A DNA stretch of 64,000 nt from IMG/VR virus record IMGVR_UViG_3300026521_000471, positions 1-64,000 of that record. The stretch is one strand, 5' to 3'. Each line of letters opens with the position of its first letter. Within the stretch, counting starts at the first letter, position 1. The position numbers and the translations under genes are program-made. This document shows, piece after piece, positions 1 to 64,000 of the stretch. The notes beneath the pieces were generated by a model. It was not told the origin of the DNA, did not search any database, and worked only from the letters and a program-made list of their open reading frames with translations.

Positions 1-208
1 TGCTATCACACAAGCAGAGGAAAAAGTTAAAAATGAACTTTCAACAAAAGCTGATTTAGAAGCTGAAAAAGAAAGTCTTGAAAAAGTGCTTATGGAAGTA
101 ATGCAAAAACAAGCTCAAGCACAACAAGCGGATCAACAACCAAATGAAGCATCTGGATACGCTGAAAAGGTTGATGATTCAGATGTAATTGACGCTGAAA
201 TCGAGTAA
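1..208 (+). CDS. dnaK: DnaK (Hsp70), C-terminal end only (gene starts before the window)
   Basis: Frame 2 is open to TAA at 206-208 and ends ...QQADQQPNEASGYAEKVDDSDVIDAEIE, a typical DnaK tail; grpE and a J-protein follow. Confidence 0.85.
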   Translation, partial: AITQAEEKVKNELSTKADLEAEKESLEKVLMEVMQKQAQAQQADQQPNEASGYAEKVDDSDVIDAEIE

Positions 209-210
209 AT

Positions 211-426
211 TTGAGCTATATCTATTTCAAAGATGGGAAACCTATTTCCCATCGTTCTGCTATAAAAATTCTATTTAATCCGTTGTTAAGAAGATTATTT
301 GGAATTGCTATAGCATCTGAAATAGATAATAATAGATTCAAAAGGTATAAGATTATAAAACAAAGTGAGCCAAAAGATTGGTCATTTAAAATACCTTTTG
401 AATATGATTACAGAATAAAACAATAA
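211..426 (+). CDS. hypothetical protein
   Basis: 71-aa ORF filling the gap between dnaK and grpE. Confidence 0.5.
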   Translation: MSYIYFKDGKPISHRSAIKILFNPLLRRLFGIAIASEIDNNRFKRYKIIKQSEPKDWSFKIPFEYDYRIKQ

Positions 427-436
427 GGAGTTAGAA

Positions 437-949
437 ATGGCTACAAAAGTTCACGAAGATTTAACTGAAAATGAAAAATTAGATACAGTTGAAGTGGAAG
501 AAAGAGAGCAACCAGATGCCCCTGATGAAATTACAAAACTTAAAGATAAAGTTAAAGAGTTAGAAGATGAAAATCTAAGAACTCATGCTGAATTTCAGAA
601 TGTGAAGAAAAGACTTGAAAAAGAAAAGTTACAAGCTATCAAACATTCACATGAAAAGTTTTCATTGGATTTACTTGAAGTGTTAGATACTCTTTACTTA
701 GCAGAAACGGCTATTAAAGATGAAAAAGAAAAAGAAGGTATTTCTAATACAATTAAAAAATTAGAAACGGTTTTTAAAAAATATAATATTACAGAAACAC
801 TTTATGATATTTTTGATCCAAATGACCACCAAGCAATTCAAACAGTTGAATCTGATAAAGAAAGTGGTGAAATTGTAGAAGTACACCGTAAAGGTTATAA
901 AATCCATGATAAAATTTTAAGACCTGCTATGGTTTCTGTTGCGAGTTAA
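437..949 (+). CDS. grpE: GrpE nucleotide exchange factor
   Basis: LRTHAEFQNVKKR, LLEVLD, FDPNDHQA, GYKIHDKILRPAMVSV motifs; AAGGAG RBS. Confidence 0.95.
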   Translation: MATKVHEDLTENEKLDTVEVEEREQPDAPDEITKLKDKVKELEDENLRTHAEFQNVKKRLEKEKLQAIKHSHEKFSLDLLEVLDTLYLAETAIKDEKEKEGISNTIKKLETVFKKYNITETLYDIFDPNDHQAIQTVESDKESGEIVEVHRKGYKIHDKILRPAMVSVAS

Positions 950-1154
950 GGAGATGATTATGGAATTTGCTAAAAAGTTTAAGGAAAAGCTTAAAAAATA
1001 TGACGATTTAACCATGAAAGATAAGAAAAGTATTCTCCAATCTAATCTTGAAAAAGTTAAAGGGATTATAACTAGGTTAAAAACTAAAGAAGATAAATTC
1101 CAAAAATCACACCCTCAACATGATCCAAAATATAGTGGTTCTTGGGATTGGTAG
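939..1154 (+). CDS. hypothetical protein (true start probably ATG after AAGGAG, ~954-960)
   Basis: ORF with RBS inside the chaperone cluster. Confidence 0.55.
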   Translation: MRVKEMIMEFAKKFKEKLKKYDDLTMKDKKSILQSNLEKVKGIITRLKTKEDKFQKSHPQHDPKYSGSWDW

Positions 1155-1161
1155 GTAAAAT

Positions 1162-1980
1162 ATGAAAGAATTATATAAAACATTAGGTGTTCAGGAGAAT
1201 GCTACTGAACAAGAGATTAAGAAAGCATATAGAAAGTTAGCCAAACAGTATCATCCTGATAAGTGTAAAACTCCTGAGTGCGAGGAAAAGTTTAAAGAAA
1301 TCAACGCAGCTCATGAGGTTCTTTCTGATAAAGAAAAGAGAGCACAATACGATCGAGTAGGTGATGCTGCATTTGGACAGGGTGGCTTTCATCAGTATTC
1401 TCAACAGCATGCTGATGTAGACATTAGTGATATTCTTAATCAGATGTTTGGACAAGGTGGTTTTGGGAGAGGATTTAAGTCTTCATTTGATCCATTTGGA
1501 CAGGCAGGATTTAGTAACCGACCTATAAATTTAGATAGAGTTATTAGGGTTAGGATACCATTAGAGAAAGCTATCACAGGTGGTAAAATGAACATCGAAG
1601 GTGATACAGTTACTATCCCAAAAGGTGTTGGTCAGGGAACTAAATTAAGAGTTAAGGGGAAAGGTCATTCTCACGAAGGGAAAACTGGTGATTTGTACAT
1701 TCAGCTTGTAATTTCACCAGATATGAACTTTGATTTAGAGGGGAATACAATACATACTTCTTTAACTCTTAATATCAAAGAAGCAATCTTTGGGAGTTCT
1801 AAAGAAATTGATTTGTATGGTGAAAAGATAAAAATCAAGACCCCTAAAGATATTAAGTATGGACAACAACTTAGAGTAGCTGGAAAAGGCTTAAAAGGTG
1901 GAAACCTAATAGTACATGTAATTTATGAGTTACCTAAATCAACAGAAATTAAAGAATCTGATTTAAATTTTATAAAATAG
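1162..1980 (+). CDS. cbpA: DnaJ-family co-chaperone, class B (CbpA-like, no Zn finger)
   Basis: J-domain with HPD ([14 protein letters not shown]), G/F-rich linker, C-terminal domain GDLYIQL; no CxxCxGxG repeats. Confidence 0.85.
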
Positions 1981-2241
1981 TTAGATGAATTCTTCAGGGA
2001 ATTCATCTTCTAATGCTTCAATCATTTTTATATAAGTTTTTATATATTCCTTTGATTTTATACCTTCATCAACTAAATATACTACCATTTTTTTAGCACT
2101 TTCTACTTCGGCTTTAATAGCTGATCGTCCAATACACTCATATCCCCATATGTTTTGAGCAGTACGAGATTCTGTATCACCGGTTACTGAATCAATGTCA
2201 AATGGATAATTAATATTCACATAATATTCTTTATATTTCAT
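1981..2241 (-). CDS. small protein with C-terminal PE-tail (FPEEFI)
   Basis: ORF track; AGAGGA RBS; shared terminal motif. Confidence 0.7.
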   Translation of the reverse strand: MKYKEYYVNINYPFDIDSVTGDTESRTAQNIWGYECIGRSAIKAEVESAKKMVVYLVDEGIKSKEYIKTYIKMIEALEDEFPEEFI

Positions 2242-2260
2242 TAATCCTCTTTAATTCAAA

Positions 2261-2282
2261 TTAAGTTTTTATATGATATAAT
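2261..2282 (+). promoter_or_regulatory. class I (host sigma70-type, early) promoter TTAAG-N11-TATAAT
   Basis: Identically spaced motif recurs upstream of 12 transcription units in the window. Confidence 0.7.
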
Positions 2283-2313
2283 ACCAAATATTAAATTAAA
2301 AAGGTCTTAAAAA

Positions 2314-3339
2314 ATGTACGAACTTAAACCATATTTTTATAAAAAATTAAATATTCCCTCTGAAGAAGATTATATTTCTAAACAGTTCTCAAAAATGCCA
2401 CCATCGAATGATTATAAAGTTATAAAAGAAAAGGAACAAGAACTAAGAAAATATTATTTTAAAATAATCAACTTTATTAGAAACAAGACTAATGCTACGG
2501 ATGAAATAAATAAAAAAATTGAAAAAATGAATTTGATTCATAATTTACCATATTTTAAGAAATTACTATTAGTTACCTTTGTAGAAGAATATGAATTCCA
2601 TTCATCTCATAACCCATTTGATTATGAAACAAAACCTAAATCTTTTAAAGATATAAATGATTATCTATTGATACCTCCATTAGATTATCTCAAAAATTAT
2701 CTTGAAAAAGTTGAATCGTATAATAAGCGGTTTGACAGTTTAATTGAAAAATTGATGGTATCAGTCAATAGTTTTAGTGATAAATTTACTAAGAATAGAA
2801 TTTTAGTAAAATATCTACAAGCGATTAAGCAAGATAATAGGTTGGAATCTATTTTTTATATGGGTGTAATAAAGCCTCATATTAAATTAAAAATTTTTCA
2901 TAAAGAGAATCTTTTATTACCGTTTAATAAAAAGAGATTTGATTTAATAGAAAAACTATTTACTAAATTTGGAAATGGTAATTATTATAAGTATGGTGAA
3001 TTATGGGATGTTTATTATCAAGATGATTTGAATAAGGTATTGCAATTTAATAAAGACGAAGTGTTATCATTATATGATTTAGTAATGTCCGATAAAATTT
3101 CTGCGAGATTGAACCAACGAGTTATTTTGCTTATTTTGATAGAATTATTGAATAAGCATAATGAAAGTGAGTTAGTAGAAAATTTATTTTTGAAATTTTA
3201 TTACGTCTTTAATAAAGTAGTTGTTGGTCGAATGGATTTTGATAGCTATGAAGATGATGATCTTTGGTTTATAAGACAAAATGTATCAACTGAAACTTAT
3301 AACAAGATTGTAGAAATTATAAAGTCGAGAAAAGATTAA
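2314..3339 (+). CDS. hypothetical protein
   Basis: 341-aa ORF with RBS behind a class I promoter. Confidence 0.7.
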   Translation: MYELKPYFYKKLNIPSEEDYISKQFSKMPPSNDYKVIKEKEQELRKYYFKIINFIRNKTNATDEINKKIEKMNLIHNLPYFKKLLLVTFVEEYEFHSSHNPFDYETKPKSFKDINDYLLIPPLDYLKNYLEKVESYNKRFDSLIEKLMVSVNSFSDKFTKNRILVKYLQAIKQDNRLESIFYMGVIKPHIKLKIFHKENLLLPFNKKRFDLIEKLFTKFGNGNYYKYGELWDVYYQDDLNKVLQFNKDEVLSLYDLVMSDKISARLNQRVILLILIELLNKHNESELVENLFLKFYYVFNKVVVGRMDFDSYEDDDLWFIRQNVSTETYNKIVEIIKSRKD

Positions 3340-3692
3340 TGAAATCTGAAAAAATATATACTCCCAACGGTCTTTATTTAACAAAATCTGGAAGATTACA
3401 TATTCCTTGTAAATTCAATGATATTAGAATACCGGATAGTTTAGAAAATAAATATGTTGTAATAGTTGCATATGGTGGAAGAATCAACCTTAAAAAAGTA
3501 GGGAAAGTTATTAAGGAGATAGAACATAATTATGGTTCACAAGCTTGTTTCTTACCTCCTAAATTTTCTACTATTAAATCGTATGAGATTGAATTACTTG
3601 ATGGTACTATCGTTTCGGATATTTATAACGATCAAGTTTATCCTTTAACGGGTGGAGAGTTAGAGGACATATTAAATTTTATACAAGATTAA
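3339..3692 (+). CDS. hypothetical protein
   Basis: TAATG coupling to the upstream ORF. Confidence 0.65.
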   Translation: MKSEKIYTPNGLYLTKSGRLHIPCKFNDIRIPDSLENKYVVIVAYGGRINLKKVGKVIKEIEHNYGSQACFLPPKFSTIKSYEIELLDGTIVSDIYNDQVYPLTGGELEDILNFIQD

Positions 3693-3710
3693 GTATAAAT
3701 TTAATATAAT
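3689..3710 (+). promoter_or_regulatory. class I promoter TTAAG-N11-TATAAT
   Basis: Motif match upstream of 3744. Confidence 0.65.
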
Positions 3711-3743
3711 TTAATATAATTTAAAAAAATAAGAAGGATTAAA

Positions 3744-4298
3744 ATGGATTTTGGTATTGTAACAGGTTTTTTCGCCGCAATGGTATGGTGGGAGATTATT
3801 ATTTTTGTCGGGTTATTTATGGTATTCTCTGCGTTCGTATTTGATGAACGAGGTAGTATCCCTTTTATTGCTGCAGCAATTATGCTTTTTGTTGATTGGA
3901 CTGGGAAAGGACCAATAATTTCATTCCATTCTACTTTAGATAGTTGGATATGGATTCTAGGATATTTACTAATTGGATTGATTTGGTCTTTCTTTAAATG
4001 GGGTAGATATGTTAAATATGCTATTGACAGATATGATGATGAAGAAGATGTTCGTCGGAAATTAAAGCAATTTTCAAATGACACAATCGCCTATTGGATT
4101 ATTTGGTGGCCATTTAGCTTAATCGGATTTATTTTTGAAGATGCAATTGATTGGGTTATTCATAGATTTAAAGGAGTTTATAATCTTATTGCAGATAAGA
4201 TGATTGTATCTGCTTTAAATTCAAAAAAATTGGATACTAATAGTTCTAATCTTGAAAAAAAAGTTAAAACAAATTTGGAAACTGATTGGAGGACTTAA
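3744..4298 (+). CDS. multi-pass membrane protein
   Basis: Several hydrophobic segments; AAGGA RBS. Confidence 0.75.
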   Translation: MDFGIVTGFFAAMVWWEIIIFVGLFMVFSAFVFDERGSIPFIAAAIMLFVDWTGKGPIISFHSTLDSWIWILGYLLIGLIWSFFKWGRYVKYAIDRYDDEEDVRRKLKQFSNDTIAYWIIWWPFSLIGFIFEDAIDWVIHRFKGVYNLIADKMIVSALNSKKLDTNSSNLEKKVKTNLETDWRT

Positions 4299-4321
4299 AT
4301 CCTCCAACTAAGGAAATATAA

Positions 4322-4663
4322 ATGTACTATGAAACACATATTACTTACAATAAACCTCTTTCACATATACGTAATCTACTACCAAATTTAAAATCGACAA
4401 AGCAACAAATTATTTCTGTAAAAATTATTAAAACTGAATCAATGACAGAAAATAATAAAGGTGTTTATTGTGTATTAAAAGATTATAATTTTGAAACTAT
4501 TGGTTTTATATCGACTACTCGCAAAGCTGCTTATGATATAGCACTTAAACATTGTGTACTTCCAGAAGAGAATAGTAGACTAATATATGATTTTAAAGCT
4601 ATGGATGATAGAAAAGAAATTTTAGAGACAGTTTCTAAAGATTTTCCAGAGTTATTAATATGA
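4322..4663 (+). CDS. small protein with PE-tail (FPELLI)
   Basis: Terminal motif; its C-terminal ~25 aa resemble the next ORF (F.A.DD.....L..(V/I)S..(F/Y)PEL). Confidence 0.7.
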   Translation: MYYETHITYNKPLSHIRNLLPNLKSTKQQIISVKIIKTESMTENNKGVYCVLKDYNFETIGFISTTRKAAYDIALKHCVLPEENSRLIYDFKAMDDRKEILETVSKDFPELLI

Positions 4664-4989
4664 TTACTGTGTTGGAACTATTATATCTTAATCGTACAGA
4701 CCAAACTATTCTACATACATTATATACTGATAATGTTTTGATAGGTATGGATTTATATGAAGTTGATGAAGAATTATCATCAAAAGCGATAACAGAATCA
4801 ACTTCTATTAATGTATCAGATCAGTTTGAAAAACTTATTATTAAAGGTGAACGTAAAGCTGTATTGATAGAAGCATTAAAAACATTTAGACCCCCAAAAG
4901 GGGAATGTGTAGAAAAATTTGATGCCGAAGATGATAAAGAAAAAATACTAAAAATAATTAGTGATGAATATCCAGAACTAATTATTTAA
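4660..4989 (+). CDS. small protein with PE-tail (YPELII)
   Basis: ATGA overlap; terminal motif. Confidence 0.7.
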   Translation: MITVLELLYLNRTDQTILHTLYTDNVLIGMDLYEVDEELSSKAITESTSINVSDQFEKLIIKGERKAVLIEALKTFRPPKGECVEKFDAEDDKEKILKIISDEYPELII

Positions 4990-5031
4990 AAAAATGTAAA
5001 ATATATTATATACCAATAAAAGAGGAAACAA

Positions 5032-5241
5032 TTGACAAAGCAAGAAAAAGAGTTAGTGAAAAAAATTGAGGCTGTAATGGCTAGAAAAAAGATTGATGGA
5101 AATCCACAAGATTTTTATTCAGTTGAAAAAAAATCAACTAACAATTATGAAGGCACAGTTGAAGTCGGAAATATATTTATAATCGCAAAGGGTAAAGATA
5201 TTAAATCGACGATTAAACAGTTATCAAAAGAATTAAATTAG
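5032..5241 (+). CDS. hypothetical protein
   Basis: TTG start with GAGGA RBS, TGTAAAAT motif at 4995. Confidence 0.6.
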   Translation: MTKQEKELVKKIEAVMARKKIDGNPQDFYSVEKKSTNNYEGTVEVGNIFIIAKGKDIKSTIKQLSKELN

Positions 5242-5250
5242 AAGGTAAGT

Positions 5251-6222
5251 ATGAATACTATCATAGAAACGATTTTAGAAGAAAGATACCCAGAATATAA
5301 AATGTTACCGATCATTGAAGATTTAGATATGGATAATCCACGAGAAGATTTCTGGGATAATCTATCTGAAAAAGAGGTTTATGATATTAATAAAGAATAC
5401 CTAGAAAAAATCGCTAATCCTAAATATGATTATCTTGTGTGTTGGGAACCTGGTAGATTAAATGAAGATGAAAAAATTACCGATTTTAACTCTCTTTATG
5501 AATTTGATTATAGCTGGTGGGATTATCAAAAGCAGGCTAGATATGATAGTGTTACAGAATATAAAGAATGGATGGAAAAGGGTAGCGAATATTGGACACC
5601 TGAAAGAGTAGCTACAACTATTAATGAATTAAATGCAGAATATGAAAATGGTTATTCAATTTATTGTACAGGAGATTGGATTCGTTTAATTGAATATGGT
5701 ATTTTTAGATACGCTCAAATTATCTCTGCTAAATGGTTTATATATTATCGTTTAGAATCTTTAATTTCAGATCTACAAGATAAATATTTGCCATATTCTC
5801 TTAATGAAGAAAAGATGGATTTTACCCAGCTTTTAAATGAACCAGATCCAACTAAGAAATATAAAGCGAACGGTAGAGAATTAGAATTAGAATCTTTACA
5901 AGAAAAAATTAGAGAATATGAGAGAAAACAATTAGGACGAATTATAGATAATGAGATGAAAAAATATAATTTTTCTGGTAAAGTATTTCGAGAAGATAAA
6001 GGTTACAATGAAGGAAAAGATTTTGATCCTTTTACAAGTTATATTTTTTGGGATGAAGAGTCATTAAAAAATATAAATCCTAAATCATTTGTTAAAGATA
6101 TTAATGCTAATTTGGAAGATATTGATAAATTAGAGTCTATTATAAAAGACTTAGAACATATAGTTGAAGATGATTTTATGAGATTTTATAATGCAAATAG
6201 AGATAGATACTTATCAAAATAA
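5251..6222 (+). CDS. hypothetical protein
   Basis: 323-aa ORF. Confidence 0.7.
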   Translation: MNTIIETILEERYPEYKMLPIIEDLDMDNPREDFWDNLSEKEVYDINKEYLEKIANPKYDYLVCWEPGRLNEDEKITDFNSLYEFDYSWWDYQKQARYDSVTEYKEWMEKGSEYWTPERVATTINELNAEYENGYSIYCTGDWIRLIEYGIFRYAQIISAKWFIYYRLESLISDLQDKYLPYSLNEEKMDFTQLLNEPDPTKKYKANGRELELESLQEKIREYERKQLGRIIDNEMKKYNFSGKVFREDKGYNEGKDFDPFTSYIFWDEESLKNINPKSFVKDINANLEDIDKLESIIKDLEHIVEDDFMRFYNANRDRYLSK

Positions 6223-6574
6223 TAAATTATATTATGGTATGAAAGGTTCTGATCAACGTACTAGATTATTGGCATTTAGGCGACAAAAATTCATGAATAC
6301 ATTTCTAGATGATTACCCTGATATTTATTTAAAATTACAAACTAATGAACTTATGTTTCTAAAAATTATATATCAAATGAGAAAATTAAAATTTAATGAT
6401 ATGTCGAAGTTAGTATATTCAATGAATAGTAGTTATTTAGAAGTAGTGAATACTAAAGAGTTTAAACTTTTAATTAAAAGGTTTAAACATTACTTAAAAT
6501 ATGGTGAAAATACAAAAGAAGAGCTAAAAGAAGTTATGAGTATAAATTTTAGAGCTCTTCCATCATATTGGTAA
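6191..6574 (+). CDS. hypothetical protein
   Basis: ORF track. Confidence 0.55.
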   Translation: MQIEIDTYQNNKLYYGMKGSDQRTRLLAFRRQKFMNTFLDDYPDIYLKLQTNELMFLKIIYQMRKLKFNDMSKLVYSMNSSYLEVVNTKEFKLLIKRFKHYLKYGENTKEELKEVMSINFRALPSYW

Positions 6575-6575
6575 T

Positions 6576-6893
6576 TTACTCGTTATTCTCTGAAGCTGTT
6601 GGAGCCTGAAATTTATCTATTTTCATATACTCGATATAATATTTTTTTATACCATTAACTTCATCTTTTTCATTTTCAAATCCTGCATCAGTAATAGAAA
6701 ATTTATTCATTGGGTTATTCTCTAACTCTCTTAGTGTAAAATTATCTAGTTTTATATACAATCCATCATCATCATCAAATTTTACTTCTGGTGCTTCTGA
6801 GTTAAAAATTCTTTCTAATTCATTTTTAACCATATCGATTTTAATGAAGTTATTTGGATAAATTTTTGTTTCTAGTAGATCTTTTAATTTCAT
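6576..6893 (-). CDS. putative late protein with MKLKDLLE leader
   Basis: AAGGA RBS; GATAAATA at 6912-6919 (minus); leader resembles those of 13283 and 13658. Confidence 0.65.
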   Translation of the reverse strand: MKLKDLLETKIYPNNFIKIDMVKNELERIFNSEAPEVKFDDDDGLYIKLDNFTLRELENNPMNKFSITDAGFENEKDEVNGIKKYYIEYMKIDKFQAPTASENNE

Positions 6894-6917
6894 ATTATTT
6901 CCTTTTTCTTTTATTTA

Positions 6918-7442
6918 TCAAAATACAAATATATCTTGGACATCTTTTGGTAAATATTGTGGATCATCTGTCAATTCATAAAGAATTAAATCTAATTCAT
7001 TTTTAGGTTTGTTCATTATAGATGAAAAATGTTCATAAAATTCACTACCATATTTTTCTAAAGTATCTACAAATAATAATAGTTTTCCTCCACCCATATA
7101 ATCCATTTCTAATTCATTATTTTTAAATCCTGAACTTACAATAATTGTTAAATCTGCATCTAATATATTAAAATTATTAAGATATTCTTCATCAAATTTA
7201 ATATCGTAAGGGTTATATAAATCTCTAATTAATACATTGATATTATCATATACATTATCTATATTTAAACCTATATACCAACTGATAGGTTCATTGACAT
7301 CTTCAAAATACATTTCACTATCATAGTTTGCTTCATATTTTTCAGCTATATTTTGAAAGATTTTATCTAGTTGTTTTTTTACAGGATTAGATGACTTTTC
7401 CAGCCAATTACTTAATTTTTCTATATCGTTCATACTTAACAC
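6918..7442 (-). CDS. protein with second tail family (YELTDDPQYLPKDVQDIFVF)
   Basis: C-terminus aligns with 10238..10996; AATAAATA upstream. Confidence 0.7.
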   Translation of the reverse strand: MLSMNDIEKLSNWLEKSSNPVKKQLDKIFQNIAEKYEANYDSEMYFEDVNEPISWYIGLNIDNVYDNINVLIRDLYNPYDIKFDEEYLNNFNILDADLTIIVSSGFKNNELEMDYMGGGKLLLFVDTLEKYGSEFYEHFSSIMNKPKNELDLILYELTDDPQYLPKDVQDIFVF

Positions 7443-7502
7443 CTTATCTATTTTTAAGTATTTATTATGTATAATTGATAAAATAAATAAAAAGGATAAA
7501 AT

Positions 7503-7829
7503 ATGTGGACATCGGAAAGAATTAAATTAACTGATAATTCTATGCATTTAGTTTCAAGGTTGATTATATGGTTTTTATTTTGGGAATTTATTTTTAGTAT
7601 TGTATTTTTAATTAATGGTAATGCTGACTTTATAGGATTTGGCCTGATTCTAATAACGATTGTTGGTGAATATATTTTAGCAAAGACTAGCCCCAGTAGA
7701 GTTCCAGTTGAGGTATCAAATTATATTGTTTCACTTATCAAAAATAAACCTGCTGTAGTTACCTACTATCTTCCTGATGGTGTTGAAAAAGATGAAGAAG
7801 ATATGAAAAAAAGAATTTATAAACTATGA
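7503..7829 (+). CDS. membrane protein
   Basis: Two hydrophobic helices; AAGGA RBS. Confidence 0.65.
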   Translation: MWTSERIKLTDNSMHLVSRLIIWFLFWEFIFSIVFLINGNADFIGFGLILITIVGEYILAKTSPSRVPVEVSNYIVSLIKNKPAVVTYYLPDGVEKDEEDMKKRIYKL

Positions 7830-8257
7830 GAGAATTTATACCATTTGTTAAAGATATTGAAAAAGGTGTAGATTATTTTTGGGTTAGTTTAAAAGATGGA
7901 TGTTTTTATAGAATTAGATTAAATTCACTTACTTCACAAGATAACTACGATATGAGAATAATCGAATTAATAGATATTGGATATTATACTGATAAACCTA
8001 TGGAAGAATTATTGAGTATAAAATCATTTCATAAAAATGAGTTACAAGTACATTATTCATATGATGATGCAAAATTAAATTATCTCCTTTATGCCATTAC
8101 TAATAATATACTATTTGAATTTGAAAAGATGATCGATATAAGTTTTGAGTTGTATGTTATACTAATAAAACGTCCGGAAGTCTATATAAAATATATCGAT
8201 AAACTGATGGTATCTAGTATTTTTAAAACTATGTTAGAAGGTAAGTTTAAGCGATAA
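7826..8257 (+). CDS. hypothetical protein (internal RPEVYI motif)
   Basis: ATGA overlap. Confidence 0.65.
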   Translation: MREFIPFVKDIEKGVDYFWVSLKDGCFYRIRLNSLTSQDNYDMRIIELIDIGYYTDKPMEELLSIKSFHKNELQVHYSYDDAKLNYLLYAITNNILFEFEKMIDISFELYVILIKRPEVYIKYIDKLMVSSIFKTMLEGKFKR

Positions 8258-8420
8258 GTGCTATATAAATAGCCAATAGTAATAAAGCTATACTGTTTAT
8301 ACTTAGAACCACAATTATTATTTTTATACTTTTTTCTAATTGTTCTGCTGTGCTAGTATCTATATTCATTTTTTCTAATTCATCCTTGATTCGTTGTTGT
8401 AATTGTGCCATTTTATACCC

Positions 8421-8678
8421 TTAAATAAAAAATTCGGGATATTTCTTTATCCCTGTATCTATCAAATATTTATCAGATTTTTTAATAAAATAAAACCCTT
8501 TTTTATAGCTCTTAGCAAGGTAACTATAAAATTCACTTTCTATATTAGTTTCAAATTCTTGAATATTATCAAAATTATGAGTAATATTGAAAACATTTAT
8601 ATATGGTTCTTTCTTATTATCAATATCTATACGTATTTCCATATCACTACCATACTTTAGTTTTATAAACCATTTCAT
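8421..8678 (-). CDS. small protein with PE-tail (YPEFFI)
   Basis: Terminal motif; coupled array. Confidence 0.7.
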   Translation of the reverse strand: MKWFIKLKYGSDMEIRIDIDNKKEPYINVFNITHNFDNIQEFETNIESEFYSYLAKSYKKGFYFIKKSDKYLIDTGIKKYPEFFI

Positions 8679-9037
8679 ATGAATAGCTCTGGAAATTTAT
8701 TAATTAGATAATATTTATTTTTATTTATGATTGAATATTTCCAATCCAAATAAATAGCTTCCATATAAATCAATGATAGAATATCATCTTCCCCTCGTTT
8801 TTTTAAAAGACCTGTTTCTAAGAATCTTTTTAGTCGAATTTGTTTTTCTAATGATGTAGTCTGTTCGATAATATTAAAGTGTTCATCGAGAGTAATAAGA
8901 GTTAGTTCATAGACACTTTTATCCATATCAAGTAATTCTTGCTTTATACTAGTATTTGATATATCTTGAATAAAAGCCTCTTTATCATCTTCCGTCATAG
9001 AATTATACAGTCGTCTAATACGTTTTAAAAGAATCAT
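8675..9037 (-). CDS. small protein with PE-tail (FPELFI)
   Basis: Terminal motif; coupled array. Confidence 0.7.
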   Translation of the reverse strand: MILLKRIRRLYNSMTEDDKEAFIQDISNTSIKQELLDMDKSVYELTLITLDEHFNIIEQTTSLEKQIRLKRFLETGLLKKRGEDDILSLIYMEAIYLDWKYSIINKNKYYLINKFPELFI

Positions 9038-9327
9038 ATAAAATCCTCAGGACACATATTTGCAGCAGTATTTATAAACGGTTTAAGAGTTCTAATAGCA
9101 TCTCTTGACATATTATTTTGTCGTTTATATAATGCTGCAATTATTTTATGAAATTCATTTTCTTCTTCAATTTTTAAAACTTGATATACTACTGTATCAA
9201 ATCCTCCACCAGGATTAAAATGATTTTCTTTTCTTTTATAATTTGTTTCGTATGGTATTTTTGTTATATAAAGATCTAAAATAAAATCAGATTTACCAAT
9301 AACTGCGATTTTCCATAATTTTTTCAT
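9034..9327 (-). CDS. small protein with PE-tail (CPEDFI)
   Basis: Terminal motif; coupled array. Confidence 0.7.
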   Translation of the reverse strand: MKKLWKIAVIGKSDFILDLYITKIPYETNYKRKENHFNPGGGFDTVVYQVLKIEEENEFHKIIAALYKRQNNMSRDAIRTLKPFINTAANMCPEDFI

Positions 9328-9626
9328 AAGTAATACTCCGGAAATTTATTTAGAGGATATGTTTTATCAAATTCATATTTTAGATTTTCAAGCGTATTGA
9401 CTAGCAAAGTATATTTTGTTGCTATTGAATTATTTAATGTTGGACAATCTAAAGACCCTTTAGCAATTTTTTGCTGAAACGTATATTCTTTAAGAAAACG
9501 ATTAGGTGACATAATTTGTAAGACATCACCCAAATCTTTTTTTTCATATAGAAAATATTTCATATCTATTAATTGTGCATACTTATCTAAAATTAAAAAT
9601 GGTAGATCTATTTTATTTTCTTTCAT
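9324..9626 (-). CDS. small protein with PE-tail (FPEYYL)
   Basis: Terminal motif; coupled array. Confidence 0.7.
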   Translation of the reverse strand: MKENKIDLPFLILDKYAQLIDMKYFLYEKKDLGDVLQIMSPNRFLKEYTFQQKIAKGSLDCPTLNNSIATKYTLLVNTLENLKYEFDKTYPLNKFPEYYL

Positions 9627-9641
9627 AATTCATTCCTATTT

Positions 9642-10022
9642 TTAAACATATAATTCTGGATACTTTTCAGAAAATATTTTATAATGTTTTGTGAAATTAG
9701 TTTGTTTATCAAAATCTTCTAATCGTTTTTTAAGTTCTATATATTTTTTACGTTGTAGTTTAGTAGCATAAGCTTGAGCTTTTTCAAATTCATCTTCAAA
9801 GAAAAAAAGACCAGCACTTGCATCACAACCAAAACCACCTTCAAAATCTAAGAATTTTTTCTTTTTTGTTTCACTAATTGCTATAGTAACAGATGATTTA
9901 TAAGGGAATTGATAATCATCAACATGATGACGATATTTAAGATCCTTTGGAACAATATAAAAAGTGTATGTGCCTAATTTGAGTTCTCTTTTGAGTCTAT
10001 ATTTAAATTCGTGAAAGTTCAT
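9642..10022 (-). CDS. small protein with PE-tail (YPELYV)
   Basis: Terminal motif. Confidence 0.7.
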   Translation of the reverse strand: MNFHEFKYRLKRELKLGTYTFYIVPKDLKYRHHVDDYQFPYKSSVTIAISETKKKKFLDFEGGFGCDASAGLFFFEDEFEKAQAYATKLQRKKYIELKKRLEDFDKQTNFTKHYKIFSEKYPELYV

Positions 10023-10023
10023 C

Positions 10024-10185
10024 CTAACCCCTTTTATAAATAATGAAGATAACTACAATAACCAATGTTGTTATTAAGATTGCAGGTACACCAGCGGCTT
10101 GTGAAGTAACCAATTCAGCTTCACTAACTTCAGCATTATAAAAAATATTAGCAGGGTGCCATGAAAAAGCTGGATTAGTTATCAT
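10024..10185 (-). CDS. 53-aa single-TM protein (not in ORF track)
   Basis: MITNPAFSWHPANIFY...PAILITTLVIVVIFIIYKRG; AAGGA RBS; first gene after the minus-strand class I promoter. Confidence 0.55.
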   Translation of the reverse strand: MITNPAFSWHPANIFYNAEVSEAELVTSQAAGVPAILITTLVIVVIFIIYKRG

Positions 10186-10208
10186 AATTATCCTTTTTAA
10201 TTTGGATA

Positions 10209-10230
10209 ATTATAACATAATGAGTCTTAA
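10209..10230 (-). promoter_or_regulatory. class I promoter TTAAG-N11-TATAAT (minus strand)
   Basis: Reverse complement reads TTAAG ACTCATTATGT TATAAT; heads the minus-strand PE-tail array. Confidence 0.7.
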
Positions 10231-10237
10231 GGGTAAA

Positions 10238-10996
10238 TTAAAAGATAAATAAATCTGTTACTATTTTTGGACGATATTTTTCATCATTTGTTTCTAAATA
10301 ATATTCACCTAGTAATATATGATTATCATTTAACGATTTAATTTCATCCAAAACCCATGTACGTTTTGAACTATTTGATGGGAGACTTTTATAAATTATC
10401 TCGAGCACTTCTAAATTTTTACTAAATTTCTTAATTAGGCTAATGATGATATTAGATTCATTTAAAGAAATTAATAATGGTATTATACTTTTAGAAATAT
10501 TTCCATTTTTAACAATAGTGCTTAAAATATATCCCTTATCATTAGAAAAGAATGCATCATCTATAGCTCTTTTTAAAAATATTTCCATTTTAGTTTCAGA
10601 TAATGAAGGGGCTATTTTTTGATAAAAATGTATAAGAAAATCAGATTTAGGATTTTGACTTGGATATGCTGAGTTATCATTTTCTATTTTAGATTTTCTT
10701 TCTTCGTCTGCTTTTGAAAATAAGTTATCTATAAATTTTTTAAATTCGTTATCATTTAATCTTTCTATAAAAGGAATTGCGTCATAATTGCTAATTAAAT
10801 CATAAGGGACTTCTTCTATAAACCAATCTTTTACTTTTTTAGAGAGTTCATTATTTTTTAGAATTTTTGAAAAACTATAAAAGTCATCAAATTCAATAGC
10901 CTTTTGTAAAAGTTGATTTTGTTCATCGTCTGAAATTTTACCAATATTGTCTAATTCATAAGAAAAATTCATATCATTTAGTTTGTCTATATTCAT
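10238..10996 (-). CDS. protein with second tail family (YLETNDEKYRPKIVTDLFIF)
   Basis: C-terminus aligns with 6918..7442; AATAAATA at 11018-11025. Confidence 0.7.
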   Translation of the reverse strand: MNIDKLNDMNFSYELDNIGKISDDEQNQLLQKAIEFDDFYSFSKILKNNELSKKVKDWFIEEVPYDLISNYDAIPFIERLNDNEFKKFIDNLFSKADEERKSKIENDNSAYPSQNPKSDFLIHFYQKIAPSLSETKMEIFLKRAIDDAFFSNDKGYILSTIVKNGNISKSIIPLLISLNESNIIISLIKKFSKNLEVLEIIYKSLPSNSSKRTWVLDEIKSLNDNHILLGEYYLETNDEKYRPKIVTDLFIF

Positions 10997-11081
10997 TTTT
11001 TAATCCATTTTTATTTTTATTTATTATTGTAAGAATTATAAAAAATGTAAAATAGAGAATATAACTAAAATAGGAGATTAT

Positions 11082-12120
11082 ATGACAAAAGAGGAATTAT
11101 TAAAAAGAAGAAAGGAAATTAAGTCCCAGATGTGGGATATTGAGAAAATATTAAAAGATAAGACATTCGTATCATCAGTTGACTTCGCTTCCATAAACTA
11201 ATGTGGCTTCTCTTGGTAACAAGGGAATGAAACAGAGTGTAAACTGCTGGAAACCCCTAAAGCTCGATTTCCTATTTTTAAAATAGGTGTGAGAACAGAA
11301 ACAATTATCGAGATGACTTAAAAGTGGAAACAGATTTGGGTTGGGTTAATTAAGTTTAACTAAAAATGGGCAATCAGCATCCAAGCTCTCTACCGGTTAG
11401 ATTAATACGTGAGTATTATTAAAGAGAGAAGGTTCAGAGACTATAATCACTCAGTCCTTAATTAAATTTGAAGGATTATTGTATAGTCCAGCGAAAAAAA
11501 TAATTACTAATTATTTCTGTGAAAGCAGATATTTTCGTAGGTACCCGAGCGTGATACGCCTCCTTAATGCCTCTATTGAAAATTTAGTTGGGTTTTTAGA
11601 TAATGACCCAATTGCATATAGAAAATTAGGGCTATCTAAAACTGTTAAGAAAGCAAAAGATATTTCAAAAGAACTAGTACGAACTGATTTACGGGAAAGT
11701 GATTATGTTAAATTTGTAGGTAAGAATGAAGATAAAATTTCATTACGTTTAGATTTATATAATGGAAAATATGCTGAGGCTGATATTACAGAAATTACAG
11801 AAACACCATTTGAACGATATTTTTTAGCAATATTATTTGGTGATGATGAGCAACTATTTAAGTTTCAAGATCAGACTTATACTGCTCAAGAATTTCAGGC
11901 TTTTCTTAAAGAGAATAATTTAAGTTTAAGTGGTAGTGGAGCAATCTATAAAGCCTATAAAATGGGTGATGATAAGAATAACCAAGGTATTATTCCTAGT
12001 TATTTAGAATACCTATTTTTGGAGCGAAAAAAAGTGAAGAAGGTGATGTTTACGCATTACCGACATAAAATTTTATTACAAAAATTTAAAAATGCTATGG
12101 AAGAAGATGGAAGATGGTAA
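11082..12120 (+). CDS. family B DNA polymerase middle fragment, two exons: join(11082..11194,11541..12120), 230 aa
   Basis: AGGAG RBS; splicing restores motif A FVSSVDFASMYPSVIRLLN; GIIPSYLEYLFLERKKVKK is the pre-motif-B fingers helix; no exonuclease, motif B or motif C in this ORF. Confidence 0.85.
11195..11540 (+). ncRNA. group I intron (346 nt, no ORF) in PolB motif A
   Basis: Exon-terminal U in P1 (CCAU/GUGG, U.G), terminal G, P3 GAGTG/CACTC, P4 TGCTG/CAGCA, GTTCAGAGACTA and ATAGTCC (P7); removal restores frame and motif. Confidence 0.92.
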
Positions 12121-12130
12121 GGGTTAAAAA

Positions 12131-12460
12131 TTGTTTCAAGAAGATGAAGAAGATTTATCTATATTAGAATTTTATAAACGTTTACCATATAATAAAATGA
12201 AAGAATGTGAAATTTTTATAACACCTGAGAAAATATATGGTATTCAATATGCTGATGATGCAGATACACGTATTTTGGCGGAATCATTAAATATTCTCAA
12301 AACATTAAAATCTAATGAGCTTAAAGACAAAATTGAACTCCATAGGACTGAGGGTGTATGGCGAGAGTTTTATACGTTCAAAAATGTAGTAAAAGCAATA
12401 AGAGAATATTTGCAGTTGCGACCAAATTTAATAGAAGAGTATCCAGAATGTATGATTTAA
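12131..12460 (+). CDS. small protein with PE-tail (YPECMI)
   Basis: Terminal motif. Confidence 0.7.
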   Translation: MFQEDEEDLSILEFYKRLPYNKMKECEIFITPEKIYGIQYADDADTRILAESLNILKTLKSNELKDKIELHRTEGVWREFYTFKNVVKAIREYLQLRPNLIEEYPECMI

Positions 12461-12690
12461 ACAATTTAAATAAAGGTGATATAATTGAATTTCAAATGTC
12501 CTTTGGAAAACTCCACGGTGTTATAGAAGTTAAAACAGAAGATTTAATACATGTTCGTAGTTTTTCTTTGGATAAAACTGCACATCGATGGTTTATGTTT
12601 TATCAAGAAACTTTTAAACATGTAAAAAATAATTATGGGGCTCAACTTGAAGACGACTTCATTACATCAAATCCTGAGAGGTTTATATGA
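12448..12690 (+). CDS. small protein with PE-tail (NPERFI); start moved from 12358 to ATG 12448
   Basis: GAAGAG upstream of 12448; avoids a long overlap. Confidence 0.65.
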   Translation: MYDLNNLNKGDIIEFQMSFGKLHGVIEVKTEDLIHVRSFSLDKTAHRWFMFYQETFKHVKNNYGAQLEDDFITSNPERFI

Positions 12691-12938
12691 AGAATATATA
12701 TGAAATAGCCAATGAATGTTATCCTATGTTATTAGTACACCCTGCAACAAACTGGGAACAGGAAATTCATAATTATAGAGCTCTAATTATCATAGAGATT
12801 TCAAAGCATTACCCTGATATTCTTGATAACTGTGAAGATTGCGTTAAAGTTATTCAAAATTCTGATGTACTAGAATATAAATTTAGTGATAAATTTATAA
12901 AACGGATTTTAGAAAAGTATCCTGAAGCATTAATATGA
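12687..12938 (+). CDS. small protein with PE-tail (YPEALI)
   Basis: Terminal motif; ATGA overlap. Confidence 0.7.
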   Translation: MKNIYEIANECYPMLLVHPATNWEQEIHNYRALIIIEISKHYPDILDNCEDCVKVIQNSDVLEYKFSDKFIKRILEKYPEALI

Positions 12939-13246
12939 AGTGTTCTGAAGAAGAAGCGATCGCTGTTAATTTTTTTAGAAAATTACCACCGGAAGTAAAG
13001 GTTGAAATTGATGAATATTTTTTACCTGAATTATCTGATGATACAAAAAATGCCCTTTTAAAAAATATTACTTTAATTGGTGAAGTTTTTAAAATGACAC
13101 CTAATTTAGCAGAATATTATACAAAATACGCTCAAGATTGTGATTACTTTCGATTGTTAGGATTTTGGGAAGAAATTAGTACTGTACTTGTAACTATATT
13201 TAATTCAACTGATTACTATGAAAGATACCCAGAATATTTGGTTTAA
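12935..13246 (+). CDS. small protein with PE-tail (YPEYLV)
   Basis: Terminal motif; ATGA overlap. Confidence 0.7.
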   Translation: MKCSEEEAIAVNFFRKLPPEVKVEIDEYFLPELSDDTKNALLKNITLIGEVFKMTPNLAEYYTKYAQDCDYFRLLGFWEEISTVLVTIFNSTDYYERYPEYLV

Positions 13247-13249
13247 ATG

Positions 13250-13257
13250 TATAAATA
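13250..13257 (+). promoter_or_regulatory. T4-like late promoter TATAAATA
   Basis: Exact T4 gp55 consensus 25 nt before 13283; chance matches are common in AT-rich DNA. Confidence 0.55.
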
Positions 13258-13282
13258 AATAAAAAATGAAAAGGTTAATAAT

Positions 13283-13657
13283 ATGAAATTAAATGATATT
13301 CTCTTTGAAAAAGAATTATCGGATTTAGCAAAAGAATTTGATCATGCCAAACAAGAATTAAAAAAAGATACAAATATAAGAATTACATTGGATGAAGTTA
13401 AACAATTTGTTAGAAAGTGGAAAAATTTTACTGATAAATTTGATATTACAAAAAAACGTATCTCTGTTATTAAAAAAACTGGGGATAAATTACTAAAATA
13501 TCTAAATTATAGAATTGATAAAATGGAAGAAGTAAAAACTATTGATAAAAGTGAGATTGAACCTCTTAGAAGTTATTTAGATGAATTAAAATTTGATATA
13601 GATTCACACATTGAAATACAACAAATAAAATATGATTCAACAGCTAGGAGAGTATAA
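13283..13657 (+). CDS. putative late helical protein, MKLNDILFE leader
   Basis: Late-type promoter, RBS, leader. Confidence 0.7.
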   Translation: MKLNDILFEKELSDLAKEFDHAKQELKKDTNIRITLDEVKQFVRKWKNFTDKFDITKKRISVIKKTGDKLLKYLNYRIDKMEEVKTIDKSEIEPLRSYLDELKFDIDSHIEIQQIKYDSTARRV

Positions 13658-14182
13658 ATGCAATTAGAAGATTTAAATAACGAATTACTATTAGAAAAAA
13701 CTTTTTATAAAATCAATAAAACCCTTAGTAAACATTTAGATAAACTGGAAGATGATGCGAGAGAAGTAAATTTGAATGTAGTTAATCTTTTAGTTAAAAA
13801 AGCAGAAAAGTTTTTGGATGATTTGGATGAAAAACTTAAAGATAAAAATGCTCCTATTCTTGAGTTAGACGACCTTATGGCAAAATATAAGAAACCTTTA
13901 CTTTTTTTCAAAAAACGTTTTGAAGATTTAGTTGATCAATATAGCGACAATGCATTTCAACGAGAAATAATGACTGAGGTTAGAATAATACTTACTAATT
14001 TAATAAATAGAATCGATTCAAGCCTAACTGGATTTGAAGGTGAAATTAAAAGAAAAATTAAAGCTACGGCACAAGAAGTATCTTCAGAAGTTACACAAAA
14101 AGGAAAAGGTATTAGAGTTCCACACGGTCTGGCACAGGATTTACATTCAAAAAAACATTATATTCATAAAGAGAAAAAATAA
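13658..14182 (+). CDS. putative late helical protein, MQLEDLNNELLLE leader
   Basis: AGGAG RBS; similar leader and composition to 13283. Confidence 0.7.
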   Translation: MQLEDLNNELLLEKTFYKINKTLSKHLDKLEDDAREVNLNVVNLLVKKAEKFLDDLDEKLKDKNAPILELDDLMAKYKKPLLFFKKRFEDLVDQYSDNAFQREIMTEVRIILTNLINRIDSSLTGFEGEIKRKIKATAQEVSSEVTQKGKGIRVPHGLAQDLHSKKHYIHKEKK

Positions 14183-14227
14183 TTTTTATTGTAAAATAAT
14201 TATAAAAGAATTAAGGGATTGAATTAA

Positions 14228-14611
14228 ATGACTCGTTATAATCTTGAGCTTGATAAAAAGCAATTAGAACTCATTATGAAATCGCTAGATTTTTATTCAA
14301 GAATACAAATGGGTCAAGTTTCAGAATTAGTTAATCCATTTGTACTACCTTTACCAGACGCTAATTATGATGATGTTGAAGAATTAATAATCGAATTAAA
14401 AAAAGCTATGTTTCCAAACTTAGATACCAATTCATACTATGCTATAAAATCAAATCATATACCTGATTCTACTCGTCAAATGATTGATATTATGGAAGTT
14501 ATACGATATAATTTAAATGATAAAAATGGTGATCGACCATATCAATGGTCAAATGAATTAGACGCCCCATCAATTACAAAAATAGGAGAAGATAATGAAA
14601 CTGCATCATAA
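14228..14611 (+). CDS. hypothetical phage protein
   Basis: ORF with RBS after TGTAAAAT at 14190. Confidence 0.65.
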   Translation: MTRYNLELDKKQLELIMKSLDFYSRIQMGQVSELVNPFVLPLPDANYDDVEELIIELKKAMFPNLDTNSYYAIKSNHIPDSTRQMIDIMEVIRYNLNDKNGDRPYQWSNELDAPSITKIGEDNETAS

Positions 14612-15035
14612 AACATTAGCAAAAATTGAGAAACTTTTTAGTATAAGTTTATCATATACCGAGACACAAGAAGAACAGTATAACACATACCCCGATATGA
14701 TGTTTATTATAGAATCTTATGTCGATTTTGTTTCATCATTAAAATTTAGATTGAAAAACAAAGAAGATTATACTCAGGAAAATTACCATGATGAAATCTA
14801 TGAATATGATTCAATGATTAGTGCATGGAGAGAACATTTAGTTTATCAATTGCCAGATGAAAATAATGAAAATCATAATGATTTATACTCTGTTTTATTC
14901 TCAACTTTACAAGCTGTTGACTCTTTAATTGATGATGATCATTTTTATTGGGAAGAAGATGAATCTAATGAAATAGATCTTCAAGATACTGACGAATCTT
15001 CTTCTGAAGAATTTGAGTTAGATAGAACATTCTAA
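14595..15035 (+). CDS. hypothetical acidic protein
   Basis: AGGAG RBS. Confidence 0.65.
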   Translation: MKLHHKTLAKIEKLFSISLSYTETQEEQYNTYPDMMFIIESYVDFVSSLKFRLKNKEDYTQENYHDEIYEYDSMISAWREHLVYQLPDENNENHNDLYSVLFSTLQAVDSLIDDDHFYWEEDESNEIDLQDTDESSSEEFELDRTF

Positions 15036-15041
15036 CTCAAA

Positions 15042-16229
15042 TTATTTCTTTCTCAGTTTATTTTTTAATTCTTCTATTTGCTTAATTTTTTTCTCAGTAA
15101 TATCTTGTTTGATTGAAATATAACCAATCTTTACCCCATCTTTATCATAATATGGTGAAATCACATTATTTGACCAATAAGCACCACCATTTTTCTTTTT
15201 AGATTTAATTTCTCCTACCCAGTTTTTATCCGCTTCAATAGTTTCCCATAATTTCTTAAAAACATTTGCATTCATATCCGGATGTCTTATAATATTATGT
15301 GGTTCGCCTAATAATTCTGTTTTTGAATAGCCTGTTGTTTTACAAAAAGCTGATGATACATCTACAATTACTCCAAATAAATTCGTCTTGGTAAATATGA
15401 CATGTTTTTCAAAATCAGAATGCATACTAGTTAGTTGTGTATTAAGAATATCATTTTGTGTCATTAAGTCCGAAAAATCTTTGCTGTATTCATCGGCGAT
15501 TTTTTCATTTTCAAAATCAGCCCTTTCTTTTATTTTAATCATTGAATATATATAAATTATTCCAGAAATAAGCATGATCATAGAGACAATGAATAAAACA
15601 AATAACTGTAAATGTTTAATATTATCATTAATATCATTTATTGGTATCGTAGCTTCAGTAACCCCTCTAGCATCCCCTATTTTCCATTTAAAATCCCAAG
15701 TCTTTAACGGGTGGTGATTATGGCATTGGACACAAGATTTATTAGTCATATATTCGGTTTTCGCATACGTTAGATAATCTGTCCCGTCCTTTTCCGTTCT
15801 TAAAAATAGTTCCTTATGACCCTTTATATTTTTTAAGACCTTCAGCTGTAATTTTGTCAGAACTCTATCAGATTGATTTTTAAATGGAAAATTACTATAA
15901 ACAGATATACGTAAATTTGGATCGTCTATCATTGAAGCTACATCATGCATAAATGTTGCAGGATACGGTATTGTATTATTATCTTTATGTTCTGTACTAA
16001 ATTTTATACCATTAATATTATATATATCATCAACTACGTATTTGGCATAGTATTCTTTCGTTTTTAAAAGTAGATTTACTACTGATTTAGTTTTATCTTC
16101 TGCTAAATCAACTGCATATTCATGCATTTTATATGGAATAAAGACGTAAAGTGATATTAATGTAACAATATAAGATATAGTCACTCCAATTAAAAATTTA
16201 TTAGAAAACATTTGTAAAATATTTTTCAT
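15042..16229 (-). CDS. membrane sensor: periplasmic c-type heme domain (DUF3365/Tll0287-like) plus cytoplasmic PAS, no output domain
   Basis: TM helix, IPYPATF, YSNFPFKN, CVQCH (CxxCH), WKIGDARG, TM helix, PAS (HNIIRHPDM...LWETI...WVGEIKS); start at ATG 16229 after GAGGGA. Confidence 0.85.
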   Translation of the reverse strand: MKNILQMFSNKFLIGVTISYIVTLISLYVFIPYKMHEYAVDLAEDKTKSVVNLLLKTKEYYAKYVVDDIYNINGIKFSTEHKDNNTIPYPATFMHDVASMIDDPNLRISVYSNFPFKNQSDRVLTKLQLKVLKNIKGHKELFLRTEKDGTDYLTYAKTEYMTNKSCVQCHNHHPLKTWDFKWKIGDARGVTEATIPINDINDNIKHLQLFVLFIVSMIMLISGIIYIYSMIKIKERADFENEKIADEYSKDFSDLMTQNDILNTQLTSMHSDFEKHVIFTKTNLFGVIVDVSSAFCKTTGYSKTELLGEPHNIIRHPDMNANVFKKLWETIEADKNWVGEIKSKKKNGGAYWSNNVISPYYDKDGVKIGYISIKQDITEKKIKQIEELKNKLRKK

Positions 16230-16293
16230 AAGTCCCTCAGTTTGTTGATTTATCAACTTATTTATTTTCGGATTTACTTTCTTTAATTTATGA

Positions 16294-16315
16294 TTAAGGT
16301 CTAATATAATATAAT
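16294..16315 (+). promoter_or_regulatory. class I promoter TTAAG-N11-TATAAT
   Basis: Motif match upstream of 16338. Confidence 0.65.
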
Positions 16316-16337
16316 ATAAAAAATTAAAAAAGGATAT

Positions 16338-16736
16338 ATGATGCATATACGTAGTTTAGATTATTTTGATAAAGTGGGTCTGGTAACAAGCGGACTCTCT
16401 ATTTTTATTTCAAGTATTTTTTTACTTATGAGTTTTAGTTATTTAACAGAGAATTATTTAGTTATTTTAGGGTTGGTAAGTATTTCTTTAGTCCTAAATA
16501 ATTACTACCTTACCATAACTACACCAGAAATATTTAAAAAGATTAATGATGATCCCTGGAAATTTATTTTAGAACAAAGACCTATACTCGGACCTATTGC
16601 CGTTTTATTAAGTTTTTTATTAATAGGGACATTAATTAGTGGTAATCTTTTTGCATGGCAAATATATATTATATATTTTATTATGCTTATGCTTATGAAT
16701 CATACCTATTCAAAAAAATATAAACTTAGAGATTAG
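16338..16736 (+). CDS. membrane protein (about 4 TM)
   Basis: Hydrophobic segments. Confidence 0.7.
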   Translation: MMHIRSLDYFDKVGLVTSGLSIFISSIFLLMSFSYLTENYLVILGLVSISLVLNNYYLTITTPEIFKKINDDPWKFILEQRPILGPIAVLLSFLLIGTLISGNLFAWQIYIIYFIMLMLMNHTYSKKYKLRD

Positions 16737-16737
16737 T

Positions 16738-17064
16738 ATGAAATTAAAGGATATTAATTATACTGGTATCTTTTTTAATGATGGTATGCATATGACTTGG
16801 AATTATGGATTACCTAGAAAATATCCTAGTAACATTCAATCTGGAGAGCTTGCAGAAGTTACTGTAATTGGGAAATATGAAGATGACCAAGTAGCGTGTT
16901 GGGTTGTTAAATATGGAAGATATACTCATCAACCGTCAGGAACTTTATTGCATGTTACTACTAAAGTTACTAATGGTGGTAAAGCTGTAATGAGTGGTCA
17001 AAGAGCAACAAAGAATGGTTATGAGAAAATTAAATCGTTTAAATTAAAAGGTGTATGGAGATGA
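16738..17064 (+). CDS. 2H phosphoesterase (cyclic phosphodiesterase-like)
   Basis: Two HxT motifs (HMT, HVT) followed by NGGKAVMSG; near the RNA ligase. Confidence 0.6.
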   Translation: MKLKDINYTGIFFNDGMHMTWNYGLPRKYPSNIQSGELAEVTVIGKYEDDQVACWVVKYGRYTHQPSGTLLHVTTKVTNGGKAVMSGQRATKNGYEKIKSFKLKGVWR

Positions 17065-17324
17065 ATTTAAAAAAGAGTGACATAGTCTTATTTAATTCTA
17101 ATATGTCTAATAATAAAATAGTTAAAACCACAGGTATTGTTATGGACAATGAAGATATTAATGGTATTATTAGTATTCAAGCTGTTGATGAAGTTGGAAG
17201 TATACGTTCTATTTTTGGAGCCTTTACATCGAATCCAACGGACATCCATAAGAGAAATATTATATCAGTCTTGGGTAATCTAAATGATTTAGTCATAGAA
17301 AAATTCCCTGAATATACAATTTGA
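17055..17324 (+). CDS. small protein with PE-tail (FPEYTI)
   Basis: Terminal motif. Confidence 0.7.
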   Translation: MEMNLKKSDIVLFNSNMSNNKIVKTTGIVMDNEDINGIISIQAVDEVGSIRSIFGAFTSNPTDIHKRNIISVLGNLNDLVIEKFPEYTI

Positions 17325-17337
17325 AAGGTAGGTACAA

Positions 17338-17721
17338 ATGGCACAACAAATAATTATGAGTGAAGATGGACAAGAAGATTTAAATAAAATAAGAGATGTT
17401 TATTTTGATTTAATGAATTATGGTATAATGCATGAAGATACAATTAATTCCATAGAAGAAGCATTCTTAACTTTGGTTACGAGAGATTTAGGAGCAGGTG
17501 GATTGACACTTGAAATGAACGAATCAGAGGATGAATATACTGATGCTTCAGAATTTCTTATAGATAACTACGGGTATTATGGTGTGTTTGAAGTTTTAAG
17601 TTTAGAAGATAATGAAACTCAACAAAAATATGCAAATTATCTTAGAGATATTTTTGCACTTGTTCTATATTCAGACAAATATTTGAATACAGAGGAAATT
17701 ATAGAAAAAATAGAGAGGTAG
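17338..17721 (+). CDS. hypothetical acidic protein
   Basis: ORF with RBS. Confidence 0.65.
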   Translation: MAQQIIMSEDGQEDLNKIRDVYFDLMNYGIMHEDTINSIEEAFLTLVTRDLGAGGLTLEMNESEDEYTDASEFLIDNYGYYGVFEVLSLEDNETQQKYANYLRDIFALVLYSDKYLNTEEIIEKIER

Positions 17722-17727
17722 AACGTT

Positions 17728-18390
17728 ATGAAAAAATATCCAAGAACATTTCATTTTCAGTTTTCTCCAGAAGTACATGATGATGATAAAGTTATATCTA
17801 TGAGATATCTTGGAAATTTTCTACAAGACGAAATAGTTATCCTAGAAAAATTAGATGGTGCTAATAGTTGTCTGAAAGGTCATCAAGGTGTATTTGGAAG
17901 AAGTCATACTTTACCAACTAAAGAACCTTGGTACGACCACCTAAAAGGTTTATACTATTCTAAATTGGATAACCTGAATCCGGACTATTGGTATTTTGGA
18001 GAAAATACCTATGCTATTCATAGCATTAAATATACTAATATGGATAGTTATTTTTATCTATTCGCTATCTATGATACAGTTAATAAAATATGGCTGTCTT
18101 GGGATGATTTAGTAGAAGAAGCAAAAAGAGTTGATATACCTACTGTACCTGTATTATTTAGAGGTACAGTTATCTCAATGGCTGAAGTAAATAAATGGAT
18201 GGATAAACACATTACCGATGAATCTCAATTAGGTGGTGAATTAGAAGGTTTTGTTATGAGAGTAACAAAAGCAATCCCAGGAGATAAATTCAATGAGTTT
18301 GTAGCAAAATACGTTAGAAAAGGTCATGTGCAGACTGATGACCATTGGACAAAAAATTGGAAACCTCAAACTTTAAAGGTAAATAAATGA
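17728..18390 (+). CDS. ATP-dependent RNA ligase family protein
   Basis: KYPRTFH, motif I EKLDGAN, FGEN, FYLFAI, motif IV EGFVMR, motif V AKYVR. Confidence 0.85.
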   Translation: MKKYPRTFHFQFSPEVHDDDKVISMRYLGNFLQDEIVILEKLDGANSCLKGHQGVFGRSHTLPTKEPWYDHLKGLYYSKLDNLNPDYWYFGENTYAIHSIKYTNMDSYFYLFAIYDTVNKIWLSWDDLVEEAKRVDIPTVPVLFRGTVISMAEVNKWMDKHITDESQLGGELEGFVMRVTKAIPGDKFNEFVAKYVRKGHVQTDDHWTKNWKPQTLKVNK

Positions 18391-18635
18391 GTGCATCGGA
18401 CTACTTAGATCCAGAAATTAAAGATTTTGTTAGAGGGTATTCTAGAATAAATGTTGAATTAAAAAGAATACCTCCTAAGCTTTTAAAAACTAAGTTGGTT
18501 TCTTCATATGAGTCTGTTTCTTCAGCATCATATTTAGGTGATATTGAAAAAAATAATATGTTATGGTGTATAACTCAAGCTATTGAGGAATTGCATAATG
18601 AGATTTCAGAAGTTTATCCAGAGATTTGTATATGA
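18387..18635 (+). CDS. small protein with PE-tail (YPEICI)
   Basis: Terminal motif. Confidence 0.7.
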   Translation: MSASDYLDPEIKDFVRGYSRINVELKRIPPKLLKTKLVSSYESVSSASYLGDIEKNNMLWCITQAIEELHNEISEVYPEICI

Positions 18636-18898
18636 ATAATTTATCAAAAATAAAAGAGAAAGTTGAAAATGAATTAGAGAAGGTATCTAGAGAGATCTTC
18701 GATATGAAGATAGTAAATGATATGACAATAAGATTCTTTCAGATGAATTATACTAAATGTGAAATTAAACCTGATTATATTAAATGTATGAAATGTCACA
18801 ATATGGAAGATCCTTTTAAATCAACCAATATAGAGATAATTCTTTCAGACGCTTTTATAAATGAGTTAAAAAAACATTACCCGGAAGATCTAATATGA
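18626..18898 (+). CDS. small protein with PE-tail (YPEDLI)
   Basis: Terminal motif; likely start ATG 18632. Confidence 0.7.
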   Translation: MYMNNLSKIKEKVENELEKVSREIFDMKIVNDMTIRFFQMNYTKCEIKPDYIKCMKCHNMEDPFKSTNIEIILSDAFINELKKHYPEDLI

Positions 18899-19161
18899 AC
18901 ACTTTAAAAGAATACGTGAATTATTGTGCACAACTTTTTAAAGCCTTTAGATTTAAAGAGACTGAAATTAGTACTATATTTTTATCAAAATTACAAAAGA
19001 AGTATCCATTAACTAAAAATCTATCAAAAGATGATTTTGAAATACATTTTGAATACTGTATTAGAGAATGGGATGACGTTAAAACTAGACATTGCTTTAT
19101 TGATATTAAACACTCTCTAGTAGATAAAATTTCTGAGGAGTACCCCGAATCATGCATATAA
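18895..19161 (+). CDS. small protein with PE-tail (YPESCI)
   Basis: Terminal motif. Confidence 0.7.
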   Translation: MNTLKEYVNYCAQLFKAFRFKETEISTIFLSKLQKKYPLTKNLSKDDFEIHFEYCIREWDDVKTRHCFIDIKHSLVDKISEEYPESCI

Positions 19162-19406
19162 AAGATTTTATAGATAGTATGGAACATGCACTACATCAAG
19201 ATAATATAATATCTAAGGAAGAAGTGGTTATAAAATACGTAGAAGCCGTATATCCAAAATTAAAAAATAAAATTCCTAAAAATGATATAATTATTACTGA
19301 AAATAAAATAACATTAAACTTTATCCCTCCAACAAAATATACTGTATCATTTAGAGAAAAGTTTTATGACGCATTTAAAATACATTATCCTGAATACATG
19401 ATTTAA
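19152..19406 (+). CDS. small protein with PE-tail (YPEYMI)
   Basis: Terminal motif. Confidence 0.7.
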   Translation: MHIKDFIDSMEHALHQDNIISKEEVVIKYVEAVYPKLKNKIPKNDIIITENKITLNFIPPTKYTVSFREKFYDAFKIHYPEYMI

Positions 19407-19413
19407 TTTTCAT

Positions 19414-19435
19414 TTAAGCCTTTTTATGTTATAAT
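19414..19435 (+). promoter_or_regulatory. class I promoter TTAAG-N11-TATAAT
   Basis: Motif match with extended TG. Confidence 0.7.
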
Positions 19436-19464
19436 CTTATTATAAGAAATAAAAGGAGATTGTT

Positions 19465-19848
19465 ATGGGTTGGTTTGGAACTGGAGCTTTAGATGGTGAT
19501 GATGGAATGGATTTACAAGATGAGTTGTTTAACTTTGTAGGTGTAAATTTTGATGATGATTATAATATTATTCAATCCGATGATGAGGTTAGAGTACTTT
19601 TAGAATCTAAACAAAATGAAATCTATGACTGGTTAAAAAATTATGACTGGGGGAATTATAATCCAGGTTTTAAACAAGCTGTTTACATTCAAGCTGTGGC
19701 TCAAATCTTCATTAATTATGGAGTAAAAATCAATGAAAGAGGGAGACAAGTTTTCCTAAGATTTATTAAAAATGATTTATGGGCTCAAGAAGATTCCAAT
19801 AGAAAAGAATCTATGGATAAACTCTACAATGAAGTAGAAGCAAATTAA
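19465..19848 (+). CDS. DUF4259-like protein
   Basis: N-terminus MGWFGTGALDGDDGMD resembles the MGxWGxGxFxxDxAxD pattern. Confidence 0.55.
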   Translation: MGWFGTGALDGDDGMDLQDELFNFVGVNFDDDYNIIQSDDEVRVLLESKQNEIYDWLKNYDWGNYNPGFKQAVYIQAVAQIFINYGVKINERGRQVFLRFIKNDLWAQEDSNRKESMDKLYNEVEAN

Positions 19849-19860
19849 AAAGGATTAAAA

Positions 19861-20127
19861 ATGAAATATGAAACACTCTACGCTATGGATATTGTTAATC
19901 CATTTACTAAAACGGTTAAAATGGATGGTTTAAAAGAACTTAATAGTCGTATTGTAAAAGAGGCTTGCTGGGATAAAGTTGGTGAAGATTATTACAAAAT
20001 TTCAGGGAGGGTTGTACTCAATGAAGTTCCAGATACGGATTTAGTTATTAAATTTTTAAATGAACTACACAATCGTCCTACTACAAGAGAAAGAGTAGGT
20101 TTTAAACTAGATGAATCAGGAGTATAA
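19861..20127 (+). CDS. hypothetical protein
   Basis: AAGGA RBS. Confidence 0.6.
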   Translation: MKYETLYAMDIVNPFTKTVKMDGLKELNSRIVKEACWDKVGEDYYKISGRVVLNEVPDTDLVIKFLNELHNRPTTRERVGFKLDESGV

Positions 20128-20470
20128 AATGGAGAATTTTAAAGTTATCATCGCAACAGAAATCGATACTGGAAAAACAGTTTATCTTGGAACAGATGAA
20201 AGAAGTGGAGGATACCCATATTGGTCTTCTACAATATTTGGAGCTAAGCGTTCTATTTCTAATAGAGATATTGAAGAAGTTTCAGCTGATTTTGGTAAGC
20301 AAGAAGGTTATACATATAGAAAAAATCTAGTAAATCCGAGAATTGCCACAATCGGTATAATTTCTGAAGAATCTATTGATCTTACTATGGAAACATCTGA
20401 AGAAAAACTAGCTAAAGTTCTAGCTAAACTTAGTTCAGATGAAATAGAAGTTCTTAAAGAAAATCTTTAA
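20111..20470 (+). CDS. hypothetical protein (likely start ATG 20129)
   Basis: AGGAG RBS before MENFK. Confidence 0.6.
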   Translation: MNQEYKMENFKVIIATEIDTGKTVYLGTDERSGGYPYWSSTIFGAKRSISNRDIEEVSADFGKQEGYTYRKNLVNPRIATIGIISEESIDLTMETSEEKLAKVLAKLSSDEIEVLKENL

Positions 20471-20480
20471 GGGTACTATA

Positions 20481-21176
20481 ATGGATTTAATTAGTACAGA
20501 TAACGAGTGGTTTTATACAGATAATATAGAGACTCTTTTTAAGTATATTGATTCGGAGAAAAATACAAATAGAGAGCAGTATCTTTATGAGTCTATTCTA
20601 TCGTATGAAAATCATCCATCACATGTAGAAATTAAGGATAAAGCTTCTTATACTTCTCATATCGTTTCGATAGCCTTAGATGCTGCTAAAAATATTGCTA
20701 TTGGAGATGAGAATAGAATCAAAAGTTTACAAAAACATGGATTTATTTATCTTAACCGTAATGGCGGATATAACTCTATTCTAGGATTTATTGATTTAGA
20801 TGATATGACAATTTCTAATAAATTCAATACTATTGATGACCCAAAAATAGATGGACCTATTTTATTTTTAGAAAACTCGAAAGAGATTGAAAATTTGGAC
20901 ACCTTTAGATCCATCTTAAAATTTGAAAACTATTCATCAATTACGATGCTTAAAGAAAATATGGAAAGAGGGATTATCATACCAACTATTAAAAAATTGA
21001 TAAGTCAGTATGGTAAAATAACTATTTGTTTTTCAACAACTCAAAAAGAATTGTCAGATGAACAATTAAAACTTTTTACATCATTTAAAGATTATATTGA
21101 AAGTATCTATTATATTGGTTCTGAAAAAATAGGTAATCAACTTAATGCACTTAGCATTGAAACTAAGGAAATTTGA
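20481..21176 (+). CDS. hypothetical protein
   Basis: 231-aa ORF. Confidence 0.65.
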   Translation: MDLISTDNEWFYTDNIETLFKYIDSEKNTNREQYLYESILSYENHPSHVEIKDKASYTSHIVSIALDAAKNIAIGDENRIKSLQKHGFIYLNRNGGYNSILGFIDLDDMTISNKFNTIDDPKIDGPILFLENSKEIENLDTFRSILKFENYSSITMLKENMERGIIIPTIKKLISQYGKITICFSTTQKELSDEQLKLFTSFKDYIESIYYIGSEKIGNQLNALSIETKEI

Positions 21177-21559
21177 TGGATGAGTTATATTTCGTTTATG
21201 GTACTCTTAAAAAAGGTATGAGAAACCATACAGTTCTCCAAAGGTGTAATGCTGAGTTAATCGCTGAGGTAGAAACAATAGAAAAGTATCCGATGTTTGA
21301 CCTTGGTAATGGATTCCCATTTTTACAAAATAAAGTTGGAGTCGGTTCCATAATTCAAGGAGAGTTATATAAAATCAACTCTAGGTATAGAAAACTTTTA
21401 GATGAGTTTGAAGGGGTTCCAACCCTTTATAAAAAAGGTGTTTTAACAGTAGAAATTGAGAATATTAAATACTCCAATGTAAACTGTTATTTTATAACTG
21501 ATGAATTGTCAGATGAAGAATTAAATCAAGTTGATTTATTCGATAATTGGGAGGAATAA
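21173..21559 (+). CDS. gamma-glutamylcyclotransferase (AIG2/GGCT-like)
   Basis: FVYGTLKKG, FPFL, GELY, LDEFEG...Y. Confidence 0.9.
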   Translation: MMDELYFVYGTLKKGMRNHTVLQRCNAELIAEVETIEKYPMFDLGNGFPFLQNKVGVGSIIQGELYKINSRYRKLLDEFEGVPTLYKKGVLTVEIENIKYSNVNCYFITDELSDEELNQVDLFDNWEE

Positions 21560-21812
21560 AATGCAACCAACATTACTAAAAAATAAAGAAACAAAAGAAG
21601 TTATTATCGCTTACAAATTTGACAATCTATGGTGTACCGCAAAAGCATTAGATGCTAATGGTAGAAAAGTAGTAGGAGAAACATCGGACTATTTGATTGA
21701 AGATTTTCATATCTACACAGGATCACTAACAGAAAGTCAAGAAGCAGTAGTTGCTCAAGTACAGAAATGGTTTATTGACGAACTTTTAACTCATTACAAC
21801 TCAAAGGATTAG
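21531..21812 (+). CDS. hypothetical protein (likely start ATG 21561)
   Basis: GGAGG RBS before MQPTLL. Confidence 0.6.
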   Translation: MIYSIIGRNKMQPTLLKNKETKEVIIAYKFDNLWCTAKALDANGRKVVGETSDYLIEDFHIYTGSLTESQEAVVAQVQKWFIDELLTHYNSKD

Positions 21813-21814
21813 TT

Positions 21815-22450
21815 ATGGAAATGATAGACGTTTTAATCTATGAAATTACTAAATGTCACAAACTAATAAATTTTGATGAAGTAATCACTATTACACCTTA
21901 TGGTTCTAAAGTTTATGGTACTACTACTGAGAAATCAGATTTAGATTTTGTAGTAATTCATTCAGGAACAAACGATGAGCTTTATACCTCTGATTTGATC
22001 GATGTTCATTTCATCTCATTAAACACTTTTAAAGAGTTATTAGACAAACATGATATTATGGCTTTAGAAGTTTATTATTGGAATAAACAACATGTTCCAA
22101 AATCTAAAATTTTAGATTTAGTGGAATTTAAATTAGATAAAGTGAAACTTAGAAAATCTATTTCTGCCATTGTTAATAATTCATGGGTTAAAGCTAAAAA
22201 GAAGATGACATTACCAGAGGAAAATTCTTATATTGGTTTGAAGTCGTTATTTCATTCTTTCAGAATTTTAGATTTTGGTATCCAATTAGCAAAAAGTAAT
22301 AAGATTAATTTCTCATCTAAAAATCAATTTTGGGAAGAATTAAAAGAGTTATGGAGTGCTACTCAAGAGTGGGATAATTTCTATAAGCAATATAAACAAG
22401 AGCACAACCATTTAATGACTGAGTTCAGAAAAGTAGCACCAAAGGAATAG
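21815..22450 (+). CDS. Pol-beta superfamily nucleotidyltransferase
   Basis: YGSKVYGT...SDLDFVV motif, helical C-terminal domain KSLFHSFRIL. Confidence 0.85.
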   Translation: MEMIDVLIYEITKCHKLINFDEVITITPYGSKVYGTTTEKSDLDFVVIHSGTNDELYTSDLIDVHFISLNTFKELLDKHDIMALEVYYWNKQHVPKSKILDLVEFKLDKVKLRKSISAIVNNSWVKAKKKMTLPEENSYIGLKSLFHSFRILDFGIQLAKSNKINFSSKNQFWEELKELWSATQEWDNFYKQYKQEHNHLMTEFRKVAPKE

Positions 22451-22452
22451 AT

Positions 22453-22806
22453 ATGATATATTCAAAAAAAGAGATAGATAATATGATAACCAATAGAAAA
22501 ATACGTGGGGCTAAATTTGATCTTGAACTAGTTCCAAAAGAATTAGCTAGTGAATGGTTGATTGATTTTGAAAATGGTTTTGTTCTTGCAGATACTGAAT
22601 TTGTTAAAGATACAAGACATAGAATATCAGAGTCCTATATTATTAAGAAAATAAGTGAAGAATATCCAGAAATTTTAGTTGCTGCAAATGAAACATTAAT
22701 TAACGGTATTTCTTTAAGTGATATGATTATGAATGAGTGTATAAGAAGTTCGCCTATTCCTAGACAGGAAGATGTAAACAATTATTGTGAAAATTGTACT
22801 GCTTAA
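22453..22806 (+). CDS. hypothetical protein (internal EEYPEILV plus extension)
   Basis: ORF with RBS. Confidence 0.6.
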   Translation: MIYSKKEIDNMITNRKIRGAKFDLELVPKELASEWLIDFENGFVLADTEFVKDTRHRISESYIIKKISEEYPEILVAANETLINGISLSDMIMNECIRSSPIPRQEDVNNYCENCTA

Positions 22807-22813
22807 TAATGAT

Positions 22814-22835
22814 TTAAGGTTTATTATTATATAAT
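22814..22835 (+). promoter_or_regulatory. class I promoter TTAAG-N11-TATAAT
   Basis: Motif match. Confidence 0.7.
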
Positions 22836-22865
22836 TACTTATCTAAACAACAAAAAGGAGATGAG

Positions 22866-23132
22866 ATGACTGATTTAAATTCACCTCAAACTTACGTTGA
22901 AGCTATTAGAAAGGCTTCGGATGAAATGAATATTAGTGCTTTAATTACTATTCATGATGAGTTGGTTAAAACAAATATAACAACAGTAAGTAAAGTTATG
23001 AAAGTGATTAAAAAAGACCCTGTTGATTATGAAGTATTTGCTAATGCTTCTGCAATGTCAAAAAATGCAAAAAATGGTGTTTTTAAATTGATTGTCGCTC
23101 AAGCTCTTCAAAGAGAAAATATAGGAGGCTAA
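22866..23132 (+). CDS. hypothetical protein
   Basis: AAGGAG RBS. Confidence 0.65.
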   Translation: MTDLNSPQTYVEAIRKASDEMNISALITIHDELVKTNITTVSKVMKVIKKDPVDYEVFANASAMSKNAKNGVFKLIVAQALQRENIGG

Positions 23133-23191
23133 CAATGGCTTTAACATTAGATGAAATGAATACTATTATCGCATACCTATCAAAGAAGTAA

Positions 23192-23569
23192 GTGATGACA
23201 GTACAATCAAATAAATCAAAGAAAAAGACTGAAAACCAAGGTGTTAAAAAAATTAAATCGTTCTATAATGAATATGGTGCTGGACCAATTCTATTGGTAT
23301 TATTGGTATTTGCAGTCTTATTTGGCGCAGTTATGGATGAACAAAATAAACTTGAGTTGGAGAAGTATAAAGTATCCGTAATTAAAAAATCGAAACCCCG
23401 TTTACTCCTTCCAAAAAGAGCGTTTATTAATGATGAAGAGGTAATCACAAATTATACTTTAGTAAAGATGGATGATGAATATAAAATTGATGTTTTAGAT
23501 AGTAAAAATAATCATGTAAAATTTGTACCTCTTTTTGAAGTTAAAGTTGTAGAAAAAATTAAGGATTAG
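23192..23569 (+). CDS. single-TM protein
   Basis: Hydrophobic helix ILLVLLVFAVLFG. Confidence 0.6.
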   Translation: MMTVQSNKSKKKTENQGVKKIKSFYNEYGAGPILLVLLVFAVLFGAVMDEQNKLELEKYKVSVIKKSKPRLLLPKRAFINDEEVITNYTLVKMDDEYKIDVLDSKNNHVKFVPLFEVKVVEKIKD

Positions 23570-23573
23570 AAAG

Positions 23574-24068
23574 ATGACTATAAAATCGCCAAAAATATTT
23601 AAAATGCCTTCATTCGATAATATAAATTTGAATAAAATGTTTTTATTTATGCTTGTATTTGCAACAATACTCTTAACAACATTAAGTATGATTTTACCAT
23701 TAGAAACAATTGCTAAATTAAATTTTTTTAGTTTTTTATTCTTATGTGCAACAGGTTATTTTTTCATTGTAGATTATGATAAACTAGGTCTAACACATAA
23801 GAACCATATTATAATTATTATATCCTTATTTTTCATGTTAATTATTACGAGTTTGAATATTCATTCTTCACATAAAACTATGTTTGTGGATATGATAAAA
23901 AAAGAGCATCCTCAACTTTCAACAGATTTTAGCAACTGTTCTGGAAAGAAAAATATTATTTTAGAGGATTATAAATTAATACGTGAAAATTCAAGATATT
24001 ATATTGTTAATGACGGTATAAAATATAATTTAGATGATGTAGCTAAATACGAATATGAGGAATTTTAG
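23574..24068 (+). CDS. membrane protein
   Basis: Three hydrophobic segments. Confidence 0.65.
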   Translation: MTIKSPKIFKMPSFDNINLNKMFLFMLVFATILLTTLSMILPLETIAKLNFFSFLFLCATGYFFIVDYDKLGLTHKNHIIIIISLFFMLIITSLNIHSSHKTMFVDMIKKEHPQLSTDFSNCSGKKNIILEDYKLIRENSRYYIVNDGIKYNLDDVAKYEYEEF

Positions 24069-24302
24069 ATGGAAATTATTTTAAAAGTTCGTGAAGGAAT
24101 TCATAAGAAGCCTAGTTTCTTTAATAAAAAAACATTCCAAAAAGTTATCCAATGTGAAGATTGTAAGTTTACAATTTCTGAGGATGAGGGGTATTTTTAT
24201 CAACCTTGTCCTAATTGTGGTGGAAGATTTTCTGGCTTTCTGTCATTTACAGGAATATGGAAAGATACAGCATGGGTAGAAAGAGTTGGAGTTAAGAATT
24301 AA
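24069..24302 (+). CDS. zinc-ribbon protein
   Basis: CEDC...CPNCG; GAGGA RBS. Confidence 0.65.
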   Translation: MEIILKVREGIHKKPSFFNKKTFQKVIQCEDCKFTISEDEGYFYQPCPNCGGRFSGFLSFTGIWKDTAWVERVGVKN

Positions 24303-24309
24303 TTTTTCT

Positions 24310-24331
24310 TTAAGCGAAATTGGTATATAAT
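24310..24331 (+). promoter_or_regulatory. class I promoter TTAAG-N11-TATAAT
   Basis: Motif match. Confidence 0.7.
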
Positions 24332-24353
24332 AAAAGAAATTAAAGGGTATATT

Positions 24354-24584
24354 ATGGATCTAATAGAAAAAATGATAGAAGCAGCAAAAGATTCAAATTC
24401 AATCGATGCAATTGCTATTGAAGATGATCTTCTTAGAATGGATGTTGAAAAAGCTAAGGGTATTCTTTTAGAATTTAAACAAAACCATAACATTAAGTTA
24501 TATTATGAATTCGCTAAATTATTACCTAAAAAAGATATTTTTAAAAAAATCTTGGCACACGAGAAAAAACAGGCTCACAAATGA
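24354..24584 (+). CDS. hypothetical protein
   Basis: ORF after promoter. Confidence 0.6.
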   Translation: MDLIEKMIEAAKDSNSIDAIAIEDDLLRMDVEKAKGILLEFKQNHNIKLYYEFAKLLPKKDIFKKILAHEKKQAHK

Positions 24585-24931
24585 AAGTAGCAATTATTAA
24601 ATCGACTAATGAAGCAATGCATAACTTAATAGTTGATACTCTTAATGATATAAATGATAATATTGAAATTATTGAAATAGATGAGACAAACCTAGATATT
24701 ATCGCTGATGGTGTTTTAGCTACATCAGTAAGAGATATTGAAATGTTAGATCAAATGATGACTCATAATGATTACGGTATGCTTATAACGGGGGGCAAAA
24801 TAGTCAACGGTGTAGTACCCAGTACACAGCAACACGTTTTAAAATATAGTAAAAAAATTTTATGGCGTGATAAAATACATTTTAAAAAAGTACTTAATGA
24901 AATGTATAAAGTTTTAAAAGGAAAGAGATGA
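24581..24931 (+). CDS. hypothetical protein
   Basis: ATGA overlap. Confidence 0.6.
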   Translation: MKVAIIKSTNEAMHNLIVDTLNDINDNIEIIEIDETNLDIIADGVLATSVRDIEMLDQMMTHNDYGMLITGGKIVNGVVPSTQQHVLKYSKKILWRDKIHFKKVLNEMYKVLKGKR

Positions 24932-26436
24932 AATTTACTTATCAGGGAAAACAATACACACTTATTTTATTTACTTTAGCAGGTTCAAGATTCTATGGAA
25001 CGCATTTCAATGGAAAAGGTACTGATAGAGAACATCCACTAAAACCTGATTATGTATCCGATAGTGACTATCGCGGAATCTTTGTCGCCGACGTAGATAC
25101 AAAAATCGGTTTAATGGGAACTATCGAACAAATCGAAGTTAAAAAAGGTAAAAATGGTATCGTTCCAAAAGAGCAACAAGAACTGATTAAAGAGTTAAAT
25201 GAAAAACTTGGTTTAGATATGCCGATGGATGAGGATATTACTCTTTATGAAACAAGAAAATTTGTAAGTATGGCTATTGAGAATAACCCAAACATCCTTG
25301 ATTTACTTTTTGCTGATGATGAAGCTATCATTTATTCTAATAAAAGAGGTAGAAAACTTCTTAAAAATAAAGATATTTTTCTAAGTAAAAAAACAAAACA
25401 TACTTTTTCAGGCTATGCAGCGAGCCAGTTAGGACGTATCCGTGGACATTACAAAATGCTTACAAAATACCCAAAAGTAAATACTGTAATTAGACAATTA
25501 AAACAAGCTTTTGAAGATAAAGTTATTGATTTTAATTGGATTACAGATCACTTCGGTGGTAACGTTTCACAATTCGTAACGGGCATGACACAAGAAGAAG
25601 CTTCAGAATTAGGTAAAATTCCATCAATTTCTTGGGAAGATTTTATCAAAGATAGAGAAGCAGATTTCTCAACTTTCTCTGATGGTGCAAAGTATATGGA
25701 TTATTCTGATGAAGAATATGAAGAAATGAAGAACTCTGTCATGTTTAAGGGTGAGTGGAATCTTTATAGAAAACCTCAAGCAATCGATTACTGTACTGCT
25801 AAAGATTTGAAAGCTCATAAACTTGATATGAATGATGGTGTATGGAGTTTAGATGGGGAAAGAGTAGTTACAAAGGAAGATGGTGAAATTATGACTATTA
25901 GAGAATTTCTTTTAACTGAAGCATCTTTTAGAACTATCTCTAAAACTCAATTTAATATCTTTACACCACCTGAAGGAAAATACAACGGTGGTATCTTTGC
26001 TAGAAATGGTAAACTTCGTTCAAATGATCCTAAAGAAGTTGGTGAATTTGTATTCCAACTTAGTTTCAATGAAAATGAATTTAAAAAACAAACGGATGCT
26101 ATAGCAAAACTTTGGGAGTGGCGTGTTAAAAGAAATGAAAAAAGAAGTATTTTAGAGGAAGCTTTCGGTTATGATACTAAACACGCAGCACATCTTGTAA
26201 GATTACTATTAGGTGCTAAAAATATCCTTGAAAAAGGTACTTATGAACCTCGGTTGAAAGGTAAAAACCTTAAATTAGTTAGAGATGTTTTAGCGGGAAA
26301 ATACACTTATAATGAAGTGGTAAAAATGGGAGAAGAATTAGAGAAAGAATTAGAACCTCTCTATGAAGCTTCTACTTTACCATTTAGTGCTGATAAAGTA
26401 AAAGCAAATGAGCTGCTACTAAAGCTTAGTAAGTGA
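24928..26436 (+). CDS. YcgL/RlaP-like nucleotidyltransferase with a large internal insertion
   Basis: AGSRFYG...SDSDYRGIF, NNPNILDLLF, TFSGYAASQL, GYDTKHAAHLVRLL. Confidence 0.85.
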   Translation: MKFTYQGKQYTLILFTLAGSRFYGTHFNGKGTDREHPLKPDYVSDSDYRGIFVADVDTKIGLMGTIEQIEVKKGKNGIVPKEQQELIKELNEKLGLDMPMDEDITLYETRKFVSMAIENNPNILDLLFADDEAIIYSNKRGRKLLKNKDIFLSKKTKHTFSGYAASQLGRIRGHYKMLTKYPKVNTVIRQLKQAFEDKVIDFNWITDHFGGNVSQFVTGMTQEEASELGKIPSISWEDFIKDREADFSTFSDGAKYMDYSDEEYEEMKNSVMFKGEWNLYRKPQAIDYCTAKDLKAHKLDMNDGVWSLDGERVVTKEDGEIMTIREFLLTEASFRTISKTQFNIFTPPEGKYNGGIFARNGKLRSNDPKEVGEFVFQLSFNENEFKKQTDAIAKLWEWRVKRNEKRSILEEAFGYDTKHAAHLVRLLLGAKNILEKGTYEPRLKGKNLKLVRDVLAGKYTYNEVVKMGEELEKELEPLYEASTLPFSADKVKANELLLKLSK

Positions 26437-26443
26437 CTGAAAC

Positions 26444-26806
26444 ATGAAATTTATTAATTTTTATAATAATTTAGATTTACAAACTGGGCACAAACTTTCA
26501 TTCTTTGTTGAAATGATTTTAGTGCCCTCTATACTTTCTTTGGTTATCACATTTGGTTTTGATAGTATTTTCTTTCTTACGTCTATAATTGATAATTCAT
26601 GGACTATTTATATTGTAGCGTTGATAGTGAATTATATAATTGTAGTTGGATTATTTTTACTTTGTGCTATTGTTTATATTATTATATCTTCAGAAATATT
26701 AGATTTCAAATTATCGAAAACTAGTTTTTTAAACTTTAAACGCATGATTAAGAAAGCATCACAAGAAGAATTAATAGAATCTAAAGTAAATTTAACTCCA
26801 GAATGA
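26444..26806 (+). CDS. membrane protein
   Basis: Hydrophobic segments. Confidence 0.6.
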   Translation: MKFINFYNNLDLQTGHKLSFFVEMILVPSILSLVITFGFDSIFFLTSIIDNSWTIYIVALIVNYIIVVGLFLLCAIVYIIISSEILDFKLSKTSFLNFKRMIKKASQEELIESKVNLTPE

Positions 26807-26841
26807 AAATTGTTTAATAAATAAAAGAAAAAGGGTTAATT

Positions 26842-28137
26842 GTGGAAAATATTGATATAGGTATTATTGATGTAGAATCTTTAAAAACCTTAAATAAAAT
26901 TTTAGAATCAAAAAAAGAATATATTATAAATTATTGGCTAGATGATGAAAAACTCAAGCCAATTTTTGAGATGTTGGAAATAGAAAAAGAAACATTTAAA
27001 AGCAAATACGCATATCATATTTTTCATCATTTTCAATCCATTGATTATGATAATATGTATTTTAAAACATATATCGATGAAATGGAAGACAAACAGCATT
27101 TAATAAAATATTTTTACCGATTAATCGCTCATCTAAAGAATAAGATTATATTATTTTTAATACAGTATAACATAGATAACAATGATAAAATATTTATGGA
27201 TGATTCACTGCTATATACGATTGATAATGCTATATCTGAATTATTAGATTCTATAACAAAACATCTTCAAAGAGATTATACTGCAAATACAAAAAAATTA
27301 AAGATATTAGAAAATGCTGCATTAGTTACTAGAACTGATAAAGACGGTAGCATATTATTTATGAGCCCACCATTATTAGAGTTACTAGGATATTCAGAAG
27401 AGGAAATGCTTGGAGCAGGTTTTAATAAAATCAGACATCCCAGAGTTTCTTCTAAATTTTATGAAAAACTATGGAGGACATTAAAATCTGGTAAACCTTT
27501 CAAAGGGACTATTAAAAATTTAACTAAGAATAGAAAAGAAGTAATATTTCATACACAAATTGTTCCTGATTTTAATTTTGATGGAGAAATAGTTGGTTAT
27601 ACAGCTATAAAAACAGATTTAACCGATAAAACAAGAGCAAGAACTGACACATTAACAGGTCTTTTAAATCGTTCAGCATTTAATGATCGATTATCTGAAC
27701 TTATAGATAGATATAACAATTTTCATATTCCAGTTTCTTTAATAATGATTGATATTGATTATTTTAGTGAAGTAAATAATAACTACGGTCATATTACTGG
27801 TGATAAAACTCTAAAACATTTTGTTAAACTAATTAAAGAGATAATTAGACCTACTGATACATTTGCAAGATGGGGAGGGGAAGAATTTATTATAATTCAA
27901 AATAATACATTAGATAATTCTATTAAAACTGCTGAAAGAATAAGAAAACATATAGCAGAAAGCACGTTCCCAGAAGTAGGACAAAAAACATGTAGTCTAG
28001 GTGTGGCAGAATTTAATAATAGTTATGCAGATATAGATTCATTTATAAATGAACTTGATAAAGCATTATATTATTCAAAAGAACATGGACGTAATAAGGT
28101 CTCATACGTAGTTAAAAATGGTATAGAATCTGTTTAA
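26842..28137 (+). CDS. PAS-GGDEF diguanylate cyclase
   Basis: PAS (FNKIRHP...LWRTL), DTLTGLLNR, DIDYFSEVNNNYGHITGD, I-site RPTD, active site RWGGEEF. Confidence 0.93.
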   Translation: MENIDIGIIDVESLKTLNKILESKKEYIINYWLDDEKLKPIFEMLEIEKETFKSKYAYHIFHHFQSIDYDNMYFKTYIDEMEDKQHLIKYFYRLIAHLKNKIILFLIQYNIDNNDKIFMDDSLLYTIDNAISELLDSITKHLQRDYTANTKKLKILENAALVTRTDKDGSILFMSPPLLELLGYSEEEMLGAGFNKIRHPRVSSKFYEKLWRTLKSGKPFKGTIKNLTKNRKEVIFHTQIVPDFNFDGEIVGYTAIKTDLTDKTRARTDTLTGLLNRSAFNDRLSELIDRYNNFHIPVSLIMIDIDYFSEVNNNYGHITGDKTLKHFVKLIKEIIRPTDTFARWGGEEFIIIQNNTLDNSIKTAERIRKHIAESTFPEVGQKTCSLGVAEFNNSYADIDSFINELDKALYYSKEHGRNKVSYVVKNGIESV

Positions 28138-28166
28138 AATGTATAATTCATATAAAGGATTAATAC

Positions 28167-28868
28167 ATGGTTAAACACAATTTAGAATTAAAATATTTTC
28201 ATGGATGTAATAATTGTAGAGATTGCTGCAATGGTAAATTGTTTTCAATGGGAGATGTCACATACTCAGATTTCACTAATATAATAAAATTGTTTCCTAC
28301 TGCTTTTAATATAAAAACAAAAAAGATGGTATTTTTTTACTCTTTGTTTCCATTTTTAGGATGTCATTATTTTAGGGATGGAAATTGTACCATTTATGAA
28401 ACCATTGATAGACCTAATACCTGTATAAACTATCCATTCGGTATAGATTCAAATCATACTATTCAATATGATCCCATACATTGTCCAGAATTAAATGATA
28501 ATATCTCTAAAACCCCTACAATTATAAACAATGAAATAAATCCAGACATAATGAATAATTTTTTTACGGAAAAACAGTATTTATCAAACATTAATAACCA
28601 TGATAAAATATTAGATGATTTTACTAAAATGGTATTTGAAACAGAATCGCTTTTGGATTTTCCAACATTTAAAACTTTAGACGGAGATATTATTAATATA
28701 AATGAATTAGAGGCTAATAGAGATATGAAAATATTGGATACTGATAATTTTTTAAAAATACTTAAACGACAAAAATTAGAGATGTATAGTCGATTTGTAT
28801 ATGGTCATTTATTTTCACTAGATAACTTACCACAATTTGGCACTAGATTATTAGAACAACTTAAATAA
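28167..28868 (+). CDS. YkgJ/FliB-like cysteine-cluster (CxxCxxCC) protein
   Basis: CNNCRDCC...CHYF...CTIY...RPNTCINYPF. Confidence 0.85.
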   Translation: MVKHNLELKYFHGCNNCRDCCNGKLFSMGDVTYSDFTNIIKLFPTAFNIKTKKMVFFYSLFPFLGCHYFRDGNCTIYETIDRPNTCINYPFGIDSNHTIQYDPIHCPELNDNISKTPTIINNEINPDIMNNFFTEKQYLSNINNHDKILDDFTKMVFETESLLDFPTFKTLDGDIININELEANRDMKILDTDNFLKILKRQKLEMYSRFVYGHLFSLDNLPQFGTRLLEQLK

Positions 28869-28895
28869 TTATTAAGGTAGATTTATGTATTATGT

Positions 28896-29219
28896 TTGAA
28901 AAAGGTTAAATGCATGAATCAAATAAAAGATAGAATTCCGTCAGAAGTTGCTATGAGCAATTTTGTAATTATATATCATAAAGGTAGAAAAGTTTTTAGA
29001 ATATTTGATCAAAGTCGTAGAAGTAAATGGAATAAGGTTTTAAAATATTGTCAAAAATCATTAGAATATGCTGCATCTGATGAAATGATTACTAGAACTT
29101 TAAACGAATATGAAAAAAATCAAGCTTTATACGCTATATTTTATACAGATAATACTGATGAATTAGAAATACGTTCAATGGATGATATGTATAAACAGCA
29201 TCCAGAAATTTTCATCTAA
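28896..29219 (+). CDS. small protein with PE-tail (HPEIFI)
   Basis: Terminal motif; likely start ATG 28914. Confidence 0.7.
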   Translation: MKKVKCMNQIKDRIPSEVAMSNFVIIYHKGRKVFRIFDQSRRSKWNKVLKYCQKSLEYAASDEMITRTLNEYEKNQALYAIFYTDNTDELEIRSMDDMYKQHPEIFI

Positions 29220-29287
29220 AAAATGTAAAATTCTAAAAAACAGTTGTACTCTGAATAGAGACACTATCAAAATTTAAGGTCATTATT

Positions 29288-30892
29288 ATGGCAAAATATG
29301 AAATAGATTTAAATGGTAATCCATTTAGTGAATTCGCTCAAGGTGAGGAAAAGATTAGAGTTACAAAATTACTTACAAATAATTGGCATACCGAACAGGA
29401 TGTCTTTAGAATATCTAAAGTCAAAAATTCAAAGCCTAAACATTCAGTTGATATTACAGAAGTAAATTTTAAAAAAATATATAAAGCATCAAAAGATCTA
29501 CCAAACTATACCTTTGAGATTGGTGGTGCTATAGAATCAGTTGAAGGCCCATTTATCATTGTTGACATTTATGATAATAGTTTACTTTATACTGTTGGAT
29601 TAGGTCGAACAGCTCCAATTAGATTAGGTTATAAACTTGATGAAGGTGAGAAATATATACATAAAGATAAGTTTGAGCTTGCTCTTCATAATAAGTTAAA
29701 GGGACGTGATTGGATTATTTGGGAAAATGGTGATTTCTTCCTATTATTTCACTTTGAAGACAAAGTATATAAGAAAATAAAATTTGATAGGAATTTTAAT
29801 CCTGCAAGTTTTTACCCTAGTTCACCTATTGTAGGAAATCCCGAGTACATTGTTAAACCGTATCAAATAGATAAAGCGATATTTATAGAGGATGTCACTT
29901 ATAATGATTCTCCTCAAGCATTAGATTCAGAAGAACGAGATTTGAATAATCCATATCAATCATATAATATTCCATTTAATAGTGAAGATCCTAGATTTGC
30001 AATACTAAATCAATATATTTTTAATAAATATCCAAATGATTTTGTTTCTAGTCAATGGTCAACATCATCATGGGCGGATAAATTTAATAAAGAAATGGAT
30101 AGAGAAATTGGATGGTTTAATTCTAAATATGACTTAATACAACCATTAAAAGAGTTTAACTACTCGCCTTTTAGAATTAGTATCATTTCATTCGATAATA
30201 TAGAAATGTACGTTAGTTTATTTGAAAAAAAAGCCGATGAAATATGGACTTGTTGTAATAAAACATTAGAGGAATTTATTTATCCTGGTAAATATAAACA
30301 TGAAAAGCAATTTTTACATATTTCTATAAAAGATAGAAAATCATCAGATGAATATAAAGAATATATCAATCCATCACCTTTAAAAGAAGGATACCTTAAA
30401 CTTAAAAATTCTCCATCTAGTAATTTTGAGTTGGTAAAAGATAGAATCAAGCCGATACATGAATTTGATGAGCCCATGATTTATTGCCTATACAGGGAAT
30501 TAAAAGACGATGAAGTTGAAGATAGATTGGCTTTAGATTTCAAACCACGATTTAAACAAAATGATAAGGTTGAGTTAAAAGAATCTCAATGGGAGGATAT
30601 AACTGATCATATAGAAACTATTGATAATTCTAAACTTACATTAGATGAGCAATATAAAATTATGGAAGATATTATCAAAGACGATTCATTGTTACAAAAT
30701 GCGGAATTGAAAATAGAAAACAATAAACTCATGCTAAATAAGAATTTATCATACCGAAATAGAATTTATTATATTACAAAAGTAGTATTTCGTGATGGGT
30801 ATTTCCTTTATTATGGTTATACACCTCAAAATATAAAAGATGATAAATATTTTTATGTTTCTGATATTGAAGTTAAATGTAAAATAGATTAA
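29288..30892 (+). CDS. hypothetical protein
   Basis: 534-aa ORF; TGTAAAAT at 29224. Confidence 0.75.
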   Translation: MAKYEIDLNGNPFSEFAQGEEKIRVTKLLTNNWHTEQDVFRISKVKNSKPKHSVDITEVNFKKIYKASKDLPNYTFEIGGAIESVEGPFIIVDIYDNSLLYTVGLGRTAPIRLGYKLDEGEKYIHKDKFELALHNKLKGRDWIIWENGDFFLLFHFEDKVYKKIKFDRNFNPASFYPSSPIVGNPEYIVKPYQIDKAIFIEDVTYNDSPQALDSEERDLNNPYQSYNIPFNSEDPRFAILNQYIFNKYPNDFVSSQWSTSSWADKFNKEMDREIGWFNSKYDLIQPLKEFNYSPFRISIISFDNIEMYVSLFEKKADEIWTCCNKTLEEFIYPGKYKHEKQFLHISIKDRKSSDEYKEYINPSPLKEGYLKLKNSPSSNFELVKDRIKPIHEFDEPMIYCLYRELKDDEVEDRLALDFKPRFKQNDKVELKESQWEDITDHIETIDNSKLTLDEQYKIMEDIIKDDSLLQNAELKIENNKLMLNKNLSYRNRIYYITKVVFRDGYFLYYGYTPQNIKDDKYFYVSDIEVKCKID

Positions 30893-30897
30893 AATAT

Positions 30898-30921
30898 AAA
30901 TACCCTTAAAAGAGGGTATTT
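30898..30921 (+). terminator. hairpin, possible terminator
   Basis: AAATACCCT-taaaag-AGGGTATTT directly after the 29288 ORF. Confidence 0.45.
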
Positions 30922-31207
30922 ATGGATTTTTTTATTTTCATTTTATATAGTCTAGCAGCTTATAATGTTTTTCTTATAGCTCCGCTTTTTTTTTAAAATC
31001 CTTTCTATTCTTGGATTTGTCTATATAAATTATTTGATATGGTGAGATAGATGTATGAAGTTATAGCAATATCAAAAGATAATCATAAGTACAGAGTAAT
31101 ACTAAATTGTAATATTAAAGATATTCCATCAGTATTCAAAGATTTTATTATTGATAAAGGGTGGGATCATTATGAATATAAAATACATTCTATTAATGAG
31201 ATAACCG

Positions 31208-31555
31208 ATGACTAGAATTGATAATAATTCATTCAAAGAAGCATTGGATAATATTTTAAATAAAAGTAGGATAGCTGTAATATTATCTGGTAGATTAAAC
31301 TGTATAAACTGCCAATTAACAAAAGCTAATATCCTAAATTATTTAAAAAAAAATCCAAAGACAAATATAGATTTTTTATATTTAAATGGTAGCATAGATG
31401 ATATTTTAGAGTCCTCTTATTATCAAATGGAAGAGCTTAATGAATACCCTAAAACTGCTATATTTTCAAGTTCAAATAATCCAACTTTTAAAGAAGGTAT
31501 TATTACAGAAGAAGATTTGTCTAAGATTGAACAATTAAAGAAAAACTGTTTATAA
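31208..31555 (+). CDS. thioredoxin-fold protein
   Basis: CINC near the N-terminus, EYPKT cis-Pro region. Confidence 0.6.
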   Translation: MTRIDNNSFKEALDNILNKSRIAVILSGRLNCINCQLTKANILNYLKKNPKTNIDFLYLNGSIDDILESSYYQMEELNEYPKTAIFSSSNNPTFKEGIITEEDLSKIEQLKKNCL

Positions 31556-31562
31556 CCGATAT
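31536..31562 (+). promoter_or_regulatory. sigma28 (FliA)-type promoter
   Basis: TAAA-N15-ACCGATAT versus consensus TAAA-N15-GCCGATAA, 28 nt before ATG 31591. Confidence 0.65.
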
Positions 31563-31590
31563 AGGAATTATAACGATTAAAGGAAAGAAA

Positions 31591-31818
31591 ATGAATGGGA
31601 TTAACTCGTATAATCAAATTTCTCATACGTATAAAGTAAATGATGTAGCTACGCATAAAAAAGAGAATAACATTGCAGATAATACAAAAGAACCTATGTC
31701 AAAAGAAGATATTATAAGTTCTAAGGATTTATCACCGGAACAAAAACTAGATATGTTAGGAATAAAGAAGATGTCGTCTGACGAATTAGCGAAAAAATTA
31801 GCTGATGAATTAATATAG
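31591..31818 (+). CDS. FlgM-like anti-sigma28 factor (putative)
   Basis: 75 aa, disordered N-half, C-terminal amphipathic DELAKKLADELI resembling short Campylobacterota FlgM ends; sigma28 promoter upstream. Confidence 0.55.
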   Translation: MNGINSYNQISHTYKVNDVATHKKENNIADNTKEPMSKEDIISSKDLSPEQKLDMLGIKKMSSDELAKKLADELI

Positions 31819-31820
31819 AT

Positions 31821-31842
31821 TTAAGAATAATTTTCATATAAT
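31821..31842 (+). promoter_or_regulatory. class I promoter TTAAG-N11-TATAAT
   Basis: Motif match; ATG 31849 lies 6 nt downstream, implying a leaderless mRNA. Confidence 0.65.
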
Positions 31843-31848
31843 TACAGT

Positions 31849-32268
31849 ATGAAAAAATTATTTAAAACTTCATTTTTTAGTATAAAAGTTAGTGATTCAA
31901 GACAGTCTATGTTTGGAAAAGGTGTTCAAGTTGCTGATATAACAATTCGTAGTAGCAATGAAATAGAGCTTAATCCATTAGAGAATCAATGGCATATACC
32001 AGTCAAAGTACCCTTCTGGTACGTAATACTTGAAACGATAAGTCAGTTAGAAGATGAATTTCATATCAATTTAGAGAAGCCAGTTTATGGTAATCTCACT
32101 ATGATTGAAAACAAAGAAACTGGATTATATAGTATTTCTGATCTAATATCAGAATATAATAATATACAGGAAAATCATCCTGATCTAATTTTAAAATACT
32201 ATCATGTAAATATTAATAACTTAAATATCTTTGATTCTAATGGTGCTTATACCAATATCAACATTTAA
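31849..32268 (+). CDS. hypothetical protein (internal HPDLIL)
   Basis: ORF track. Confidence 0.6.
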   Translation: MKKLFKTSFFSIKVSDSRQSMFGKGVQVADITIRSSNEIELNPLENQWHIPVKVPFWYVILETISQLEDEFHINLEKPVYGNLTMIENKETGLYSISDLISEYNNIQENHPDLILKYYHVNINNLNIFDSNGAYTNINI

Positions 32269-32305
32269 TTTGTATAATTAAATTATAAACCAACAAGGAA
32301 TAAAA

Positions 32306-33604
32306 ATGGCAAAAAAAACATACACAGTTATTGAACGTAATGGACATAAATATAATCTTTTAGCACTACCAGATACAAATTTTTTTAAGTTTGAAATAAT
32401 TAATTTGTGGGGTTCTAATATCGAACGTTTGTATGAAACAAAGTTTGGTAAAAATGTTTATGGTATCTCTCACTTTATAGAACACTTAGGTTTTAGAAAC
32501 CCCAAAGATTTCAGTACAGCAGAACTTTTAAACCATTTGAAAAACGACGGTACTTATAATGCTTCAACAGATTATGACCGCATCAATTATTGGTTTCAAA
32601 CTACAATGGATAGAGTTGATTTAGCTATAAAATTAGTTGCAAACTATGCTTTAAATACATTAGATAATATCCCATCAGATGAATTTGAAATCGAAAAGAA
32701 AGTAGTGTATAATGAAGCGAAACGTTATGCTGATGATGACCAAACGATGTTTTGGTTTAATAGTACTAGAGCACTAACAGGTTATAAAGAAGAAGATAAT
32801 ATTATAGGTATTCCTGAAACAATTGACACTTTTGAAATTGATGATTGTATAAGAATTAAAGATTTATTTTTAAGTAATGCACAAAATATTTTTAATGTTA
32901 CTTACGATCCAAGTATTCTAACTGCCAATGAAGTAATCGATAAGATAGAGCTTGAACTACATAGACATAAACCATTAGGTATTATGGATAAAATTTCTGA
33001 AGAAGAATATAAAGGAGTTGTAATTCAACCTAAACATATCAAAACTACGTTGAGTAATGAGAGTGAACAACATATAACTTATCTAAATTTTGATATTGTT
33101 GAAAATATAGAGGTTGCAAGAGCCGGAAATCAATATTTAGCAAGATATGCCGAAGGAACTTCTTTAGATGATGTAATTAGAGAGCAGAACGGTCTAACTT
33201 ATGGAATTACGTTAGGTGCAGCAAACATTTCGTATAAACCATATACTTATTTTGGGTGTGATGTTTCAAAAGGCGATGAGGAACTACTACTTAAATTATT
33301 TAAAGAAAGTATTAATGCTTCAGTTGATGCTTGGAATGAGAAAACACATAAAAAATTTATGGACGCTAAAAAATTGAAAAGAGTTATGAATTTATTAGAC
33401 CAAAAAAATTATGGTGGTTGGCATAATAATGGGACATGGTATCCAGAGATTATTGAAGAAATGAAAGAAGTATTAGCAACAGATTTAGATAATGCATATG
33501 AAGTCGCAGATGAAAAATATGCTACTGTTGAAAGAGTAAGAGATTATTTAGAAAAATTTAGAAAAGCAGTCAATGAAGATGATTTTGCATTAGTAACAAA
33601 TTGA
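32306..33604 (+). CDS. M16 (insulinase) family zinc peptidase
   Basis: GISHFIEHL (HxxEH), NASTDYD, EKKVVYNE, IREQNGLTY. Confidence 0.9.
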   Translation: MAKKTYTVIERNGHKYNLLALPDTNFFKFEIINLWGSNIERLYETKFGKNVYGISHFIEHLGFRNPKDFSTAELLNHLKNDGTYNASTDYDRINYWFQTTMDRVDLAIKLVANYALNTLDNIPSDEFEIEKKVVYNEAKRYADDDQTMFWFNSTRALTGYKEEDNIIGIPETIDTFEIDDCIRIKDLFLSNAQNIFNVTYDPSILTANEVIDKIELELHRHKPLGIMDKISEEEYKGVVIQPKHIKTTLSNESEQHITYLNFDIVENIEVARAGNQYLARYAEGTSLDDVIREQNGLTYGITLGAANISYKPYTYFGCDVSKGDEELLLKLFKESINASVDAWNEKTHKKFMDAKKLKRVMNLLDQKNYGGWHNNGTWYPEIIEEMKEVLATDLDNAYEVADEKYATVERVRDYLEKFRKAVNEDDFALVTN

Positions 33605-33619
33605 AGATAAAGGATTAAA

Positions 33620-33820
33620 ATGGAACCAAATTCTTGGAACGATTATTTAATGAGAAATACTCATTTAGTAGATGAATTATCGACGTATGTTTCAAATACA
33701 ATGGATAAAACTGAGTTAGAAGCTGAAAACATAAAGTTAAAATATACACTACGTGAAATTCTTTCTAAGGTGGGTACAACCCACCCAGATTTATTAATAA
33801 AATATAGTGAATTTGTTTAA
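33620..33820 (+). CDS. hypothetical protein (near-terminal HPDLLI)
   Basis: AAGGA RBS. Confidence 0.6.
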   Translation: MEPNSWNDYLMRNTHLVDELSTYVSNTMDKTELEAENIKLKYTLREILSKVGTTHPDLLIKYSEFV

Positions 33821-34037
33821 ATATGTGTAAATATGATATAAAATCTATAAATCCTAGATATAATATTACTAAAAAGACCGATGATAGAGACATTAATGAA
33901 ATCTATAACGATTAATATGGTATAAGAGATGATGACAACGACTTTATAAATATAATTGATATTTTCGCAACCACATTAACATGGTTTATATATTTGAGTT
34001 TACTTTTATCAATTTCCTTCTATTTTTTAAGTAAGAC

Positions 34038-34059
34038 TTAAGCACTTTTATTATATAAT
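34038..34059 (+). promoter_or_regulatory. class I promoter TTAAG-N11-TATAAT
   Basis: Motif match. Confidence 0.7.
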
Positions 34060-34084
34060 TTATAATTAAATTAAGGAGAATAGT

Positions 34085-34453
34085 ATGGATTACAATACTG
34101 TTACAGAAAAAGTGTTAGAAGGTTTATCAATAGGTGAAGAATTATTTTATTTTGAAGTTCCTACTTGCAAAATAGATTATATAGAAATCCCTCAAATTAT
34201 CAAAATCATTAAAAAAGATGACGACTCATTTTTTTGTCCCACATATGATTTAAATCGTAGTAAAGATACATTACTTAATCTTTTTTCAAAAGAAAATAAA
34301 TCGATTATGATTGCTAGAAGTGAATTGGAAGCTAAACAATTATTCTTATCGTATTATGAAAACTACTTAGAATCTCTTAGAGGAGAATTAGAATTTCTTG
34401 AAGAAGCAATACCAAATCTTAAAAAAACAGATTTTTTAAAAGATCTCCAGTAA
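34085..34453 (+). CDS. hypothetical protein
   Basis: AAGGAG RBS. Confidence 0.65.
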   Translation: MDYNTVTEKVLEGLSIGEELFYFEVPTCKIDYIEIPQIIKIIKKDDDSFFCPTYDLNRSKDTLLNLFSKENKSIMIARSELEAKQLFLSYYENYLESLRGELEFLEEAIPNLKKTDFLKDLQ

Positions 34454-34466
34454 TTTAGGATACCCT

Positions 34467-35093
34467 ATGAAGATCAAAAGTAACTTAAAATCTAAAGGTC
34501 GTAGATCCAATATCTTATTCGATAAAATGAGAGAATATATTTCATTACAACCAATACTAATCCGAAGTTTAGTAATTGGTGTGATTTTAATGATTTCATA
34601 CTTTATATGGTCATATTCTGGATTATTAGCAATAGGTTTTTTTGTATTGGCTAGTATTTTAACAGGACAGGCGGACCCAGGTGATAAACTGGGTATGGGT
34701 TTTCTCTCTATTTTAGCTATTTTTTCATTCGGTTTATTTGATGTTTATAAAGTATCCGAGGATAAAATTCCCATAGAGTTTAATAAAGTTGTTTATACAG
34801 ATAGTACAGAGAAAATTGTGCTATATGCCAATAAGCCCATTAACGAAGCTTTAGTAGTACATCCAGAATCAAAACTGTATTATGATTTTAAATTATATGA
34901 CCAAAATTTATCAGCATACATTAAAGAAGAATCTAGAAGATCACATTGGGCTAATCTTTTAAATCTCGAACCAACCACATATCAATACGATTTAATAATA
35001 AATGCTGGAAAGAAACAAATTAAAATTACTTCTTGGAAAAGTTCAAAAACAAAAATGTTATTTGGGAGAATAAATCATGAAAAAAATAATTAA
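34467..35093 (+). CDS. membrane protein
   Basis: N-terminal TM segments. Confidence 0.65.
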   Translation: MKIKSNLKSKGRRSNILFDKMREYISLQPILIRSLVIGVILMISYFIWSYSGLLAIGFFVLASILTGQADPGDKLGMGFLSILAIFSFGLFDVYKVSEDKIPIEFNKVVYTDSTEKIVLYANKPINEALVVHPESKLYYDFKLYDQNLSAYIKEESRRSHWANLLNLEPTTYQYDLIINAGKKQIKITSWKSSKTKMLFGRINHEKNN

Positions 35094-35415
35094 TTTAGGA
35101 TTAATATTTATTTTACTTGTATCGTTTACAGGTTGTGCTGATAGAAAAACCATCAATAATGTTACTTATGACACATACGGATTATTCAATGCCAATTCTA
35201 AGGAAAATCCGAATATTGAATATGAACTATCAGTAGGTAATGTTATTTGGGGAGTATTATTATTTGAAACACTTATAGCTCCAATTTATTTTTTCGGTTT
35301 TTCATTATGGGAGCCAGTCGGTCCAAAAATAACCAATCCAAACCTTAAAGGTGTAATTCGAGGCAATCCCGAAATGGTTAATGATACACCAAATGTTATA
35401 ATATATAAAAATTAG
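35077..35415 (+). CDS. lipoprotein
   Basis: Signal peptide with lipobox-like FTGC. Confidence 0.7.
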   Translation: MKKIINLGLIFILLVSFTGCADRKTINNVTYDTYGLFNANSKENPNIEYELSVGNVIWGVLLFETLIAPIYFFGFSLWEPVGPKITNPNLKGVIRGNPEMVNDTPNVIIYKN

Positions 35416-35424
35416 GACTTTGAT

Positions 35425-35607
35425 ATGAAAAAAGACTTTTTACTAATGAGTATAGAATCAGCTTGTAAGAATAGAACCCTTGTTTTACAAGATTTAGCAA
35501 AATATGGTGTGGATGAGAAACATCGTCCACAACTAGAAGAAAATCTGGAATACTTTTTGTTACGGTATAAAGAATTAACAGGAAATAATTTTGTCTTAAC
35601 TTCTTAA
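35425..35607 (+). CDS. hypothetical protein
   Basis: AGGA RBS. Confidence 0.55.
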   Translation: MKKDFLLMSIESACKNRTLVLQDLAKYGVDEKHRPQLEENLEYFLLRYKELTGNNFVLTS

Positions 35608-35614
35608 ATTTCCT

Positions 35615-35635
35615 TTAAGGTTATTATGGTATAAT
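35615..35635 (+). promoter_or_regulatory. class I promoter variant TTAAG-N10-TATAAT
   Basis: Spacer one base shorter, extended TG. Confidence 0.6.
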
Positions 35636-35665
35636 TATAGTAATCAAAGAAAAAAAGGTGAAATT

Positions 35666-35986
35666 ATGAAAATCGTTACAAAAGCATCAACACTAGGAAA
35701 AGGTATTGTACATAATACACAAGTTGAATTAAAATCAGAATGTGATAAAGTATTTTATTTCTATACACCACAATTAGAAAAAGCTGATGTAGAACCTACT
35801 TATTATTCTCCAATGGCGAAACATATTCCAGATTACATTGAATTTATTAAAAATAATTCAGATAAAAAAATAGGGATTATCTTAGAGTCTAGAAAAGATG
35901 ATTTTAGTACACGAGATTTGATTTTAGAGCAGATTAAATTGCTGGACAATACAAATGTGATTATCCACAATCTAATTCAGAAATAA
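35666..35986 (+). CDS. hypothetical protein
   Basis: AAGGTG RBS. Confidence 0.65.
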   Translation: MKIVTKASTLGKGIVHNTQVELKSECDKVFYFYTPQLEKADVEPTYYSPMAKHIPDYIEFIKNNSDKKIGIILESRKDDFSTRDLILEQIKLLDNTNVIIHNLIQK

Positions 35987-35995
35987 GGATTAAAA

Positions 35996-36766
35996 ATGAG
36001 ATATGGTATAGAGAAATTTGATGATGTGATCGCAGTTTATGTATCGCCAACTTTAGATGATAATGAATATTCAATAAGTGATGTTGAAAATACTTCAAAA
36101 CAATATACTTTAGAAAAAGATATAGAATCTATTCCAGGATATAGTACTGATTTTGAAATTGATGGAAGTGCAGAGAATACTATTTTTATTGTTTCTACAA
36201 AATCATTTTCAGAGATCGAGGAATTAATTGTTTCTAATCTCAAACACACTCTAGTATCAAATGATAAACATTTGAAAAAACTATCAAGAGAAGCTAAGAG
36301 TGAATCATCTTCAGATACACCAATAGATTTAGAAACTTATGAGGGTTTAAAAAAATATTTAGAAACACAAAAATACACTATCAAAAAAGCCAAAGAACTT
36401 TTAAATACCGAAACAGCTAAAAATCATTTAGATTTAATTGCGATTGTTCTTGATAAGATCTTTATGAAGTATAGTACAGAAGAAAAGTTTTTTAAATCTA
36501 TTGAATGGTTATCTGATTTTGATTTATCAAATGAAATTGAAAGTATTATTGAATACCGTTCAAAAGCAAAAGATGGTTATGCTGATGATAATAAAATGTC
36601 GACAATTCTTAGTAGATATGTTGGAGCTTCATCAAATGTTGAAGTATTAGAGAAAATAAAAGATAAGTTGGAGCCTGTTAAAAATGACCAATTCTTTTCA
36701 GGGGTTTATGAAGATGCAGATAACCAAATAAAAATACTTAAAGATTTATTTTTTAAGTTGGATTAA
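35996..36766 (+). CDS. hypothetical protein
   Basis: 256-aa ORF, AAGGA RBS. Confidence 0.7.
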   Translation: MRYGIEKFDDVIAVYVSPTLDDNEYSISDVENTSKQYTLEKDIESIPGYSTDFEIDGSAENTIFIVSTKSFSEIEELIVSNLKHTLVSNDKHLKKLSREAKSESSSDTPIDLETYEGLKKYLETQKYTIKKAKELLNTETAKNHLDLIAIVLDKIFMKYSTEEKFFKSIEWLSDFDLSNEIESIIEYRSKAKDGYADDNKMSTILSRYVGASSNVEVLEKIKDKLEPVKNDQFFSGVYEDADNQIKILKDLFFKLD

Positions 36767-36784
36767 GTTAGTATTCGATATAAT
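36763..36784 (+). promoter_or_regulatory. class I promoter TTAAG-N11-TATAAT
   Basis: Motif match. Confidence 0.7.
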
Positions 36785-36813
36785 AACAGAAGAAATCTAA
36801 AAGGATTAGTATA

Positions 36814-38268
36814 ATGAATGAAAATGATGTTAAAGAAGAAATTAAAGAAGCTTGGAAAGATTTAAAAAACGGTACAAAAGTTAAAGCTAAGCTTACTGAA
36901 AAAATGGATGAGAAGCTCGACGGTTTAGTAGCAGCAGCAAAAGCTGGAAATTGGAAAACTCAGCTGGAAGAAGCAATAGTACAGATGATTACTTATAATT
37001 ATTCAAGTAATGAAAGTTTAATGTGGTATGGACATTTAGTAACTCAATGTGAAATAAAAAGAGATTTAACTATGCCAAGTCCTGCTGGGGTAAGATTTAT
37101 GTTTAATAAATACGAGATGTTTATTAATCCTTTACTTTTTGGTTTATATTCAACCGATGAACAAATTGCTATATTGAAACATGAAATGTTACATATTATC
37201 AATTTGCACATTGTAAGACAAAAAGATAGAGACCATAAAAAATGGAATTATGGTACTGATTTATCTATCAACCAATTAATCCCAAACATTCCTGAAGATG
37301 GATTACAACCTGAAAAATTTGATTTTGCAAAAAACCTTAATGCAGAACAGTATTATGATATGATACCTACAAACTATGAGAGTGAAGAACCTCAAGAAGG
37401 TAATGAAGACGGTGAGGGTGGTGGAAGTTGTTCTGCACAAGGTTCCGGAGATGGAGAGCCACAAGATGGTGATGGTTCTGGAAACGGTGATGGTTCTGAT
37501 GTAATTGATGATGAGAAAAAACTTAAAGATCTAATCTCCCAAGCATTAAATGCAGCTCAAGAAGGAATGATTGGTGATCATGGTAAGTGGCAAAATTCTG
37601 AAGGTGATGAACAGGCCGCAAAAGAAATTACAAGACAGATGTGTGAAACAGCTACTAATAAATCCAGAGGTATGACACCAGGTGAAGTAGAAGGAGCAAT
37701 CCAATTACTTAAAATGCAGGAGCAAATTAACTGGAAGAAAGAGCTGAGAAGAATTGTTGGTAATAGAAAAGCATTTTCTAAACTTACAATTAAGAAAAAT
37801 GATAGAAGATTTCCAGGTCGTAAGGATTTAAGAGGTAAAACAAAAGATCATACAAAAGATATTGTAGTTATCTTAGATGTATCGGGTTCTATGAGTGATG
37901 AGGAAGTTCTCTATGGTTTAAATGAAATTAAGGCTATTGCAGAAAAAGCTAGAGCTGGGGTTACTATTATTCAAGTTGATACAGAGCCAAAAATTGTAGA
38001 AGATTTTGATCCAAAAGCAAAAACTTTTAATCGTAGAGGTTATGGTGGTACTTATATGACTCCTGGAATTGAAATGATTAAGGAACAGAAATTAAAATGT
38101 GACTGTATTTTGTGTATAACTGATGGTTACATTGAATCAACTTTTGATATTGATTTACCAAGAGTACCATTTATTTTCTTAGTTACACAAGATGCAGATA
38201 ATTTATCTATTGATGTAGGTTCATATCCGAGAATGAAAAAACATACATTGAAAATTGGTGATAAGTAG
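36814..38268 (+). CDS. DUF2201-type HExxH metallopeptidase plus VWA domain protein
   Basis: LKHEMLHI, WNYGTDLSIN, G/D-rich linker, MIDAS DVSGS, GYGGT, TDGY. Confidence 0.9.
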   Translation: MNENDVKEEIKEAWKDLKNGTKVKAKLTEKMDEKLDGLVAAAKAGNWKTQLEEAIVQMITYNYSSNESLMWYGHLVTQCEIKRDLTMPSPAGVRFMFNKYEMFINPLLFGLYSTDEQIAILKHEMLHIINLHIVRQKDRDHKKWNYGTDLSINQLIPNIPEDGLQPEKFDFAKNLNAEQYYDMIPTNYESEEPQEGNEDGEGGGSCSAQGSGDGEPQDGDGSGNGDGSDVIDDEKKLKDLISQALNAAQEGMIGDHGKWQNSEGDEQAAKEITRQMCETATNKSRGMTPGEVEGAIQLLKMQEQINWKKELRRIVGNRKAFSKLTIKKNDRRFPGRKDLRGKTKDHTKDIVVILDVSGSMSDEEVLYGLNEIKAIAEKARAGVTIIQVDTEPKIVEDFDPKAKTFNRRGYGGTYMTPGIEMIKEQKLKCDCILCITDGYIESTFDIDLPRVPFIFLVTQDADNLSIDVGSYPRMKKHTLKIGDK

Positions 38269-38524
38269 AGTTATTATGTGGGCTTATAAGTTTACAGATT
38301 CAAGAGGAAATGATTACTATGAGTTTCCTTTTGAAATATCTAGTTCAACATTTCTTAATTCAAATGAATATCAAATAGTAAATACTGAAAGAGAAGCTGT
38401 TAAAGAATTTAAAAAAGCAATTGATTTCAATATACCATATAAAGCTCATTATGAAGATATGCAAAAACTTAATAAAGAATTGGCTAAATTATATCTTAAA
38501 AAGTATCCGGAGATATTTATATAA
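38255..38524 (+). CDS. small protein with PE-tail (YPEIFI)
   Basis: Terminal motif. Confidence 0.7.
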   Translation: MVISRVIMWAYKFTDSRGNDYYEFPFEISSSTFLNSNEYQIVNTEREAVKEFKKAIDFNIPYKAHYEDMQKLNKELAKLYLKKYPEIFI

Positions 38525-38865
38525 TGTATCATTTTAAATTAAAACTTAGAGATATTCACAAAAATGCGTATAGATCATTTTTATTTCCAGAAAAAGCACC
38601 TAAAAATTCTACTAGTCATTGTGCGAAAATCAATTCGTTATATACAGAAGGTTGGTTTGCTGATAAATCATTGATAGAATCTGAAATCCACTTTATTAAA
38701 TCTGTTAAATTTTTTTTAAATGGTGCAATTAAAGATTTAAAGAAAAATAACACTTATACAGGGTGGGATGAATCATATCTTAAAGATGATGTTGCATTTT
38801 TAGAAAATGTATGGAAATTAACAATTCAAAAATATGCGGATAAATATCCGGAGCTAGTATTATGA
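38524..38865 (+). CDS. small protein with PE-tail (YPELVL)
   Basis: Terminal motif; TAATG overlap. Confidence 0.7.
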   Translation: MYHFKLKLRDIHKNAYRSFLFPEKAPKNSTSHCAKINSLYTEGWFADKSLIESEIHFIKSVKFFLNGAIKDLKKNNTYTGWDESYLKDDVAFLENVWKLTIQKYADKYPELVL

Positions 38866-39101
38866 GTTTTATCAAATTCACATTTAAAAATAACAGCTAT
38901 GCTATAGGACGTTTATTTTCAAAGATTGGAAAAGATAACTGGGCAAATATTGAAATAGTTAAGCCGTATAATGGTAGAAATGAGACTTTAAAAAAATATT
39001 ATACTAAGGGTAGAACATTTCAAGCTGATACATCTAGTACTTCAGATTATGTTAAAACTGCATTTATAGATCCAAAGTCTCACCCAGAATATTTTATTTA
39101 A
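38862..39101 (+). CDS. small protein with PE-tail (HPEYFI)
   Basis: Terminal motif; ATGA overlap. Confidence 0.7.
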   Translation: MSFIKFTFKNNSYAIGRLFSKIGKDNWANIEIVKPYNGRNETLKKYYTKGRTFQADTSSTSDYVKTAFIDPKSHPEYFI

Positions 39102-39106
39102 AAAGG

Positions 39107-39469
39107 TTGTTGATGTATTTCTCATATCAAGCACATACTTTAGATGGAAAATCTCTTAAAATTTATTTACCATTACCAACTAAAAAATCACAATATGAAG
39201 ATAGACTGAAATTTTATAAACAAATAGATGATAGAAAATTATATGTCGTGAAAGATACTAAAGATATTATTAGAGAATGTCATATACATAATACTTTAAA
39301 AGAATCAATAAATTATATAAGAAAAGATCTAATATATTCGATTGAATGGATAAGTGATGATAAAAATGCACCTCCTGGTAATCCTGATGTTTATGTGGCT
39401 AAATGTAGAGATGCTTTAACTGAATTAGAAAATAAATATATCAATAAATTCCCGGAGATATTCTTATGA
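39107..39469 (+). CDS. small protein with PE-tail (FPEIFL)
   Basis: Terminal motif. Confidence 0.7.
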   Translation: MLMYFSYQAHTLDGKSLKIYLPLPTKKSQYEDRLKFYKQIDDRKLYVVKDTKDIIRECHIHNTLKESINYIRKDLIYSIEWISDDKNAPPGNPDVYVAKCRDALTELENKYINKFPEIFL

Positions 39470-39654
39470 TTGTAGATGTAGATAAAAAGGCAATCCAACA
39501 ACAAATAAAGTTTTTAGTTAAAATAATAAACCAATATCAAAAAAGATTAGAAACTGAACCTCAATTTTTAACTAGAGAAGTTGAAGAAAATTTAGAAAGA
39601 GCTAAAGCAAAATATGATTATATTATTAAAGAATATCCAGACTTAATCATCTAG
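39466..39654 (+). CDS. small protein with PE-tail (YPDLII)
   Basis: Terminal motif; ATGA overlap. Confidence 0.7.
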   Translation: MIVDVDKKAIQQQIKFLVKIINQYQKRLETEPQFLTREVEENLERAKAKYDYIIKEYPDLII

Positions 39655-41301
39655 ACTATTTTTTAAATCTAATATATTACCGAATGATTTTTTATGAGTT
39701 ATTTGAGCAAAAATATTTTTCATATCATTACCTGAAAGATGACCTCGTTCTGCTTCTCTCATTAAATTTTTTGTTATTTTAAACTCGCCATTATATTTAA
39801 ATAATTCAAATGCTAAATTTATAATATGACCTTGTATTTGTAACGTATTAGAAGCACTAGCATATCCAAATTCTCTGGCTACTGCAATAATTTTTTTCAT
39901 GTTTTGTGGCATATTCCAAATACTAAAAAGCTTCTCAACAGCGTGTAAATTATTAAATCCTAATAGATTCATTTCTAAACTAGTTATAGATTTTGACGAT
40001 TTTTGTAAATTTTTAAAACGATCTACTCTCTCATTAATAATTAAAGCCTGATTTGTCAGGAGCATACCTAGTGGTAATATATGCATAACAGCAGTTAAAT
40101 CATCTTTATCATCTTGGGGTATATCTATAAATTTAATCCATTCTGAAACAAATTTAACTCGGTATTTTGAAACTTCAATTAACTCTTCTAATGAAATATC
40201 ATATGCGTCTAAATATAAACTGTCAAATGTTTCGTTAGCTACCTCTGTTATTGCTAATGCCCCTATTTGTTTTTTACCTAGTAATGATACAGCAATAGAG
40301 ATTTTTGATACTCGATTTGGTAGGCCTATATACGGGGAATTAATTTCCCGTAAAATAATTGCTGAGAACATTGGATCTTGTTCAACAACTTTTACTATTT
40401 GGTTGATATTTGAATTGCTATCAAAACACAATTCTTTTAACTTAGTTAATGTACTAGGTAAAGGTTCAATTGCTTCAGCTAGTTCAACTAATGTAATCTG
40501 CCCTTTATTAATAGGTATTTCAATCTCCGTATTACTACGTTCATATTTTTTAACAATCATAGTCTTAAAATCAGCCATTTTCATATTATGTGTATTATAA
40601 ACATTTTCGATTGCTAATTTTTCTTTAACTAAGTTTAAAGAACTTTCTTTACTGAATTTACTCAAAACATATAAATTTTCAAAATCGAATTCAATATCAT
40701 TTAAACAAACTATGAGATCTATGATATGCCCATCGGGGTATTTTAAATCAGTTATTAAAATTTTTTTACCGGGCATTTTTATAAGGTCAATTGCCTCGGA
40801 TTTAGTAGAAACACTATCCACAAATTTAAATTTTGTACTAAGAATTTCTGTTAATAATTTTGATACTTTTGGATCTCGATTAAGGATCACAATATCATAA
40901 TATTCATTAAGTTTTGGGGAAGTGTAATTTTTACATTGAACGATTGGCGCAGTATCAAATTCAATAGCATAAAATTCTGGATCTTCATGTTGTTGAATTT
41001 GAGTTACCCACCTTTCAATTTGAATAGAAAAGTTTTCAAACCAATTAATCACATCTTGATTAAAAGCACAAGTATAATTTTTTATAAAAAACAAAATATC
41101 TTCTGTTTTTTCAAGGAGAATAGAAATTTCTTCAAATTTATGATAGTAAGTAATAGCTTTTAATGAATGTATCGACCTAAATAATGTGTCGATCAATTTT
41201 GATGAATTAATTTCATCATTTCTAAAATCAATAATAGTGTTATTAATAATTATAGACAAATTATCTAATCTTATAATATAATCTTCAAGTTCTTCAGTCA
41301 T
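39643..41301 (-). CDS. Hpt + receiver-like + HDOD signalling protein
   Basis: CheA-P1-like LFRSIHSLKA; REC-like ILITDLKYPDG; HDOD PLPSTL...VEQDPMFSAIILREINSP...AVSLLG...WNMP. Confidence 0.85.
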   Translation of the reverse strand: MTEELEDYIIRLDNLSIIINNTIIDFRNDEINSSKLIDTLFRSIHSLKAITYYHKFEEISILLEKTEDILFFIKNYTCAFNQDVINWFENFSIQIERWVTQIQQHEDPEFYAIEFDTAPIVQCKNYTSPKLNEYYDIVILNRDPKVSKLLTEILSTKFKFVDSVSTKSEAIDLIKMPGKKILITDLKYPDGHIIDLIVCLNDIEFDFENLYVLSKFSKESSLNLVKEKLAIENVYNTHNMKMADFKTMIVKKYERSNTEIEIPINKGQITLVELAEAIEPLPSTLTKLKELCFDSNSNINQIVKVVEQDPMFSAIILREINSPYIGLPNRVSKISIAVSLLGKKQIGALAITEVANETFDSLYLDAYDISLEELIEVSKYRVKFVSEWIKFIDIPQDDKDDLTAVMHILPLGMLLTNQALIINERVDRFKNLQKSSKSITSLEMNLLGFNNLHAVEKLFSIWNMPQNMKKIIAVAREFGYASASNTLQIQGHIINLAFELFKYNGEFKITKNLMREAERGHLSGNDMKNIFAQITHKKSFGNILDLKNSLDD

Positions 41302-41469
41302 TACATTAAAAACCTATTTTAATTTTATTTATAATGAATATGCAATATTTTCCCAGTCAATGTCATTCCATGTCAAATACATTTTACCCTCCTATTTTTG
41401 GTATCTATAAAATATTTATATTAATTATAATATATTTTAAGCAAAAATCTGATTAAATTTTAAGCAAAA

Positions 41470-42027
41470 TTATTTACGTTTCATTATAATTTGCCCTTTA
41501 ACATTAACTAATGATTTTTTTCTAGTTAATTTATGCTCCCTTATAAAAATTTTAGAACGATATTCATAAGCATTATAAATTTCATCTCCAATTTTCAAAC
41601 TTATAAGTTGTTCTCTATAAAGTGATGCTAATCGTTCATCTGTTATATTCCATATTTCACCAAAATGAGCAAGTCGTACTCTTTCAGCAAGTACTTGAAA
41701 ATCATCAATACTAATATTTTTCTTTTTTAATTCTTCTTCTTTTTCTGGAGTAATTACAAATCTTTTATTTTTATCTTCATGAAAAACTAACTTAGTGTAT
41801 GCTGGATATTTTACAGCATCAACTTTTGTATGACCAAATCGTAATATCGGTTGTTTATTTTTAAAACGTTCAATATAGTCAATATCCATAAGATGCCAGG
41901 TATTTTGATGTTCAAAATTTGGATATGAAATAGCAATAAGTGACCACTCTTTTTTATCATGATATTTATAAAATTCATTCTTTAATTCGAGAAGTATTTC
42001 GTTTAAATTATGATAATATTCATTCAT
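41470..42027 (-). CDS. hypothetical protein
   Basis: AAGGGA RBS; TATAAATA at 42051-42058 (minus). Confidence 0.65.
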   Translation of the reverse strand: MNEYYHNLNEILLELKNEFYKYHDKKEWSLIAISYPNFEHQNTWHLMDIDYIERFKNKQPILRFGHTKVDAVKYPAYTKLVFHEDKNKRFVITPEKEEELKKKNISIDDFQVLAERVRLAHFGEIWNITDERLASLYREQLISLKIGDEIYNAYEYRSKIFIREHKLTRKKSLVNVKGQIIMKRK

Positions 42028-42065
42028 ATATTTCCCTTTTTATTTTAAATTATTTATATTTTTTT

Positions 42066-42073
42066 TGTAAAAT
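42066..42073 (+). promoter_or_regulatory. class II motif TGTAAAAT upstream of tuf
   Basis: Same 8-mer precedes the polB fragment, parM-like, PRTase, SSB and others. Confidence 0.5.
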
Positions 42074-42109
42074 ATAATATACCAAAAAAATTAAATTTAA
42101 GGATGAAAT

Positions 42110-43682
42110 ATGGCAAAAGAGAAATTTGTTAGGGGTGAAAAACCTCATGTTAATGTGGGAACAGTAGGGCATAGACTATGTGCCATCTCTTGGTAACAAG
42201 GGATTAAAAAGAGTTTAAATTGTCTGGAAACCCCTAAAGCTTCTTTTACTAAAACAGAGCCAGAAATGGCATATGGTATAGTTAATGAAAATTAGAAAGA
42301 AAAAAGAAGATGGAATATGTGGAAACGCTAAGTTCTTTATAATGGGCAATCAGCAGCCAAGTTACCTAACTCAAATATATTGAGATTTCTATGTGAATAG
42401 AATTTAAGGTAGAAGGTTCAGAGACTGTAATAACTCAGTCCGTTAATCTTAATTGAATTTCGGATTATGGTACAGTCCAGACTACAACAACTTTACTTAG
42501 TTAGTTGGCTTATGAAAGTAAGTGTAGTAATTGGTAGATCATGGCAAGACTACTTTAACTGCAGCAATTACAGCAGTAATGGCAGTTAAAAACGGTGCAG
42601 CATTTATGGATTACGATCAAATCGATAATGCACCAGAAGAAAGAGAAAGAGGTATCACTATTGCTACTTCTCATGTTGAATATGAAACTGATAAAAGACA
42701 TTATGCTCATGTTGATTGTCCAGGTCACGCAGATTATGTTAAAAATATGATTACTGGTGCTGCACAAATGGATGGTGCTATTCTTGTTATTGCTGCTACT
42801 GATGGACCTATGGCTCAAACGAGAGAACATATCCTTCTTTCAAAACAAGTTGGTGTACCAGCAATTGTTGTTTTTATGAACAAAGAGGACCAACTTGATG
42901 ATGAAGATAAAGATGAAATGGCTGAACTTGTAGAAATGGAGATTAGAGAACTTCTTGACCAATACGGTTTTGATGGTGATAACACTCCTGTTATTCTTGG
43001 TAGTGCATTTCAAGCTCTTGAAGAAGCAAAAACCGGTACTTTAGGTGAGTGGTCAGAAAAGATTGTACAACTTATGGATTCAGTAGATGAGTGGATTCCA
43101 GAACCAGTTAGAGATACTGATAAGGATTTCTTAATGCCTATTGAAGATGTATTCTCAATTGCAGGTAGAGGTACAGTTGTTACTGGTAAAATTGAGAGAG
43201 GTACAATCAAACTTGGTGAAACAGTAGAAATTGTAGGTATTAAAGACACTCAAACATCAACTGTTACAGGAATTGAGATGTTCCGTAAAGAGATGGAAGA
43301 AGGTTTAGCTGGGGATAATGCAGGTATTCTTCTAAGAGGAATTTCAAAAGATGATGTTGAAAGAGGTCAAGTTCTTTGTAAACCTGGTTCAATAACACCA
43401 CATACAAAGTTCAAAGCGGAAGTTTATGTTCTAAGTAAAGATGAGGGTGGTCGTCATACTCCATTCTTTAATAATTATAGACCTCAGTTCTATTTCTATA
43501 CATCTGATATTACTGGTGCAATTACACTAGAAGAAGGTGTTGAAATGGCTATGCCTGGTGATAATGTGACTATTACGGTAGAACTTATTGCTCCAATGGC
43601 TATCGAAAAAGGAACAACTTTTGCTATTAGAGAAGGTGGTAGAACTGTCGGCTCTGGTATGATTGGAGAAATTATCGAGTAA
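42110..43682 (+). CDS. tuf: elongation factor Tu, two exons: join(42110..42172,42534..43682), 403 aa
   Basis: Exon 1 [21 protein letters not shown] plus exon 2 VDHGKTT; [30 protein letters not shown]. Confidence 0.97.
42173..42533 (+). ncRNA. group I intron (361 nt, no ORF) in the tuf P-loop
   Basis: P1 GGCAU/GUGCC with U.G at the splice site; P10 CUAU/GUAG; GGGCAATCAGCAGCCAAG; GTTCAGAGACTG and ACAGTCC (P7); terminal G; removal restores GHVDHGKT. Confidence 0.95.
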
Positions 43683-43704
43683 ATCTCCTCTCGATAATTT
43701 TTTT
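43668..43704 (+). terminator. intrinsic terminator after tuf
   Basis: AAATTATCGAG...CTCGATAATTT followed by a T-run. Confidence 0.55.
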
Positions 43705-43738
43705 GTAAAATAAGTAATAAACTAAAGGAATTTAATAA

Positions 43739-44713
43739 ATGATAGATTATACAAGATGGAACACATTTCTACCAGTAGATTTGGGCTATGGAGATGTTAA
43801 AATCGCCCTTAAAAAAGAAGATGGTACTTTAATGATTGCTAAGTATCCGTCAGCAGTAGCTAAAGTCAATCCAAAGAGATTTGGTGCCGGCGAAGCAGTT
43901 GAATTTGAAGGCGATTATTACTTAATTGGCGAGAATGCTATAAACTACAAACCCGTAGAAATGAATGATTATGAAACATTAGAAAAGTACGCACCATTAC
44001 TTATTTTTCATGCATTTAGAAAATATGGAGAATTCAATACTATTGTAACAGGACTTTCAATTAGACAAGAGGATAATTCTCAATCATTTAAAGATAGGCT
44101 TTCTAGTTTTGAAATTGATGGTCAAGAATATAATATGGATGTAAAATTACTACCCCAAGGTATTGGAGCTAAAATTGTAGTACAAAAACAATTTAATGAA
44201 ATCCAAAACTATTTAGTTTGTGATGGTGGCTTTAATACTGTTGATTTAGTTCCTGTATTTGATGGAAAAGCAGATTTACACTCTGTTGATGCTTTAGAAA
44301 ATAGAGGCATTATTGAGGTTGTAAATGAATTAATTGAATATATTGCAGGTGAGTATAATATAGAACTATCACCAAAAGAAGCTAAGTATGCCTTAGATAA
44401 TCAACGCATTGATATTTATGGAAAAGAAATTGATTTAACAGATATTATTGCACATATTACAACAGATTATTCTAAAGACTTAGTAAGACAAATAGAAAGA
44501 AAGTTTAAAAAATCATGGCATAAATTCCAAAAAGTTATTATTGTTGGTGGGTTATCTCATTTTGTAGATGCTTCTGTTTATGAACATTTAGCAACTGTAC
44601 CTAAAGGTGAATACTTTAATGCTGTTGGGTTCCACCAATACGCTGATGAAAAATTAGGGGATACGACACCTCAAAAACCAAAGGTTACTAGAAGACGAGT
44701 GAGTAAACTCTAA
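43739..44713 (+). CDS. ParM/StbA-family actin-like ATPase
   Basis: VDLGYGDVK (phosphate 1), TGLS, LPQGIG, CDGGFNTVD (phosphate 2), IVGG, NAVGF. Confidence 0.88.
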   Translation: MIDYTRWNTFLPVDLGYGDVKIALKKEDGTLMIAKYPSAVAKVNPKRFGAGEAVEFEGDYYLIGENAINYKPVEMNDYETLEKYAPLLIFHAFRKYGEFNTIVTGLSIRQEDNSQSFKDRLSSFEIDGQEYNMDVKLLPQGIGAKIVVQKQFNEIQNYLVCDGGFNTVDLVPVFDGKADLHSVDALENRGIIEVVNELIEYIAGEYNIELSPKEAKYALDNQRIDIYGKEIDLTDIIAHITTDYSKDLVRQIERKFKKSWHKFQKVIIVGGLSHFVDASVYEHLATVPKGEYFNAVGFHQYADEKLGDTTPQKPKVTRRRVSKL

Positions 44714-44730
44714 TCTTCACTAATTTTTAT

Positions 44731-44752
44731 TTAAGGCTTTATACGATATAAT
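44731..44752 (+). promoter_or_regulatory. class I promoter TTAAG-N11-TATAAT
   Basis: Motif match. Confidence 0.7.
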
Positions 44753-44782
44753 ACATATACAAATCAATTAAAGGGACAGTTT

Positions 44783-45436
44783 ATGGCTTGTATTAAAGTT
44801 TTAAATAATTTAAGTGCTTTTTCAAAAAGCACTAAACTATATAAAAAAATAGATGGAGCGGATAAAACTCCATCTATAAACTACACACTACATTTTTCAA
44901 AACATCTTAACACTCCAAGAAAAATATCAAATTCAAAAGGTTATCAGTCAAGAATAGTTGATGGGTTAAGATTAAAAAGTTTTAAAATAATCATTGAAGA
45001 TATTTTACCTAAATTAATAGAAAAGGGAGAGGGAAAATATGTTATTTCATTACTTAAATCGGATAATGGTCCAATTCTAAATTTATTAATAGCATTTGAA
45101 AAAAATAAATTTATTGAAAACGAATGGTTTATATTATTAATAACTACCTTAGTTAAAAATGAATCAATGATGTCATTTAAAGATATTCCTGTTGATAATA
45201 GATTGTTTTCTAATATTATTTTTGATGATTTAATGGAAGTACCTATTATTGAACAGACTAAAAATAAACAAGCACAAGAACAATTTAAAAAAAATAAAAA
45301 GAATCAGTATGATCCTGAATACGTCAAGCGAAAATTATTACGACCTGGATTACGTATTAAAAAGAAAGTAAATCCAGGTATTAAACGTAGAGGTTTACGT
45401 ATTGTTAAAAAAAGAAGTGAAAAATATGATGTTTGA
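44783..45436 (+). CDS. hypothetical basic protein
   Basis: ORF after promoter. Confidence 0.65.
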   Translation: MACIKVLNNLSAFSKSTKLYKKIDGADKTPSINYTLHFSKHLNTPRKISNSKGYQSRIVDGLRLKSFKIIIEDILPKLIEKGEGKYVISLLKSDNGPILNLLIAFEKNKFIENEWFILLITTLVKNESMMSFKDIPVDNRLFSNIIFDDLMEVPIIEQTKNKQAQEQFKKNKKNQYDPEYVKRKLLRPGLRIKKKVNPGIKRRGLRIVKKRSEKYDV

Positions 45437-45712
45437 ATATAGTCCAGAATATAAAGTCGAACCAATCAGTACAAAATTCAATGACGATGAATTTTATTAT
45501 ATCGGGTATATAAACCAAAATGGAAAGGTTGATATTTTAGAAATTATGATAGGAGAATTATATTCTGAATCATCACCATATTCACATAGCAAAAGATATT
45601 ATGTAAAAGTGTTAATTCCCCAAGAATACTACAAAAGTTTCTTTCATAAATGGATGGATTTAACACATACAAAATATTATTTAAACGATACTAAAATTGA
45701 TATTGCGTTTAT

Positions 45713-47100
45713 ACACCTCGCTGAGAAAACCCAATGGCTAAAGACCATTGGGATGAATCAGCAATTATTTGACATTTTACATTAATTTATTGTAAAATAA
45801 GTATATAGATATAGAGTTTAAGGAGGATTGAGTTGAAATTTCATCGTAATTACAAATTCAGATTACAACCAAATACTGAACAATCCGATTTCCTTAATCA
45901 TTATTTCTTTACTGCAAATCAAGCCTGGAACTTTGCTTTGAATTTAAAAATCAAAGACCTTTCTGTCAATTCTTCTCTGCCGAAGGCAGATAGGAAATAC
46001 TTAAAGTTCAAAGATATTTATTCTCTTACAAAAGAACACCTTAAAGAACGAGGAATTAAATACAATTCAGGTGTAATTCAAGATGAACTAAGAAAATTAG
46101 ATGATACGTTTTCTCGATTCCATAAGAAAATTGGTGGATTTCCTAAATTCAAGTCCTCAAAGAAAATCGAACAATCAATCATCATCAGGAATCAAGCAAC
46201 TTATTGGGATGAAATGGAATTGGAGATCTTCAGAAAGAAAATCAGAACTAAATTCCATCGAGAAATTCCTTTGGAATCTAAATTTACTGGTGGTATTGTA
46301 AAAAGAGAGTCAGATGGAAACTATTATTTTATTGCTAATTTGATCATTAATGATAAAAATCAATATCCAAAAACAGGAACAGAATGTGCTCTTGATTTGA
46401 ATGTAGAAAATATAGCTATTTCAGATTCAAATGGAAATCGAAGATTGATTAAATTGGAGGATTTTTCAAAAAGTAAATATTCAAAGAACTTTTTAAAGTT
46501 ACAAAGAAAACTTTCAAAAAGATACAAAGAAAAGAACTTTTCTAAAAATACCAAACGATTACAAAAGAAATCAAATCGAATGTACAAGAAAATCAAAAAC
46601 AAAAAAGAGGATTTTTTTCACAAGCTCAGTAATGAGCTGACTAATCAATATGATAGAATCACAATAGAAGATCTGGAAATCAAAAAGATGAAAGAATCGA
46701 AATCAAATCGACTCAATCGTCTGATTTCAGATGTAAGTTGGGGTTCGTTGATACAAAAAATCAAATATAAACAAGAACAAAAGAACAAATTGATTAGAGA
46801 ATTAAATCCAGCTTTTAGCAGTCAGAGATGCTTCAAATGTGGTCATATCAGTAAGAACAATAGAAAAACGCAAAGCGTTTTTAATTGTGAAAACTGTGGA
46901 TACACTACTCATGCAGACCTGAATGCTTCAGATAATCTCTTAGATTATGATAATTGGTCTCTGGAACAGATGACCTTGATCCAGCAATGGAATCAGAATC
47001 TTTGTATCGAGAATGTCAGTTAATTCTGAAATTCGATGATTGGAGTGCCTCTCGGCACTCCCTTAGAAGCCCAATCGTCTTTAGCGGTTGGGTAGTTCAC
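45713..47100 (+). mobile_element. IS200/IS605-family non-autonomous (tnpB-only, IS1341-like) element, 1388 bp
   Basis: TTTAT target at 45708-45712; left hairpin CCCAATGG/CCATTGGG 45730-45752; right hairpin 47070-47092 then TTCAC; no target duplication; no tnpA. Confidence 0.9.
45833..47023 (+). CDS. tnpB: TnpB RNA-guided endonuclease
   Basis: YKFRLQP HTH, GFPKFKS, RuvC D (ALDLN), E (IEDL), Zn finger CFKC/CENC, D (ADLNAS). Confidence 0.95.
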   Translation: MKFHRNYKFRLQPNTEQSDFLNHYFFTANQAWNFALNLKIKDLSVNSSLPKADRKYLKFKDIYSLTKEHLKERGIKYNSGVIQDELRKLDDTFSRFHKKIGGFPKFKSSKKIEQSIIIRNQATYWDEMELEIFRKKIRTKFHREIPLESKFTGGIVKRESDGNYYFIANLIINDKNQYPKTGTECALDLNVENIAISDSNGNRRLIKLEDFSKSKYSKNFLKLQRKLSKRYKEKNFSKNTKRLQKKSNRMYKKIKNKKEDFFHKLSNELTNQYDRITIEDLEIKKMKESKSNRLNRLISDVSWGSLIQKIKYKQEQKNKLIRELNPAFSSQRCFKCGHISKNNRKTQSVFNCENCGYTTHADLNASDNLLDYDNWSLEQMTLIQQWNQNLCIENVS

Positions 47101-47120
47101 AAAAGACACACCATTAGAAG
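46950..47120 (+). ncRNA. TnpB omega/reRNA scaffold plus flanking guide (boundaries approximate)
   Basis: Hairpins 47042-47061 and 47070-47092 at the right end; by known TnpB biology the guide is the ~16-20 nt after TTCAC. Confidence 0.55.
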
Positions 47121-47377
47121 CCGAAATAGCCTTTTATTCAATATTGCAACGCCCTCATAAAGATTTCATGGAAATTATTAAAAGGTCAGAAGAAGGTTTC
47201 GCTATTAAATATCCGGATATTTATTTAAATAGGGTTCTTACTAAACAAAAAATGACCTGTTCACATCCTCCATTTTTAGAAGGAAAATCTATAAAGATAA
47301 TCAATAATTCTGCGAGTTTTATTTCATATAATTAAAAAAAATTGTAAAATTATTAATAAATATATTAAGGATTTACA

Positions 47378-47833
47378 ATGGCTGATAAAATCTATATGGA
47401 TTGGGCTACATTTGATAATGATGTGCAAATATTTATAGATTACTTGCACTCTTTTAATAGATTAGATAATGCAGTTATCTTATCTTTAAAACGAGGAGCA
47501 TTTCCTACTTCAACTACTCTTTCAAATAAATTAAATATACCTATTTCGGTAGTATCTTTCCAAACCAGGGATGGTAAAGATACCGAACCTACTTTTTTAG
47601 AACCGGATATTTTTAAAGATGCTAAAAACATTATCATCCCTGATGATATTTATGATACTGGTAAAACTATTGAAATAGTAATTGAAAAACTAATAAATGA
47701 CTATGGATTTAAATTAGAAAATTTAACAGGTTTATTTCATTATAGATCCGATAATATTTTTAAATCATCATTAAAATTTTATAGAAGTATTCGATACAAT
47801 GAAAACAAATGGGTTGTTATGCCATGGGAATAG
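47378..47833 (+). CDS. type I phosphoribosyltransferase (xanthine/guanine PRT-like)
   Basis: LKRGA, PRPP-binding IIIPDDIYDTGKT, WVVMPWE. Confidence 0.88.
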   Translation: MADKIYMDWATFDNDVQIFIDYLHSFNRLDNAVILSLKRGAFPTSTTLSNKLNIPISVVSFQTRDGKDTEPTFLEPDIFKDAKNIIIPDDIYDTGKTIEIVIEKLINDYGFKLENLTGLFHYRSDNIFKSSLKFYRSIRYNENKWVVMPWE

Positions 47834-48207
47834 ATAATATTGATGAATTTAAAAAGATAATATCAGACTGTGGTTCTATTTCTAAAAATTTTTCAGATAA
47901 AGATATTAATGGCGAATTATCCATAGAAGACCTTTTACAAAAAGGATTTGATAAACATATAGGTTCATTTGAAATTCCAGAAACTATTAAAAATATTATG
48001 GAAATAGATGAAATAAATGCAATAATAACATGGTATTTATCTTGGAAAATATCTTGCCCAATAGAAGAACAAAATACATGTACTATCAGAGATACTTTTG
48101 GTTATAAAGAAAGTATAAAAGTAATAATAGCAATAAATTTTTACAAATATCTAAGAAATAAGGGTTATGACCCCGATATTGTCGAAATTTTTTTAAAACA
48201 ACAATAA
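47809..48207 (+). CDS. hypothetical protein
   Basis: ORF track. Confidence 0.55.
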   Translation: MGCYAMGIDNIDEFKKIISDCGSISKNFSDKDINGELSIEDLLQKGFDKHIGSFEIPETIKNIMEIDEINAIITWYLSWKISCPIEEQNTCTIRDTFGYKESIKVIIAINFYKYLRNKGYDPDIVEIFLKQQ

Positions 48208-48232
48208 ATATAAATATAAGGAAATTAAGGCA

Positions 48233-48598
48233 ATGAATATGAATCAAAATAGAGTAGAGCACAAACAAAGTGTTGCAGAAGAATTTATTAGACAAGTTTT
48301 ATTCGTTAAGGATGATGATAAAGTACTTGCTGTATTCCCATTTTATCATGAAATAAGTGACTTAGAATATAATTCATTAGTCGAAAGTTTTTATGAAACA
48401 TCTGATGAAGAAGACCCTAAAATTCCAAAGAGACATGAATTTTGTTTAATGAATGAGGAAGAATTTGGATGGGGTTGGATACATAGTAAAATGATTCAAT
48501 ATTTGGATGTAGCTGAATTTGATGAATATGATACTTTTAGAAACGCTTTAGTCGATTCAAAAGTAATCAAAAGTACATTTATTCTAAATGAGGAATAA
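48233..48598 (+). CDS. hypothetical protein
   Basis: ORF with RBS. Confidence 0.65.
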   Translation: MNMNQNRVEHKQSVAEEFIRQVLFVKDDDKVLAVFPFYHEISDLEYNSLVESFYETSDEEDPKIPKRHEFCLMNEEEFGWGWIHSKMIQYLDVAEFDEYDTFRNALVDSKVIKSTFILNEE

Positions 48599-48600
48599 CT

Positions 48601-49119
48601 ATGGCTGTATTAGGAAGCCCAAATTATAGAGTAGGACTTATTATCGCTAATGCTCAACCATTTCATAATGGGCATTTAAAAATTATAGGTGATGCGTTAA
48701 TGATGTGTGATGAAGTCATAATTTCATTTAAAGATTATGATACATCATATTTTAATTATGATATTAATCAACAAATTGCAAGAAAAGTTTTTGACCTCAA
48801 TCCAAGAATAGCATTTTTTGGAACTGAATATGATCCTTTATTAGGCACACCTAAACATTTTATTTCTAGAACTCTTGATAAGTTGGAAGAAGCTAATTAT
48901 AATATGCCAACACATTTTTTTACAAATTATGATTTATGGGTTGAACCTGCAAAAGAATTACAACTAGAAACCATAAGAGTATCAACTTTAGCAGATACAA
49001 ATTCATTAGATATAATCAATTCTATCGAATCAAAAACAGATCTATGGAAAGAGAAAGTCCCTTACTCGGCTATTGATATTATCGAAACGTATATAGCTAC
49101 TAAAAATAGAAATTTTTAA
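48601..49119 (+). CDS. HxGH nucleotidyltransferase, NMN adenylyltransferase (NadM)-like
   Basis: AQPFHNGHLKII and WKEKVP; the GRFQP and SxT motifs are divergent. Confidence 0.7.
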   Translation: MAVLGSPNYRVGLIIANAQPFHNGHLKIIGDALMMCDEVIISFKDYDTSYFNYDINQQIARKVFDLNPRIAFFGTEYDPLLGTPKHFISRTLDKLEEANYNMPTHFFTNYDLWVEPAKELQLETIRVSTLADTNSLDIINSIESKTDLWKEKVPYSAIDIIETYIATKNRNF

Positions 49120-49160
49120 ATTAATTGTAAAATATTCCATATAAAACTGAAGGGATTTTA

Positions 49161-49961
49161 ATGGATTTAACTTATAAAAACAAAGAGGGTATTTCACTTA
49201 ATGATATTGTGAATGCCTTAAATTCAAAAAAACTAGCAAAGAAAGAAATCATTACAAGCGTCTCTGCTAAAAAATCAATCGATACGCTTCTTAAAAAATT
49301 ACTAGAAAATAATATTATTATTAAGGAACAAAGTGGTCGGTCAGTTTTTTATAAATTAAATGAAAGTAAAATCGATTATAAAACTAATCAACTTAATGAG
49401 ATGAAATCGGTTGTTTCAAAAGATAATCAGATAACAAAAATTATTGAAGTAGAACCCATAAAAGAAGATAAAAAAATTTCGGATGAAGTAGATGAAGAAA
49501 ATTTAAATTACCTTAAAAAAGAAATGGAAAGTAAATTAGGAAAAGAAGTTACTGCTATTTTACATCATAGAAATGAGCCTAAAGAAAAAGTAGAAGTTTC
49601 TAATCCTAAAAAAATTTATGATGATTTGGAAGAAGAAATATTAAAAGAGAATCCATATCGATTCGTTTTAAATTTTTTTAATACTACATTGAACAACGAA
49701 AAAGCTACAGGTTATTTTAGAAGACGAGATAGCTATGTTGTAAAATCAATATATAATAAATTTAAGACAAAAGCCGATAAGATTAAAGAATATGATGTTG
49801 ATCAACAACACCAACCATTTTATAGAGCATTTACTATTGTTAATGGTATTGTAAAGATTTATCATATAGATATGAATCGTATGATAAGAGCAAGCTATGA
49901 AATATTTAAAATAAAAGATGAAGATATGAAATTTTTTAAGGGTGAAAATAATGAAAATTAA
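49161..49961 (+). CDS. protein with N-terminal winged-helix-like domain
   Basis: SIDTLLKKLLENNIIIKEQSGRSVFYKL. Confidence 0.55.
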   Translation: MDLTYKNKEGISLNDIVNALNSKKLAKKEIITSVSAKKSIDTLLKKLLENNIIIKEQSGRSVFYKLNESKIDYKTNQLNEMKSVVSKDNQITKIIEVEPIKEDKKISDEVDEENLNYLKKEMESKLGKEVTAILHHRNEPKEKVEVSNPKKIYDDLEEEILKENPYRFVLNFFNTTLNNEKATGYFRRRDSYVVKSIYNKFKTKADKIKEYDVDQQHQPFYRAFTIVNGIVKIYHIDMNRMIRASYEIFKIKDEDMKFFKGENNEN

Positions 49962-50220
49962 AAGTGATGCACCATCTAATCCAAAAGATTTAACTCTTCA
50001 TGAAGAGTTAAGTGAACGAGGTATATCTATAACTCTTTTTTGGATTTTTATAATGTCATTTGGCATGATATTAATGTGGGTGGCTCTTATGAGTCCACAA
50101 ATAACAGGTTTAGTAGCATTTATAGTCTTCTTCATAGGTTTAAATAGAGTAGATGCTTCTATTGATTGGTTTAGAGGAATAGATGATAAAGTTTCAATTA
50201 GTGAAAAGGATATAATATAA
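49942..50220 (+). CDS. membrane protein (2 TM)
   Basis: Hydrophobic segments. Confidence 0.6.
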   Translation: MKIMKIKSDAPSNPKDLTLHEELSERGISITLFWIFIMSFGMILMWVALMSPQITGLVAFIVFFIGLNRVDASIDWFRGIDDKVSISEKDII

Positions 50221-50426
50221 TGGCTAAAAAAATATGTATGGAACACTTAAATGGTGAATGTAGAAATCCTGCAAAAGGAATAGTACCAGGTTTAACACCT
50301 ATTGAGGGATTAGAGTGTCCTCATTGCTTGAGAGAAGATGGGAAAGATGGAAACGGCAACCAATTAATACCCGAAGAAAAAGCTAAAAAAGTTTTTGAAA
50401 TATTAAAAGATAAAATTGAAGAATAA
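50220..50426 (+). CDS. small Cys-containing protein
   Basis: TAATG overlap; CPHC. Confidence 0.55.
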   Translation: MAKKICMEHLNGECRNPAKGIVPGLTPIEGLECPHCLREDGKDGNGNQLIPEEKAKKVFEILKDKIEE

Positions 50427-50428
50427 CT

Positions 50429-50713
50429 ATGAATACTAGTAGAGAAAGTTTTCAATTAGATTTAGAACGTACTACATCAACAGAATTAGAAGAAGTCGTA
50501 ATATGTTCAAAATGTAATGGTTATGGTTCTTCACAATTAAAAGGTGATTTTATTGTTTACGGGAATGATACAGATCTTAAACAAAATAATATTTGTTCAT
50601 CTTGCAATGGTACTGGAAAATTAATCAAACAAACCGTAGTATCATTTGTATCATTTGACCCAAATTTAGCAATAAAAACACATATCGTTTCAAATCCAGA
50701 AAATTTTATTTAA
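50429..50713 (+). CDS. DnaJ-type CxxCxGxG zinc-finger protein with PE-tail (NPENFI)
   Basis: CSKCNGYG, CSSCNGTG. Confidence 0.75.
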   Translation: MNTSRESFQLDLERTTSTELEEVVICSKCNGYGSSQLKGDFIVYGNDTDLKQNNICSSCNGTGKLIKQTVVSFVSFDPNLAIKTHIVSNPENFI

Positions 50714-50757
50714 TTTTAAAGTATAACATAGTATAATTAAAGAAAATAGGATTATGC

Positions 50758-51024
50758 ATGTTTATCAAAATGGAATTTGAAGATGATTATTATTTGATCG
50801 TGCCACCAGACTCAATAAATAATAATTTTTTAATTAAAGTAATATCTGAAAAAGATAAAATTGATTTTCCACATCTACATAATCATATTTATAATAATAA
50901 AATTAAGGCTGAAATTGAATGTCTTAAATTGGAAATAATGCGTACTAATAACGAAGAAACTAAATCTAGATTTAGAGAAATGTTATCTGTCTATACAAAA
51001 TTATATCCTGAATATATTATATAA
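50758..51024 (+). CDS. small protein with PE-tail (YPEYII)
   Basis: Terminal motif. Confidence 0.7.
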   Translation: MFIKMEFEDDYYLIVPPDSINNNFLIKVISEKDKIDFPHLHNHIYNNKIKAEIECLKLEIMRTNNEETKSRFREMLSVYTKLYPEYII

Positions 51025-51035
51025 GAAGGTGATTT

Positions 51036-51410
51036 ATGAAACGAACATTAACAAGTACATTTGATAATATGGTTGCATTGATTAAAAGAAAAGAACCTCA
51101 TATCGATGCCATTAAAAAAGCAGAAGAAGAATTCAAGAATCAAAATATCAAATTAAAATACTATGTTACTACAATAGGTATGCCAAAATTATCAGATATA
51201 GCAGAAGGTACATTAGTCAAAACACCTGCTAAGTATTTTGATAATTTGATACAAGCAAAATTATTTCAAGATAAAATAATTTTAGATGAAAGTAAGAAAA
51301 ATATTGATGAGCGACATATTTGGTTTGATAGTATTACAAATGATGAACTAAATTTTGTCAAAAATGAATTTAATAATCTAATAAAGAATTATCCAGAATA
51401 TGCAATTTAA
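51036..51410 (+). CDS. small protein with PE-tail (YPEYAI)
   Basis: Terminal motif. Confidence 0.7.
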   Translation: MKRTLTSTFDNMVALIKRKEPHIDAIKKAEEEFKNQNIKLKYYVTTIGMPKLSDIAEGTLVKTPAKYFDNLIQAKLFQDKIILDESKKNIDERHIWFDSITNDELNFVKNEFNNLIKNYPEYAI

Positions 51411-51651
51411 TAATATAGAAATAGGTTCTATAATTATTACAAAGTATGGTGCATTTAAAGTATTTGCTTCCCCAAGTATGAAACAAATCAATGGAAATAA
51501 TATATTATCCATACCATCAATAAACTTATTACATAAGGCATCAAAACCATTTGATATTGGTATTAAATATATACCTATTAGTCATATAATAGAGAAATTT
51601 AATATCTCTATCAATGAATTTATAAAAGAATACCCGGAGAAAATTATATGA
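51400..51651 (+). CDS. small protein with PE-tail (YPEKII)
   Basis: Terminal motif. Confidence 0.7.
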   Translation: MQFNNIEIGSIIITKYGAFKVFASPSMKQINGNNILSIPSINLLHKASKPFDIGIKYIPISHIIEKFNISINEFIKEYPEKII

Positions 51652-52262
51652 AATTAGATGATATTACTATGAGTGAATTTGACTGGTGTATCCACGCTAT
51701 TTTAGTTGCTGGAAAATCAGCAAAATTTGGAACTTCAAAAATTACTATATTAAAAAAATTTGCAAGTAATATGGATTTAACCATGGAAGATTATTTATTT
51801 AAGTTGTGGAATGAAGATAAATTGATTGATAAATTGAAAGAAATTAAAACTGGTAAATATCAGTTACTTGGTAAAACTTTCGATTACTTGTTTAAGAATA
51901 AATTAAATATTTTTTCAAATTTAGATACTACTGAATTAGAAAAAATCCCTGGTATTGGAATGAAGTCATCAAGATTTTTAAAGTCATTAGTTGAATCAAA
52001 TCATAATGATTTCGCAATATTGGATGTTCATATTTTGAAATGGATGAAAACATTAGACTTAAACTTAGAAATTAAAATACCTAGTTCAACACCTAATAAA
52101 AAGGAATATTTAATATTAGAAAAAGTCTTTATAGCTGAGGCAAATAAAAGAGGCAAAACTTCATTTGAATTAGATAGAGAAATATGGTATAATTATACTA
52201 AAGATTCAGGTTTGCAAAAGTTGGAAAAAAATAAAGTTGAGGGTATAAACTATGAAAATTAA
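51648..52262 (+). CDS. HhH-GPD DNA glycosylase (Ogg-like)
   Basis: LEKIPGIGMKSSRF, AILDVHILK, YLILEK, ELDREIW. Confidence 0.85.
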   Translation: MKLDDITMSEFDWCIHAILVAGKSAKFGTSKITILKKFASNMDLTMEDYLFKLWNEDKLIDKLKEIKTGKYQLLGKTFDYLFKNKLNIFSNLDTTELEKIPGIGMKSSRFLKSLVESNHNDFAILDVHILKWMKTLDLNLEIKIPSSTPNKKEYLILEKVFIAEANKRGKTSFELDREIWYNYTKDSGLQKLEKNKVEGINYEN

Positions 52263-53031
52263 AGCTGTTTTTAATAGAGATGATAAAAGACAACAAACAT
52301 ATATAAAATATTTAGAAAGAACTTTTCCAGAAATAATCAATGAGCCTAACCCAGATTTATTTTTGGTTGTTGGTGGTGACGGTGCTATGCTACATGCTCA
52401 TAAAGAGTATGGTCATTTAGGAAAACCATTTCTAGGAAAAGGTTTTGGGACTCTTAATTTCATTATGAATCATTTTGAAAATGATTTTGAAATTATTGAT
52501 GGATTACTAGAAGGAACTATGGTTCCAACCATAATAAAGACTGAAAAAATTAAGGTTATAGTCAAGAAAACCAACGGTAAAAAAATTATAAAAGAGGCAA
52601 TAAATGATATTGTGATTGGTAATGATATAATGGATTATCATCATTTTCAAATTGATTCGGAAAGAGGATCTTTTGAAAGATTTAACTTTTCTGGATTAGG
52701 TATTTGTATTTCAACTCCATTAGGTTCAACAGCATTTAACCTTAATAATGGTGGTAAAGTTTTGCCACCAGATGCTGAAATGTGGAGCATTACATCCGTA
52801 GTATCTGACCATAATGTGAATGAAGTTATGATGGCTCAAACAGTTGATATAAAAATAAAAAGTTCTAGACATTCACCAACATTGTACGTTGATGGAACAG
52901 CAACAGCAATACCATTAGAATACGGTGATAAAATTAAGTTAAAAAAATTTAAGCATAAGTTTAAACTCGCTTTTATCGAACCAAAGGTATTCTTTAAAAA
53001 AAGAATGAAACTTATTCAAAAAAAGAGATAA
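52252..53031 (+). CDS. nadK: NAD kinase
   Basis: VGGDGAML, GTLNF, AINDIV, ISTPLGSTAFNLNNGG, VDG. Confidence 0.9.
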   Translation: MKIKAVFNRDDKRQQTYIKYLERTFPEIINEPNPDLFLVVGGDGAMLHAHKEYGHLGKPFLGKGFGTLNFIMNHFENDFEIIDGLLEGTMVPTIIKTEKIKVIVKKTNGKKIIKEAINDIVIGNDIMDYHHFQIDSERGSFERFNFSGLGICISTPLGSTAFNLNNGGKVLPPDAEMWSITSVVSDHNVNEVMMAQTVDIKIKSSRHSPTLYVDGTATAIPLEYGDKIKLKKFKHKFKLAFIEPKVFFKKRMKLIQKKR

Positions 53032-53038
53032 CTTTTTG

Positions 53039-53046
53039 TATAAATA
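53039..53046 (+). promoter_or_regulatory. T4-like late promoter TATAAATA
   Basis: Consensus 27 nt before 53074. Confidence 0.55.
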
Positions 53047-53073
53047 AAGTAAAATATACAAAGAGGTAAATTT

Positions 53074-53505
53074 ATGTCATGGATTTCAGACCATCATATC
53101 GATGTTGAGTGGTGTATCGTTGGACCAATTACAATCTTATATCATGCAAATCTATCGGTGAATACATCAGTAACTTATGATGAACGATCTGTTTTTGGTT
53201 CACATGGTGCTTATGCTGTATGGACTGGAACAGCTCCTAGGAGTTACTCATTATCGACTAATTTAGTTGGAGCGAATTCTGGAGAAGTAGCATTTAATAT
53301 GGGGTTAATTTATCTTGCGTACGATTGGACTCAACAGAGTCCCCCGAAATGCGAAGAATTAAAGGCTCCAGCGCCAGAGATATTTAATACTAAAGTTAGA
53401 ATAGAAAGTTATGATGCAAGTATTGAAGAGGGTACACATTTGGATATGAATATACCAATCCAAATATCATTAAGTTTATCACTTAAAGAATGTAAACCAA
53501 TTTAA
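53074..53505 (+). CDS. putative tail-tube/baseplate-fold structural protein
   Basis: WTGTAPRSYSLS...IESYD...PIQISLSLSLKE resembles tube-initiator patterns; late promoter. Confidence 0.5.
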   Translation: MSWISDHHIDVEWCIVGPITILYHANLSVNTSVTYDERSVFGSHGAYAVWTGTAPRSYSLSTNLVGANSGEVAFNMGLIYLAYDWTQQSPPKCEELKAPAPEIFNTKVRIESYDASIEEGTHLDMNIPIQISLSLSLKECKPI

Positions 53506-53524
53506 ATAAAATAAAGGATAGTTA

Positions 53525-53917
53525 ATGGGATTATATACAAGTTTTAGTACATCAGATTATTATGATGAACCAATTACAAAAAAGCAACCAGTACAAAAAA
53601 CTGAAGCACCAAAAAAAGTAGAACAGAAAGTTGAACCGATTAAAGAGGAAGTAAAAAAATCTCTTTATGCTCAAGCAACAGAAATAGCAACATCTTCAAT
53701 AGAATATAAAGGACCAGATTTTAGAGATATTTATAGAGTTGGTCAGTTAGTTGCAATACAAGGTCCTAATGGTAATTACCGAACAACTAAAGGTAGAATA
53801 GCTGAAATAGTAGCAGAGAATCTAATGTATGTATATATGGAAGATACATATAAAGATGCAACAGATCAATGGCTTGTTGATTTTGTAACAGATAAAGACA
53901 CGATTACACTTCTATAA
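53525..53917 (+). CDS. hypothetical protein
   Basis: AAGGA RBS. Confidence 0.65.
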   Translation: MGLYTSFSTSDYYDEPITKKQPVQKTEAPKKVEQKVEPIKEEVKKSLYAQATEIATSSIEYKGPDFRDIYRVGQLVAIQGPNGNYRTTKGRIAEIVAENLMYVYMEDTYKDATDQWLVDFVTDKDTITLL

Positions 53918-54152
53918 TTCTTTCTTCAAAAAACCAACTTATTTTTATTTTTTTTGTAAAATATATTATGAAATTTGTATAAATAAAAATAAGGTTGGAA
54001 ATTTCAACCGATTTTTAAACAGTCTATAAGACTTTAAACAAATTGACACAAAGTTATCAAAAATCAATTTTTTTATTGTAAAATGATAACAAGTCCAAGC
54101 GACTTTAAGCAATAAAATATTAGTGCATTGCACTTTAAACAAGGAGACCATT

Positions 54153-55091
54153 ATGGCAATTAATTTAAGAAAAACAGTAAACAAATCAAAGCTAAAAGCT
54201 AAATTTGAAGCAGAAGCTCAAGGTGGAAATCAAGGGTCATCAGACTTTTTACCATACTTTAAACTGAAAAATAAAGATTCAGTTACTCTACGATTCCTTT
54301 CGGATGCAAATCCAGATAATCAAGACTTTTTTACATATACAGAAGAAGTATTCAATTTCAATGGCAAAAATATGAAATTTGATGGACCATCAAAAGATTG
54401 TCCAGCTTCTAAAATTTCAGCAGATTTATTTGCAGAAGCTAAATCATTGGGTGAAGAAACTCCCGAAGGTAAAGAAGTTAGAGAAAGAGCACTTAAATTC
54501 TATAAAAAGAGAAAATATCTTGCAAATGCATATATCGTTGATGCACCTGAGTATTTTTGGATTGAAACTGGATTAGATCCAGATAATATTCAAGATAGAG
54601 TTAAAGTAGTTTCACTACCTAAAAAAGTTTATGATACTATTAAAGATACTGTTATGGATGAAGATTTTGATGATGTAGAATTCTATAACTTTGGTGATGA
54701 TGTTGTAAACTTCAAACTAACAGTTAAGAAAAATGCAGGTGGTTACAATGATTATTCTGCTTCTAAGTTTGAAATCAAACCTAAAGAATTAGATGTTGAT
54801 GATGATGAACTTGAAATTATTGCTGAAAGCTTAAAAGATTTATCAACTCTTTTCAAAACACATTCATTAGATGAATTCAATGAAGCAATTGAAATTGAAA
54901 TGTCGGATGATGAAGACGAGGATGAAGAAGAAGCTCCAGCTCCTAAAAAAAGAGCTACTAAGAAAAAAGCTCCTGTTGTAGAAGATGACGAAGATGATGA
55001 AGACGAGGATGAAGAAGAAGCTCCTAAGAAAGATATTAAATCATTAAGAAGTGGAATCTTAAACAAACTTAAAATTCAAGAAGAGTCGTAA
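54153..55091 (+). CDS. phage single-stranded DNA-binding protein (T4 gp32-like)
   Basis: AAGGAG RBS before MAINLRK; TLRFL, CP, RKYLANAYIV, NFKLTVKKNAGGYNDYSASKF, acidic tail. Confidence 0.8.
   Translation: MAINLRKTVNKSKLKAKFEAEAQGGNQGSSDFLPYFKLKNKDSVTLRFLSDANPDNQDFFTYTEEVFNFNGKNMKFDGPSKDCPASKISADLFAEAKSLGEETPEGKEVRERALKFYKKRKYLANAYIVDAPEYFWIETGLDPDNIQDRVKVVSLPKKVYDTIKDTVMDEDFDDVEFYNFGDDVVNFKLTVKKNAGGYNDYSASKFEIKPKELDVDDDELEIIAESLKDLSTLFKTHSLDEFNEAIEIEMSDDEDEDEEEAPAPKKRATKKKAPVVEDDEDDEDEDEEEAPKKDIKSLRSGILNKLKIQEES
54906..55024 (+). repeat. 32-bp perfect direct repeat in the SSB acidic tail
   Basis: GATGATGAAGACGAGGATGAAGAAGAAGCTCC at 54906-54937 and 54993-55024. Confidence 0.85.
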
Positions 55092-55096
55092 AAATC

Positions 55097-55336
55097 ATGG
55101 AAGAAGAATTTAAGGACAAACGAACAAAAAATGGGTGGGTTCTTAATTTGGTGAAAGTGAATGATATTCACATCACCTCTTCTTTATATGATGATGGTGG
55201 TTCTTTTGTTGAAAGTAAAACTTTTAATCTGAATTATGAAAATGATATGGATATTCTAAGAAAATATATTGAATTATTTGAAGAAAATCCAGAAAAAAAT
55301 AAAAAAACAATGCTAAGATTAATTCTTAGATCATAA
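55097..55336 (+). CDS. hypothetical protein
   Basis: ORF track. Confidence 0.6.
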   Translation: MEEEFKDKRTKNGWVLNLVKVNDIHITSSLYDDGGSFVESKTFNLNYENDMDILRKYIELFEENPEKNKKTMLRLILRS

Positions 55337-55346
55337 GGACTTTTTT

Positions 55347-55679
55347 ATGGAAAAAAATGAAAACCAACCTATTATTCTTAAAGGAGTTTATACTTTTACA
55401 TTTGGTAGAAATATATACACAATAAGATTGTCAGATATTAAAAAAATTACCTTATTAGAGCATAACTTTATGGAAAAAAGAGATGATACTGAAGATGTAA
55501 AAAAAAGTTTATATATTTTTTCTGTTATGGGTGATCAAATTCAAGGTGTAGTTGATGATAATGGTAAGCCTATGTATGAAACTATAATGGAAGTTAAAGC
55601 TGAAGAACCAGATTATGCATCCCTTTATAACATTTATGAAGATTTAGTTAAATGTTGGGATGCTTATTTAGATAGATAA
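55347..55679 (+). CDS. hypothetical protein
   Basis: AAGGA RBS. Confidence 0.65.
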   Translation: MEKNENQPIILKGVYTFTFGRNIYTIRLSDIKKITLLEHNFMEKRDDTEDVKKSLYIFSVMGDQIQGVVDDNGKPMYETIMEVKAEEPDYASLYNIYEDLVKCWDAYLDR

Positions 55680-55681
55680 TA

Positions 55682-56368
55682 TTAATTAGAATTTAAAAAT
55701 TTATTAATTTTTAATTTTGGAATAGTAAAATGTTCTGTATCTAATATATTTTCTTCGGAAAAAATATTAAATTTTACGGTTGAATTATCCGTCGTAACAT
55801 AAGTAAATACCAATGGATATGTTTGAATATCTACTCCAGCTACTGAATTTGGAAGTGTAAAATTTAATTGCTCTTTAAAATTTTTTTGAGTAATATCTTT
55901 ACCTTCCAATTCATCTGTACTAACAATTACATTCCCATATTCAGTTTCAAACTCCATACTATCAAATTTTCCACTCAATACTTTTTTCATATTTTTAAAA
56001 TTCATTTCAGAATATGGTATATTATAAGATTCTAAAATAGATTCAACTAGATGTTTATTTTTTAAAGTATAATTCAATGTAATTGAATAATCTATATAAT
56101 TGGCAGATGAAATAAAATTTGGAATGATGTTATTTGAAGACTCCTCATCATTATAAAATGTTTTCATATCAATTTCATATTGATAACTATTGTAATATTT
56201 CGGTAATTCTGCAAAAAGTTTTGTAAAATGTTTAATGTAAGTTGATTTAAGAATCTTGGAAACCTTTTTATTGTTTATCAAATACGCTAATATTTGAGCT
56301 TGTAACAATTTATTATCAAGTTTTTCAATTTTCTTAATCATTGCCGTGCCTTTATTTTCTTTTTTCAT
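55682..56368 (-). CDS. hypothetical protein (likely start ATG 56341)
   Basis: AAAGG before MIKK; CATAAATA at 56374-56381 (minus). Confidence 0.65.
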   Translation of the reverse strand: MKKENKGTAMIKKIEKLDNKLLQAQILAYLINNKKVSKILKSTYIKHFTKLFAELPKYYNSYQYEIDMKTFYNDEESSNNIIPNFISSANYIDYSITLNYTLKNKHLVESILESYNIPYSEMNFKNMKKVLSGKFDSMEFETEYGNVIVSTDELEGKDITQKNFKEQLNFTLPNSVAGVDIQTYPLVFTYVTTDNSTVKFNIFSEENILDTEHFTIPKLKINKFLNSN

Positions 56369-56427
56369 AAAATTATTTATGTTTAAAAAATAGAGATTAG
56401 TAAAACTTTCTATAAATTAGGAAAAAA

Positions 56428-56841
56428 ATGAATAAACCAATAATATATTTAGCAGGAAATATGACTCCATCACCAGAATCTTATAATAAATGGACAAAAA
56501 ATATAGAAGATAGCTTAAAATATAAATTTAGATGTACAGCATCACATTTTAAAAGTGGTAATAATTTTATAGTTCAACAAGATTTAGGACGTTTAAAAAA
56601 TGCTCATATTCTTATTGTTAATTTAGGAGTTAGTGATATTTCAAACCATTTAACGGGATTAGTAGTTGAATGTTATGAAGCATTTAAGCAGAACAAACCT
56701 GTTTATGCATTTGTATCTAATGATTTAATTAGAAGTAATCAAGCTGATTCACCGTGGATACAATCTTTTATCACTCACGAATTTAATAGTCAAAGCGAAA
56801 TGATAAATTATTTAATTAACGATGATAATTTAATAGTTTAA
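56428..56841 (+). CDS. nucleoside 2-deoxyribosyltransferase-like protein
   Basis: IYLAG, QQDL...AHILIVN, TGLVVECYEA...KPV. Confidence 0.75.
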   Translation: MNKPIIYLAGNMTPSPESYNKWTKNIEDSLKYKFRCTASHFKSGNNFIVQQDLGRLKNAHILIVNLGVSDISNHLTGLVVECYEAFKQNKPVYAFVSNDLIRSNQADSPWIQSFITHEFNSQSEMINYLINDDNLIV

Positions 56842-57494
56842 TGTATAATGAATATAAAAAAGGAGTAGTTATGGATGATAAAGCCAAGGATTTTGGAAGC
56901 ATCTGGGGAATTTCAGATGAAGTGATTAAAAAACAAAAAGAAGTAAAAGAAGAAATTTTATCAGAAGAAACAAATGAGGCAAAAGTTGCAGATAATATCA
57001 AAGGATATGTAATAAATGATGTTGGTAATATTGTAGCACAATTTGGTTTCTTTATTGATAGTCAGGATGAAGAAACTATTGATGTATTTGTTAGTAAAGA
57101 CGGTTTCTTATCAAAAATTTACAATGAAGATACTAATATTATTTTGGGATATGGACATCCATTAGGATTTACAGGTATGGTTGATCCAGAAAAATCTCAA
57201 ATTTTACACTTAGGACCAAAGGCTGCAAATGGGGGTGATATTATTATTAGTGTTTCAAATGATGAACTTCTCCAAGCTCAAGGAATGGTTATTATAATTA
57301 GAGATAATGATATAGATATAAATTTATTATCAGAAGATATTAAAGATAGTTATATTGAAAATGTAGAAGATGCAAAAGAACCAATGGGTGAATTGAATGA
57401 AATTGAACAAGCGTACAATAATTACATGATTCATATTTATAGTATTTTAGGTGAATCAGGTCCAGAAGTAGAAGAGGAAGAAGTTTATGAGTAG
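56841..57494 (+). CDS. hypothetical acidic protein (likely start ATG 56871)
   Basis: AAGGAG before MDDK. Confidence 0.65.
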   Translation: MYNEYKKGVVMDDKAKDFGSIWGISDEVIKKQKEVKEEILSEETNEAKVADNIKGYVINDVGNIVAQFGFFIDSQDEETIDVFVSKDGFLSKIYNEDTNIILGYGHPLGFTGMVDPEKSQILHLGPKAANGGDIIISVSNDELLQAQGMVIIIRDNDIDINLLSEDIKDSYIENVEDAKEPMGELNEIEQAYNNYMIHIYSILGESGPEVEEEEVYE

Positions 57495-58218
57495 TTTTTT
57501 ATCAGATACAGAAGTAATTAACAGTAATTTAAATTTAGAACCTAGCAATATTGAAATGACTGTTTTAAAAGCCGCTTTTCTACCTTATTATGTGGATCCA
57601 GTCAGTATGCGATTGACTGTTGTTTTGAAACGTAGTATTTTAAAAGGTATGGCTGCAAGAACAGATATAAAAATGGGATTGACAGCTTTAAAAATTGAAT
57701 TGCCAGAAGAAACACCTTTAACCATTGAGGAAGCTTATGATACATTACATATAAATGCAACTTTACAAGATCCTATACCATTCGGGAGTGTAATGCCTAA
57801 TCCAGAAAATTCTACCGAAACAATAGAAATGGTTTTAGCCCACATTGATCCACCACAACTGTTAGATGAATCAAGAGGCATTTTATTTCAAAAGGAAGGG
57901 GAATACGAAATCGGTATTGTTGCCTTTGATGAATTATTAGAAGCTATACAAAAAGGATTTATCCAAGATGTTATTACTAGAATGATGCTGAGCGAATTAT
58001 ATATTTTAGCAATTGATGAGGCTCAAAATCAAGAGCAAAATCCTCAGCAAATGTATGAATCTAAAAGTAGTGAAGGAGTTATTGGTGCAGGAAATAATTA
58101 CCCTAATACAACAACACCTATTTCAGAAAATGATTTACCATCAACTACTGATATTCCAGAAGAAATATTAGAACAAAATCAACAAATGGATTTTGGAGCA
58201 ATATACGCAAAAAAATAA
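57487..58218 (+). CDS. degenerate Nudix-fold-like protein (tentative)
   Basis: AAFLPY, FGSVMPNPENSTE, EGEYEIGIVAFDELLEAIQKGFIQD resemble ADP-ribose pyrophosphatase flanks; no intact Nudix box. Confidence 0.45.
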   Translation: MSSFLSDTEVINSNLNLEPSNIEMTVLKAAFLPYYVDPVSMRLTVVLKRSILKGMAARTDIKMGLTALKIELPEETPLTIEEAYDTLHINATLQDPIPFGSVMPNPENSTETIEMVLAHIDPPQLLDESRGILFQKEGEYEIGIVAFDELLEAIQKGFIQDVITRMMLSELYILAIDEAQNQEQNPQQMYESKSSEGVIGAGNNYPNTTTPISENDLPSTTDIPEEILEQNQQMDFGAIYAKK

Positions 58219-58347
58219 ATATTTACAACTTTTATATAAATAAAAGTAACATTAAAAAGAAAGCATTTATATGATTTTAAAATGAATAATATTTTTATTG
58301 TTCATATAAATAATTTTGAAATTTAATTATAATTAAGGAGAGTCAAA

Positions 58348-59172
58348 ATGACACAAGGTACAGATTTAGAAGTAATTGCATTCGTAGACGCTGGTATAGC
58401 TAGCGGTAATATAGATATGATGAGAGGGATCGCTGAAACAGTAACGGATTTAAGCGATGAGCAAATTAAAGGGTTATTATTTTCAGGTTCATTAGAAGTA
58501 GCTACTTCTATGATTGGTAAATTATCTGCAGGTTCAACAATTTTTGCTGAAATCGCACAAACAGCTTTAAGTGAAACTGAAATTGCAGGCGGAGCATTTG
58601 TAAAATATTTTGATGAGAATAATGCGGTTTTAGATACATTTATCGTAGTTAAACCTTCTTGTGACATTGATTTAGAAACAGCTCAAGATGCAGCATTAAG
58701 ATATGCAAAAGATAATATCGCACAAATTATTTTAGGACTTAACTTAGATAATTTAGATACTACTTCTACAACAGTTGCTGGTTTGGTTATGGAAATTGAA
58801 AAAGCATTACTTTCTAATCAAAATGCACCAACTGATGTTGTAACTCCATATTTAACTAACCCATCAGATACTTTAAGAGCTAAAGCATTTGTACATGCTA
58901 ATACTGATAATGCTGAAATCATTAATGTTATGACTGCTGAAGATACTGCTGGAAATAATATCGATGGATTTAAATTAGCAATGATTGAAGATTTAAATAC
59001 TGATGCTATGATTCAATCAAATGCAGCAATCGTTACATATTTATTAGGTGAAAATCAATCAACACCAGTAAGATATGCAATGTTTAAAAGTTATATTACT
59101 GTGGTTCTTAATGGTGGAACTGCTATTCCAGGTCTTGATACAGAAGCATTAATCGCTGCTTACGTAGGTTAA
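58348..59172 (+). CDS. Ala-rich putative late/virion protein
   Basis: TATAAATA at 58235 and 58305, AAGGAG RBS, own terminator. Confidence 0.7.
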   Translation: MTQGTDLEVIAFVDAGIASGNIDMMRGIAETVTDLSDEQIKGLLFSGSLEVATSMIGKLSAGSTIFAEIAQTALSETEIAGGAFVKYFDENNAVLDTFIVVKPSCDIDLETAQDAALRYAKDNIAQIILGLNLDNLDTTSTTVAGLVMEIEKALLSNQNAPTDVVTPYLTNPSDTLRAKAFVHANTDNAEIINVMTAEDTAGNNIDGFKLAMIEDLNTDAMIQSNAAIVTYLLGENQSTPVRYAMFKSYITVVLNGGTAIPGLDTEALIAAYVG

Positions 59173-59199
59173 TCTTTATTTGTAAAATTTAATTTACTT

Positions 59200-59227
59200 T
59201 AAAGGGGAGTTAAACTCCCCTTTTTTT
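59200..59227 (+). terminator. intrinsic terminator
   Basis: AAAGGGGAGT-taa-ACTCCCC followed by T7. Confidence 0.85.
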
Positions 59228-59256
59228 ATGTTCGCATTTTCATCATTTATTTTTTT

Positions 59257-59278
59257 TTAAGGTAGATTATATTATAAT
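59257..59278 (+). promoter_or_regulatory. class I promoter TTAAG-N11-TATAAT
   Basis: Motif match. Confidence 0.7.
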
Positions 59279-59308
59279 AAACTATTCAAAAAAATAAAGG
59301 ATTACAAA

Positions 59309-60442
59309 ATGGCAGAACATTTAATAGATGGTGAAGAATTTGTCGATGTACAATCAGTTGAAGAAAGTAAACCAAAGAAAGCAAAAAGAAAATCAAAAAA
59401 GAAAAAAGTAGAAACTGTTGCTCCCGCAGAGATAATGGATGAAACGGAAGATAAAATTGCTGAAATTCAACTCAAAATCGTTACTTTAAATGATGAGGCT
59501 GATTCAATTACAACCCAGGCATTATCAAATGCCAAAACTTCTGATCTAACACAATATCAAGAAACTCTTGTGACTGCTATTCTAGCTATTCAAGAAGCAA
59601 CGGGAGAGAAAATTGATGATGAAGAAGGCTTAATTGGGGGTCTTTGGAGCAAATTTACTTCAAGTTTTGGTTTGGCAAAAAAAATTCAACGTTCAGTAGA
59701 AGAAACTTTTATTGAAAATGCTTCTTTGCAAGAGAATATTGATAGAATTTTTGATAGTTTAGAGGGGTCTATTCAAGCTACTGAATCCGACTTCGTTACT
59801 CTTTCACATTTACAAGATTCTTTGACGAGAAGTGTTGATTATGGAGCTGAGCTTGTAAGTGAGATTACGAATCTTATTTCTGAATTGTCAGACAGTAATG
59901 ATGATCTAATGGAGCGTGCTAAACTAGACGGTCTTCTGAGAGAGCTAAAATCTATTAACTTAGTAAACTCTAATACTGCAGATCAAATTAGAGCACAAAT
60001 TACAACTACGGGTGGATTAGCACAAAACCTTAGAGAGGTTAGACCTATTCTTAAAAATCTTATTAAATCTCAAACCTTAGTTGCCCTTCAAAATGCAAGA
60101 ATGGGACAAGCAAAAGAAGTAAGAGATTTAGTTTCGGGTGTTGTTAATGATTTCATTACTAGAAATAATGCAAATACTAATGCTACTATCCTTGACGCTA
60201 TTGAATATAGTGGTAAAACTGTTATTGAAAAAGAAACAGTAGAAGAACTAGGTACACAACATGAACAATTTGTTAAAGAGTTACAACATATTGTGACAGA
60301 TCTTAATAGACAAAAAATCGAATACAATAAAACAGTAGATAGAGTTACTACACAGTTAGGTAAAGGGCTTACAGAATTACCTAGATTAATGGCCGGTGAA
60401 ACTTCTAGACCTGCTATTTCATCTGGAAAAACTGAGGCTTAA
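59309..60442 (+). CDS. TelA/KlaA-like coiled-coil protein (tentative)
   Basis: GLIGGLWSKF...SLQENIDRIFDSLE...ALQNARMGQAKE pattern, all-helical. Confidence 0.55.
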   Translation: MAEHLIDGEEFVDVQSVEESKPKKAKRKSKKKKVETVAPAEIMDETEDKIAEIQLKIVTLNDEADSITTQALSNAKTSDLTQYQETLVTAILAIQEATGEKIDDEEGLIGGLWSKFTSSFGLAKKIQRSVEETFIENASLQENIDRIFDSLEGSIQATESDFVTLSHLQDSLTRSVDYGAELVSEITNLISELSDSNDDLMERAKLDGLLRELKSINLVNSNTADQIRAQITTTGGLAQNLREVRPILKNLIKSQTLVALQNARMGQAKEVRDLVSGVVNDFITRNNANTNATILDAIEYSGKTVIEKETVEELGTQHEQFVKELQHIVTDLNRQKIEYNKTVDRVTTQLGKGLTELPRLMAGETSRPAISSGKTEA

Positions 60443-60447
60443 AGGTT

Positions 60448-61047
60448 ATGGGATATAGAGTCCCTCGACCCAAGAAACCGAATTTTGATAAATTTTCAAA
60501 TAACTTAAATACAAAAATAGAGACCGGTTTAAAAGAACGAATTTCTGAGCATATTAATAACTCGGTTAATTTTAAAGATGATTTACTTAAATACGTAAAA
60601 CCACAAGATAACATAAAAGGACACTCAATGAATCAATTCTTAACATTAGATATTGGTAGTAATAAAGCTACAATAGATCTTTCAAAAGTTCGTAAGCAAG
60701 GACTAATATTTGAAAAATCAATGTTTGGTAAAAAGCCTAAAATCGTTATTTATTATAATGACCGTCCAGATACACCAGAAGTAAATTTTGAACTTAATTC
60801 TGAAGAAGAAGCTGAAAAAGTGTACAACGATATTCAAAAAAAATTAAATCGTTGGGCTGAAGACTCAAATTCTGCAAGATTACAATTACTTGAAAAAGAA
60901 CTAGATATTATGAAAGAGCAAAAAGAAGCTCTCCTTGAAGAAAAACAGGTTCTAATGGATGTATTTAATCAATTTAAAGAAATGATGCAAATTATGGAAG
61001 ATGATACAAAAACTTCATCATTAGTTGATGTTATTAAAGAAATGTAG
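60448..61047 (+). CDS. hypothetical coiled-coil protein (alternative start ATG 60628)
   Basis: AAAGGA precedes MNQFLTL. Confidence 0.6.
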   Translation: MGYRVPRPKKPNFDKFSNNLNTKIETGLKERISEHINNSVNFKDDLLKYVKPQDNIKGHSMNQFLTLDIGSNKATIDLSKVRKQGLIFEKSMFGKKPKIVIYYNDRPDTPEVNFELNSEEEAEKVYNDIQKKLNRWAEDSNSARLQLLEKELDIMKEQKEALLEEKQVLMDVFNQFKEMMQIMEDDTKTSSLVDVIKEM

Positions 61048-62554
61048 AATGGAAAATATTGAGTATAGACCTAGATTTAAATCATATCATATCAATATAC
61101 CAACTATTATAGGTGGAGTTATAGACTATTCGCCTATAATGGATAAAATCGCTTCACCAAATATAAAATTTACTGATAATTTTAATAATAATTTCGATAA
61201 GCAAATAGTAATATCTAATCTTAATAATTTAAGTACCGATTTACTTATCGAAATTAGTATTTATTATAGAGGTGAGGTTTTAAACGTTAGATCTATAATC
61301 AATAGATACGATTTAATAGATATTAGTGAGCCGATAATTCTATTAAATGACCATTTAGAAAGAATGCTTTATAGTTTAAAAGAAGCTATGTATAATTTAT
61401 CACCCTTTAAGGATGAATTAGATAGAATATATAGAGAATTATATATGAATAGAACATTAATAAGCAATGATTATCTTGTTAATCGAGAATTTGAATTAAA
61501 GAAACGCATTGATAACTTAGAAGATATAATGAATAAAGAATTTGAAAGGATGATTATGAGTGAAACATATTTTGAATCTAGTCAATCTATCGACAAACCT
61601 CAAATTTCAAAAGAAGAAGAAACATTTGAAGAAATTGAGTCTAGACTTTTATCTAGTTCAGACACATTTAAATTAACTATCAAAACTATTAAAAGATTAG
61701 ATAAAGAGCGAACTGATAAATTTGTATTACCCTTAGAAAGAGGTAAAGATGGTGATGTTGATAAATTTGAACATTTAACAAAACAGCCATTTAGCTTCTT
61801 AAATTATAATGGTGCAACTTTCTGTGTGAATTTAAATACAGGTATTCATAGTGATTGGGATGAAGATAAAGATGAGAGTGTTTGGATAAGTAGCGTGAAA
61901 CGGTATTATGATTTATATAGTGAGAATACTAAAAAAATCAATACTAAAAAAACAGAAATTTATGAACGTATCTCAAAAGTTTCTGACTCATTCAAAGTGT
62001 TATCTGAACAAATAGATTATCTTAAAAAACAGTTTGAAGATAGAAGTAAGAAGTTTAAGAATTCAACATATGTAAAATTTTTAGGTGAACGAACTATTAA
62101 AAATATTGAAACTATACGCACTGCAGAATCTATTGCCAAAAGAAAATTAGAGGTACTAAAAAATAAAAATTTAATCAAGCGACCTATAGCTTTTTTTGAA
62201 AGAGCCGCAACATTATATCTTGGTAAAACAGGCGAAGATATTATGACCGATATGTATAAATTGGGTTATACAAGTAAAGATATTCATATATTAGCTATCG
62301 AATATTTATTCTTTTTACTAAAGGTAGTTAAATTAAATGAGGAAGGTGGACATTATACATCACCAATTTTACCTATTCTAAATGGTGAAGACACTAATAG
62401 TCTATCTTATATTGAACCAGATCTTCTTAGACTTATGGCAAATCATATGTTTATTCATACTATAAACATTACAACTGATTATAAATTTGATGACCCAGTT
62501 AAAAAAGAAGAAGATCCTATTGAAATTCCTAGTATAGTTTACGTTATGGAATAA
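61025..62554 (+). CDS. hypothetical coiled-coil protein (likely start ATG 61049)
   Basis: ~500-aa ORF. Confidence 0.7.
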   Translation: MMLLKKCRMENIEYRPRFKSYHINIPTIIGGVIDYSPIMDKIASPNIKFTDNFNNNFDKQIVISNLNNLSTDLLIEISIYYRGEVLNVRSIINRYDLIDISEPIILLNDHLERMLYSLKEAMYNLSPFKDELDRIYRELYMNRTLISNDYLVNREFELKKRIDNLEDIMNKEFERMIMSETYFESSQSIDKPQISKEEETFEEIESRLLSSSDTFKLTIKTIKRLDKERTDKFVLPLERGKDGDVDKFEHLTKQPFSFLNYNGATFCVNLNTGIHSDWDEDKDESVWISSVKRYYDLYSENTKKINTKKTEIYERISKVSDSFKVLSEQIDYLKKQFEDRSKKFKNSTYVKFLGERTIKNIETIRTAESIAKRKLEVLKNKNLIKRPIAFFERAATLYLGKTGEDIMTDMYKLGYTSKDIHILAIEYLFFLLKVVKLNEEGGHYTSPILPILNGEDTNSLSYIEPDLLRLMANHMFIHTINITTDYKFDDPVKKEEDPIEIPSIVYVME

Positions 62555-62566
62555 AAAAGGGTTATA

Positions 62567-62899
62567 ATGATTAATTCAATAGATTTTACAAAAGTACGAC
62601 CCAACCAAACATTATACTTGGTTCGATATAGTCAAAAAGAACATCCTGATGTAATTGATATAAAGTTTAAAGGATATGATAAGACAAAGCAAATTATAGA
62701 ATATGAGTATGAAACCCCAAAAGGATTAAAACTTAAACGTATTCCAATACGCAAGGCTAATTTCCGTATTTTTATAGATTCTGATGAGATGGCTAGAACA
62801 TTATATGATTGCTTTGAAAAACGAGAGATTAAACCGTCTGAAAAATATACTGAAATATTTAATCAAAGTCAAAATAATAGACCAGAAATATGGATATAA
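62567..62899 (+). CDS. small protein with PE-tail (RPEIWI)
   Basis: Terminal motif. Confidence 0.7.
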   Translation: MINSIDFTKVRPNQTLYLVRYSQKEHPDVIDIKFKGYDKTKQIIEYEYETPKGLKLKRIPIRKANFRIFIDSDEMARTLYDCFEKREIKPSEKYTEIFNQSQNNRPEIWI

Positions 62900-63198
62900 T
62901 ACCTGTAAGTTATGATAATGGTATAGGACGATTGTTAGTTTCTATTGAATCTATAACTGGGACATTTGCATATCAAAAAGTTATTAATAGACATATAATA
63001 GAAACGCTTAATTGGTTTTATGATGATATAGCATACACACCCCATAAAATAATTAAGGGATTGATTATAGAAAAAGCAGCACTTGAAAAGAATATTATAT
63101 TATGTCATTCATCAAAATATTATGCAGCTATTCTATTTACTATAAATCATTTAGAAAATAAATTCCCAGTTGAAACATATCCAGAATTATATATTTAA
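62890..63198 (+). CDS. small protein with PE-tail (YPELYI)
   Basis: Terminal motif. Confidence 0.7.
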   Translation: MDIIPVSYDNGIGRLLVSIESITGTFAYQKVINRHIIETLNWFYDDIAYTPHKIIKGLIIEKAALEKNIILCHSSKYYAAILFTINHLENKFPVETYPELYI

Positions 63199-63250
63199 TC
63201 TTTTTATAAGGTTTGATTATTTATAATTAATTATAAAGAAGGAGATAGAA

Positions 63251-63427
63251 ATGGACAGAACTAAATATACTGAAGAAATATTTAATGAGATAAAAAAATT
63301 ATCTGAAAGAGATTTACGAGTCGGACAAACCTTTGAAATTATAAGAGGACAGGCTGGAGATTTATTTTCTATGGAAAATTATAAATTGCTTGAACTCTTA
63401 AAAAATCTAAATGCATCCTTTAAATGA
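63251..63427 (+). CDS. 58-aa hypothetical protein (not in ORF track)
   Basis: AAGGAG RBS; MDRTKYTEEIF...DLRVGQ...; ATGA overlap with the next gene. Confidence 0.6.
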   Translation: MDRTKYTEEIFNEIKKLSERDLRVGQTFEIIRGQAGDLFSMENYKLLELLKNLNASFK

Positions 63428-64000
63428 TGAAATTAACACTTTCAGAACTTATTAATTTAATTGATGAAAATAACAGTCCATTTTATATTCTTGTAGCCGG
63501 TTCAGTAGGTAGTGGAAAATCTTATTTAGTTAATCAATATTTATCTCATTTAAAATTAATTGATCCGGATATGTTTACAATGCAATTGGGGGATGGGATA
63601 TATGATAGTAAAAATGTTGCTAAATCTATGAGTTTAGTTAAGAAAACAGTAAAAACATATTTAGATGATAAAATATCATTTATTCAACAAGGAACTTCAG
63701 CTAACTTACAATCAACAATTAATAAATTAATATTAGCAAAAGAAAAAGGGTATAATACTGTATTATTTTACGTCGATACCATTCCTGATAAAGCAGAAGA
63801 ATATATTAAAATGAGAGTATCAAATAATGGTCATGGTTCAACAATTACTAAAGATAAAATAAATCGTACTTATGAAGGATCGAATTTTACTTATCGATTT
63901 TTAACTTCTGAAGTTAAAAATGTCTTTTCAATAGAAGAAAAAGAAAGAATTGATGAAATATTGAATAAATTTAAGTTATCCAGAGATAAATTGAGAAGTA
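63424..64000 (+). CDS. zeta-toxin/AAA_33-like P-loop kinase, truncated by the window end
   Basis: ILVAGSVGSGKS Walker A, IDPD, QQGT, GYNTVLFYV, RVSNNGH. Confidence 0.75.
   Translation, partial: MMKLTLSELINLIDENNSPFYILVAGSVGSGKSYLVNQYLSHLKLIDPDMFTMQLGDGIYDSKNVAKSMSLVKKTVKTYLDDKISFIQQGTSANLQSTINKLILAKEKGYNTVLFYVDTIPDKAEEYIKMRVSNNGHGSTITKDKINRTYEGSNFTYRFLTSEVKNVFSIEEKERIDEILNKFKLSRDKLRS

Follow-up and report, generated by a model that had tools for sequence, protein, structure and literature searches.

A C-terminal Pro-Glu signature on small, mostly unrelated proteins of a giant phage

Why do dozens of small phage proteins with dissimilar sequences end in the same short peptide? The question is raised by the first 64 kb (the window) of a 224-kb jumbo-phage contig, whose source is an uncultured giant phage of sulfur-oxidising Campylobacterota, the phage EF-Tu pointing to the host. 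A preliminary description listed 29 ORFs here that end in P-[E/D]-x-x-[I/L/V]-stop and proposed that variable proteins share an addressing peptide. All 29 are present, with the endings as described.

The signature and its carriers

The ending closes 29 of the 146 window ORFs (mechanically called, at least 60 aa). Shuffling the residues within each ORF gave a mean of 0.13 such endings and, over 2000 trials, never more than 2, and none of 550 ORFs in host-lineage DNA (242 kb of Campylobacterota loci) has it, so the proposed enrichment holds against both controls. The commonest form is six residues long, [Y/F]-P-E-x-hydrophobic-[I/L/V], with Y or F at position -6 in 23 of the 29 tails and the last two or three residues apolar. 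Searches of Pfam, NCBIfam, PHROGs, PADLOC, PDB and the literature found no description of the tail, in agreement with the earlier claim of novelty.

Tagged proteins of the window range from 62 to 126 aa and account for 29 of its ~69 genes of 55-130 aa and about a quarter of its ~118 genes. None of the window proteins above 130 aa carries the tail, including the recognisable enzymes, which had been said to lack it. The tail is confined to proteins of 62-143 aa with a pI of 4.4-9.7 and no membrane segments.

As first noted, the tagged genes lie on both strands in tandem arrays, here of 2, 5, 4, 4, 5, 4 and 2 genes with three singletons. The singletons are 1981..2241 (minus strand, 86 aa, FPEEFI), convergent with dnaJ and abutting it, 17055..17324 (plus, 89 aa, FPEYTI) and 28896..29219 (plus, 107 aa, HPEIFI, start uncertain). 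The minus-strand array holds five genes, 8421..8678 (85 aa, YPEFFI, the last of the array), 8675..9037 (120 aa, FPELFI), 9034..9327 (97 aa, CPEDFI), 9324..9626 (100 aa, FPEYYL) and 9642..10022 (126 aa, YPELYV). The other arrays are on the plus strand, beginning with a pair in which the stop of 4322..4663 (113 aa, FPELLI) overlaps the start of 4660..4989 (109 aa, YPELII). Four genes stand at 12131..12460 (109 aa, YPECMI), 12448..12690 (80 aa, NPERFI), 12687..12938 (83 aa, YPEALI) and 12935..13246 (103 aa, YPEYLV). The second of these has a plausible ATG at 12448, where it had been placed and from which its 80 aa are counted, but the mechanical listing starts it at 12358; several tagged ORFs have uncertain 5' ends because their mechanical starts are TTG. 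Directly 3' of an RNA ligase gene, 18387..18635 (82 aa, YPEICI) heads another four, followed by 18626..18898 (90 aa, YPEDLI), 18895..19161 (88 aa, YPESCI) and 19152..19406 (84 aa, YPEYMI). The second five-gene array consists of 38255..38524 (89 aa, YPEIFI), 38524..38865 (113 aa, YPELVL), 38862..39101 (79 aa, HPEYFI), 39107..39469 (118-120 aa, FPEIFL) and 39466..39654 (62 aa, the shortest; YPDLII, the sole Asp at -4). The remaining arrays are 50429..50713 (94 aa, NPENFI), 50758..51024 (88 aa, YPEYII), 51036..51410 (124 aa, YPEYAI) and 51400..51651 (83 aa, YPEKII), and the pair 62567..62899 (110 aa, RPEIWI) and 62890..63198 (102 aa, YPELYI).

The neighbours of the tagged genes are replication, repair, chaperone and signalling genes, and a scan of the window proteins found no structural genes. 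This setting bears on the possibility that the tail is a packaging or export address, by which proteins would enter the capsid and be injected along with the DNA, or be passed to a secretion system, much as encapsulin cargo peptides or type I and type IV secretion C-terminal signals work. Translocated effector sets combine many small, fast-evolving proteins of unrelated sequence with a single short motif at the terminus, a pattern that the tagged proteins repeat. Some type I secretion signals end in an acidic residue and three hydrophobic ones, and the resemblance of the phage tail to them is a lead only. The gene neighbourhood argues against such an address, no link to a capsid, portal or transporter emerged, and ~30 cargo species from 64 kb would be unusually many. 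We regard this reading as very unlikely.

Selection on the peptide and diversity of the bodies

Pro is encoded in the 29 tails by CCA (14), CCT (7), CCG (6) and CCC (2), the residue at -4 by GAA (18) and GAG (10) for Glu and one GAC for Asp, and Ile by ATA, ATT and ATC. This synonymous variation indicates that the constraint acts on the peptide, as originally argued, and the family alignment described below agrees that the chain ends right after the tail. At stop/start overlaps, the codon for Glu, and in many cases that for Pro as well, is chosen for dual use, CCG-GAG or CCT-GAG doubling as the Shine-Dalgarno sequence of the next gene. The Pro-Glu codons at these junctions form GGAG or GAGG 8-9 nt 5' of the overlapping ATG, and all 10 GAG codons fall in the 16 translationally coupled tags, with 0 in the 13 uncoupled ones (Fisher p = 4e-4). 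These junctions would suit a nucleic-acid signal, in which CCN-GAR at a fixed distance from the stop is a ribosome-binding or coupling cassette, or a DNA or RNA site, and the peptide a by-product. However, the 13 uncoupled tags keep P-E-x-x-I with GAA or GAC, TAA stops and no Shine-Dalgarno sequence. In addition, four Pro and three Ile codons are in use, tail codons differ synonymously between orthologs, and tails are found in relatives of 26-37.5% GC. A nucleic-acid signal as primary cause is largely refuted and has hardly any chance of being right; it stands as secondary codon use.

Comparison of five tagged genes with their orthologs in a related phage yields dN/dS values of 0.15-0.31, and these ORFs are therefore real genes under purifying selection. 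Identity to a sister phage is 66-86% for tagged genes and mostly 85-99% for core genes. The tagged genes evolve faster than core genes, yet under purifying selection.

Distant relatives of five tagged families occur in other phages of the clade (20-69% identity), and in them, too, the chain ends exactly with the tail. The clade-wide 39107 family, founded by the ORF at 39107..39469, comprises 25 aligned sequences gathered by full-length profile homology at 18-38% identity, with one ortholog at 69%. Its members end in P-E-x-F-[IVL] without extension in 22 of 25 cases, and few alignment columns are as conserved as those of P, E and F. An exact-terminus tail is also kept in the families of the ORFs at 9642 (relative L093:1464-1895, 25% identical, ending YPEIFV), 12131 (homolog L096:1205-1546, ending HPELLI), 51400 (relative L092:840-1097, 25% identical, ending YPEYLI) and 50429, whose orthologs end in NPEDLI (69% identical) and NPENLI (60%). 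The tail subtype of the ORF at 62567, NN-x-PE-x-W-V/I, reappears in L095, L103 and L105 on a family to which this ORF is otherwise unrelated.

With the tails masked, BLAST, hhalign and iterative profile searches divide the bodies into 28 sequence families. The bodies had been called unalignable, which is correct for all but the ORFs at 38255 and 39107, the sole related pair and paralogs (profile E = 4e-8). At least three architectures are represented: a beta-sheet with two helices, an Sm/SH3-like barrel and a DnaJ-type zinc finger. The last is the CxxCxGxG finger already recognised in the ORF at 50429, and it is the only recognisable domain on a tagged protein. AlphaFold gives the 39107 family five strands and two helices, with a tail that it places confidently (pLDDT 95.5 for the model, ~96 for the tail), and this confidence suggests that the tail may pack against the body. 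The 51400 model is an Sm/SH3-like small beta-barrel with a short helix and the tail, the local geometry being helix, break and one turn. At least 28 families of small, soluble, fast-evolving accessory proteins, unrelated in sequence, carry the tail as a C-terminal module encoded in the genome. They belong to a jumbo-phage clade for which EF-Tu indicates Campylobacterota as hosts.

A handle read in trans or a structural cap

Our preferred reading, to which we assign a probability of roughly 0.45, is that the tail is a common handle read in trans by one partner. The tagged proteins do not form a single homologous family and the ending is not at chance frequency; therefore, the idea of an addressing peptide survives, as a proposal. 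Each variable head would have its own task, and the common tail would tie all of them to a partner whose recognition would rest on the P-E turn, the hydrophobic end and, probably, the free C-terminus. As long as the protein is unbound, its tail is probably folded back onto its own helix.

The main rival, somewhat unlikely in our judgement, is a structural cap in a hyper-divergent multigene family that has no common reader. Ancestors with a C-terminal helix and a P-E-capped hydrophobic turn would have given rise to the set by tandem duplication and N-terminal replacement. The turn would fold back to shield the helix or form a homo-oligomer interface, and the tail would be kept because small folds need it. 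Like such families in large viruses, the tagged genes are small, fast-evolving accessory-region genes in tandem arrays, and these arrays, with the 38255/39107 paralogs inside one of them, point to duplication.

The extent of the conserved unit bears on both readings. It usually spans ~20 residues, an amphipathic helix (hydrophobic at -6, -9/-10, -13/-14, -17 and -20, polar at -7, -8 and -12) followed by Y/F-P-E and the short hydrophobic end. The helical stretch seen earlier is thus confirmed as amphipathic, but the unit is longer than claimed. Helices canonically begin with P-E in their first turn, and helix-[Y/F/H]-P-E-L often links one helix to the next in unrelated proteins, whether solved or designed; among solved structures, the nearest matches, which are non-significant, fall at helix junctions of transketolase and of designed proteins. 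Such a generic junction counts against a handle read in trans. So does the confidently modelled 39107-family tail, which the 51400 model resembles in local geometry, since free docking peptides are usually disordered. The residue at -2 is constant within a family but differs between families, with F in 24 of 24 sequences of the 39107 family, W in the PExW group and ten different residues among the remaining window families, a pattern that fits contacts in cis better than one shared pocket. The tail may therefore be partly a structural cap.

Placement was described as strictly C-terminal. This is true of 22 of the 23 occurrences of [YF]PE..[ILV] in all window ORFs of at least 60 aa, but five internal copies of the module exist in other small ORFs and favour a cap over a handle. 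One is a complete helix and YPEILV followed by 41 more residues (22453..22806, plus strand, 117 aa), and four are [YH]PD variants. Just outside the window, a 283-aa protein ends in FPEYRI, and its orthologs run on beyond that point.

Several features exceed what a cap would explain. The 28 body families lack profile-level similarity and have at least three architectures, whereas members of a hyper-divergent multigene family normally have one fold in common; what the tagged proteins share is confined to their last 6-20 residues. The zinc-finger family carries the tail without the preceding helix, and P and E are conserved above almost any body residue. The absence of any chain extension past the tail at 18-38% identity is stricter than a normal fold demand, and larger window proteins are never tagged.

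Candidate readers and known systems

If the tail is a handle read in trans, we infer that a reader exists and can only propose what it is. A scan of the 40 larger window proteins revealed no reader of the PDZ, TPR or SecB-like kind. Ranked first, if weakly and as an unlikely choice, is the phage's own Hsp70 system, an operon at 2..1980 (plus strand) that encodes a DnaK C-terminus cut by the contig end (2-205), GrpE (437-949) and a class-B-like DnaJ (1162-1980) with a J domain, a G/F region and a C-terminal domain. The operon is kept in relatives, and the DnaJ has no zinc finger, while a tagged protein has one. However, the operon is also present in relatives with few tags in the sampled regions, and co-occurrence therefore does not discriminate.

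Phage proteases are further candidate readers. A DUF2201 zincin-like peptidase with a VWA domain is encoded at 36814..38268 (plus strand), its stop overlapped by the tagged ORF at 38255, and the 39107 family lies directly downstream of this gene in five phages; on this synteny only, the protein is a candidate partner. A special case of a trans-read handle is a degron, by which short-lived early effectors would be destroyed on time by a host AAA+ protease (ClpXP, Lon, FtsH or HslUV) or a phage peptidase, the hydrophobic end serving as the mark and Y-P-E as the adaptor site. E. coli ssrA tags and apolar C-terminal pentapeptides are classic degradation determinants, and these, like ClpX C-motif 1, are C-terminal, apolar at the last residues and read by one protease or adaptor. 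The position and apolar end of the phage tail, the small accessory carriers, an M16 peptidase encoded by the phage and the zincin-VWA protein adjoining a tagged array are consistent with a degron. Known degradation tags, however, end in Ala-Ala, as in C-motif-1 tags, and are tmRNA-added or idiosyncratic, whereas many phage genes themselves encode this tail, its Pro-Glu is invariant, and AlphaFold models it as ordered, not exposed. In addition, tag density shows no link to any protease or adaptor gene, and we know of nothing on degrons in Campylobacterota. A degron seems improbable.

The modular logic of a variable body with a shared C-terminal handle has a parallel in ChAD (chaperone addiction) of toxin-antitoxin-chaperone systems, a short C-terminal extension on antitoxins of unrelated families that is read by one dedicated chaperone (bioRxiv 10.1101/2024.02.24.581848). 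The ChAD reader is a SecB-like chaperone in the toxin operon, and each genome has one carrier. The phage instead has dozens of carriers and the chaperones DnaK, GrpE and DnaJ, and its window has no SecB-like gene or toxin partner that we could see.

The eukaryotic Hsp70/Hsp90 EEVD motif likewise combines acidic and hydrophobic residues at the very end of the chain, and its free end is important. EEVD is read by TPR co-chaperones and class-B J-proteins, the architecture that the phage DnaJ resembles. It differs in sequence and lies on the chaperone itself, whereas the phage tail is on other proteins and no TPR protein is found in the window. Class II and III PDZ ligands share the hydrophobic last residue, the Glu three before it and the dependence on the chain end, but PDZ codes lack the invariant Pro and the -6 aromatic. 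The signature is a conserved and previously undescribed one, carried by about a quarter of the genes in this window.

The tail and its constraint at the peptide level

All 29 small ORFs that the preliminary description listed as sharing a C-terminal tail, P-[E/D]-x-x-[I/L/V]-stop with mostly Y or F at −6, exist and end as it stated. The tail is also far more frequent than composition predicts. The window has 146 ORFs of 60 aa or more; P[ED]xx[ILV] terminates 29 of them, and shuffling residues within each ORF (2000 trials) yields a mean of 0.13 such ends and a maximum of 2. In the host lineage, the ending occurs in 0 of 550 ORFs from 242 kb of Campylobacterota loci. The stricter pattern [YF]PE..[ILV] occurs 23 times in window ORFs of at least 60 aa, and 22 of these occurrences lie at the very C-terminus. 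The carriers are 62–126 aa long and make up 29 of the ~69 genes of 55–130 aa, or about a quarter of all genes; the tail was not found on larger window proteins. The tagged proteins are devoid of membrane segments and span pI values of 4.4–9.7. In five ortholog pairs with the sister phage, their genes show dN/dS of 0.15–0.31 and are therefore real genes. No description of the tail pattern was found in the databases and literature searched.

The synonymous codon variation noted earlier is extensive, with all four Pro codons, both Glu codons and three Ile codons in use. In the last seven codons of seven ortholog pairs, eight codon changes are synonymous and six are non-synonymous, the latter at variable positions only. 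Selection therefore acts on the peptide. Some of the codon choice has a second use. In 16 tags, the stop codon overlaps or abuts the next start, and all 10 GAG and all 6 CCG codons fall in these coupled tags, where they form GGAG or GAGG 8–9 nt upstream of the next ATG; in the 13 uncoupled tags, the codon at −4 is always GAA or GAC (Fisher p = 4e-4). At this spacing, the tail codons double as the ribosome-binding site of the next gene. This role was rejected as the primary cause of the tail because the uncoupled tags retain the peptide. A promoter and terminator scan was uninformative, with fewer promoter-like sites in the window than in shuffled sequences. The tail-coding part of the tagged ORF starting at 1981 contains a perfect 10-bp inverted repeat with two GAATTC sites (1983–2008), a terminator-like hairpin by score, located between the convergent dnaJ and ORF 1981.

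The earlier interpretation is partly supported: the tail is a peptide-level, end-anchored element on unrelated small proteins, and it may be read in trans.

Bodies of the tagged proteins and the extended module

The bodies had been described as mostly unrelated, and the searches agree. When all small ORFs from 20 phage loci are searched with iterative profiles, the 29 tagged genes resolve into 28 families, with a single paralog pair, 38255 and 39107 (tagged ORFs are named by their start coordinates). All-against-all BLASTP with the last eight residues removed returned no significant body match. When the 25-sequence profile of the 39107 family was compared by hhalign with the other tagged bodies, these did not outscore a control set of 38 small ORFs that lack the tail (Mann-Whitney p = 0.2), except for 38255, which profile comparison identifies as a paralog of 39107. 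In an hhalign comparison of the 39107 and 51400 family alignments, the tail alone aligns. Judged by detectable homology, the bodies do not constitute a single paralogous family, and the three of 28 families examined do not present one common fold. Structure models were made for two tagged proteins. The AlphaFold model of 39107 (pLDDT 95.5) contains, besides the tail, five strands and two long helices, and has no significant Foldseek neighbour in PDB or BFVD. In the 51400 model, of moderate confidence (pLDDT 72, two sequences), a small Sm/SH3-like beta-barrel leads into a short helix and then the tail. The third, 50429, matches the DnaJ CxxCxGxG zinc finger; a CxxCxGxG zinc finger had already been noted in one body. 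Inspected by eye, many other bodies begin with a beta-rich part and finish with a helical one, so that deep common ancestry of a subset is possible.

Right-justified alignment extends the conserved unit beyond six residues and reveals a periodic pattern upstream of P-E. Positions −6, −9/−10, −13/−14, −17 and −20 are hydrophobic, and positions −7, −8, −12, −15 and −16 are polar. This is the pattern predicted for an amphipathic helix, after which come P-E, a pair of mostly hydrophobic residues and I/L/V. The zinc-finger family (50429) is the exception, its tail N-P-E-N/D-F/L-I being preceded by a non-helical stretch. Internal copies of the module occur in five small ORFs (22453–22806, 6191–6574, 31849–32268, 33620–33820 and 47144–47335), one with YPE and four with [YH]PD, where a rough estimate gives ~0.6 expected. 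They take the form of the helix plus YPEILV or of [YH]PD-hydrophobic-hydrophobic-L/I, and the ORFs that contain them may represent fusions, or else relatives of tagged genes that have been extended.

Two otherwise dissimilar proteins of 174 and 252 aa (6918–7442 and 10238–10996, both minus strand), encoded on either side of the minus-strand tagged array, have a second C-terminal tail in common; it is ~17 residues long and ends P-K-x-V-x-D-[IL]-F-[VI]-F. No other C-terminal match between untagged genes scores as high, and this tail was seen at no other locus. Like the main tail, it places an acidic residue and then hydrophobic residues at the chain end. In the 9 kb past the window, there is only one tail-like ending, FPEYRI, on a 283-aa protein with a weak DNA-polymerase-B match (11684–12535 of locus L113, window-equivalent 64573–65424). 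Its orthologs in two relatives (L007 and L009) extend 8–14 residues beyond FPEY, and a sliding-clamp-binding motif was rejected for this ending because the orthologs run past it.

Phage lineage and conservation of the tail

IMGVR_UViG_3300026521_000471 is a viral contig of 224,467 bp with 27.8% GC, and the window covers its positions 1–64000. A DNA similarity search found no match to the window in cultured phages, and tblastn found no match to the 39107 protein among 50,697 phage records. The gp32-like SSB is only ~28% identical to SSBs of Rak2/121Q-type jumbo phages and has ~65 metagenomic relatives at 55–89% identity, several of them on contigs of 220–306 kb, which indicates a sizeable uncultured jumbo-phage clade. 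For host tracing, TnpB yielded no informative match and EF-Tu was used instead. The phage EF-Tu (42531–43682) is 99.7% identical to the sister-phage copy and 75–82% identical to EF-Tu of Sulfurimonas, Sulfurovum, Arcobacter and related Campylobacterota, and this resemblance points to Campylobacterota as the probable host lineage. A search for tRNA genes in the window found none.

The analysis covered ~73 kb of this genome and ~20-kb pieces of its relatives, several of whose contigs are too short for gene context. The word-based searches recover close relatives only, and an exhaustive profile search was used for remote ones. The sister phage, JGI Ga0256837_1000002 (221.5 kb), has the same tagged arrays; its tagged genes are 66–86% identical to those of the window and its core genes mostly 85–99%. 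The zinc-finger gene 50429 is absent from it. The profile search with the 39107 family retrieved ~25 small proteins at 18–38% identity to the window protein (69% for the sister-phage ortholog). The end P-E-x-F-[I/V/L] without extension is present in 22 of the 25 aligned sequences; of the other three, one has an E-to-H change, one has F as its last residue and one is truncated. The best-conserved columns of the family include P, E, F(−2) and Y(−10). The tail likewise persists in relatives of the 51400, 9642, 12131 and 50429 families, at identities of 25% (51400 and 9642) and 60–69% (50429). Tagged relatives span 26–37.5% GC, and tags are sparse in them; none was found in the core regions of three relatives. 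The high tag density is therefore an expansion in the window phage and its sister.

The window also encodes an M16 peptidase and a DUF2201 zincin-VWA protein. An Alp7A/ParM-like actin (43739–44713) is 97.5% identical in the sister phage and present in the distant relatives L007 and L009. PAS-GGDEF, Tll0287-PAS and HDOD proteins (26842–28137; 15042–16346 and 39643–41301, minus strand) appear to provide cyclic-di-GMP-type signalling components. An RNA ligase (17728–18390), a nucleotidyltransferase (21815–22450) and an RlaP-type protein (24928–26436) suggest an RNA-repair module. TnpB (IS605 OrfB/Cas12f-like) occupies different sites in the two sister phages (45833–47023 in the window, 8305–9822 in locus L004); the sister-phage copy, at 33% identity, is inserted in a tagged array between the 38862 and 39107 orthologs. 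Acb1-like and zeta-toxin-like kinase genes were seen in three relatives (L009, L093 and L007).

Candidate readers and the structural alternative

Two window systems are the candidate partners of the tail that we infer, the Hsp70 set and the DUF2201 zincin-VWA protein. The window starts with a DnaK-GrpE-DnaJ operon (2–1980) for a complete Hsp70 chaperone set; it runs from a DnaK C-terminus truncated at the contig start through a 71-aa ORF, GrpE and a second 71-aa ORF to DnaJ, and is kept in two other viral contigs. The phage DnaJ is class-B-like, with a J domain, G/F region and C-terminal domain, two Cys and no zinc finger, and the sole recognisable domain among the tagged proteins is the DnaJ-type zinc finger of 50429. 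The DUF2201 gene (36814–38268) is present clade-wide and 98% identical between the sister phages, and in five phages a 39107-family gene lies directly downstream of it. A search of the 40 larger window proteins for PDZ, TPR and SecB-like proteins was negative, and Pfam scans of these and the 29 tagged proteins revealed no SecB or toxin domain.

The tail was compared with known C-terminal signals. The ChAD element of TAC systems is likewise a C-terminal extension common to unrelated families, here 28 body families, but neither an adjacent SecB-like chaperone nor a toxin partner was found among the 29 tagged and 40 larger window proteins scanned. PEP-CTERM/exosortase signals combine P-E-P with a transmembrane helix and a basic cluster, whereas the tail has just three residues after P-E and no hydrophobic runs; the CTERM models in NCBIfam gave no match. 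The ssrA/ClpX C-motif-1 ends in Ala-Ala, whereas the tail ends in I, L or V, with F, L, I, Y and others at −2 and Ala only once. For docking of the EEVD type to Hsp70 co-chaperones, a class-B-like DnaJ is present, which is not evidence of tail binding, and no TPR reader was found among the 40 larger window proteins; nor was a PDZ-domain reader for class II/III ligands found there. Type I secretion signals place acidic and then hydrophobic residues at the very end, with upstream glycine-rich repeats and an ABC exporter. The tail has this end pattern; the scans of the 29 tagged and 40 larger window proteins found no repeat or transporter domains.

Several features suggest that the tail is not only structural. 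P and E do not vary between unrelated architectures, the chain ends exactly three residues after E across deep divergence, the tail is confined to one protein class, and the subtype NN-x-PE-x-W-V/I occurs on two otherwise unrelated bodies. We put the probability that the tail is a handle, recognised in trans by a common partner, at roughly 45%. As for that partner, the Hsp70 system and a protease reading the tail as a degron are each improbable taken singly, and to about the same degree; packaging or export is a long shot. A tentative proposal is a phage-encoded, proteome-wide C-terminal address code, in which one six-residue peptide would direct dozens of unrelated effector heads to a single machine. 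The heads would be fast-evolving proteins of jumbo phages of Campylobacterota, and the machine would be the phage's own Hsp70 system, a protease or a packaging device. Such a code would be a prokaryotic-virus counterpart of modular targeting in the style of KDEL, PTS1 and F-box.

Alternatively, the tail might serve a purely structural function, as a cap kept by a hyper-divergent gene family, an explanation that we consider rather unlikely; the remaining probability goes to other readings. The structure models fit this explanation. In 39107, the tail (pLDDT ~96) is predicted to form a short helical turn after a break, and the 51400 model predicts the same local geometry. In addition, position −2 is fixed within families (F in 24 of 24 sequences of the 39107 family, W in the PExW group), whereas the other window families have ten different residues there, and the module stands internally in five small ORFs. 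A profile of 24-residue tails searched against PDB sequences gave non-significant matches to helix-K-F-P-E-L junctions in transketolase and designed helical proteins, in accord with the preference for Pro-Glu in the first turn of helices.

Should the tail be read in trans, a 15-residue peptide would expose a hub serving about a quarter of the region's genes, and dozens of proteins of unknown function would be sorted into one functional class. Position-specific address codes of proteins are few, and recognition in trans would add a phage case to them; the tail would also become a portable tag for Campylobacterota research. If it is instead a structural cap, the tail illustrates the extent to which small phage genes may drift apart around a minimal folding element, and it would offer a sequence marker for tracing hyper-divergent families. 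Under either reading, the tail is a regular-expression signature of an uncultured jumbo-phage clade.

Follow-up and report, generated by a model that had tools for sequence, protein, structure and literature searches.

A strictly C-terminal peptide marks a large family of otherwise unrelated proteins in a hydrothermal-vent jumbo phage and its T4-type relatives

A short peptide at the terminus can direct many unrelated proteins to a single machine, a powerful principle of organisation that is exemplified by the PIP boxes of PCNA, by the T4 capsid-targeting sequence and by the cargo peptides of encapsulins. The capsid-targeting sequence of T4 IPI, IPII, IPIII and Alt is N-terminal, ∼10 residues long and cut by gp21 at L/I-x-E; with such a terminal peptide the unrelated internal proteins of hyperplastic loci are loaded into the head for co-injection. 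Encapsulin cargo peptides and the ClpX-binding tail of SspB are short C-terminal peptides on a flexible linker, which guide diverse proteins into a shell or onto a protease, and the poxvirus ankyrin/PRANC (F-box-like) families join variable N-terminal repeats to a constant C-terminal hub-binding element. In T4, a single C-terminal epitope is found on unrelated proteins, as in gp43 (...ASLDFLFG) and gp55 (...SLDFLYEAND) (PMC2988020).

We analyzed a window of 64,000 nucleotides, the whole stretch of DNA under study, together with the whole genome of its phage, a hydrothermal-vent jumbo phage (G000, 224,467 bp), and two related phages, G001 (a T4-type jumbo phage of 290 kb from the same sample) and G002. 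All ORFs were translated with table 11. Two window genes, A and B, share a C-terminal peptide, here tail-2, with many other genes of these phages. Like the T4 clamp epitopes, tail-2 is a short acidic/hydrophobic C-terminal peptide on unrelated proteins of a T4-type phage, and, like them, it would be joined through a linker of variable length and dock on a single hub; the T4 epitope, however, reads S-L-D-F-L-F/Y and has 3 clients, whereas tail-2 reads K-D-I-F-I-F with an upstream [FY]-L-P and has about 50. A likeness to T4 capsid targeting may lie in a terminal peptide common to unrelated proteins, in the T4-type head genes of G001 and G002 (gp23, gp21 protease) and in members that would mostly be late-type, to judge by the motif, but tail-2 is C-terminal, 12–20 residues long, part of a far larger family and present on some early-type members, and its logo has no gp21-like L/I-x-E spacing. 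Like the poxvirus ANK/PRANC proteins, the tail-2 proteins form a large, fast-turnover viral family; ankyrin repeats occur in 6 of the 42 G001 members. The constant part of PRANC proteins is a helical domain of ∼60 residues, that of the tail-2 proteins a peptide of 12–20 residues; most of the bodies are of other kinds than ankyrin, and the host is a bacterium without an SCF ligase. The consensus is unrelated to those of encapsulin cargo and SspB, and neither encapsulin nor ClpX was found in the G000, G001 and G002 contigs; absences from these contigs are weak evidence because they are fragments (CheckV 85–87%).

Two window genes with a common tail

The first-pass annotation had quoted matching endings for A and B, and both translations end as quoted. 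It had also described the bodies as unrelated-looking: without the last 22 aa BLASTP returned no match between them, and only the last ∼20 aa align. Both proteins are acidic (net −20 for A and −9 for B), and neither they nor the other G000 members described below gave anything above threshold with Pfam or PHROGs. Orthologues of A begin at the internal ATG, and the gene is intact in DNA runs of two other studies. Its tail differs from those of the orthologues (88% overall identity) by one D/E change only. B shares 75% identity with its orthologue in the sister genome, the tail of which reads ...NNEKYRPKFITDLFVF. Both genes are antisense to a neighbour, as had been noted, the flanking genes from 7503 and from 11479 being on the plus strand. 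The AATAAATA motif that had been claimed just upstream of A and B is present before both (Table 1). RNA run X8 covered positions 7974–8369 only, that is, neither A nor B.

When 8 kb of the window were compared with GenBank phages by megablast, no match was obtained, and a search of IMG/VR for loci related to proteins B and C gave no relatives. When rIIA was used as the IMG/VR query, only distant phages (GC 36–55%), all without tails, were recovered.

Table 1. Coordinates of the two tail-2 genes of the window, their tails and their upstream motifs
Feature	Position	Strand	Description	HMM E-value
AATAAATA motif of A	7459..7466	−	16 nt upstream of A start	
Tail-2 gene A	6918..7442	−	GTG start, 174 aa; ATG at 7433, probably 171 aa	
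Tail of A	6921..6983	−	LYELTDDPQYLPKDVQDIFVF, then TGA stop	3.9e-12
AATAAATA motif of B	11018..11025	−	21 nt upstream of B start	
Tail-2 gene B	10238..10996	−	252 aa	
Tail of B	10241..10303	−	YYLETNDEKYRPKIVTDLFIF, then TAA stop	4.0e-12

The tail-2 family in three phages

The core of tail-2 is [FY]-L-P-x-[ED]-[VI]-[KQR]-D-[IL]-F-[IVL]-F-COOH, with a weaker Y-x-x-T-x-D before it. Seven G000 ORFs ended in [DNET][ILMV]F[ILVM]F; 500 shuffles gave 0.022 such ORFs on average and 1 at most, and internal matches to this pattern numbered only 2 in 68,762 aa. A 26-column HMM of the tail, the check that the annotation had suggested, was run against the six-frame translation of G000 and recovered exactly these seven ORFs and nothing else at E ≤ 10. 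By pattern count and HMM alike, the position of tail-2 is strictly C-terminal. The earlier count of only two examples is correct for the window, but it does not hold genome-wide. Neither of the two outcomes that the annotation had named as refuting its reading was obtained: there are many further members, and members do not align over their full length. The reading is supported in part, in that tail-2 is a signal common to unrelated proteins and confined to their C-termini; its parallel with the PE-tail, which is carried by 36 G000 ORFs, is likewise supported. No description of the tail-2 motif was found in Pfam, in PHROGs or in the literature searched. Tail-2 marks a large undescribed family of otherwise unrelated proteins.

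In G001, searches with the HMM and with a degenerate pattern at the DNA level gave 32 matches at E ≤ 1, and an ORF listing gave at least 42 tail-2 ORFs, mostly in one tandem same-strand array at 237–283 kb. G002 carries a variant, in runs ending ...LPEK[IVL]KNLFF, with about 10 members. The tail is uniform within each genome, and the G000/G001 form differs from the G002 form; this uniformity could alternatively stem from gene conversion in the arrays. Locus L137 (human-gut metagenome assembly), with a single background-level pattern match, was excluded. That G000 and G001 are two pieces of one genome was considered and rejected, since both contain the same PolB region.

Members are 101–534 aa long. 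Once the tails had been cut off, none of the 1,176 body pairs matched at BLASTP E<1e-3. E and F of G000 can be aligned along ∼56 aa, and among the G002 neighbours there are clearly some paralogues of recent origin, whose similarity reaches upstream of the tail. The ankyrin repeats of the G001 bodies (Ank_2 and related, best E 1.8e-11) have no counterpart among the seven G000 members, and none of the 49 members matched PRANC or F-box. For protein C the atlas gave an LRV/HEAT-like lead. A 317-aa member was modeled by AF2 as an all-helical repeat (α-solenoid, pLDDT 80.9), for which a fold search returned generic solenoid resemblance only (E ≥ 0.026). The 49 members have no signal peptide or clear transmembrane segment, as expected of soluble proteins.

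Because synonymous codons vary among the G000 tails, all three stop codons occur and the 3′ flanks are unrelated, the conservation of tail-2 acts at the protein level and not at the DNA level; in G001, different codons were used in 33% of identical-residue codon pairs. Orthologues at 34–36% identity retained D-[IM]-F-L-F, and among these 5 of the 12 tail columns were invariant vs. 66 of the 306 body columns. In the AlphaFold model of the 317-aa member, pLDDT was 68, then 51, then <50 over the last 17 residues, and tail-2 is predicted to be largely unstructured and detached from the body.

AATAAATA differs by one base from the TATAAATA class (T4 late-promoter consensus), and TATAAATA is enriched upstream of genes (24 vs. 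1.8 expected). Motifs of the form [TA]ATAAATA were observed upstream of A, B, C and D, and the sub-operons of the G001 array begin behind TATAAATA. The description as late-type is only partly right. With early and late classes assigned solely from the promoter motif, A–D and the G001 sub-operons would be late-type, and a gp55 late sigma factor is encoded in G001 and G002, but E, F and G, three of the seven G000 members, are located in the early region behind strong sigma70-type promoters. Promoter-like sequences were also present downstream of B and F.

Candidate receptors and rival explanations

Tail-2 probably serves as a common C-terminal peptide by which its bearers are docked on, or addressed to, a single receptor specific to the lineage. 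It would hang free from the end of unrelated, soluble, mostly acidic proteins, several of them with bodies that may be protein-binding repeat modules (ankyrin, α-solenoid), and would tie all bearers to one receptor encoded by, or co-evolving with, the T4-type jumbo lineage. A lineage-specific receptor is proposed because the tail is uniform within a genome and different between G000/G001 and G002; that tail-2 binds a receptor, and which one, we infer. The leading candidate, put forward tentatively and by analogy with T4, is the head interior or scaffold, with the members loaded as cargo for co-injection; the annotation had already suggested capsid loading or ejection. It leads because most members lie behind T4-late-type TATAAATA motifs, although a pure virion-loading signal is awkward because E, F and G are preceded by early sigma70-type promoters; no annotated virion protein carries tail-2. 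A phage ClpP/Hsp100 unfoldase or the DnaK/DnaJ chaperones, with the members as adaptors or timed substrates, would be a possible but somewhat doubtful receptor, a host hub an unlikely one and a PCNA-type sliding clamp one that we consider improbable. No PDZ reader (PF13180; class II ligand hydrophobic-x-hydrophobic-COOH) was found in G000, G001 and G002, and PDZ, Hsp20 and ABC proteins were rejected as readers, since they are not common to all three phages.

Tethering of the bearers to a phage PCNA/gp45-type clamp, in the manner of the T4 gp43, gp33 and gp55 C-termini, would suit T4-type phages with a clamp loader (G001 gp44 homologue, 6e-67) and gp55, and tail-2 is “hydrophobic and acidic” and C-terminal, as are the T4 epitopes. 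In G001 and G002 a 243-aa protein adjoining gp55 has a PCNA fold in the model (pLDDT 90.7; Foldseek probability 1.00), and this conserved “hypothetical” family is predicted to be a PCNA-type clamp; only the fold search identified it as such, with no signal from hhalign against T4 gp45 and none from phmmer against PDB. The C-terminal piece of the G001 polymerase, which aligns to T4 gp43 residues 798–897 of 898, ends ...ENIAMDSLF, another tail class (LF), which suggests that ...AMDSLF is the clamp-binding motif of the clade. The clamp is disfavoured because the clade polymerase ends in ...AMDSLF and not in tail-2, and such tethering is quite unlikely; gp55, too, is without tail-2 (...KKDRLDIAHRD in G001 and ...REKMDGYIC in G002), and there is no obvious reason why a replication clamp should have upwards of 40 ankyrin/solenoid clients. 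A complex prediction with three copies of the G001 clamp and a 40-aa tail alignment scored 0.02 and counts neither way, and in G000, whose contig is truncated, neither a clamp (PF09116, PF02916, PF00712, PF02768, phrog_223) nor a clamp loader was found. We regard as rather unlikely that tail-2 is an adaptor or degron docking on ClpP/Hsp100, with bodies that bind targets or are timed substrates; this would be the counterpart, in a virus of bacteria, to poxvirus ankyrin-PRANC proteins or to the C-terminal tail of SspB. Jumbo phages are known to encode ClpP or ClpS (PMC7824862), G001 and G002 have a genuine ClpP (E about 1e-63), G001 also has a 767-aa ClpA/B/C-type unfoldase, and a repeat-type binding body with a free C-terminal peptide is a fitting architecture; yet the contigs of G002 and G000 yielded no homologue of the unfoldase, and array and clpP are unlinked. 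Beside clpP lie topoisomerase and unknown genes rather than ClpX.

Tandem arrays, typical of duplication, together with the recent paralogues of G002 and the ∼56-aa alignment of E and F, are what would be expected if tail-2 were the last remnant of a very diverged family of ordinary paralogues and an integral structural element. This account is improbable given the spread of lengths and the dissimilarity of the body pairs, the different body types (Ank in six, solenoid, others), and a tail that in the model is of low confidence and off the body. Moreover, orthologues evolve at ordinary rates (75–88% identity), and therefore the bodies are not hypermutating. An export signal of the type I secretion kind, by which ankyrin effectors would leave the cell, is very unlikely: a D-hydrophobic(4)-COOH end, acidic bodies and ankyrin repeats resemble type I substrates, and the habitat includes epibiont communities, but an ABC ATPase occurs only in G002, where it does not have the size of an exporter fusion, and the sequence of type I signals is poorly conserved, unlike that of tail-2, which is sharply conserved over 12 residues. 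Least probable, to the point of being barely credible, is a translated DNA or RNA element located at the 3′ ends of the genes, be it a terminator, a promoter, a recombination site or a mobile cassette; the promoter-like sequences after B and F would fit it, but the codon data (free synonymous variation, three stop codons, unrelated downstream DNA) already contradict it, and reading frame and terminal position are always kept.

Implications of a probable C-terminal addressing peptide

With tail-2 as a docking peptide, it is possible, if speculative, that more than 80 proteins are routed by orthogonal C-terminal “zip codes”, tail-2 being either a head cargo peptide or the mark of a Clp substrate-receptor family. 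In this scheme the LF-tail would address the clamp, and tail-2 and the PE-tail would each have a receptor of their own. Under the head option, at least 40 ankyrin, solenoid and other effectors would be packed in a T4-type head and co-injected; under the Clp option, the family would be the first bacterial-virus counterpart of the poxvirus ANK/F-box families.

The tail-2 family occupies about 45 kb in one genome and may be the largest modular gene family so far seen in a phage. Its repeat-type bodies, which presumably bind targets, are exchanged completely from one phage to a related one, the hallmark of an arsenal in an arms race. The tail-2 motif provides a one-line rule for spotting member genes in metagenomes, and the peptide a handle for fishing out the receptor. 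If that receptor is the head, tail-2 could serve as a natural tag with which to load capsids of the T4 type with foreign proteins.

A C-terminal peptide shared by dissimilar proteins

The two minus-strand ORFs A (6918..7442) and B (10238..10996) translate as the first-pass annotation stated, and end in LYELTDDPQYLPKDVQDIFVF and YYLETNDEKYRPKIVTDLFIF, respectively. Their bodies are unrelated, as it had also proposed: BLASTP without the last 22 residues found no similarity, and alignment was limited to the last ∼20 residues. Searches of Pfam and PHROG with A and B gave no family above threshold. Across G000, the hydrothermal-vent jumbo phage whose first 64 kb make up the window (JGI Ga0256828_1000004; a single viral contig of 224,467 bp, GC 27.9%), [DNET][ILMV]F[ILVM]F ends 7 ORFs (mean 0.022, maximum 1, when each protein was shuffled 500 times) and occurs internally only twice in 68,762 residues. 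A 26-column profile of this tail (tail-2), run against the six-frame translation of G000, retrieved the same 7 ORFs and nothing further at E<=10. With five more members (C to G) and dissimilar bodies, A and B are not an isolated pair of full-length paralogues.

By word-indexed search, B had a single homologue, a protein of 75% identity encoded on a syntenic contig (221.5 kb) of a sister sample. The tail is retained there in both orthologues, that of A being 88% identical. A and B were intact in DNA runs of two further studies (vent and epibiont metagenomes). In metatranscriptome run X8 (biofilm), region 6500-11100 was covered only at 7974..8369, outside A and B, by two contigs that overlap ORFs 7826..8257 (+) and 8247..8411 (-).

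When IMG/VR was scanned with the tail back-translated into a degenerate DNA pattern, nine strict matches fell in a single virus of 289,880 bp, here G001, which shares its sample of origin with G000. The tail profile gave 32 matches at E<=1 in G001, and ORF listing at 233-289 kb gave 42 tail-2 genes (101-513 aa; consensus ...Y-x-x-T-x-D-x-x-[FY]-L-P-x-[ED]-[VI]-K-D-I-F-[IV]-F), nearly all in one same-strand array with spacers of ∼10 nt. A third virus, G002 (306 kb), carries tandem runs ending ...[FY]-L-P-E-K-[IVL]-K-N-L-F-F, shorter by one residue. Among 241 million metagenome records, several matches per contig were observed only in these phages and their sister-sample counterparts; the remaining matches were single, at background level. 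The general idea of a further sorting-type tail, analogous to the PE-tail, is supported, and the initial observation extends well beyond the two examples of the window.

Constraint on the tail and diversity of the bodies

Synonymous codons vary among the G000 tails (CCA/CCT, GTC/GTA, TTA/CTC/CTT, TTT/TTC), all three stop codons are in use and the 3′ DNA is unrelated between members, so the constraint acts on the peptide. In the G001 family, 33% of same-residue codon pairs use different codons. In a logo of all 49 tails, conservation peaks over positions -12 to -1 ([FY] L P x [ED] [VI] [KQR] D [IL] F [IVL] F), with F invariant at -3 and present in 47 of 49 at -1. Orthologues of a 317-aa G001 member, at 34-36% identity, retain a D-[IM]-F-L-F ending, and invariant columns are 5/12 in the tail vs. 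66/306 in the body. AlphaFold models this member as an all-helical repeat (pLDDT 80.9) with only generic resemblance to armadillo/HEAT/TPR. The modelled tail stays off the body, with confidence falling from 68 through 51 to below 50; such behaviour is as predicted for a docking peptide joined by a short linker.

Without their tails, the 49 proteins gave 0 of 1,176 pairs at BLASTP E<1e-3. Ankyrin repeats were found in 6 of the 42 G001 members (best E 1.8e-11), and protein C lies near LRV/HEAT-repeat clusters in a language-model atlas (0.92), a lead only. All 7 G000 members are acidic (net charge -7 to -20), as are most in G001 (-42 to +14); all 49 lack a signal peptide and any convincing membrane segment. 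Since orthologues diverge at ordinary rates, the bodies show no hypermutation. The family is modular, rather than a set of recent copies.

Expression signals, gene content and other terminal motifs

The description of these genes as late-type holds, by promoter motif, for most of the family. The T4 late consensus TATAAATA occurs in 24 upstream regions of G000 vs. 1.8 expected and precedes the operon of C; the AATAAATA variant precedes A, B and the operon of D. Sub-operons of the G001 array, in which no sigma70-type sites were found, start behind TATAAATA at 239837, 254690, 258030 and 267101. It does not hold for E, F and G: sigma70-type consensus promoters (TTGACT-17-TATAAT, extended -10), concentrated at 190-222 kb of G000, would drive F and G directly and E via the rIIA operon. 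About 20 near-identical ones (TTGACTTTTTAC...TATGTTATAAT) read outward, on either strand, from about 207-210 kb, and the palindrome GATAATGATT...AATCATTATC lies upstream of some; 190000..222000 is a divergent early region that may contain operators.

G001 and G002 are T4-type (gp23 capsid protein, gp21 prohead protease, gp55 late sigma) and encode ClpP; a gp44 clamp loader and a ClpA/B/C-type unfoldase were further identified in G001. A conserved 243-aa protein after gp55 (L060:1983-2714, which is G001 143739..144470; G002 22146..22874) is, by predicted fold, a PCNA/gp45-type sliding clamp (pLDDT 90.7, Foldseek probability 1.00), missed by Pfam, phmmer against PDB and hhalign against T4 gp45. 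Its family, phrog_12062, has 54 database homologues, all 'hypothetical', on contigs up to 496 kb. The G000 contig lacks gp23, gp21, gp55, gp44, the clamp-fold protein, ClpP and the unfoldase. It is taken as truncated because its left end appears to cut dnaK: the ORF ending at 208, read by eye as ...DDSDVIDAEIE, is believed to be its remnant, followed by a GrpE-like ORF (437..949, by eye) and DnaJ (1162..1980, Pfam match in the sister genome). The sister contig stops at the same place. Together with GroEL (121726..123351) and Cpn10, this region makes a full chaperone set, dnaK and GrpE being identified by eye.

G000 carries rIIA, topoisomerase II, DnaB, UvsW, GroEL/ES, EF-Tu, AspRS and many RNA-repair genes. 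Cargo unusual for a phage comprises EF-Tu, AspRS, an Alp7A-type actin, SmpB, a tRNA cluster (about 68-84 kb), a methyl-accepting chemotaxis protein and GGDEF/EAL/HDOD/PAS signalling proteins. The gene for the family B DNA polymerase is split into pieces that lie tens of kb from one another. In G001, these pieces have, as judged by eye, intein-like (Hint) halves at their ends or starts (...DTDS then intein-like sequence; the C-terminal piece opens with ...ILVHNS/C), which suggests that the polymerase is trans-spliced via a split intein. A second assembly of this phage (ENA k141_105527) lacks the transposase gene 45833..47023 (396 aa, phrog_506); there the ORF upstream has 181 aa vs. 127 aa with the transposase present. 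A similar-looking gene, of the same length and with identical C-terminal residues (compared without alignment), lies inside the G001 array (265791..266981). The transposase looks like an active insertion element common to two co-occurring phages.

In G000, 36 ORFs, most of them small, have the PE-tail ([YF]-P-E-x-x-[ILV]-COOH) at their end. Variation in its Pro and Glu codons marks it, too, as a protein-level motif; G002 has it, as does G001 (five consecutive at G001 237.6-239.8 kb). A third class, the LF-tail ([ST]-[DN]-x-L-F-COOH), ends seven G000 proteins of 436-529 aa (7 vs. 1.5 by shuffling), 6 of which are phrog_10773 paralogues; the rIIA ending ...NKELF is a looser version. An N-terminal M-K-[LI]-K-[DEQ]-L-[LN]-E recurs on otherwise dissimilar proteins (69-715 aa), often encoded next to tail-2 genes, and a few proteins bear both motifs. 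It recalls the T4 capsid-targeting sequence, which is N-terminal with an L-x-E protease site; the gp21 protease is present in G001 and G002.

Coordinates of further tail-2 members and of other features
Feature	Sequence	Coordinates	Strand	Length
Tail-2 member	G000	87128..88732	+	534 aa
Tail-2 member	G000	158864..159418	-	
Tail-2 member	G000	197838..198305	-	
Tail-2 member	G000	206338..207081	-	
Tail-2 member	G000	217292..217636	+	
Unusual cargo	window	26842..28137, 39643..41301, 42531..43682, 43739..44713		
Unusual cargo	G000	75026..77212, 94364..96214, 151851..154028, 163031..163480		
Polymerase pieces	window	11479..12120		
Polymerase pieces	G000	64573..65424		
Polymerase pieces	loci	L061:1372-2175, L066:11479-12633, L062:1195-2097		
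PE-tail ORFs (examples)	window	4322..4663, 8675..9037, 9034..9327, 9324..9626, 9642..10022, 12358..13246, 18387..19406, 38255..39654, 50429..51651, 62567..63198		
LF-tail proteins	G000	97868..99421, 100580..101929, 101930..103519, 105266..106705, 112040..113350, 126668..127999, 128012..129322		
N-terminal motif	window	6576..6893	-	
N-terminal motif	window	13658..14182		
N-terminal motif	G000	67162..67398, 84984..87131, 158286..158567, 158564..158854		
N-terminal motif	G001	248604.., 249000.., 258066.., 274313.., 278018..		
N-terminal motif	G002	13125..		

Candidate receptors

Tails are uniform inside each genome and differ between lineages, which points to a receptor that would be phage-encoded or co-evolving; gene conversion within arrays could add to the uniformity. 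T4 loads unrelated proteins by a shared terminal peptide. Because of this precedent, the late-type expression and the T4-type head with its protease, head cargo loading is ranked first, tentatively, as the putative role. The phage Clp/chaperone machinery comes next as a possible but doubtful receptor, and a host hub is unlikely. PDZ domains are encoded in none of G000, G001 and G002, and Hsp20 and an ABC ATPase were found only in G002.

The clamp is the least probable candidate. In T4, unrelated proteins share one interchangeable acidic/hydrophobic C-terminal epitope that binds it (PMC2988020); the epitopes are ...ASLDFLFG in gp43 and ...SLDFLYEAND in gp55. The C-terminal piece of the G001 polymerase (L066) ends ...ENIAMDSLF, aligning to the gp43 C-terminus, and the gp55 homologues of G001 and G002 have no tail-2 at the C-terminus. 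Because of the ...AMDSLF ending and these gp55 C-termini, the LF-tail, rather than tail-2, is likely the clamp-binding motif of the clade.

Neither motif nor family of tail-2 matched Pfam or PHROGs or was described in the literature searched. Tail-2 is classed among the terminal addressing peptides common to unrelated proteins, a kind already known.

What the first reader, a model, noticed from the sequence alone, without database searches (positions are those of the whole stretch)
11046..12120. PolB appears split into at least three separate genes
Seen: the spliced 230-aa protein has its own RBS and TGTAAAAT motif, starts about 33 residues before the motif A Asp and ends after the first fingers helix. 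It has no exonuclease, KxxxNSxYG or DTDS, and no intein-like ends, and its neighbours are unrelated. Established: some T4-like phages split gp43 in two within the fingers. Inference: a more extreme, dispersed multi-subunit PolB. Both ends are charged helices (KEELLKRRKEIK...; KILLQKFKNAMEE) that could be coiled-coil docking arms.
Basis: partly seen in the sequence, partly recalled or inferred. Interest (0 to 1): 0.65.

Follow-up and report, generated by a model that had tools for sequence, protein, structure and literature searches.

The report
Three-gene split phage DNA polymerase
A large phage from hydrothermal vents encodes its T4-type DNA polymerase as separate, scattered genes; the flagged gene is a conserved, intron-interrupted 230-residue middle piece that carries the catalytic motif A, and how the pieces rebuild one enzyme is still open.

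Summary
Window 11082-12120 (+) encodes a 230-aa protein in two exons (11082-11194 and 11541-12120). They are separated by a 346-nt group I intron inserted inside the motif A codons. An intron-less natural allele fixes both boundaries to the base.

The protein is not a remnant:
- At least 68 clusters of about 230-aa homologues exist on contigs up to 496 kb.
- The catalytic residues are invariant, and dN/dS is about 0.06-0.26.
- No close relative is longer than 248 aa (word search) or 234 aa (whole-library search).

It corresponds to T4 gp43 residues about 400-500. Its C-terminus falls where many N-terminal halves of two-piece split PolBs in the library also end.

In relatives, a separate exonuclease gene of about 575 aa ends exactly where this protein begins, and lies 0.56-10 kb upstream. 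That gene is not in the 224-kb record that holds the window (estimated 85% complete).

The only gene with motifs B and C lies 53 kb downstream (genome 64573-65424, 283 aa). It is not a simple complement. It is a thumb-less mini-core with its own fingers hairpin and a motif-A-like element that lacks the aspartate.

So the split into at least three genes is supported for this phage clade. Assembly of the pieces is inferred, not shown.

The parts
11046..11053 (+). Promoter-like motif TGTAAAAT, inside an A-rich context (consensus about AAAAATTGTAAAATA), 36 nt upstream of the ATG.
   Evidence: 27 copies in the window against 12.5 expected. 17 of 40 genome copies lie 20-59 nt upstream of + strand ORF starts. 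Promoter function is inferred.
11072..11076 (+). Shine-Dalgarno sequence AGGAG, 5 nt before the ATG.
   Evidence: Read directly from the sequence.
11082..11194 (+). Exon 1: residues 1-37 plus the first two bases of codon 38. It encodes an N-terminal charged helix and the start of motif A (VDFAS).
   Evidence: The translation equals P0003 residues 1-37. The intron-less allele L016 is collinear.
11195..11540 (+). Group I intron, 346 nt, with no ORF inside. The upstream exon ends in U, which pairs as U-G in P1, and the intron ends in G. It is inserted between the second and third base of the Met codon of DFAS-M-YPS.
   Evidence: Rfam RF00028 37.9 bits, E 4e-8, whole model matched, below the gathering score. 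Exact presence/absence polymorphism against L016 and a DNA contig in run X4. A related copy lies in the tuf gene at about 42178-42498.
11541..12120 (+). Exon 2: the last base of codon 38, residues 39-230 and the stop. It encodes the rest of motif A (YPSVIR), a roughly 100-120-aa clade-specific insertion, GIIP plus the first fingers helix (R200, K201, K204), and a charged C-terminal tail.
   Evidence: Translation. PHROG DNA polymerase families phrog_262 and phrog_2062. Alignment to T4 gp43 400-436 and 450-500. Family invariants.

Best explanation
The gene encodes the middle subunit of a T4-type (gp43-like) family B replicative DNA polymerase. In this clade of large hydrothermal-vent phages the polymerase is encoded by separate, dispersed genes.

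The pieces
- Piece 1, about 575 aa: N-terminal domain plus 3'-5' exonuclease. It ends just after the conserved PGAxV..P..GL segment, followed by an acidic amphipathic helix of about 30 residues. It is seen in relatives and is not in this record.
- Piece 2, this gene, 230 aa: a basic N-terminal helix, the motif A strand and helix with the catalytic Asp34 and steric-gate Tyr39, a clade-specific insertion domain, and the first fingers helix with the triphosphate-binding Arg and Lys residues. It stops at the fingers tip.
- Piece 3, 283 aa, at genome 64573-65424: motif B, motif C and the KKxY element.

How it probably works
- The primary transcript of piece 2 must first lose a 346-nt self-splicing group I intron that sits inside motif A.
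- The pieces are then thought to associate non-covalently. Pieces 1 and 2 would join through the two oppositely charged helices that flank the break.

Shown: the gene structure, the conservation, the selection, the piece boundaries and the co-occurrence of the pieces.
Inferred: splicing in vivo, physical assembly, catalytic activity and how piece 3 fits in.
For: Intron and exons
- Boundaries are fixed by an intron-less allele and a DNA joint, with a group I intron match.

Functional, stand-alone family
- 68 clusters, mostly 227-241 aa and 42-75% identical, on contigs up to 496 kb.
- Invariant D34, S37, Y39, R200, K201 and K204.
- dN/dS 0.06-0.26 for most pairs, and up to 0.48 against the most divergent member where dS is erratic.
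- In a HMMER search of 1.84 billion proteins, only members of 234 aa or less score better than 1e-30. Ordinary PolBs start at E 3e-13.

T4-type identity
- Best solved-structure matches are T4 gp43 400-436 and 450-500.
- The exonuclease family matches RB69 gp43 95-318, E 1.9e-14.

C-terminal boundary
- Many 490-577-aa library PolBs that have motif A but no motif B or C end at profile position about 221-223 of 232, as this protein does.

Exonuclease piece
- 579 aa in the relative G001, PF03104 57.9 bits.
- It shares contigs with piece 2 and lies 0.56-10 kb upstream on the same strand.

Outgroup
- Relatives at 29-30% identity have single 899-940-aa ORFs that match both profiles.

Piece 3
- It is the only ORF in the genome with DTD and K...N..YG motifs.
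- 10 clusters of 277-292 aa with invariant K138, N142, Y145, G146, D192 and D194.
- It co-occurs with piece 2 in this genome, in G001, on the 496-kb contig and apparently on a 52.5-kb contig (listed as the longest contig for members of both families).

No other polymerase
- No PolA or Pol III alpha in the record, but a DnaB-like helicase is present.

Docking helices
- Mean net charge is -3.2 for the exonuclease piece's tail and +2.2 for piece 2's head.
- AlphaFold2 predicts helices 3-31 and 189-227 in piece 2.
Against: - The exonuclease piece is not in the 224-kb record: Pfam, my own profile, phmmer and tblastn all fail. The record is only about 85% complete, so for this genome the piece is an inference.
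- Piece 3 overlaps piece 2 rather than complementing it. It has its own first fingers helix, which aligns to piece 2 residues 190-212 by hhalign.
- Its confident model (pLDDT 89.6) superposes on Tgo PolB 324-637 (Z 13.5, 229 residues aligned). By position this includes a motif-A-like strand and helix whose Asp position is S, A, T, Y or C across the family.
- By sequence piece 3 resembles archaeal PolB (E 2.7e-5), not T4 or RB69 gp43.
- No thumb domain was found anywhere.
- No RNA evidence of the spliced junction. RNA contigs lay on the intron core, and none lay on an exon junction.
Confidence: 0.62

Rival explanations
1. There are two separate systems rather than one enzyme. Pieces 1 and 2 are the two halves of a gp43 N-terminal half, whose true C-terminal partner (second fingers helix, motifs B and C, thumb) lies in unsequenced DNA or is too diverged to recognise. 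The 283-aa gene is an independent PolB-derived protein without exonuclease or thumb: a mini-polymerase with another acidic ligand, or a non-catalytic scaffold comparable to inactivated PolB modules.
For: - The 283-aa protein is structurally a complete palm-and-fingers core and repeats elements that piece 2 also has.
- It is not T4-like by sequence, whereas pieces 1 and 2 are.
- Both this record and G001 are estimated at 85% complete.
- No thumb was found.
Against: - Across 224 kb here and 306 kb in G001, only one gene carries motifs B and C and only one carries a motif A aspartate.
- The mini-core keeps invariant motif B and C residues but has lost the motif A aspartate, which is exactly what piece 2 keeps.
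- The two genes co-occur in at least three, probably four, genomes or contigs.
Confidence: 0.28
2. The 230-aa gene is a decaying remnant or pseudogene of a polymerase that the phage no longer needs.
For: It lacks most of a polymerase, and in this record no exonuclease partner is present.
Against: - There are at least 68 homologous clusters of constant length with invariant catalytic residues.
- dN is far below dS.
- The gene has its own promoter-like motif and RBS.
- The reading frame is intact across a precisely bounded intron.
Confidence: 0.03
3. The split is an artefact: a mis-assembly, a sequencing frameshift, or a gene that is really joined at protein level by a split intein.
For: None beyond the unusual architecture.
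Against: - The same piece boundaries recur on more than 20 independent contigs from several studies and assemblers.
- In most relatives other genes lie between the pieces, and in two contigs a reverse-strand ORF does.
- There are no intein blocks. The terminal extensions are helices of about 30 aa with no Cys/Ser/Thr nucleophile or His-Asn at the junctions (by inspection).
Confidence: 0.02

Closest known systems
Split gene 43 (43A/43B) of T4-related Aeromonas phages 25 and 44RR. The review PMC2988022 reports, citing Petrov et al. 2006, that the two products co-purify and are active.
   Same: - It is a T4-type family B replicase encoded as separate cistrons that reassemble non-covalently.
- Many library PolBs of 490-577 aa that carry motif A but no motif B or C end at the same profile position as this protein.
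   Different: - Here the N-terminal half is cut again, about 30 residues before motif A.
- The pieces are 0.5-50 kb apart, with unrelated genes between them.
- The gene carrying motifs B and C is a 283-aa thumb-less mini-core with its own first fingers helix, not a 43B-type half.
PhiKZ split polymerase DNAP-N (gp82) plus DNAP-C (gp50), with a cryo-EM structure (PMC13648687).
   Same: - It is a family B polymerase of a jumbo phage made from genes that are far apart.
- The catalytic Asp of motif A and that of motif C sit on different polypeptides.
- The complex is interdigitated and is built around an inserted helical domain at the break.
   Different: - PhiKZ has two pieces, not three.
- Its break lies after motif A, inside a palm insertion.
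- DNAP-C keeps the thumb.
- It belongs to a different PolB clade. The exonuclease and motif A pieces here match T4 and RB69 best.
Engineered split of Pfu polymerase near the fingers tip (PMC3061061).
   Same: It shows that a family B polymerase tolerates a break at the fingers tip, which is the position where this protein ends.
   Different: It is artificial, has two pieces, is archaeal, and came from a termination-reinitiation event.
Group I introns in phage genes for DNA metabolism, such as T4 td, nrdB and nrdD, and introns in phage DNA polymerase genes (from my own knowledge, together with the review PMC2988022).
   Same: - It is a small self-splicing-type intron inserted at codons of a highly conserved catalytic motif.
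- Natural isolates differ in whether they carry it.
   Different: - It has no homing endonuclease ORF.
- It sits in an already fragmented polymerase gene.
- A sister copy interrupts a phage tuf gene.
Multi-piece RNA polymerases of jumbo phages (PMC7824862, PMC7598289).
   Same: A core nucleic-acid polymerase is divided into several polypeptides encoded by dispersed genes.
   Different: It is a different enzyme family and a different phage group.

Membership tests
Family B DNA polymerase (PF00136 / PF03104) | Motif A, DxxSLYPS, with the catalytic Asp and the steric-gate Tyr. | tested here: met
   DFASMYPS spans the exon junction. D34, S37 and Y39 are invariant in 47 sequences. It aligns to T4 gp43 400-436.
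Family B DNA polymerase (PF00136 / PF03104) | Motif B (KxxxNSxYG) and motif C (DTDS) on the same polypeptide as motif A. | tested here: not met
   Both are absent from the 230-aa protein. They are present only in a separate 283-aa gene at genome 64573-65424 (KLYLNMVYG and YIDTDE).
Family B DNA polymerase (PF00136 / PF03104) | 3'-5' exonuclease domain with Exo I, II and III. | tested here: inconclusive
   It is not in the 224-kb record. In relatives it is a separate gene of about 575 aa with invariant D125/E127, D218/D221 and Y421/D425.
Family B DNA polymerase (PF00136 / PF03104) | Thumb domain. | tested here: not met
   No ORF matches the C-terminal profile apart from the 283-aa gene. The model of that gene superposes on Tgo PolB only up to about residue 637, which leaves most of the thumb uncovered.
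T4-type gp43 clade | T4 or RB69 gp43 is the closest characterised relative. | tested here: met
   Met for the exonuclease piece and the motif A piece, and unsplit 899-940-aa relatives match both profiles. Not met for the 283-aa piece, whose best matches are archaeal PolBs.
T4-type split gp43 (43A/43B) | Two cistrons, with the break at the fingers tip. | tested here: not met
   The C-terminal break coincides with where many truncated library PolBs end. There is an additional break before motif A, and the downstream partner is not 43B-like.
Group I intron (RF00028) | Conserved core fold that scores at Rfam's gathering threshold. | tested here: inconclusive
   37.9 bits against a gathering score of 50, but E 4e-8 over the full model, positions 1-253. 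The whole-window scan at the gathering threshold found nothing.
Group I intron (RF00028) | Precise excision boundaries: U before the 5' splice site (U-G pair in P1) and a terminal G. | tested here: met
   Exon 1 ends ...CCAU and the intron ends ...GUAG. The intron-less allele and a DNA joint define 11195-11540 exactly.
Group I intron (RF00028) | Splicing at the RNA level. | tested here: inconclusive
   The one RNA run held contigs over the intron core (11201-11385) and one short, diverged piece in exon 2. No exon-exon joint was seen in RNA.
Split intein | N- and C-intein blocks at the break, with a Cys/Ser nucleophile and His-Asn followed by Cys/Ser/Thr. | tested here: not met
   The ends are charged helices of about 30 aa, with no nucleophile and no His-Asn (by inspection).

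The most novel reading that the evidence does not exclude
The replicase of this phage clade is a chimera assembled in trans. A T4-type N-terminal half, itself cut into an exonuclease subunit and a 230-aa motif A subunit, works with a non-T4-like 283-aa mini-core that has no thumb. That mini-core keeps a dead copy of motif A and its own fingers hairpin. The active site would therefore take its motif A aspartate from one polypeptide and its motif B and C residues from another that still carries a structural duplicate of motif A. No such arrangement has been described for any polymerase. A thumb or processivity function would have to come from a further, unrecognised protein.
Probability: 0.3. 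Interest if true: 0.8.

Novelty: new variant of a known kind. Interest (0 to 1): 0.6.

Why it matters
Split family B polymerases are known with two pieces, in T4-related Aeromonas phages and in PhiKZ. Here a whole clade of large vent phages keeps at least three dispersed polymerase genes.
- One break lies about 30 residues before motif A and is flanked by oppositely charged helices.
- The partner that carries motifs B and C is a minimal core without a thumb.

If the pieces do form one enzyme, this is a natural experiment in how far a replicative polymerase can be taken apart and still rebuild one active site. That is useful for engineering split polymerases, and for annotation, because gene callers label these pieces hypothetical or as fragments.

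It also shows a group I intron family that targets motif A of the polymerase and the P-loop of a phage EF-Tu.

Tried and rejected
Complex prediction
- I submitted the exonuclease piece's tail (residues 438-579 of the relative's protein), the 230-aa piece and the 283-aa piece. The tool returned 'no answer', score 0.00. This is not evidence for or against binding.

Searches that found nothing
- tblastn of both pieces against 50,697 phage records found nothing at E 1e-3.
- A single-protein scan of IMG/VR found no relative. Alignment-based scans found only one related record, G001.
- phmmer of exon 2 against solved structures gave only a chance ACT-domain hit.
- The record behind the 496-kb contig could not be searched whole.

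Looking for the exonuclease piece in this record
- A DxE...NxxxFD...YxxxD pattern screen produced only false leads: a NAPRTase-like protein, a glycosyltransferase-like protein and a GGDEF protein.
- The best weak hit, at 103539-104591, is an FAD oxidoreductase.
- G001's region 198-250 kb has no counterpart in this record, so synteny could not place the missing exonuclease gene.

Structure and neighbours
- The stand-alone model of the 230-aa piece (pLDDT 78.9, pTM 0.52) matched only generic long helices, and its insertion domain was not tested alone.
- The 433-aa gene next to the 283-aa piece was considered as a possible thumb. It has no Pfam match and looks like a Pol-beta-type nucleotidyltransferase by motif.
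- ESM Atlas feature hits are leads only.

Step left out
All searches used exon references, the database protein P0003 or the alignment A1.
- dN/dS for the window gene used exon 2 only.

Full report
**Setting**

The window is the first 64 kb of a 224,467-bp IMG/VR virus record. The record is linear, is estimated by CheckV at 85% complete, and has about 27% G+C. Near-identical DNA occurs in hydrothermal-vent and epibiont metagenomes. The phage carries dnaK, grpE and dnaJ, GroEL, an aspartyl-tRNA synthetase, EF-Tu, RIIA and a DnaB-like helicase. No cultured phage is close.

**The observation**

- The frame runs to ...VDFAS and then meets a stop. It resumes at 11541.
- Translated exon by exon, 11082-11192 gives 37 residues and 11542-12117 gives 192 residues.
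- These are exactly residues 1-37 and 39-230 of a 230-aa protein already held in the public collection, P0003. Codon 38 (Met) is split AT|G.

Three lines of evidence show that the intervening 346 nt (11195-11540) are a group I intron:
- The Rfam model is matched over its full length at 37.9 bits, E 4e-8, which is under the curated threshold of 50.
- The upstream exon ends in U, which can form the U-G pair of P1, and the intron ends in G.
- A 7.9-kb contig from another sample carries the same gene, with the same neighbours, without these 346 bases.

A DNA contig in run X4 shows the same joint, 11194 to 11541. Runs X2 and X3 carry the intron.

Of 68 family clusters, 22 lack the canonical DFASMYP motif. 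Most are shorter proteins that begin after the motif A aspartate, and several carry intron-like leader residues just before YPSVIR. So the intron, or another interruption, at this site is common in the clade.

RNA contigs lay on the intron core, with one short diverged piece in exon 2, so splicing in vivo is not shown.

**Not a remnant**

- The word-index search found 68 clusters, mostly 227-241 aa and 42-75% identical, on contigs of up to 496, 262, 261 and 150 kb.
- In an alignment of 47 full-length members, these residues are invariant: the metal-ligand Asp34, Ser37, the steric-gate Tyr39, and Arg200, Lys201 and Lys204 of the first fingers helix.
- dN/dS between members is 0.06-0.26 for most pairs and up to 0.48 against the most divergent member. 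dS is saturated, so these are rough values, but dN is clearly below dS.
- I ran the exhaustive HMMER search because the claim depends on there being no longer relatives. Only four representatives scored below 1e-30, all 234 aa or shorter. The next proteins, from E 3e-13, are ordinary PolBs matched in two stretches: motif A and the GIIP helix.

**What part of a polymerase it is**

- Against solved structures the family aligns to T4 gp43 400-436 (motif A) and 450-500 (GIIP plus the first fingers helix). An insertion of roughly 100-120 residues lies between the two stretches.
- PHROG profiles for DNA polymerase agree. One 502-position profile ends where this protein ends.
- Many 490-577-aa PolBs in the library that have motif A but no motif B or C finish at the same profile position, 221-223 of 232.
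- The review PMC2988022 reports the split gene 43 (43A/43B) of Aeromonas phages 25 and 44RR.
- A break at the fingers tip is also tolerated in engineered Pfu polymerase (PMC3061061).

**The upstream partner**

The 224-kb record has no exonuclease domain. Pfam PF03104, RNase_T, a profile I built from 78 PolB N-terminal regions, and phmmer and tblastn with the relative's protein all fail.

In the related IMG/VR record G001 (306 kb, collinear with this genome over tens of kb) there are three polymerase genes:
- a 579-aa exonuclease gene (PF03104, 57.9 bits);
- the 235-aa motif A gene, 8.4 kb downstream;
- a 300-aa gene with motifs B and C, 21 kb further on.

The exonuclease family:
- It has 48 clusters. 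The full-length ones are 555-630 aa, and none is longer even though the search admitted up to 1013 aa.
- Exo I, II and III residues are invariant.
- It matches RB69 gp43 95-318 at E 1.9e-14.
- It ends with the conserved PGAxV..P..GL segment that in T4 and RB69 precedes the motif A strand, followed by an acidic amphipathic helix of about 30 residues.
- The 230-aa protein begins with a basic helix of about 29 residues and then the motif A strand.
- Mean net charges across the families are -3.2 for the tail and +2.2 for the head.

On independent metagenome contigs the two genes lie on the same strand: 0.56 kb apart with a small reverse ORF between them, 5 kb apart, or 8-10 kb apart. More distant relatives (29-30% identity) have single ORFs of 899-940 aa that match both profiles. 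So the break before motif A is a derived feature of this clade.

**The downstream partner, and the problem with it**

The only ORF in the genome with DTD and K...N..YG motifs is at genome 64573-65424, 573 bases past the end of the window and 53 kb from this gene.
- It scores 30 bits on PF00136.
- It belongs to a family of 277-292-aa proteins with invariant R115, K119, K138, N142, Y145, G146, D192, T193, D194, K241 and K242.
- It is also present on the 496-kb contig, 9.4 kb from the motif A gene, and in G001.
- Its model is confident (pLDDT 89.6, pTM 0.81). Residues 18-255 superpose on Thermococcus gorgonarius PolB 324-637, with Z 13.5, 229 residues aligned and rmsd 4.0.

It is therefore a whole palm-and-fingers core that stops at the start of the thumb, with three awkward features:
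- It contains its own first fingers helix, which hhalign pairs with residues 190-212 of the 230-aa protein.
- It contains a strand-helix element (residues 82-95...NxLYxGI...) at the position of motif A. This position is inferred from the aligned ranges and the sequence resemblance, since no per-residue superposition was available. The aspartate position there is S, A, T, Y or C across the family.
- By sequence it is nearer to archaeal PolBs (E 2.7e-5) than to T4 or RB69, which do not appear at E up to 1, and it scores about 2 bits on T4-like full-length proteins.

The three genes therefore hold each catalytic motif exactly once, which argues for one enzyme. But the third gene is structurally redundant with the second and has no thumb, which the simple three-fragment picture does not explain.

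**Other polymerases**

No PolA or Pol III alpha signal exists in the record. A DnaB-like helicase does. In G001, RNase H sits next to the exonuclease gene.

**Verdict**

The clade does encode its T4-type polymerase in at least three genes, and this gene is the conserved middle one.
- In this record the exonuclease gene is missing, presumably in the unassembled 15%.
- The B/C gene is an overlapping mini-core rather than a clean fragment.
- Assembly, splicing and activity are inferences.
- Literature searches found two-piece split PolBs (PMC2988022, PMC13648687, PMC7824862) but nothing like this arrangement.
- I rate it a new variant of a known kind, with interest 0.6.

Noticed in passing
window 42066-43682: A phage-encoded EF-Tu gene is interrupted by a second group I intron related to the polymerase one (about 42178-42498; 67.5% identity; nhmmer E 1.6e-23). 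Exon 1 reads MAKEKF...GTVGH (about 42109-42171) and exon 2 starts VDHGKTTL (ORF 42531-43682), so the intron sits inside the P-loop codons. A TGTAAAAT motif lies at 42066. Rfam found nothing there at E up to 0.01.
   Followed up: partly
whole record; for example window 4322-4663, 8675-9037, 12687-12938 and 38524-38865; also genome 64573-65424: 36 of 377 ORFs, mostly 80-130 aa and not detectably homologous to one another, end in [Y/F]-P-E-x-x-[I/L/V] at the C-terminus, against about 0.5 expected by chance. The 283-aa polymerase piece ends this way too (FPEYRI). Codon usage at Pro and Glu varies, so the constraint is on the protein. Fifteen of them use a TGA stop, and most of those read ATATGA or TTATGA, which contains an ATG. 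The meaning is unknown; it may be a shared docking or targeting tag.
   Followed up: partly
window 2-1980; genome 121726-123351: The contig starts inside a dnaK gene, followed by grpE (437-949) and dnaJ (1162-1980). A GroEL gene lies at 121.7 kb (phrog_5725, E 9e-145). This is a full Hsp70 plus Hsp60 chaperone set in a phage.
   Followed up: no
window 26842-28137: An ORF with a PAS-like region and a GGDEF-type diguanylate cyclase motif (RWGGEEF).
   Followed up: no
genome 94364-96214 and 114641-116005: An aspartyl-tRNA synthetase (40-42% identical to copies in other large phages), and a protein that looks like a nicotinate/nicotinamide phosphoribosyltransferase.
   Followed up: no
window 11046 and 39 other genome sites: TGTAAAAT within an A-rich context (AAAAATTGTAAAATA) recurs mostly 30-49 nt upstream of start codons. 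It is probably a phage promoter class. The 283-aa polymerase gene instead has TTGTATAAT upstream.
   Followed up: partly
L037:9913-10056: In one relative, a 48-aa ORF that matches only the exon 1 part of the 230-aa family (profile positions 7-39) lies 1.4 kb upstream of the complete gene. It may be a duplicated or left-over exon.
   Followed up: no
exonuclease family (P0269, P0271, P0272; contigs up to 150 kb): In some relatives the exonuclease gene is called as only about 335 aa, covering 53% of the query. It may be interrupted or split again in those lineages.
   Followed up: no
L017:10650-11477: A flagellin gene (Flagellin_N and Flagellin_C) lies on a related phage contig.
   Followed up: no
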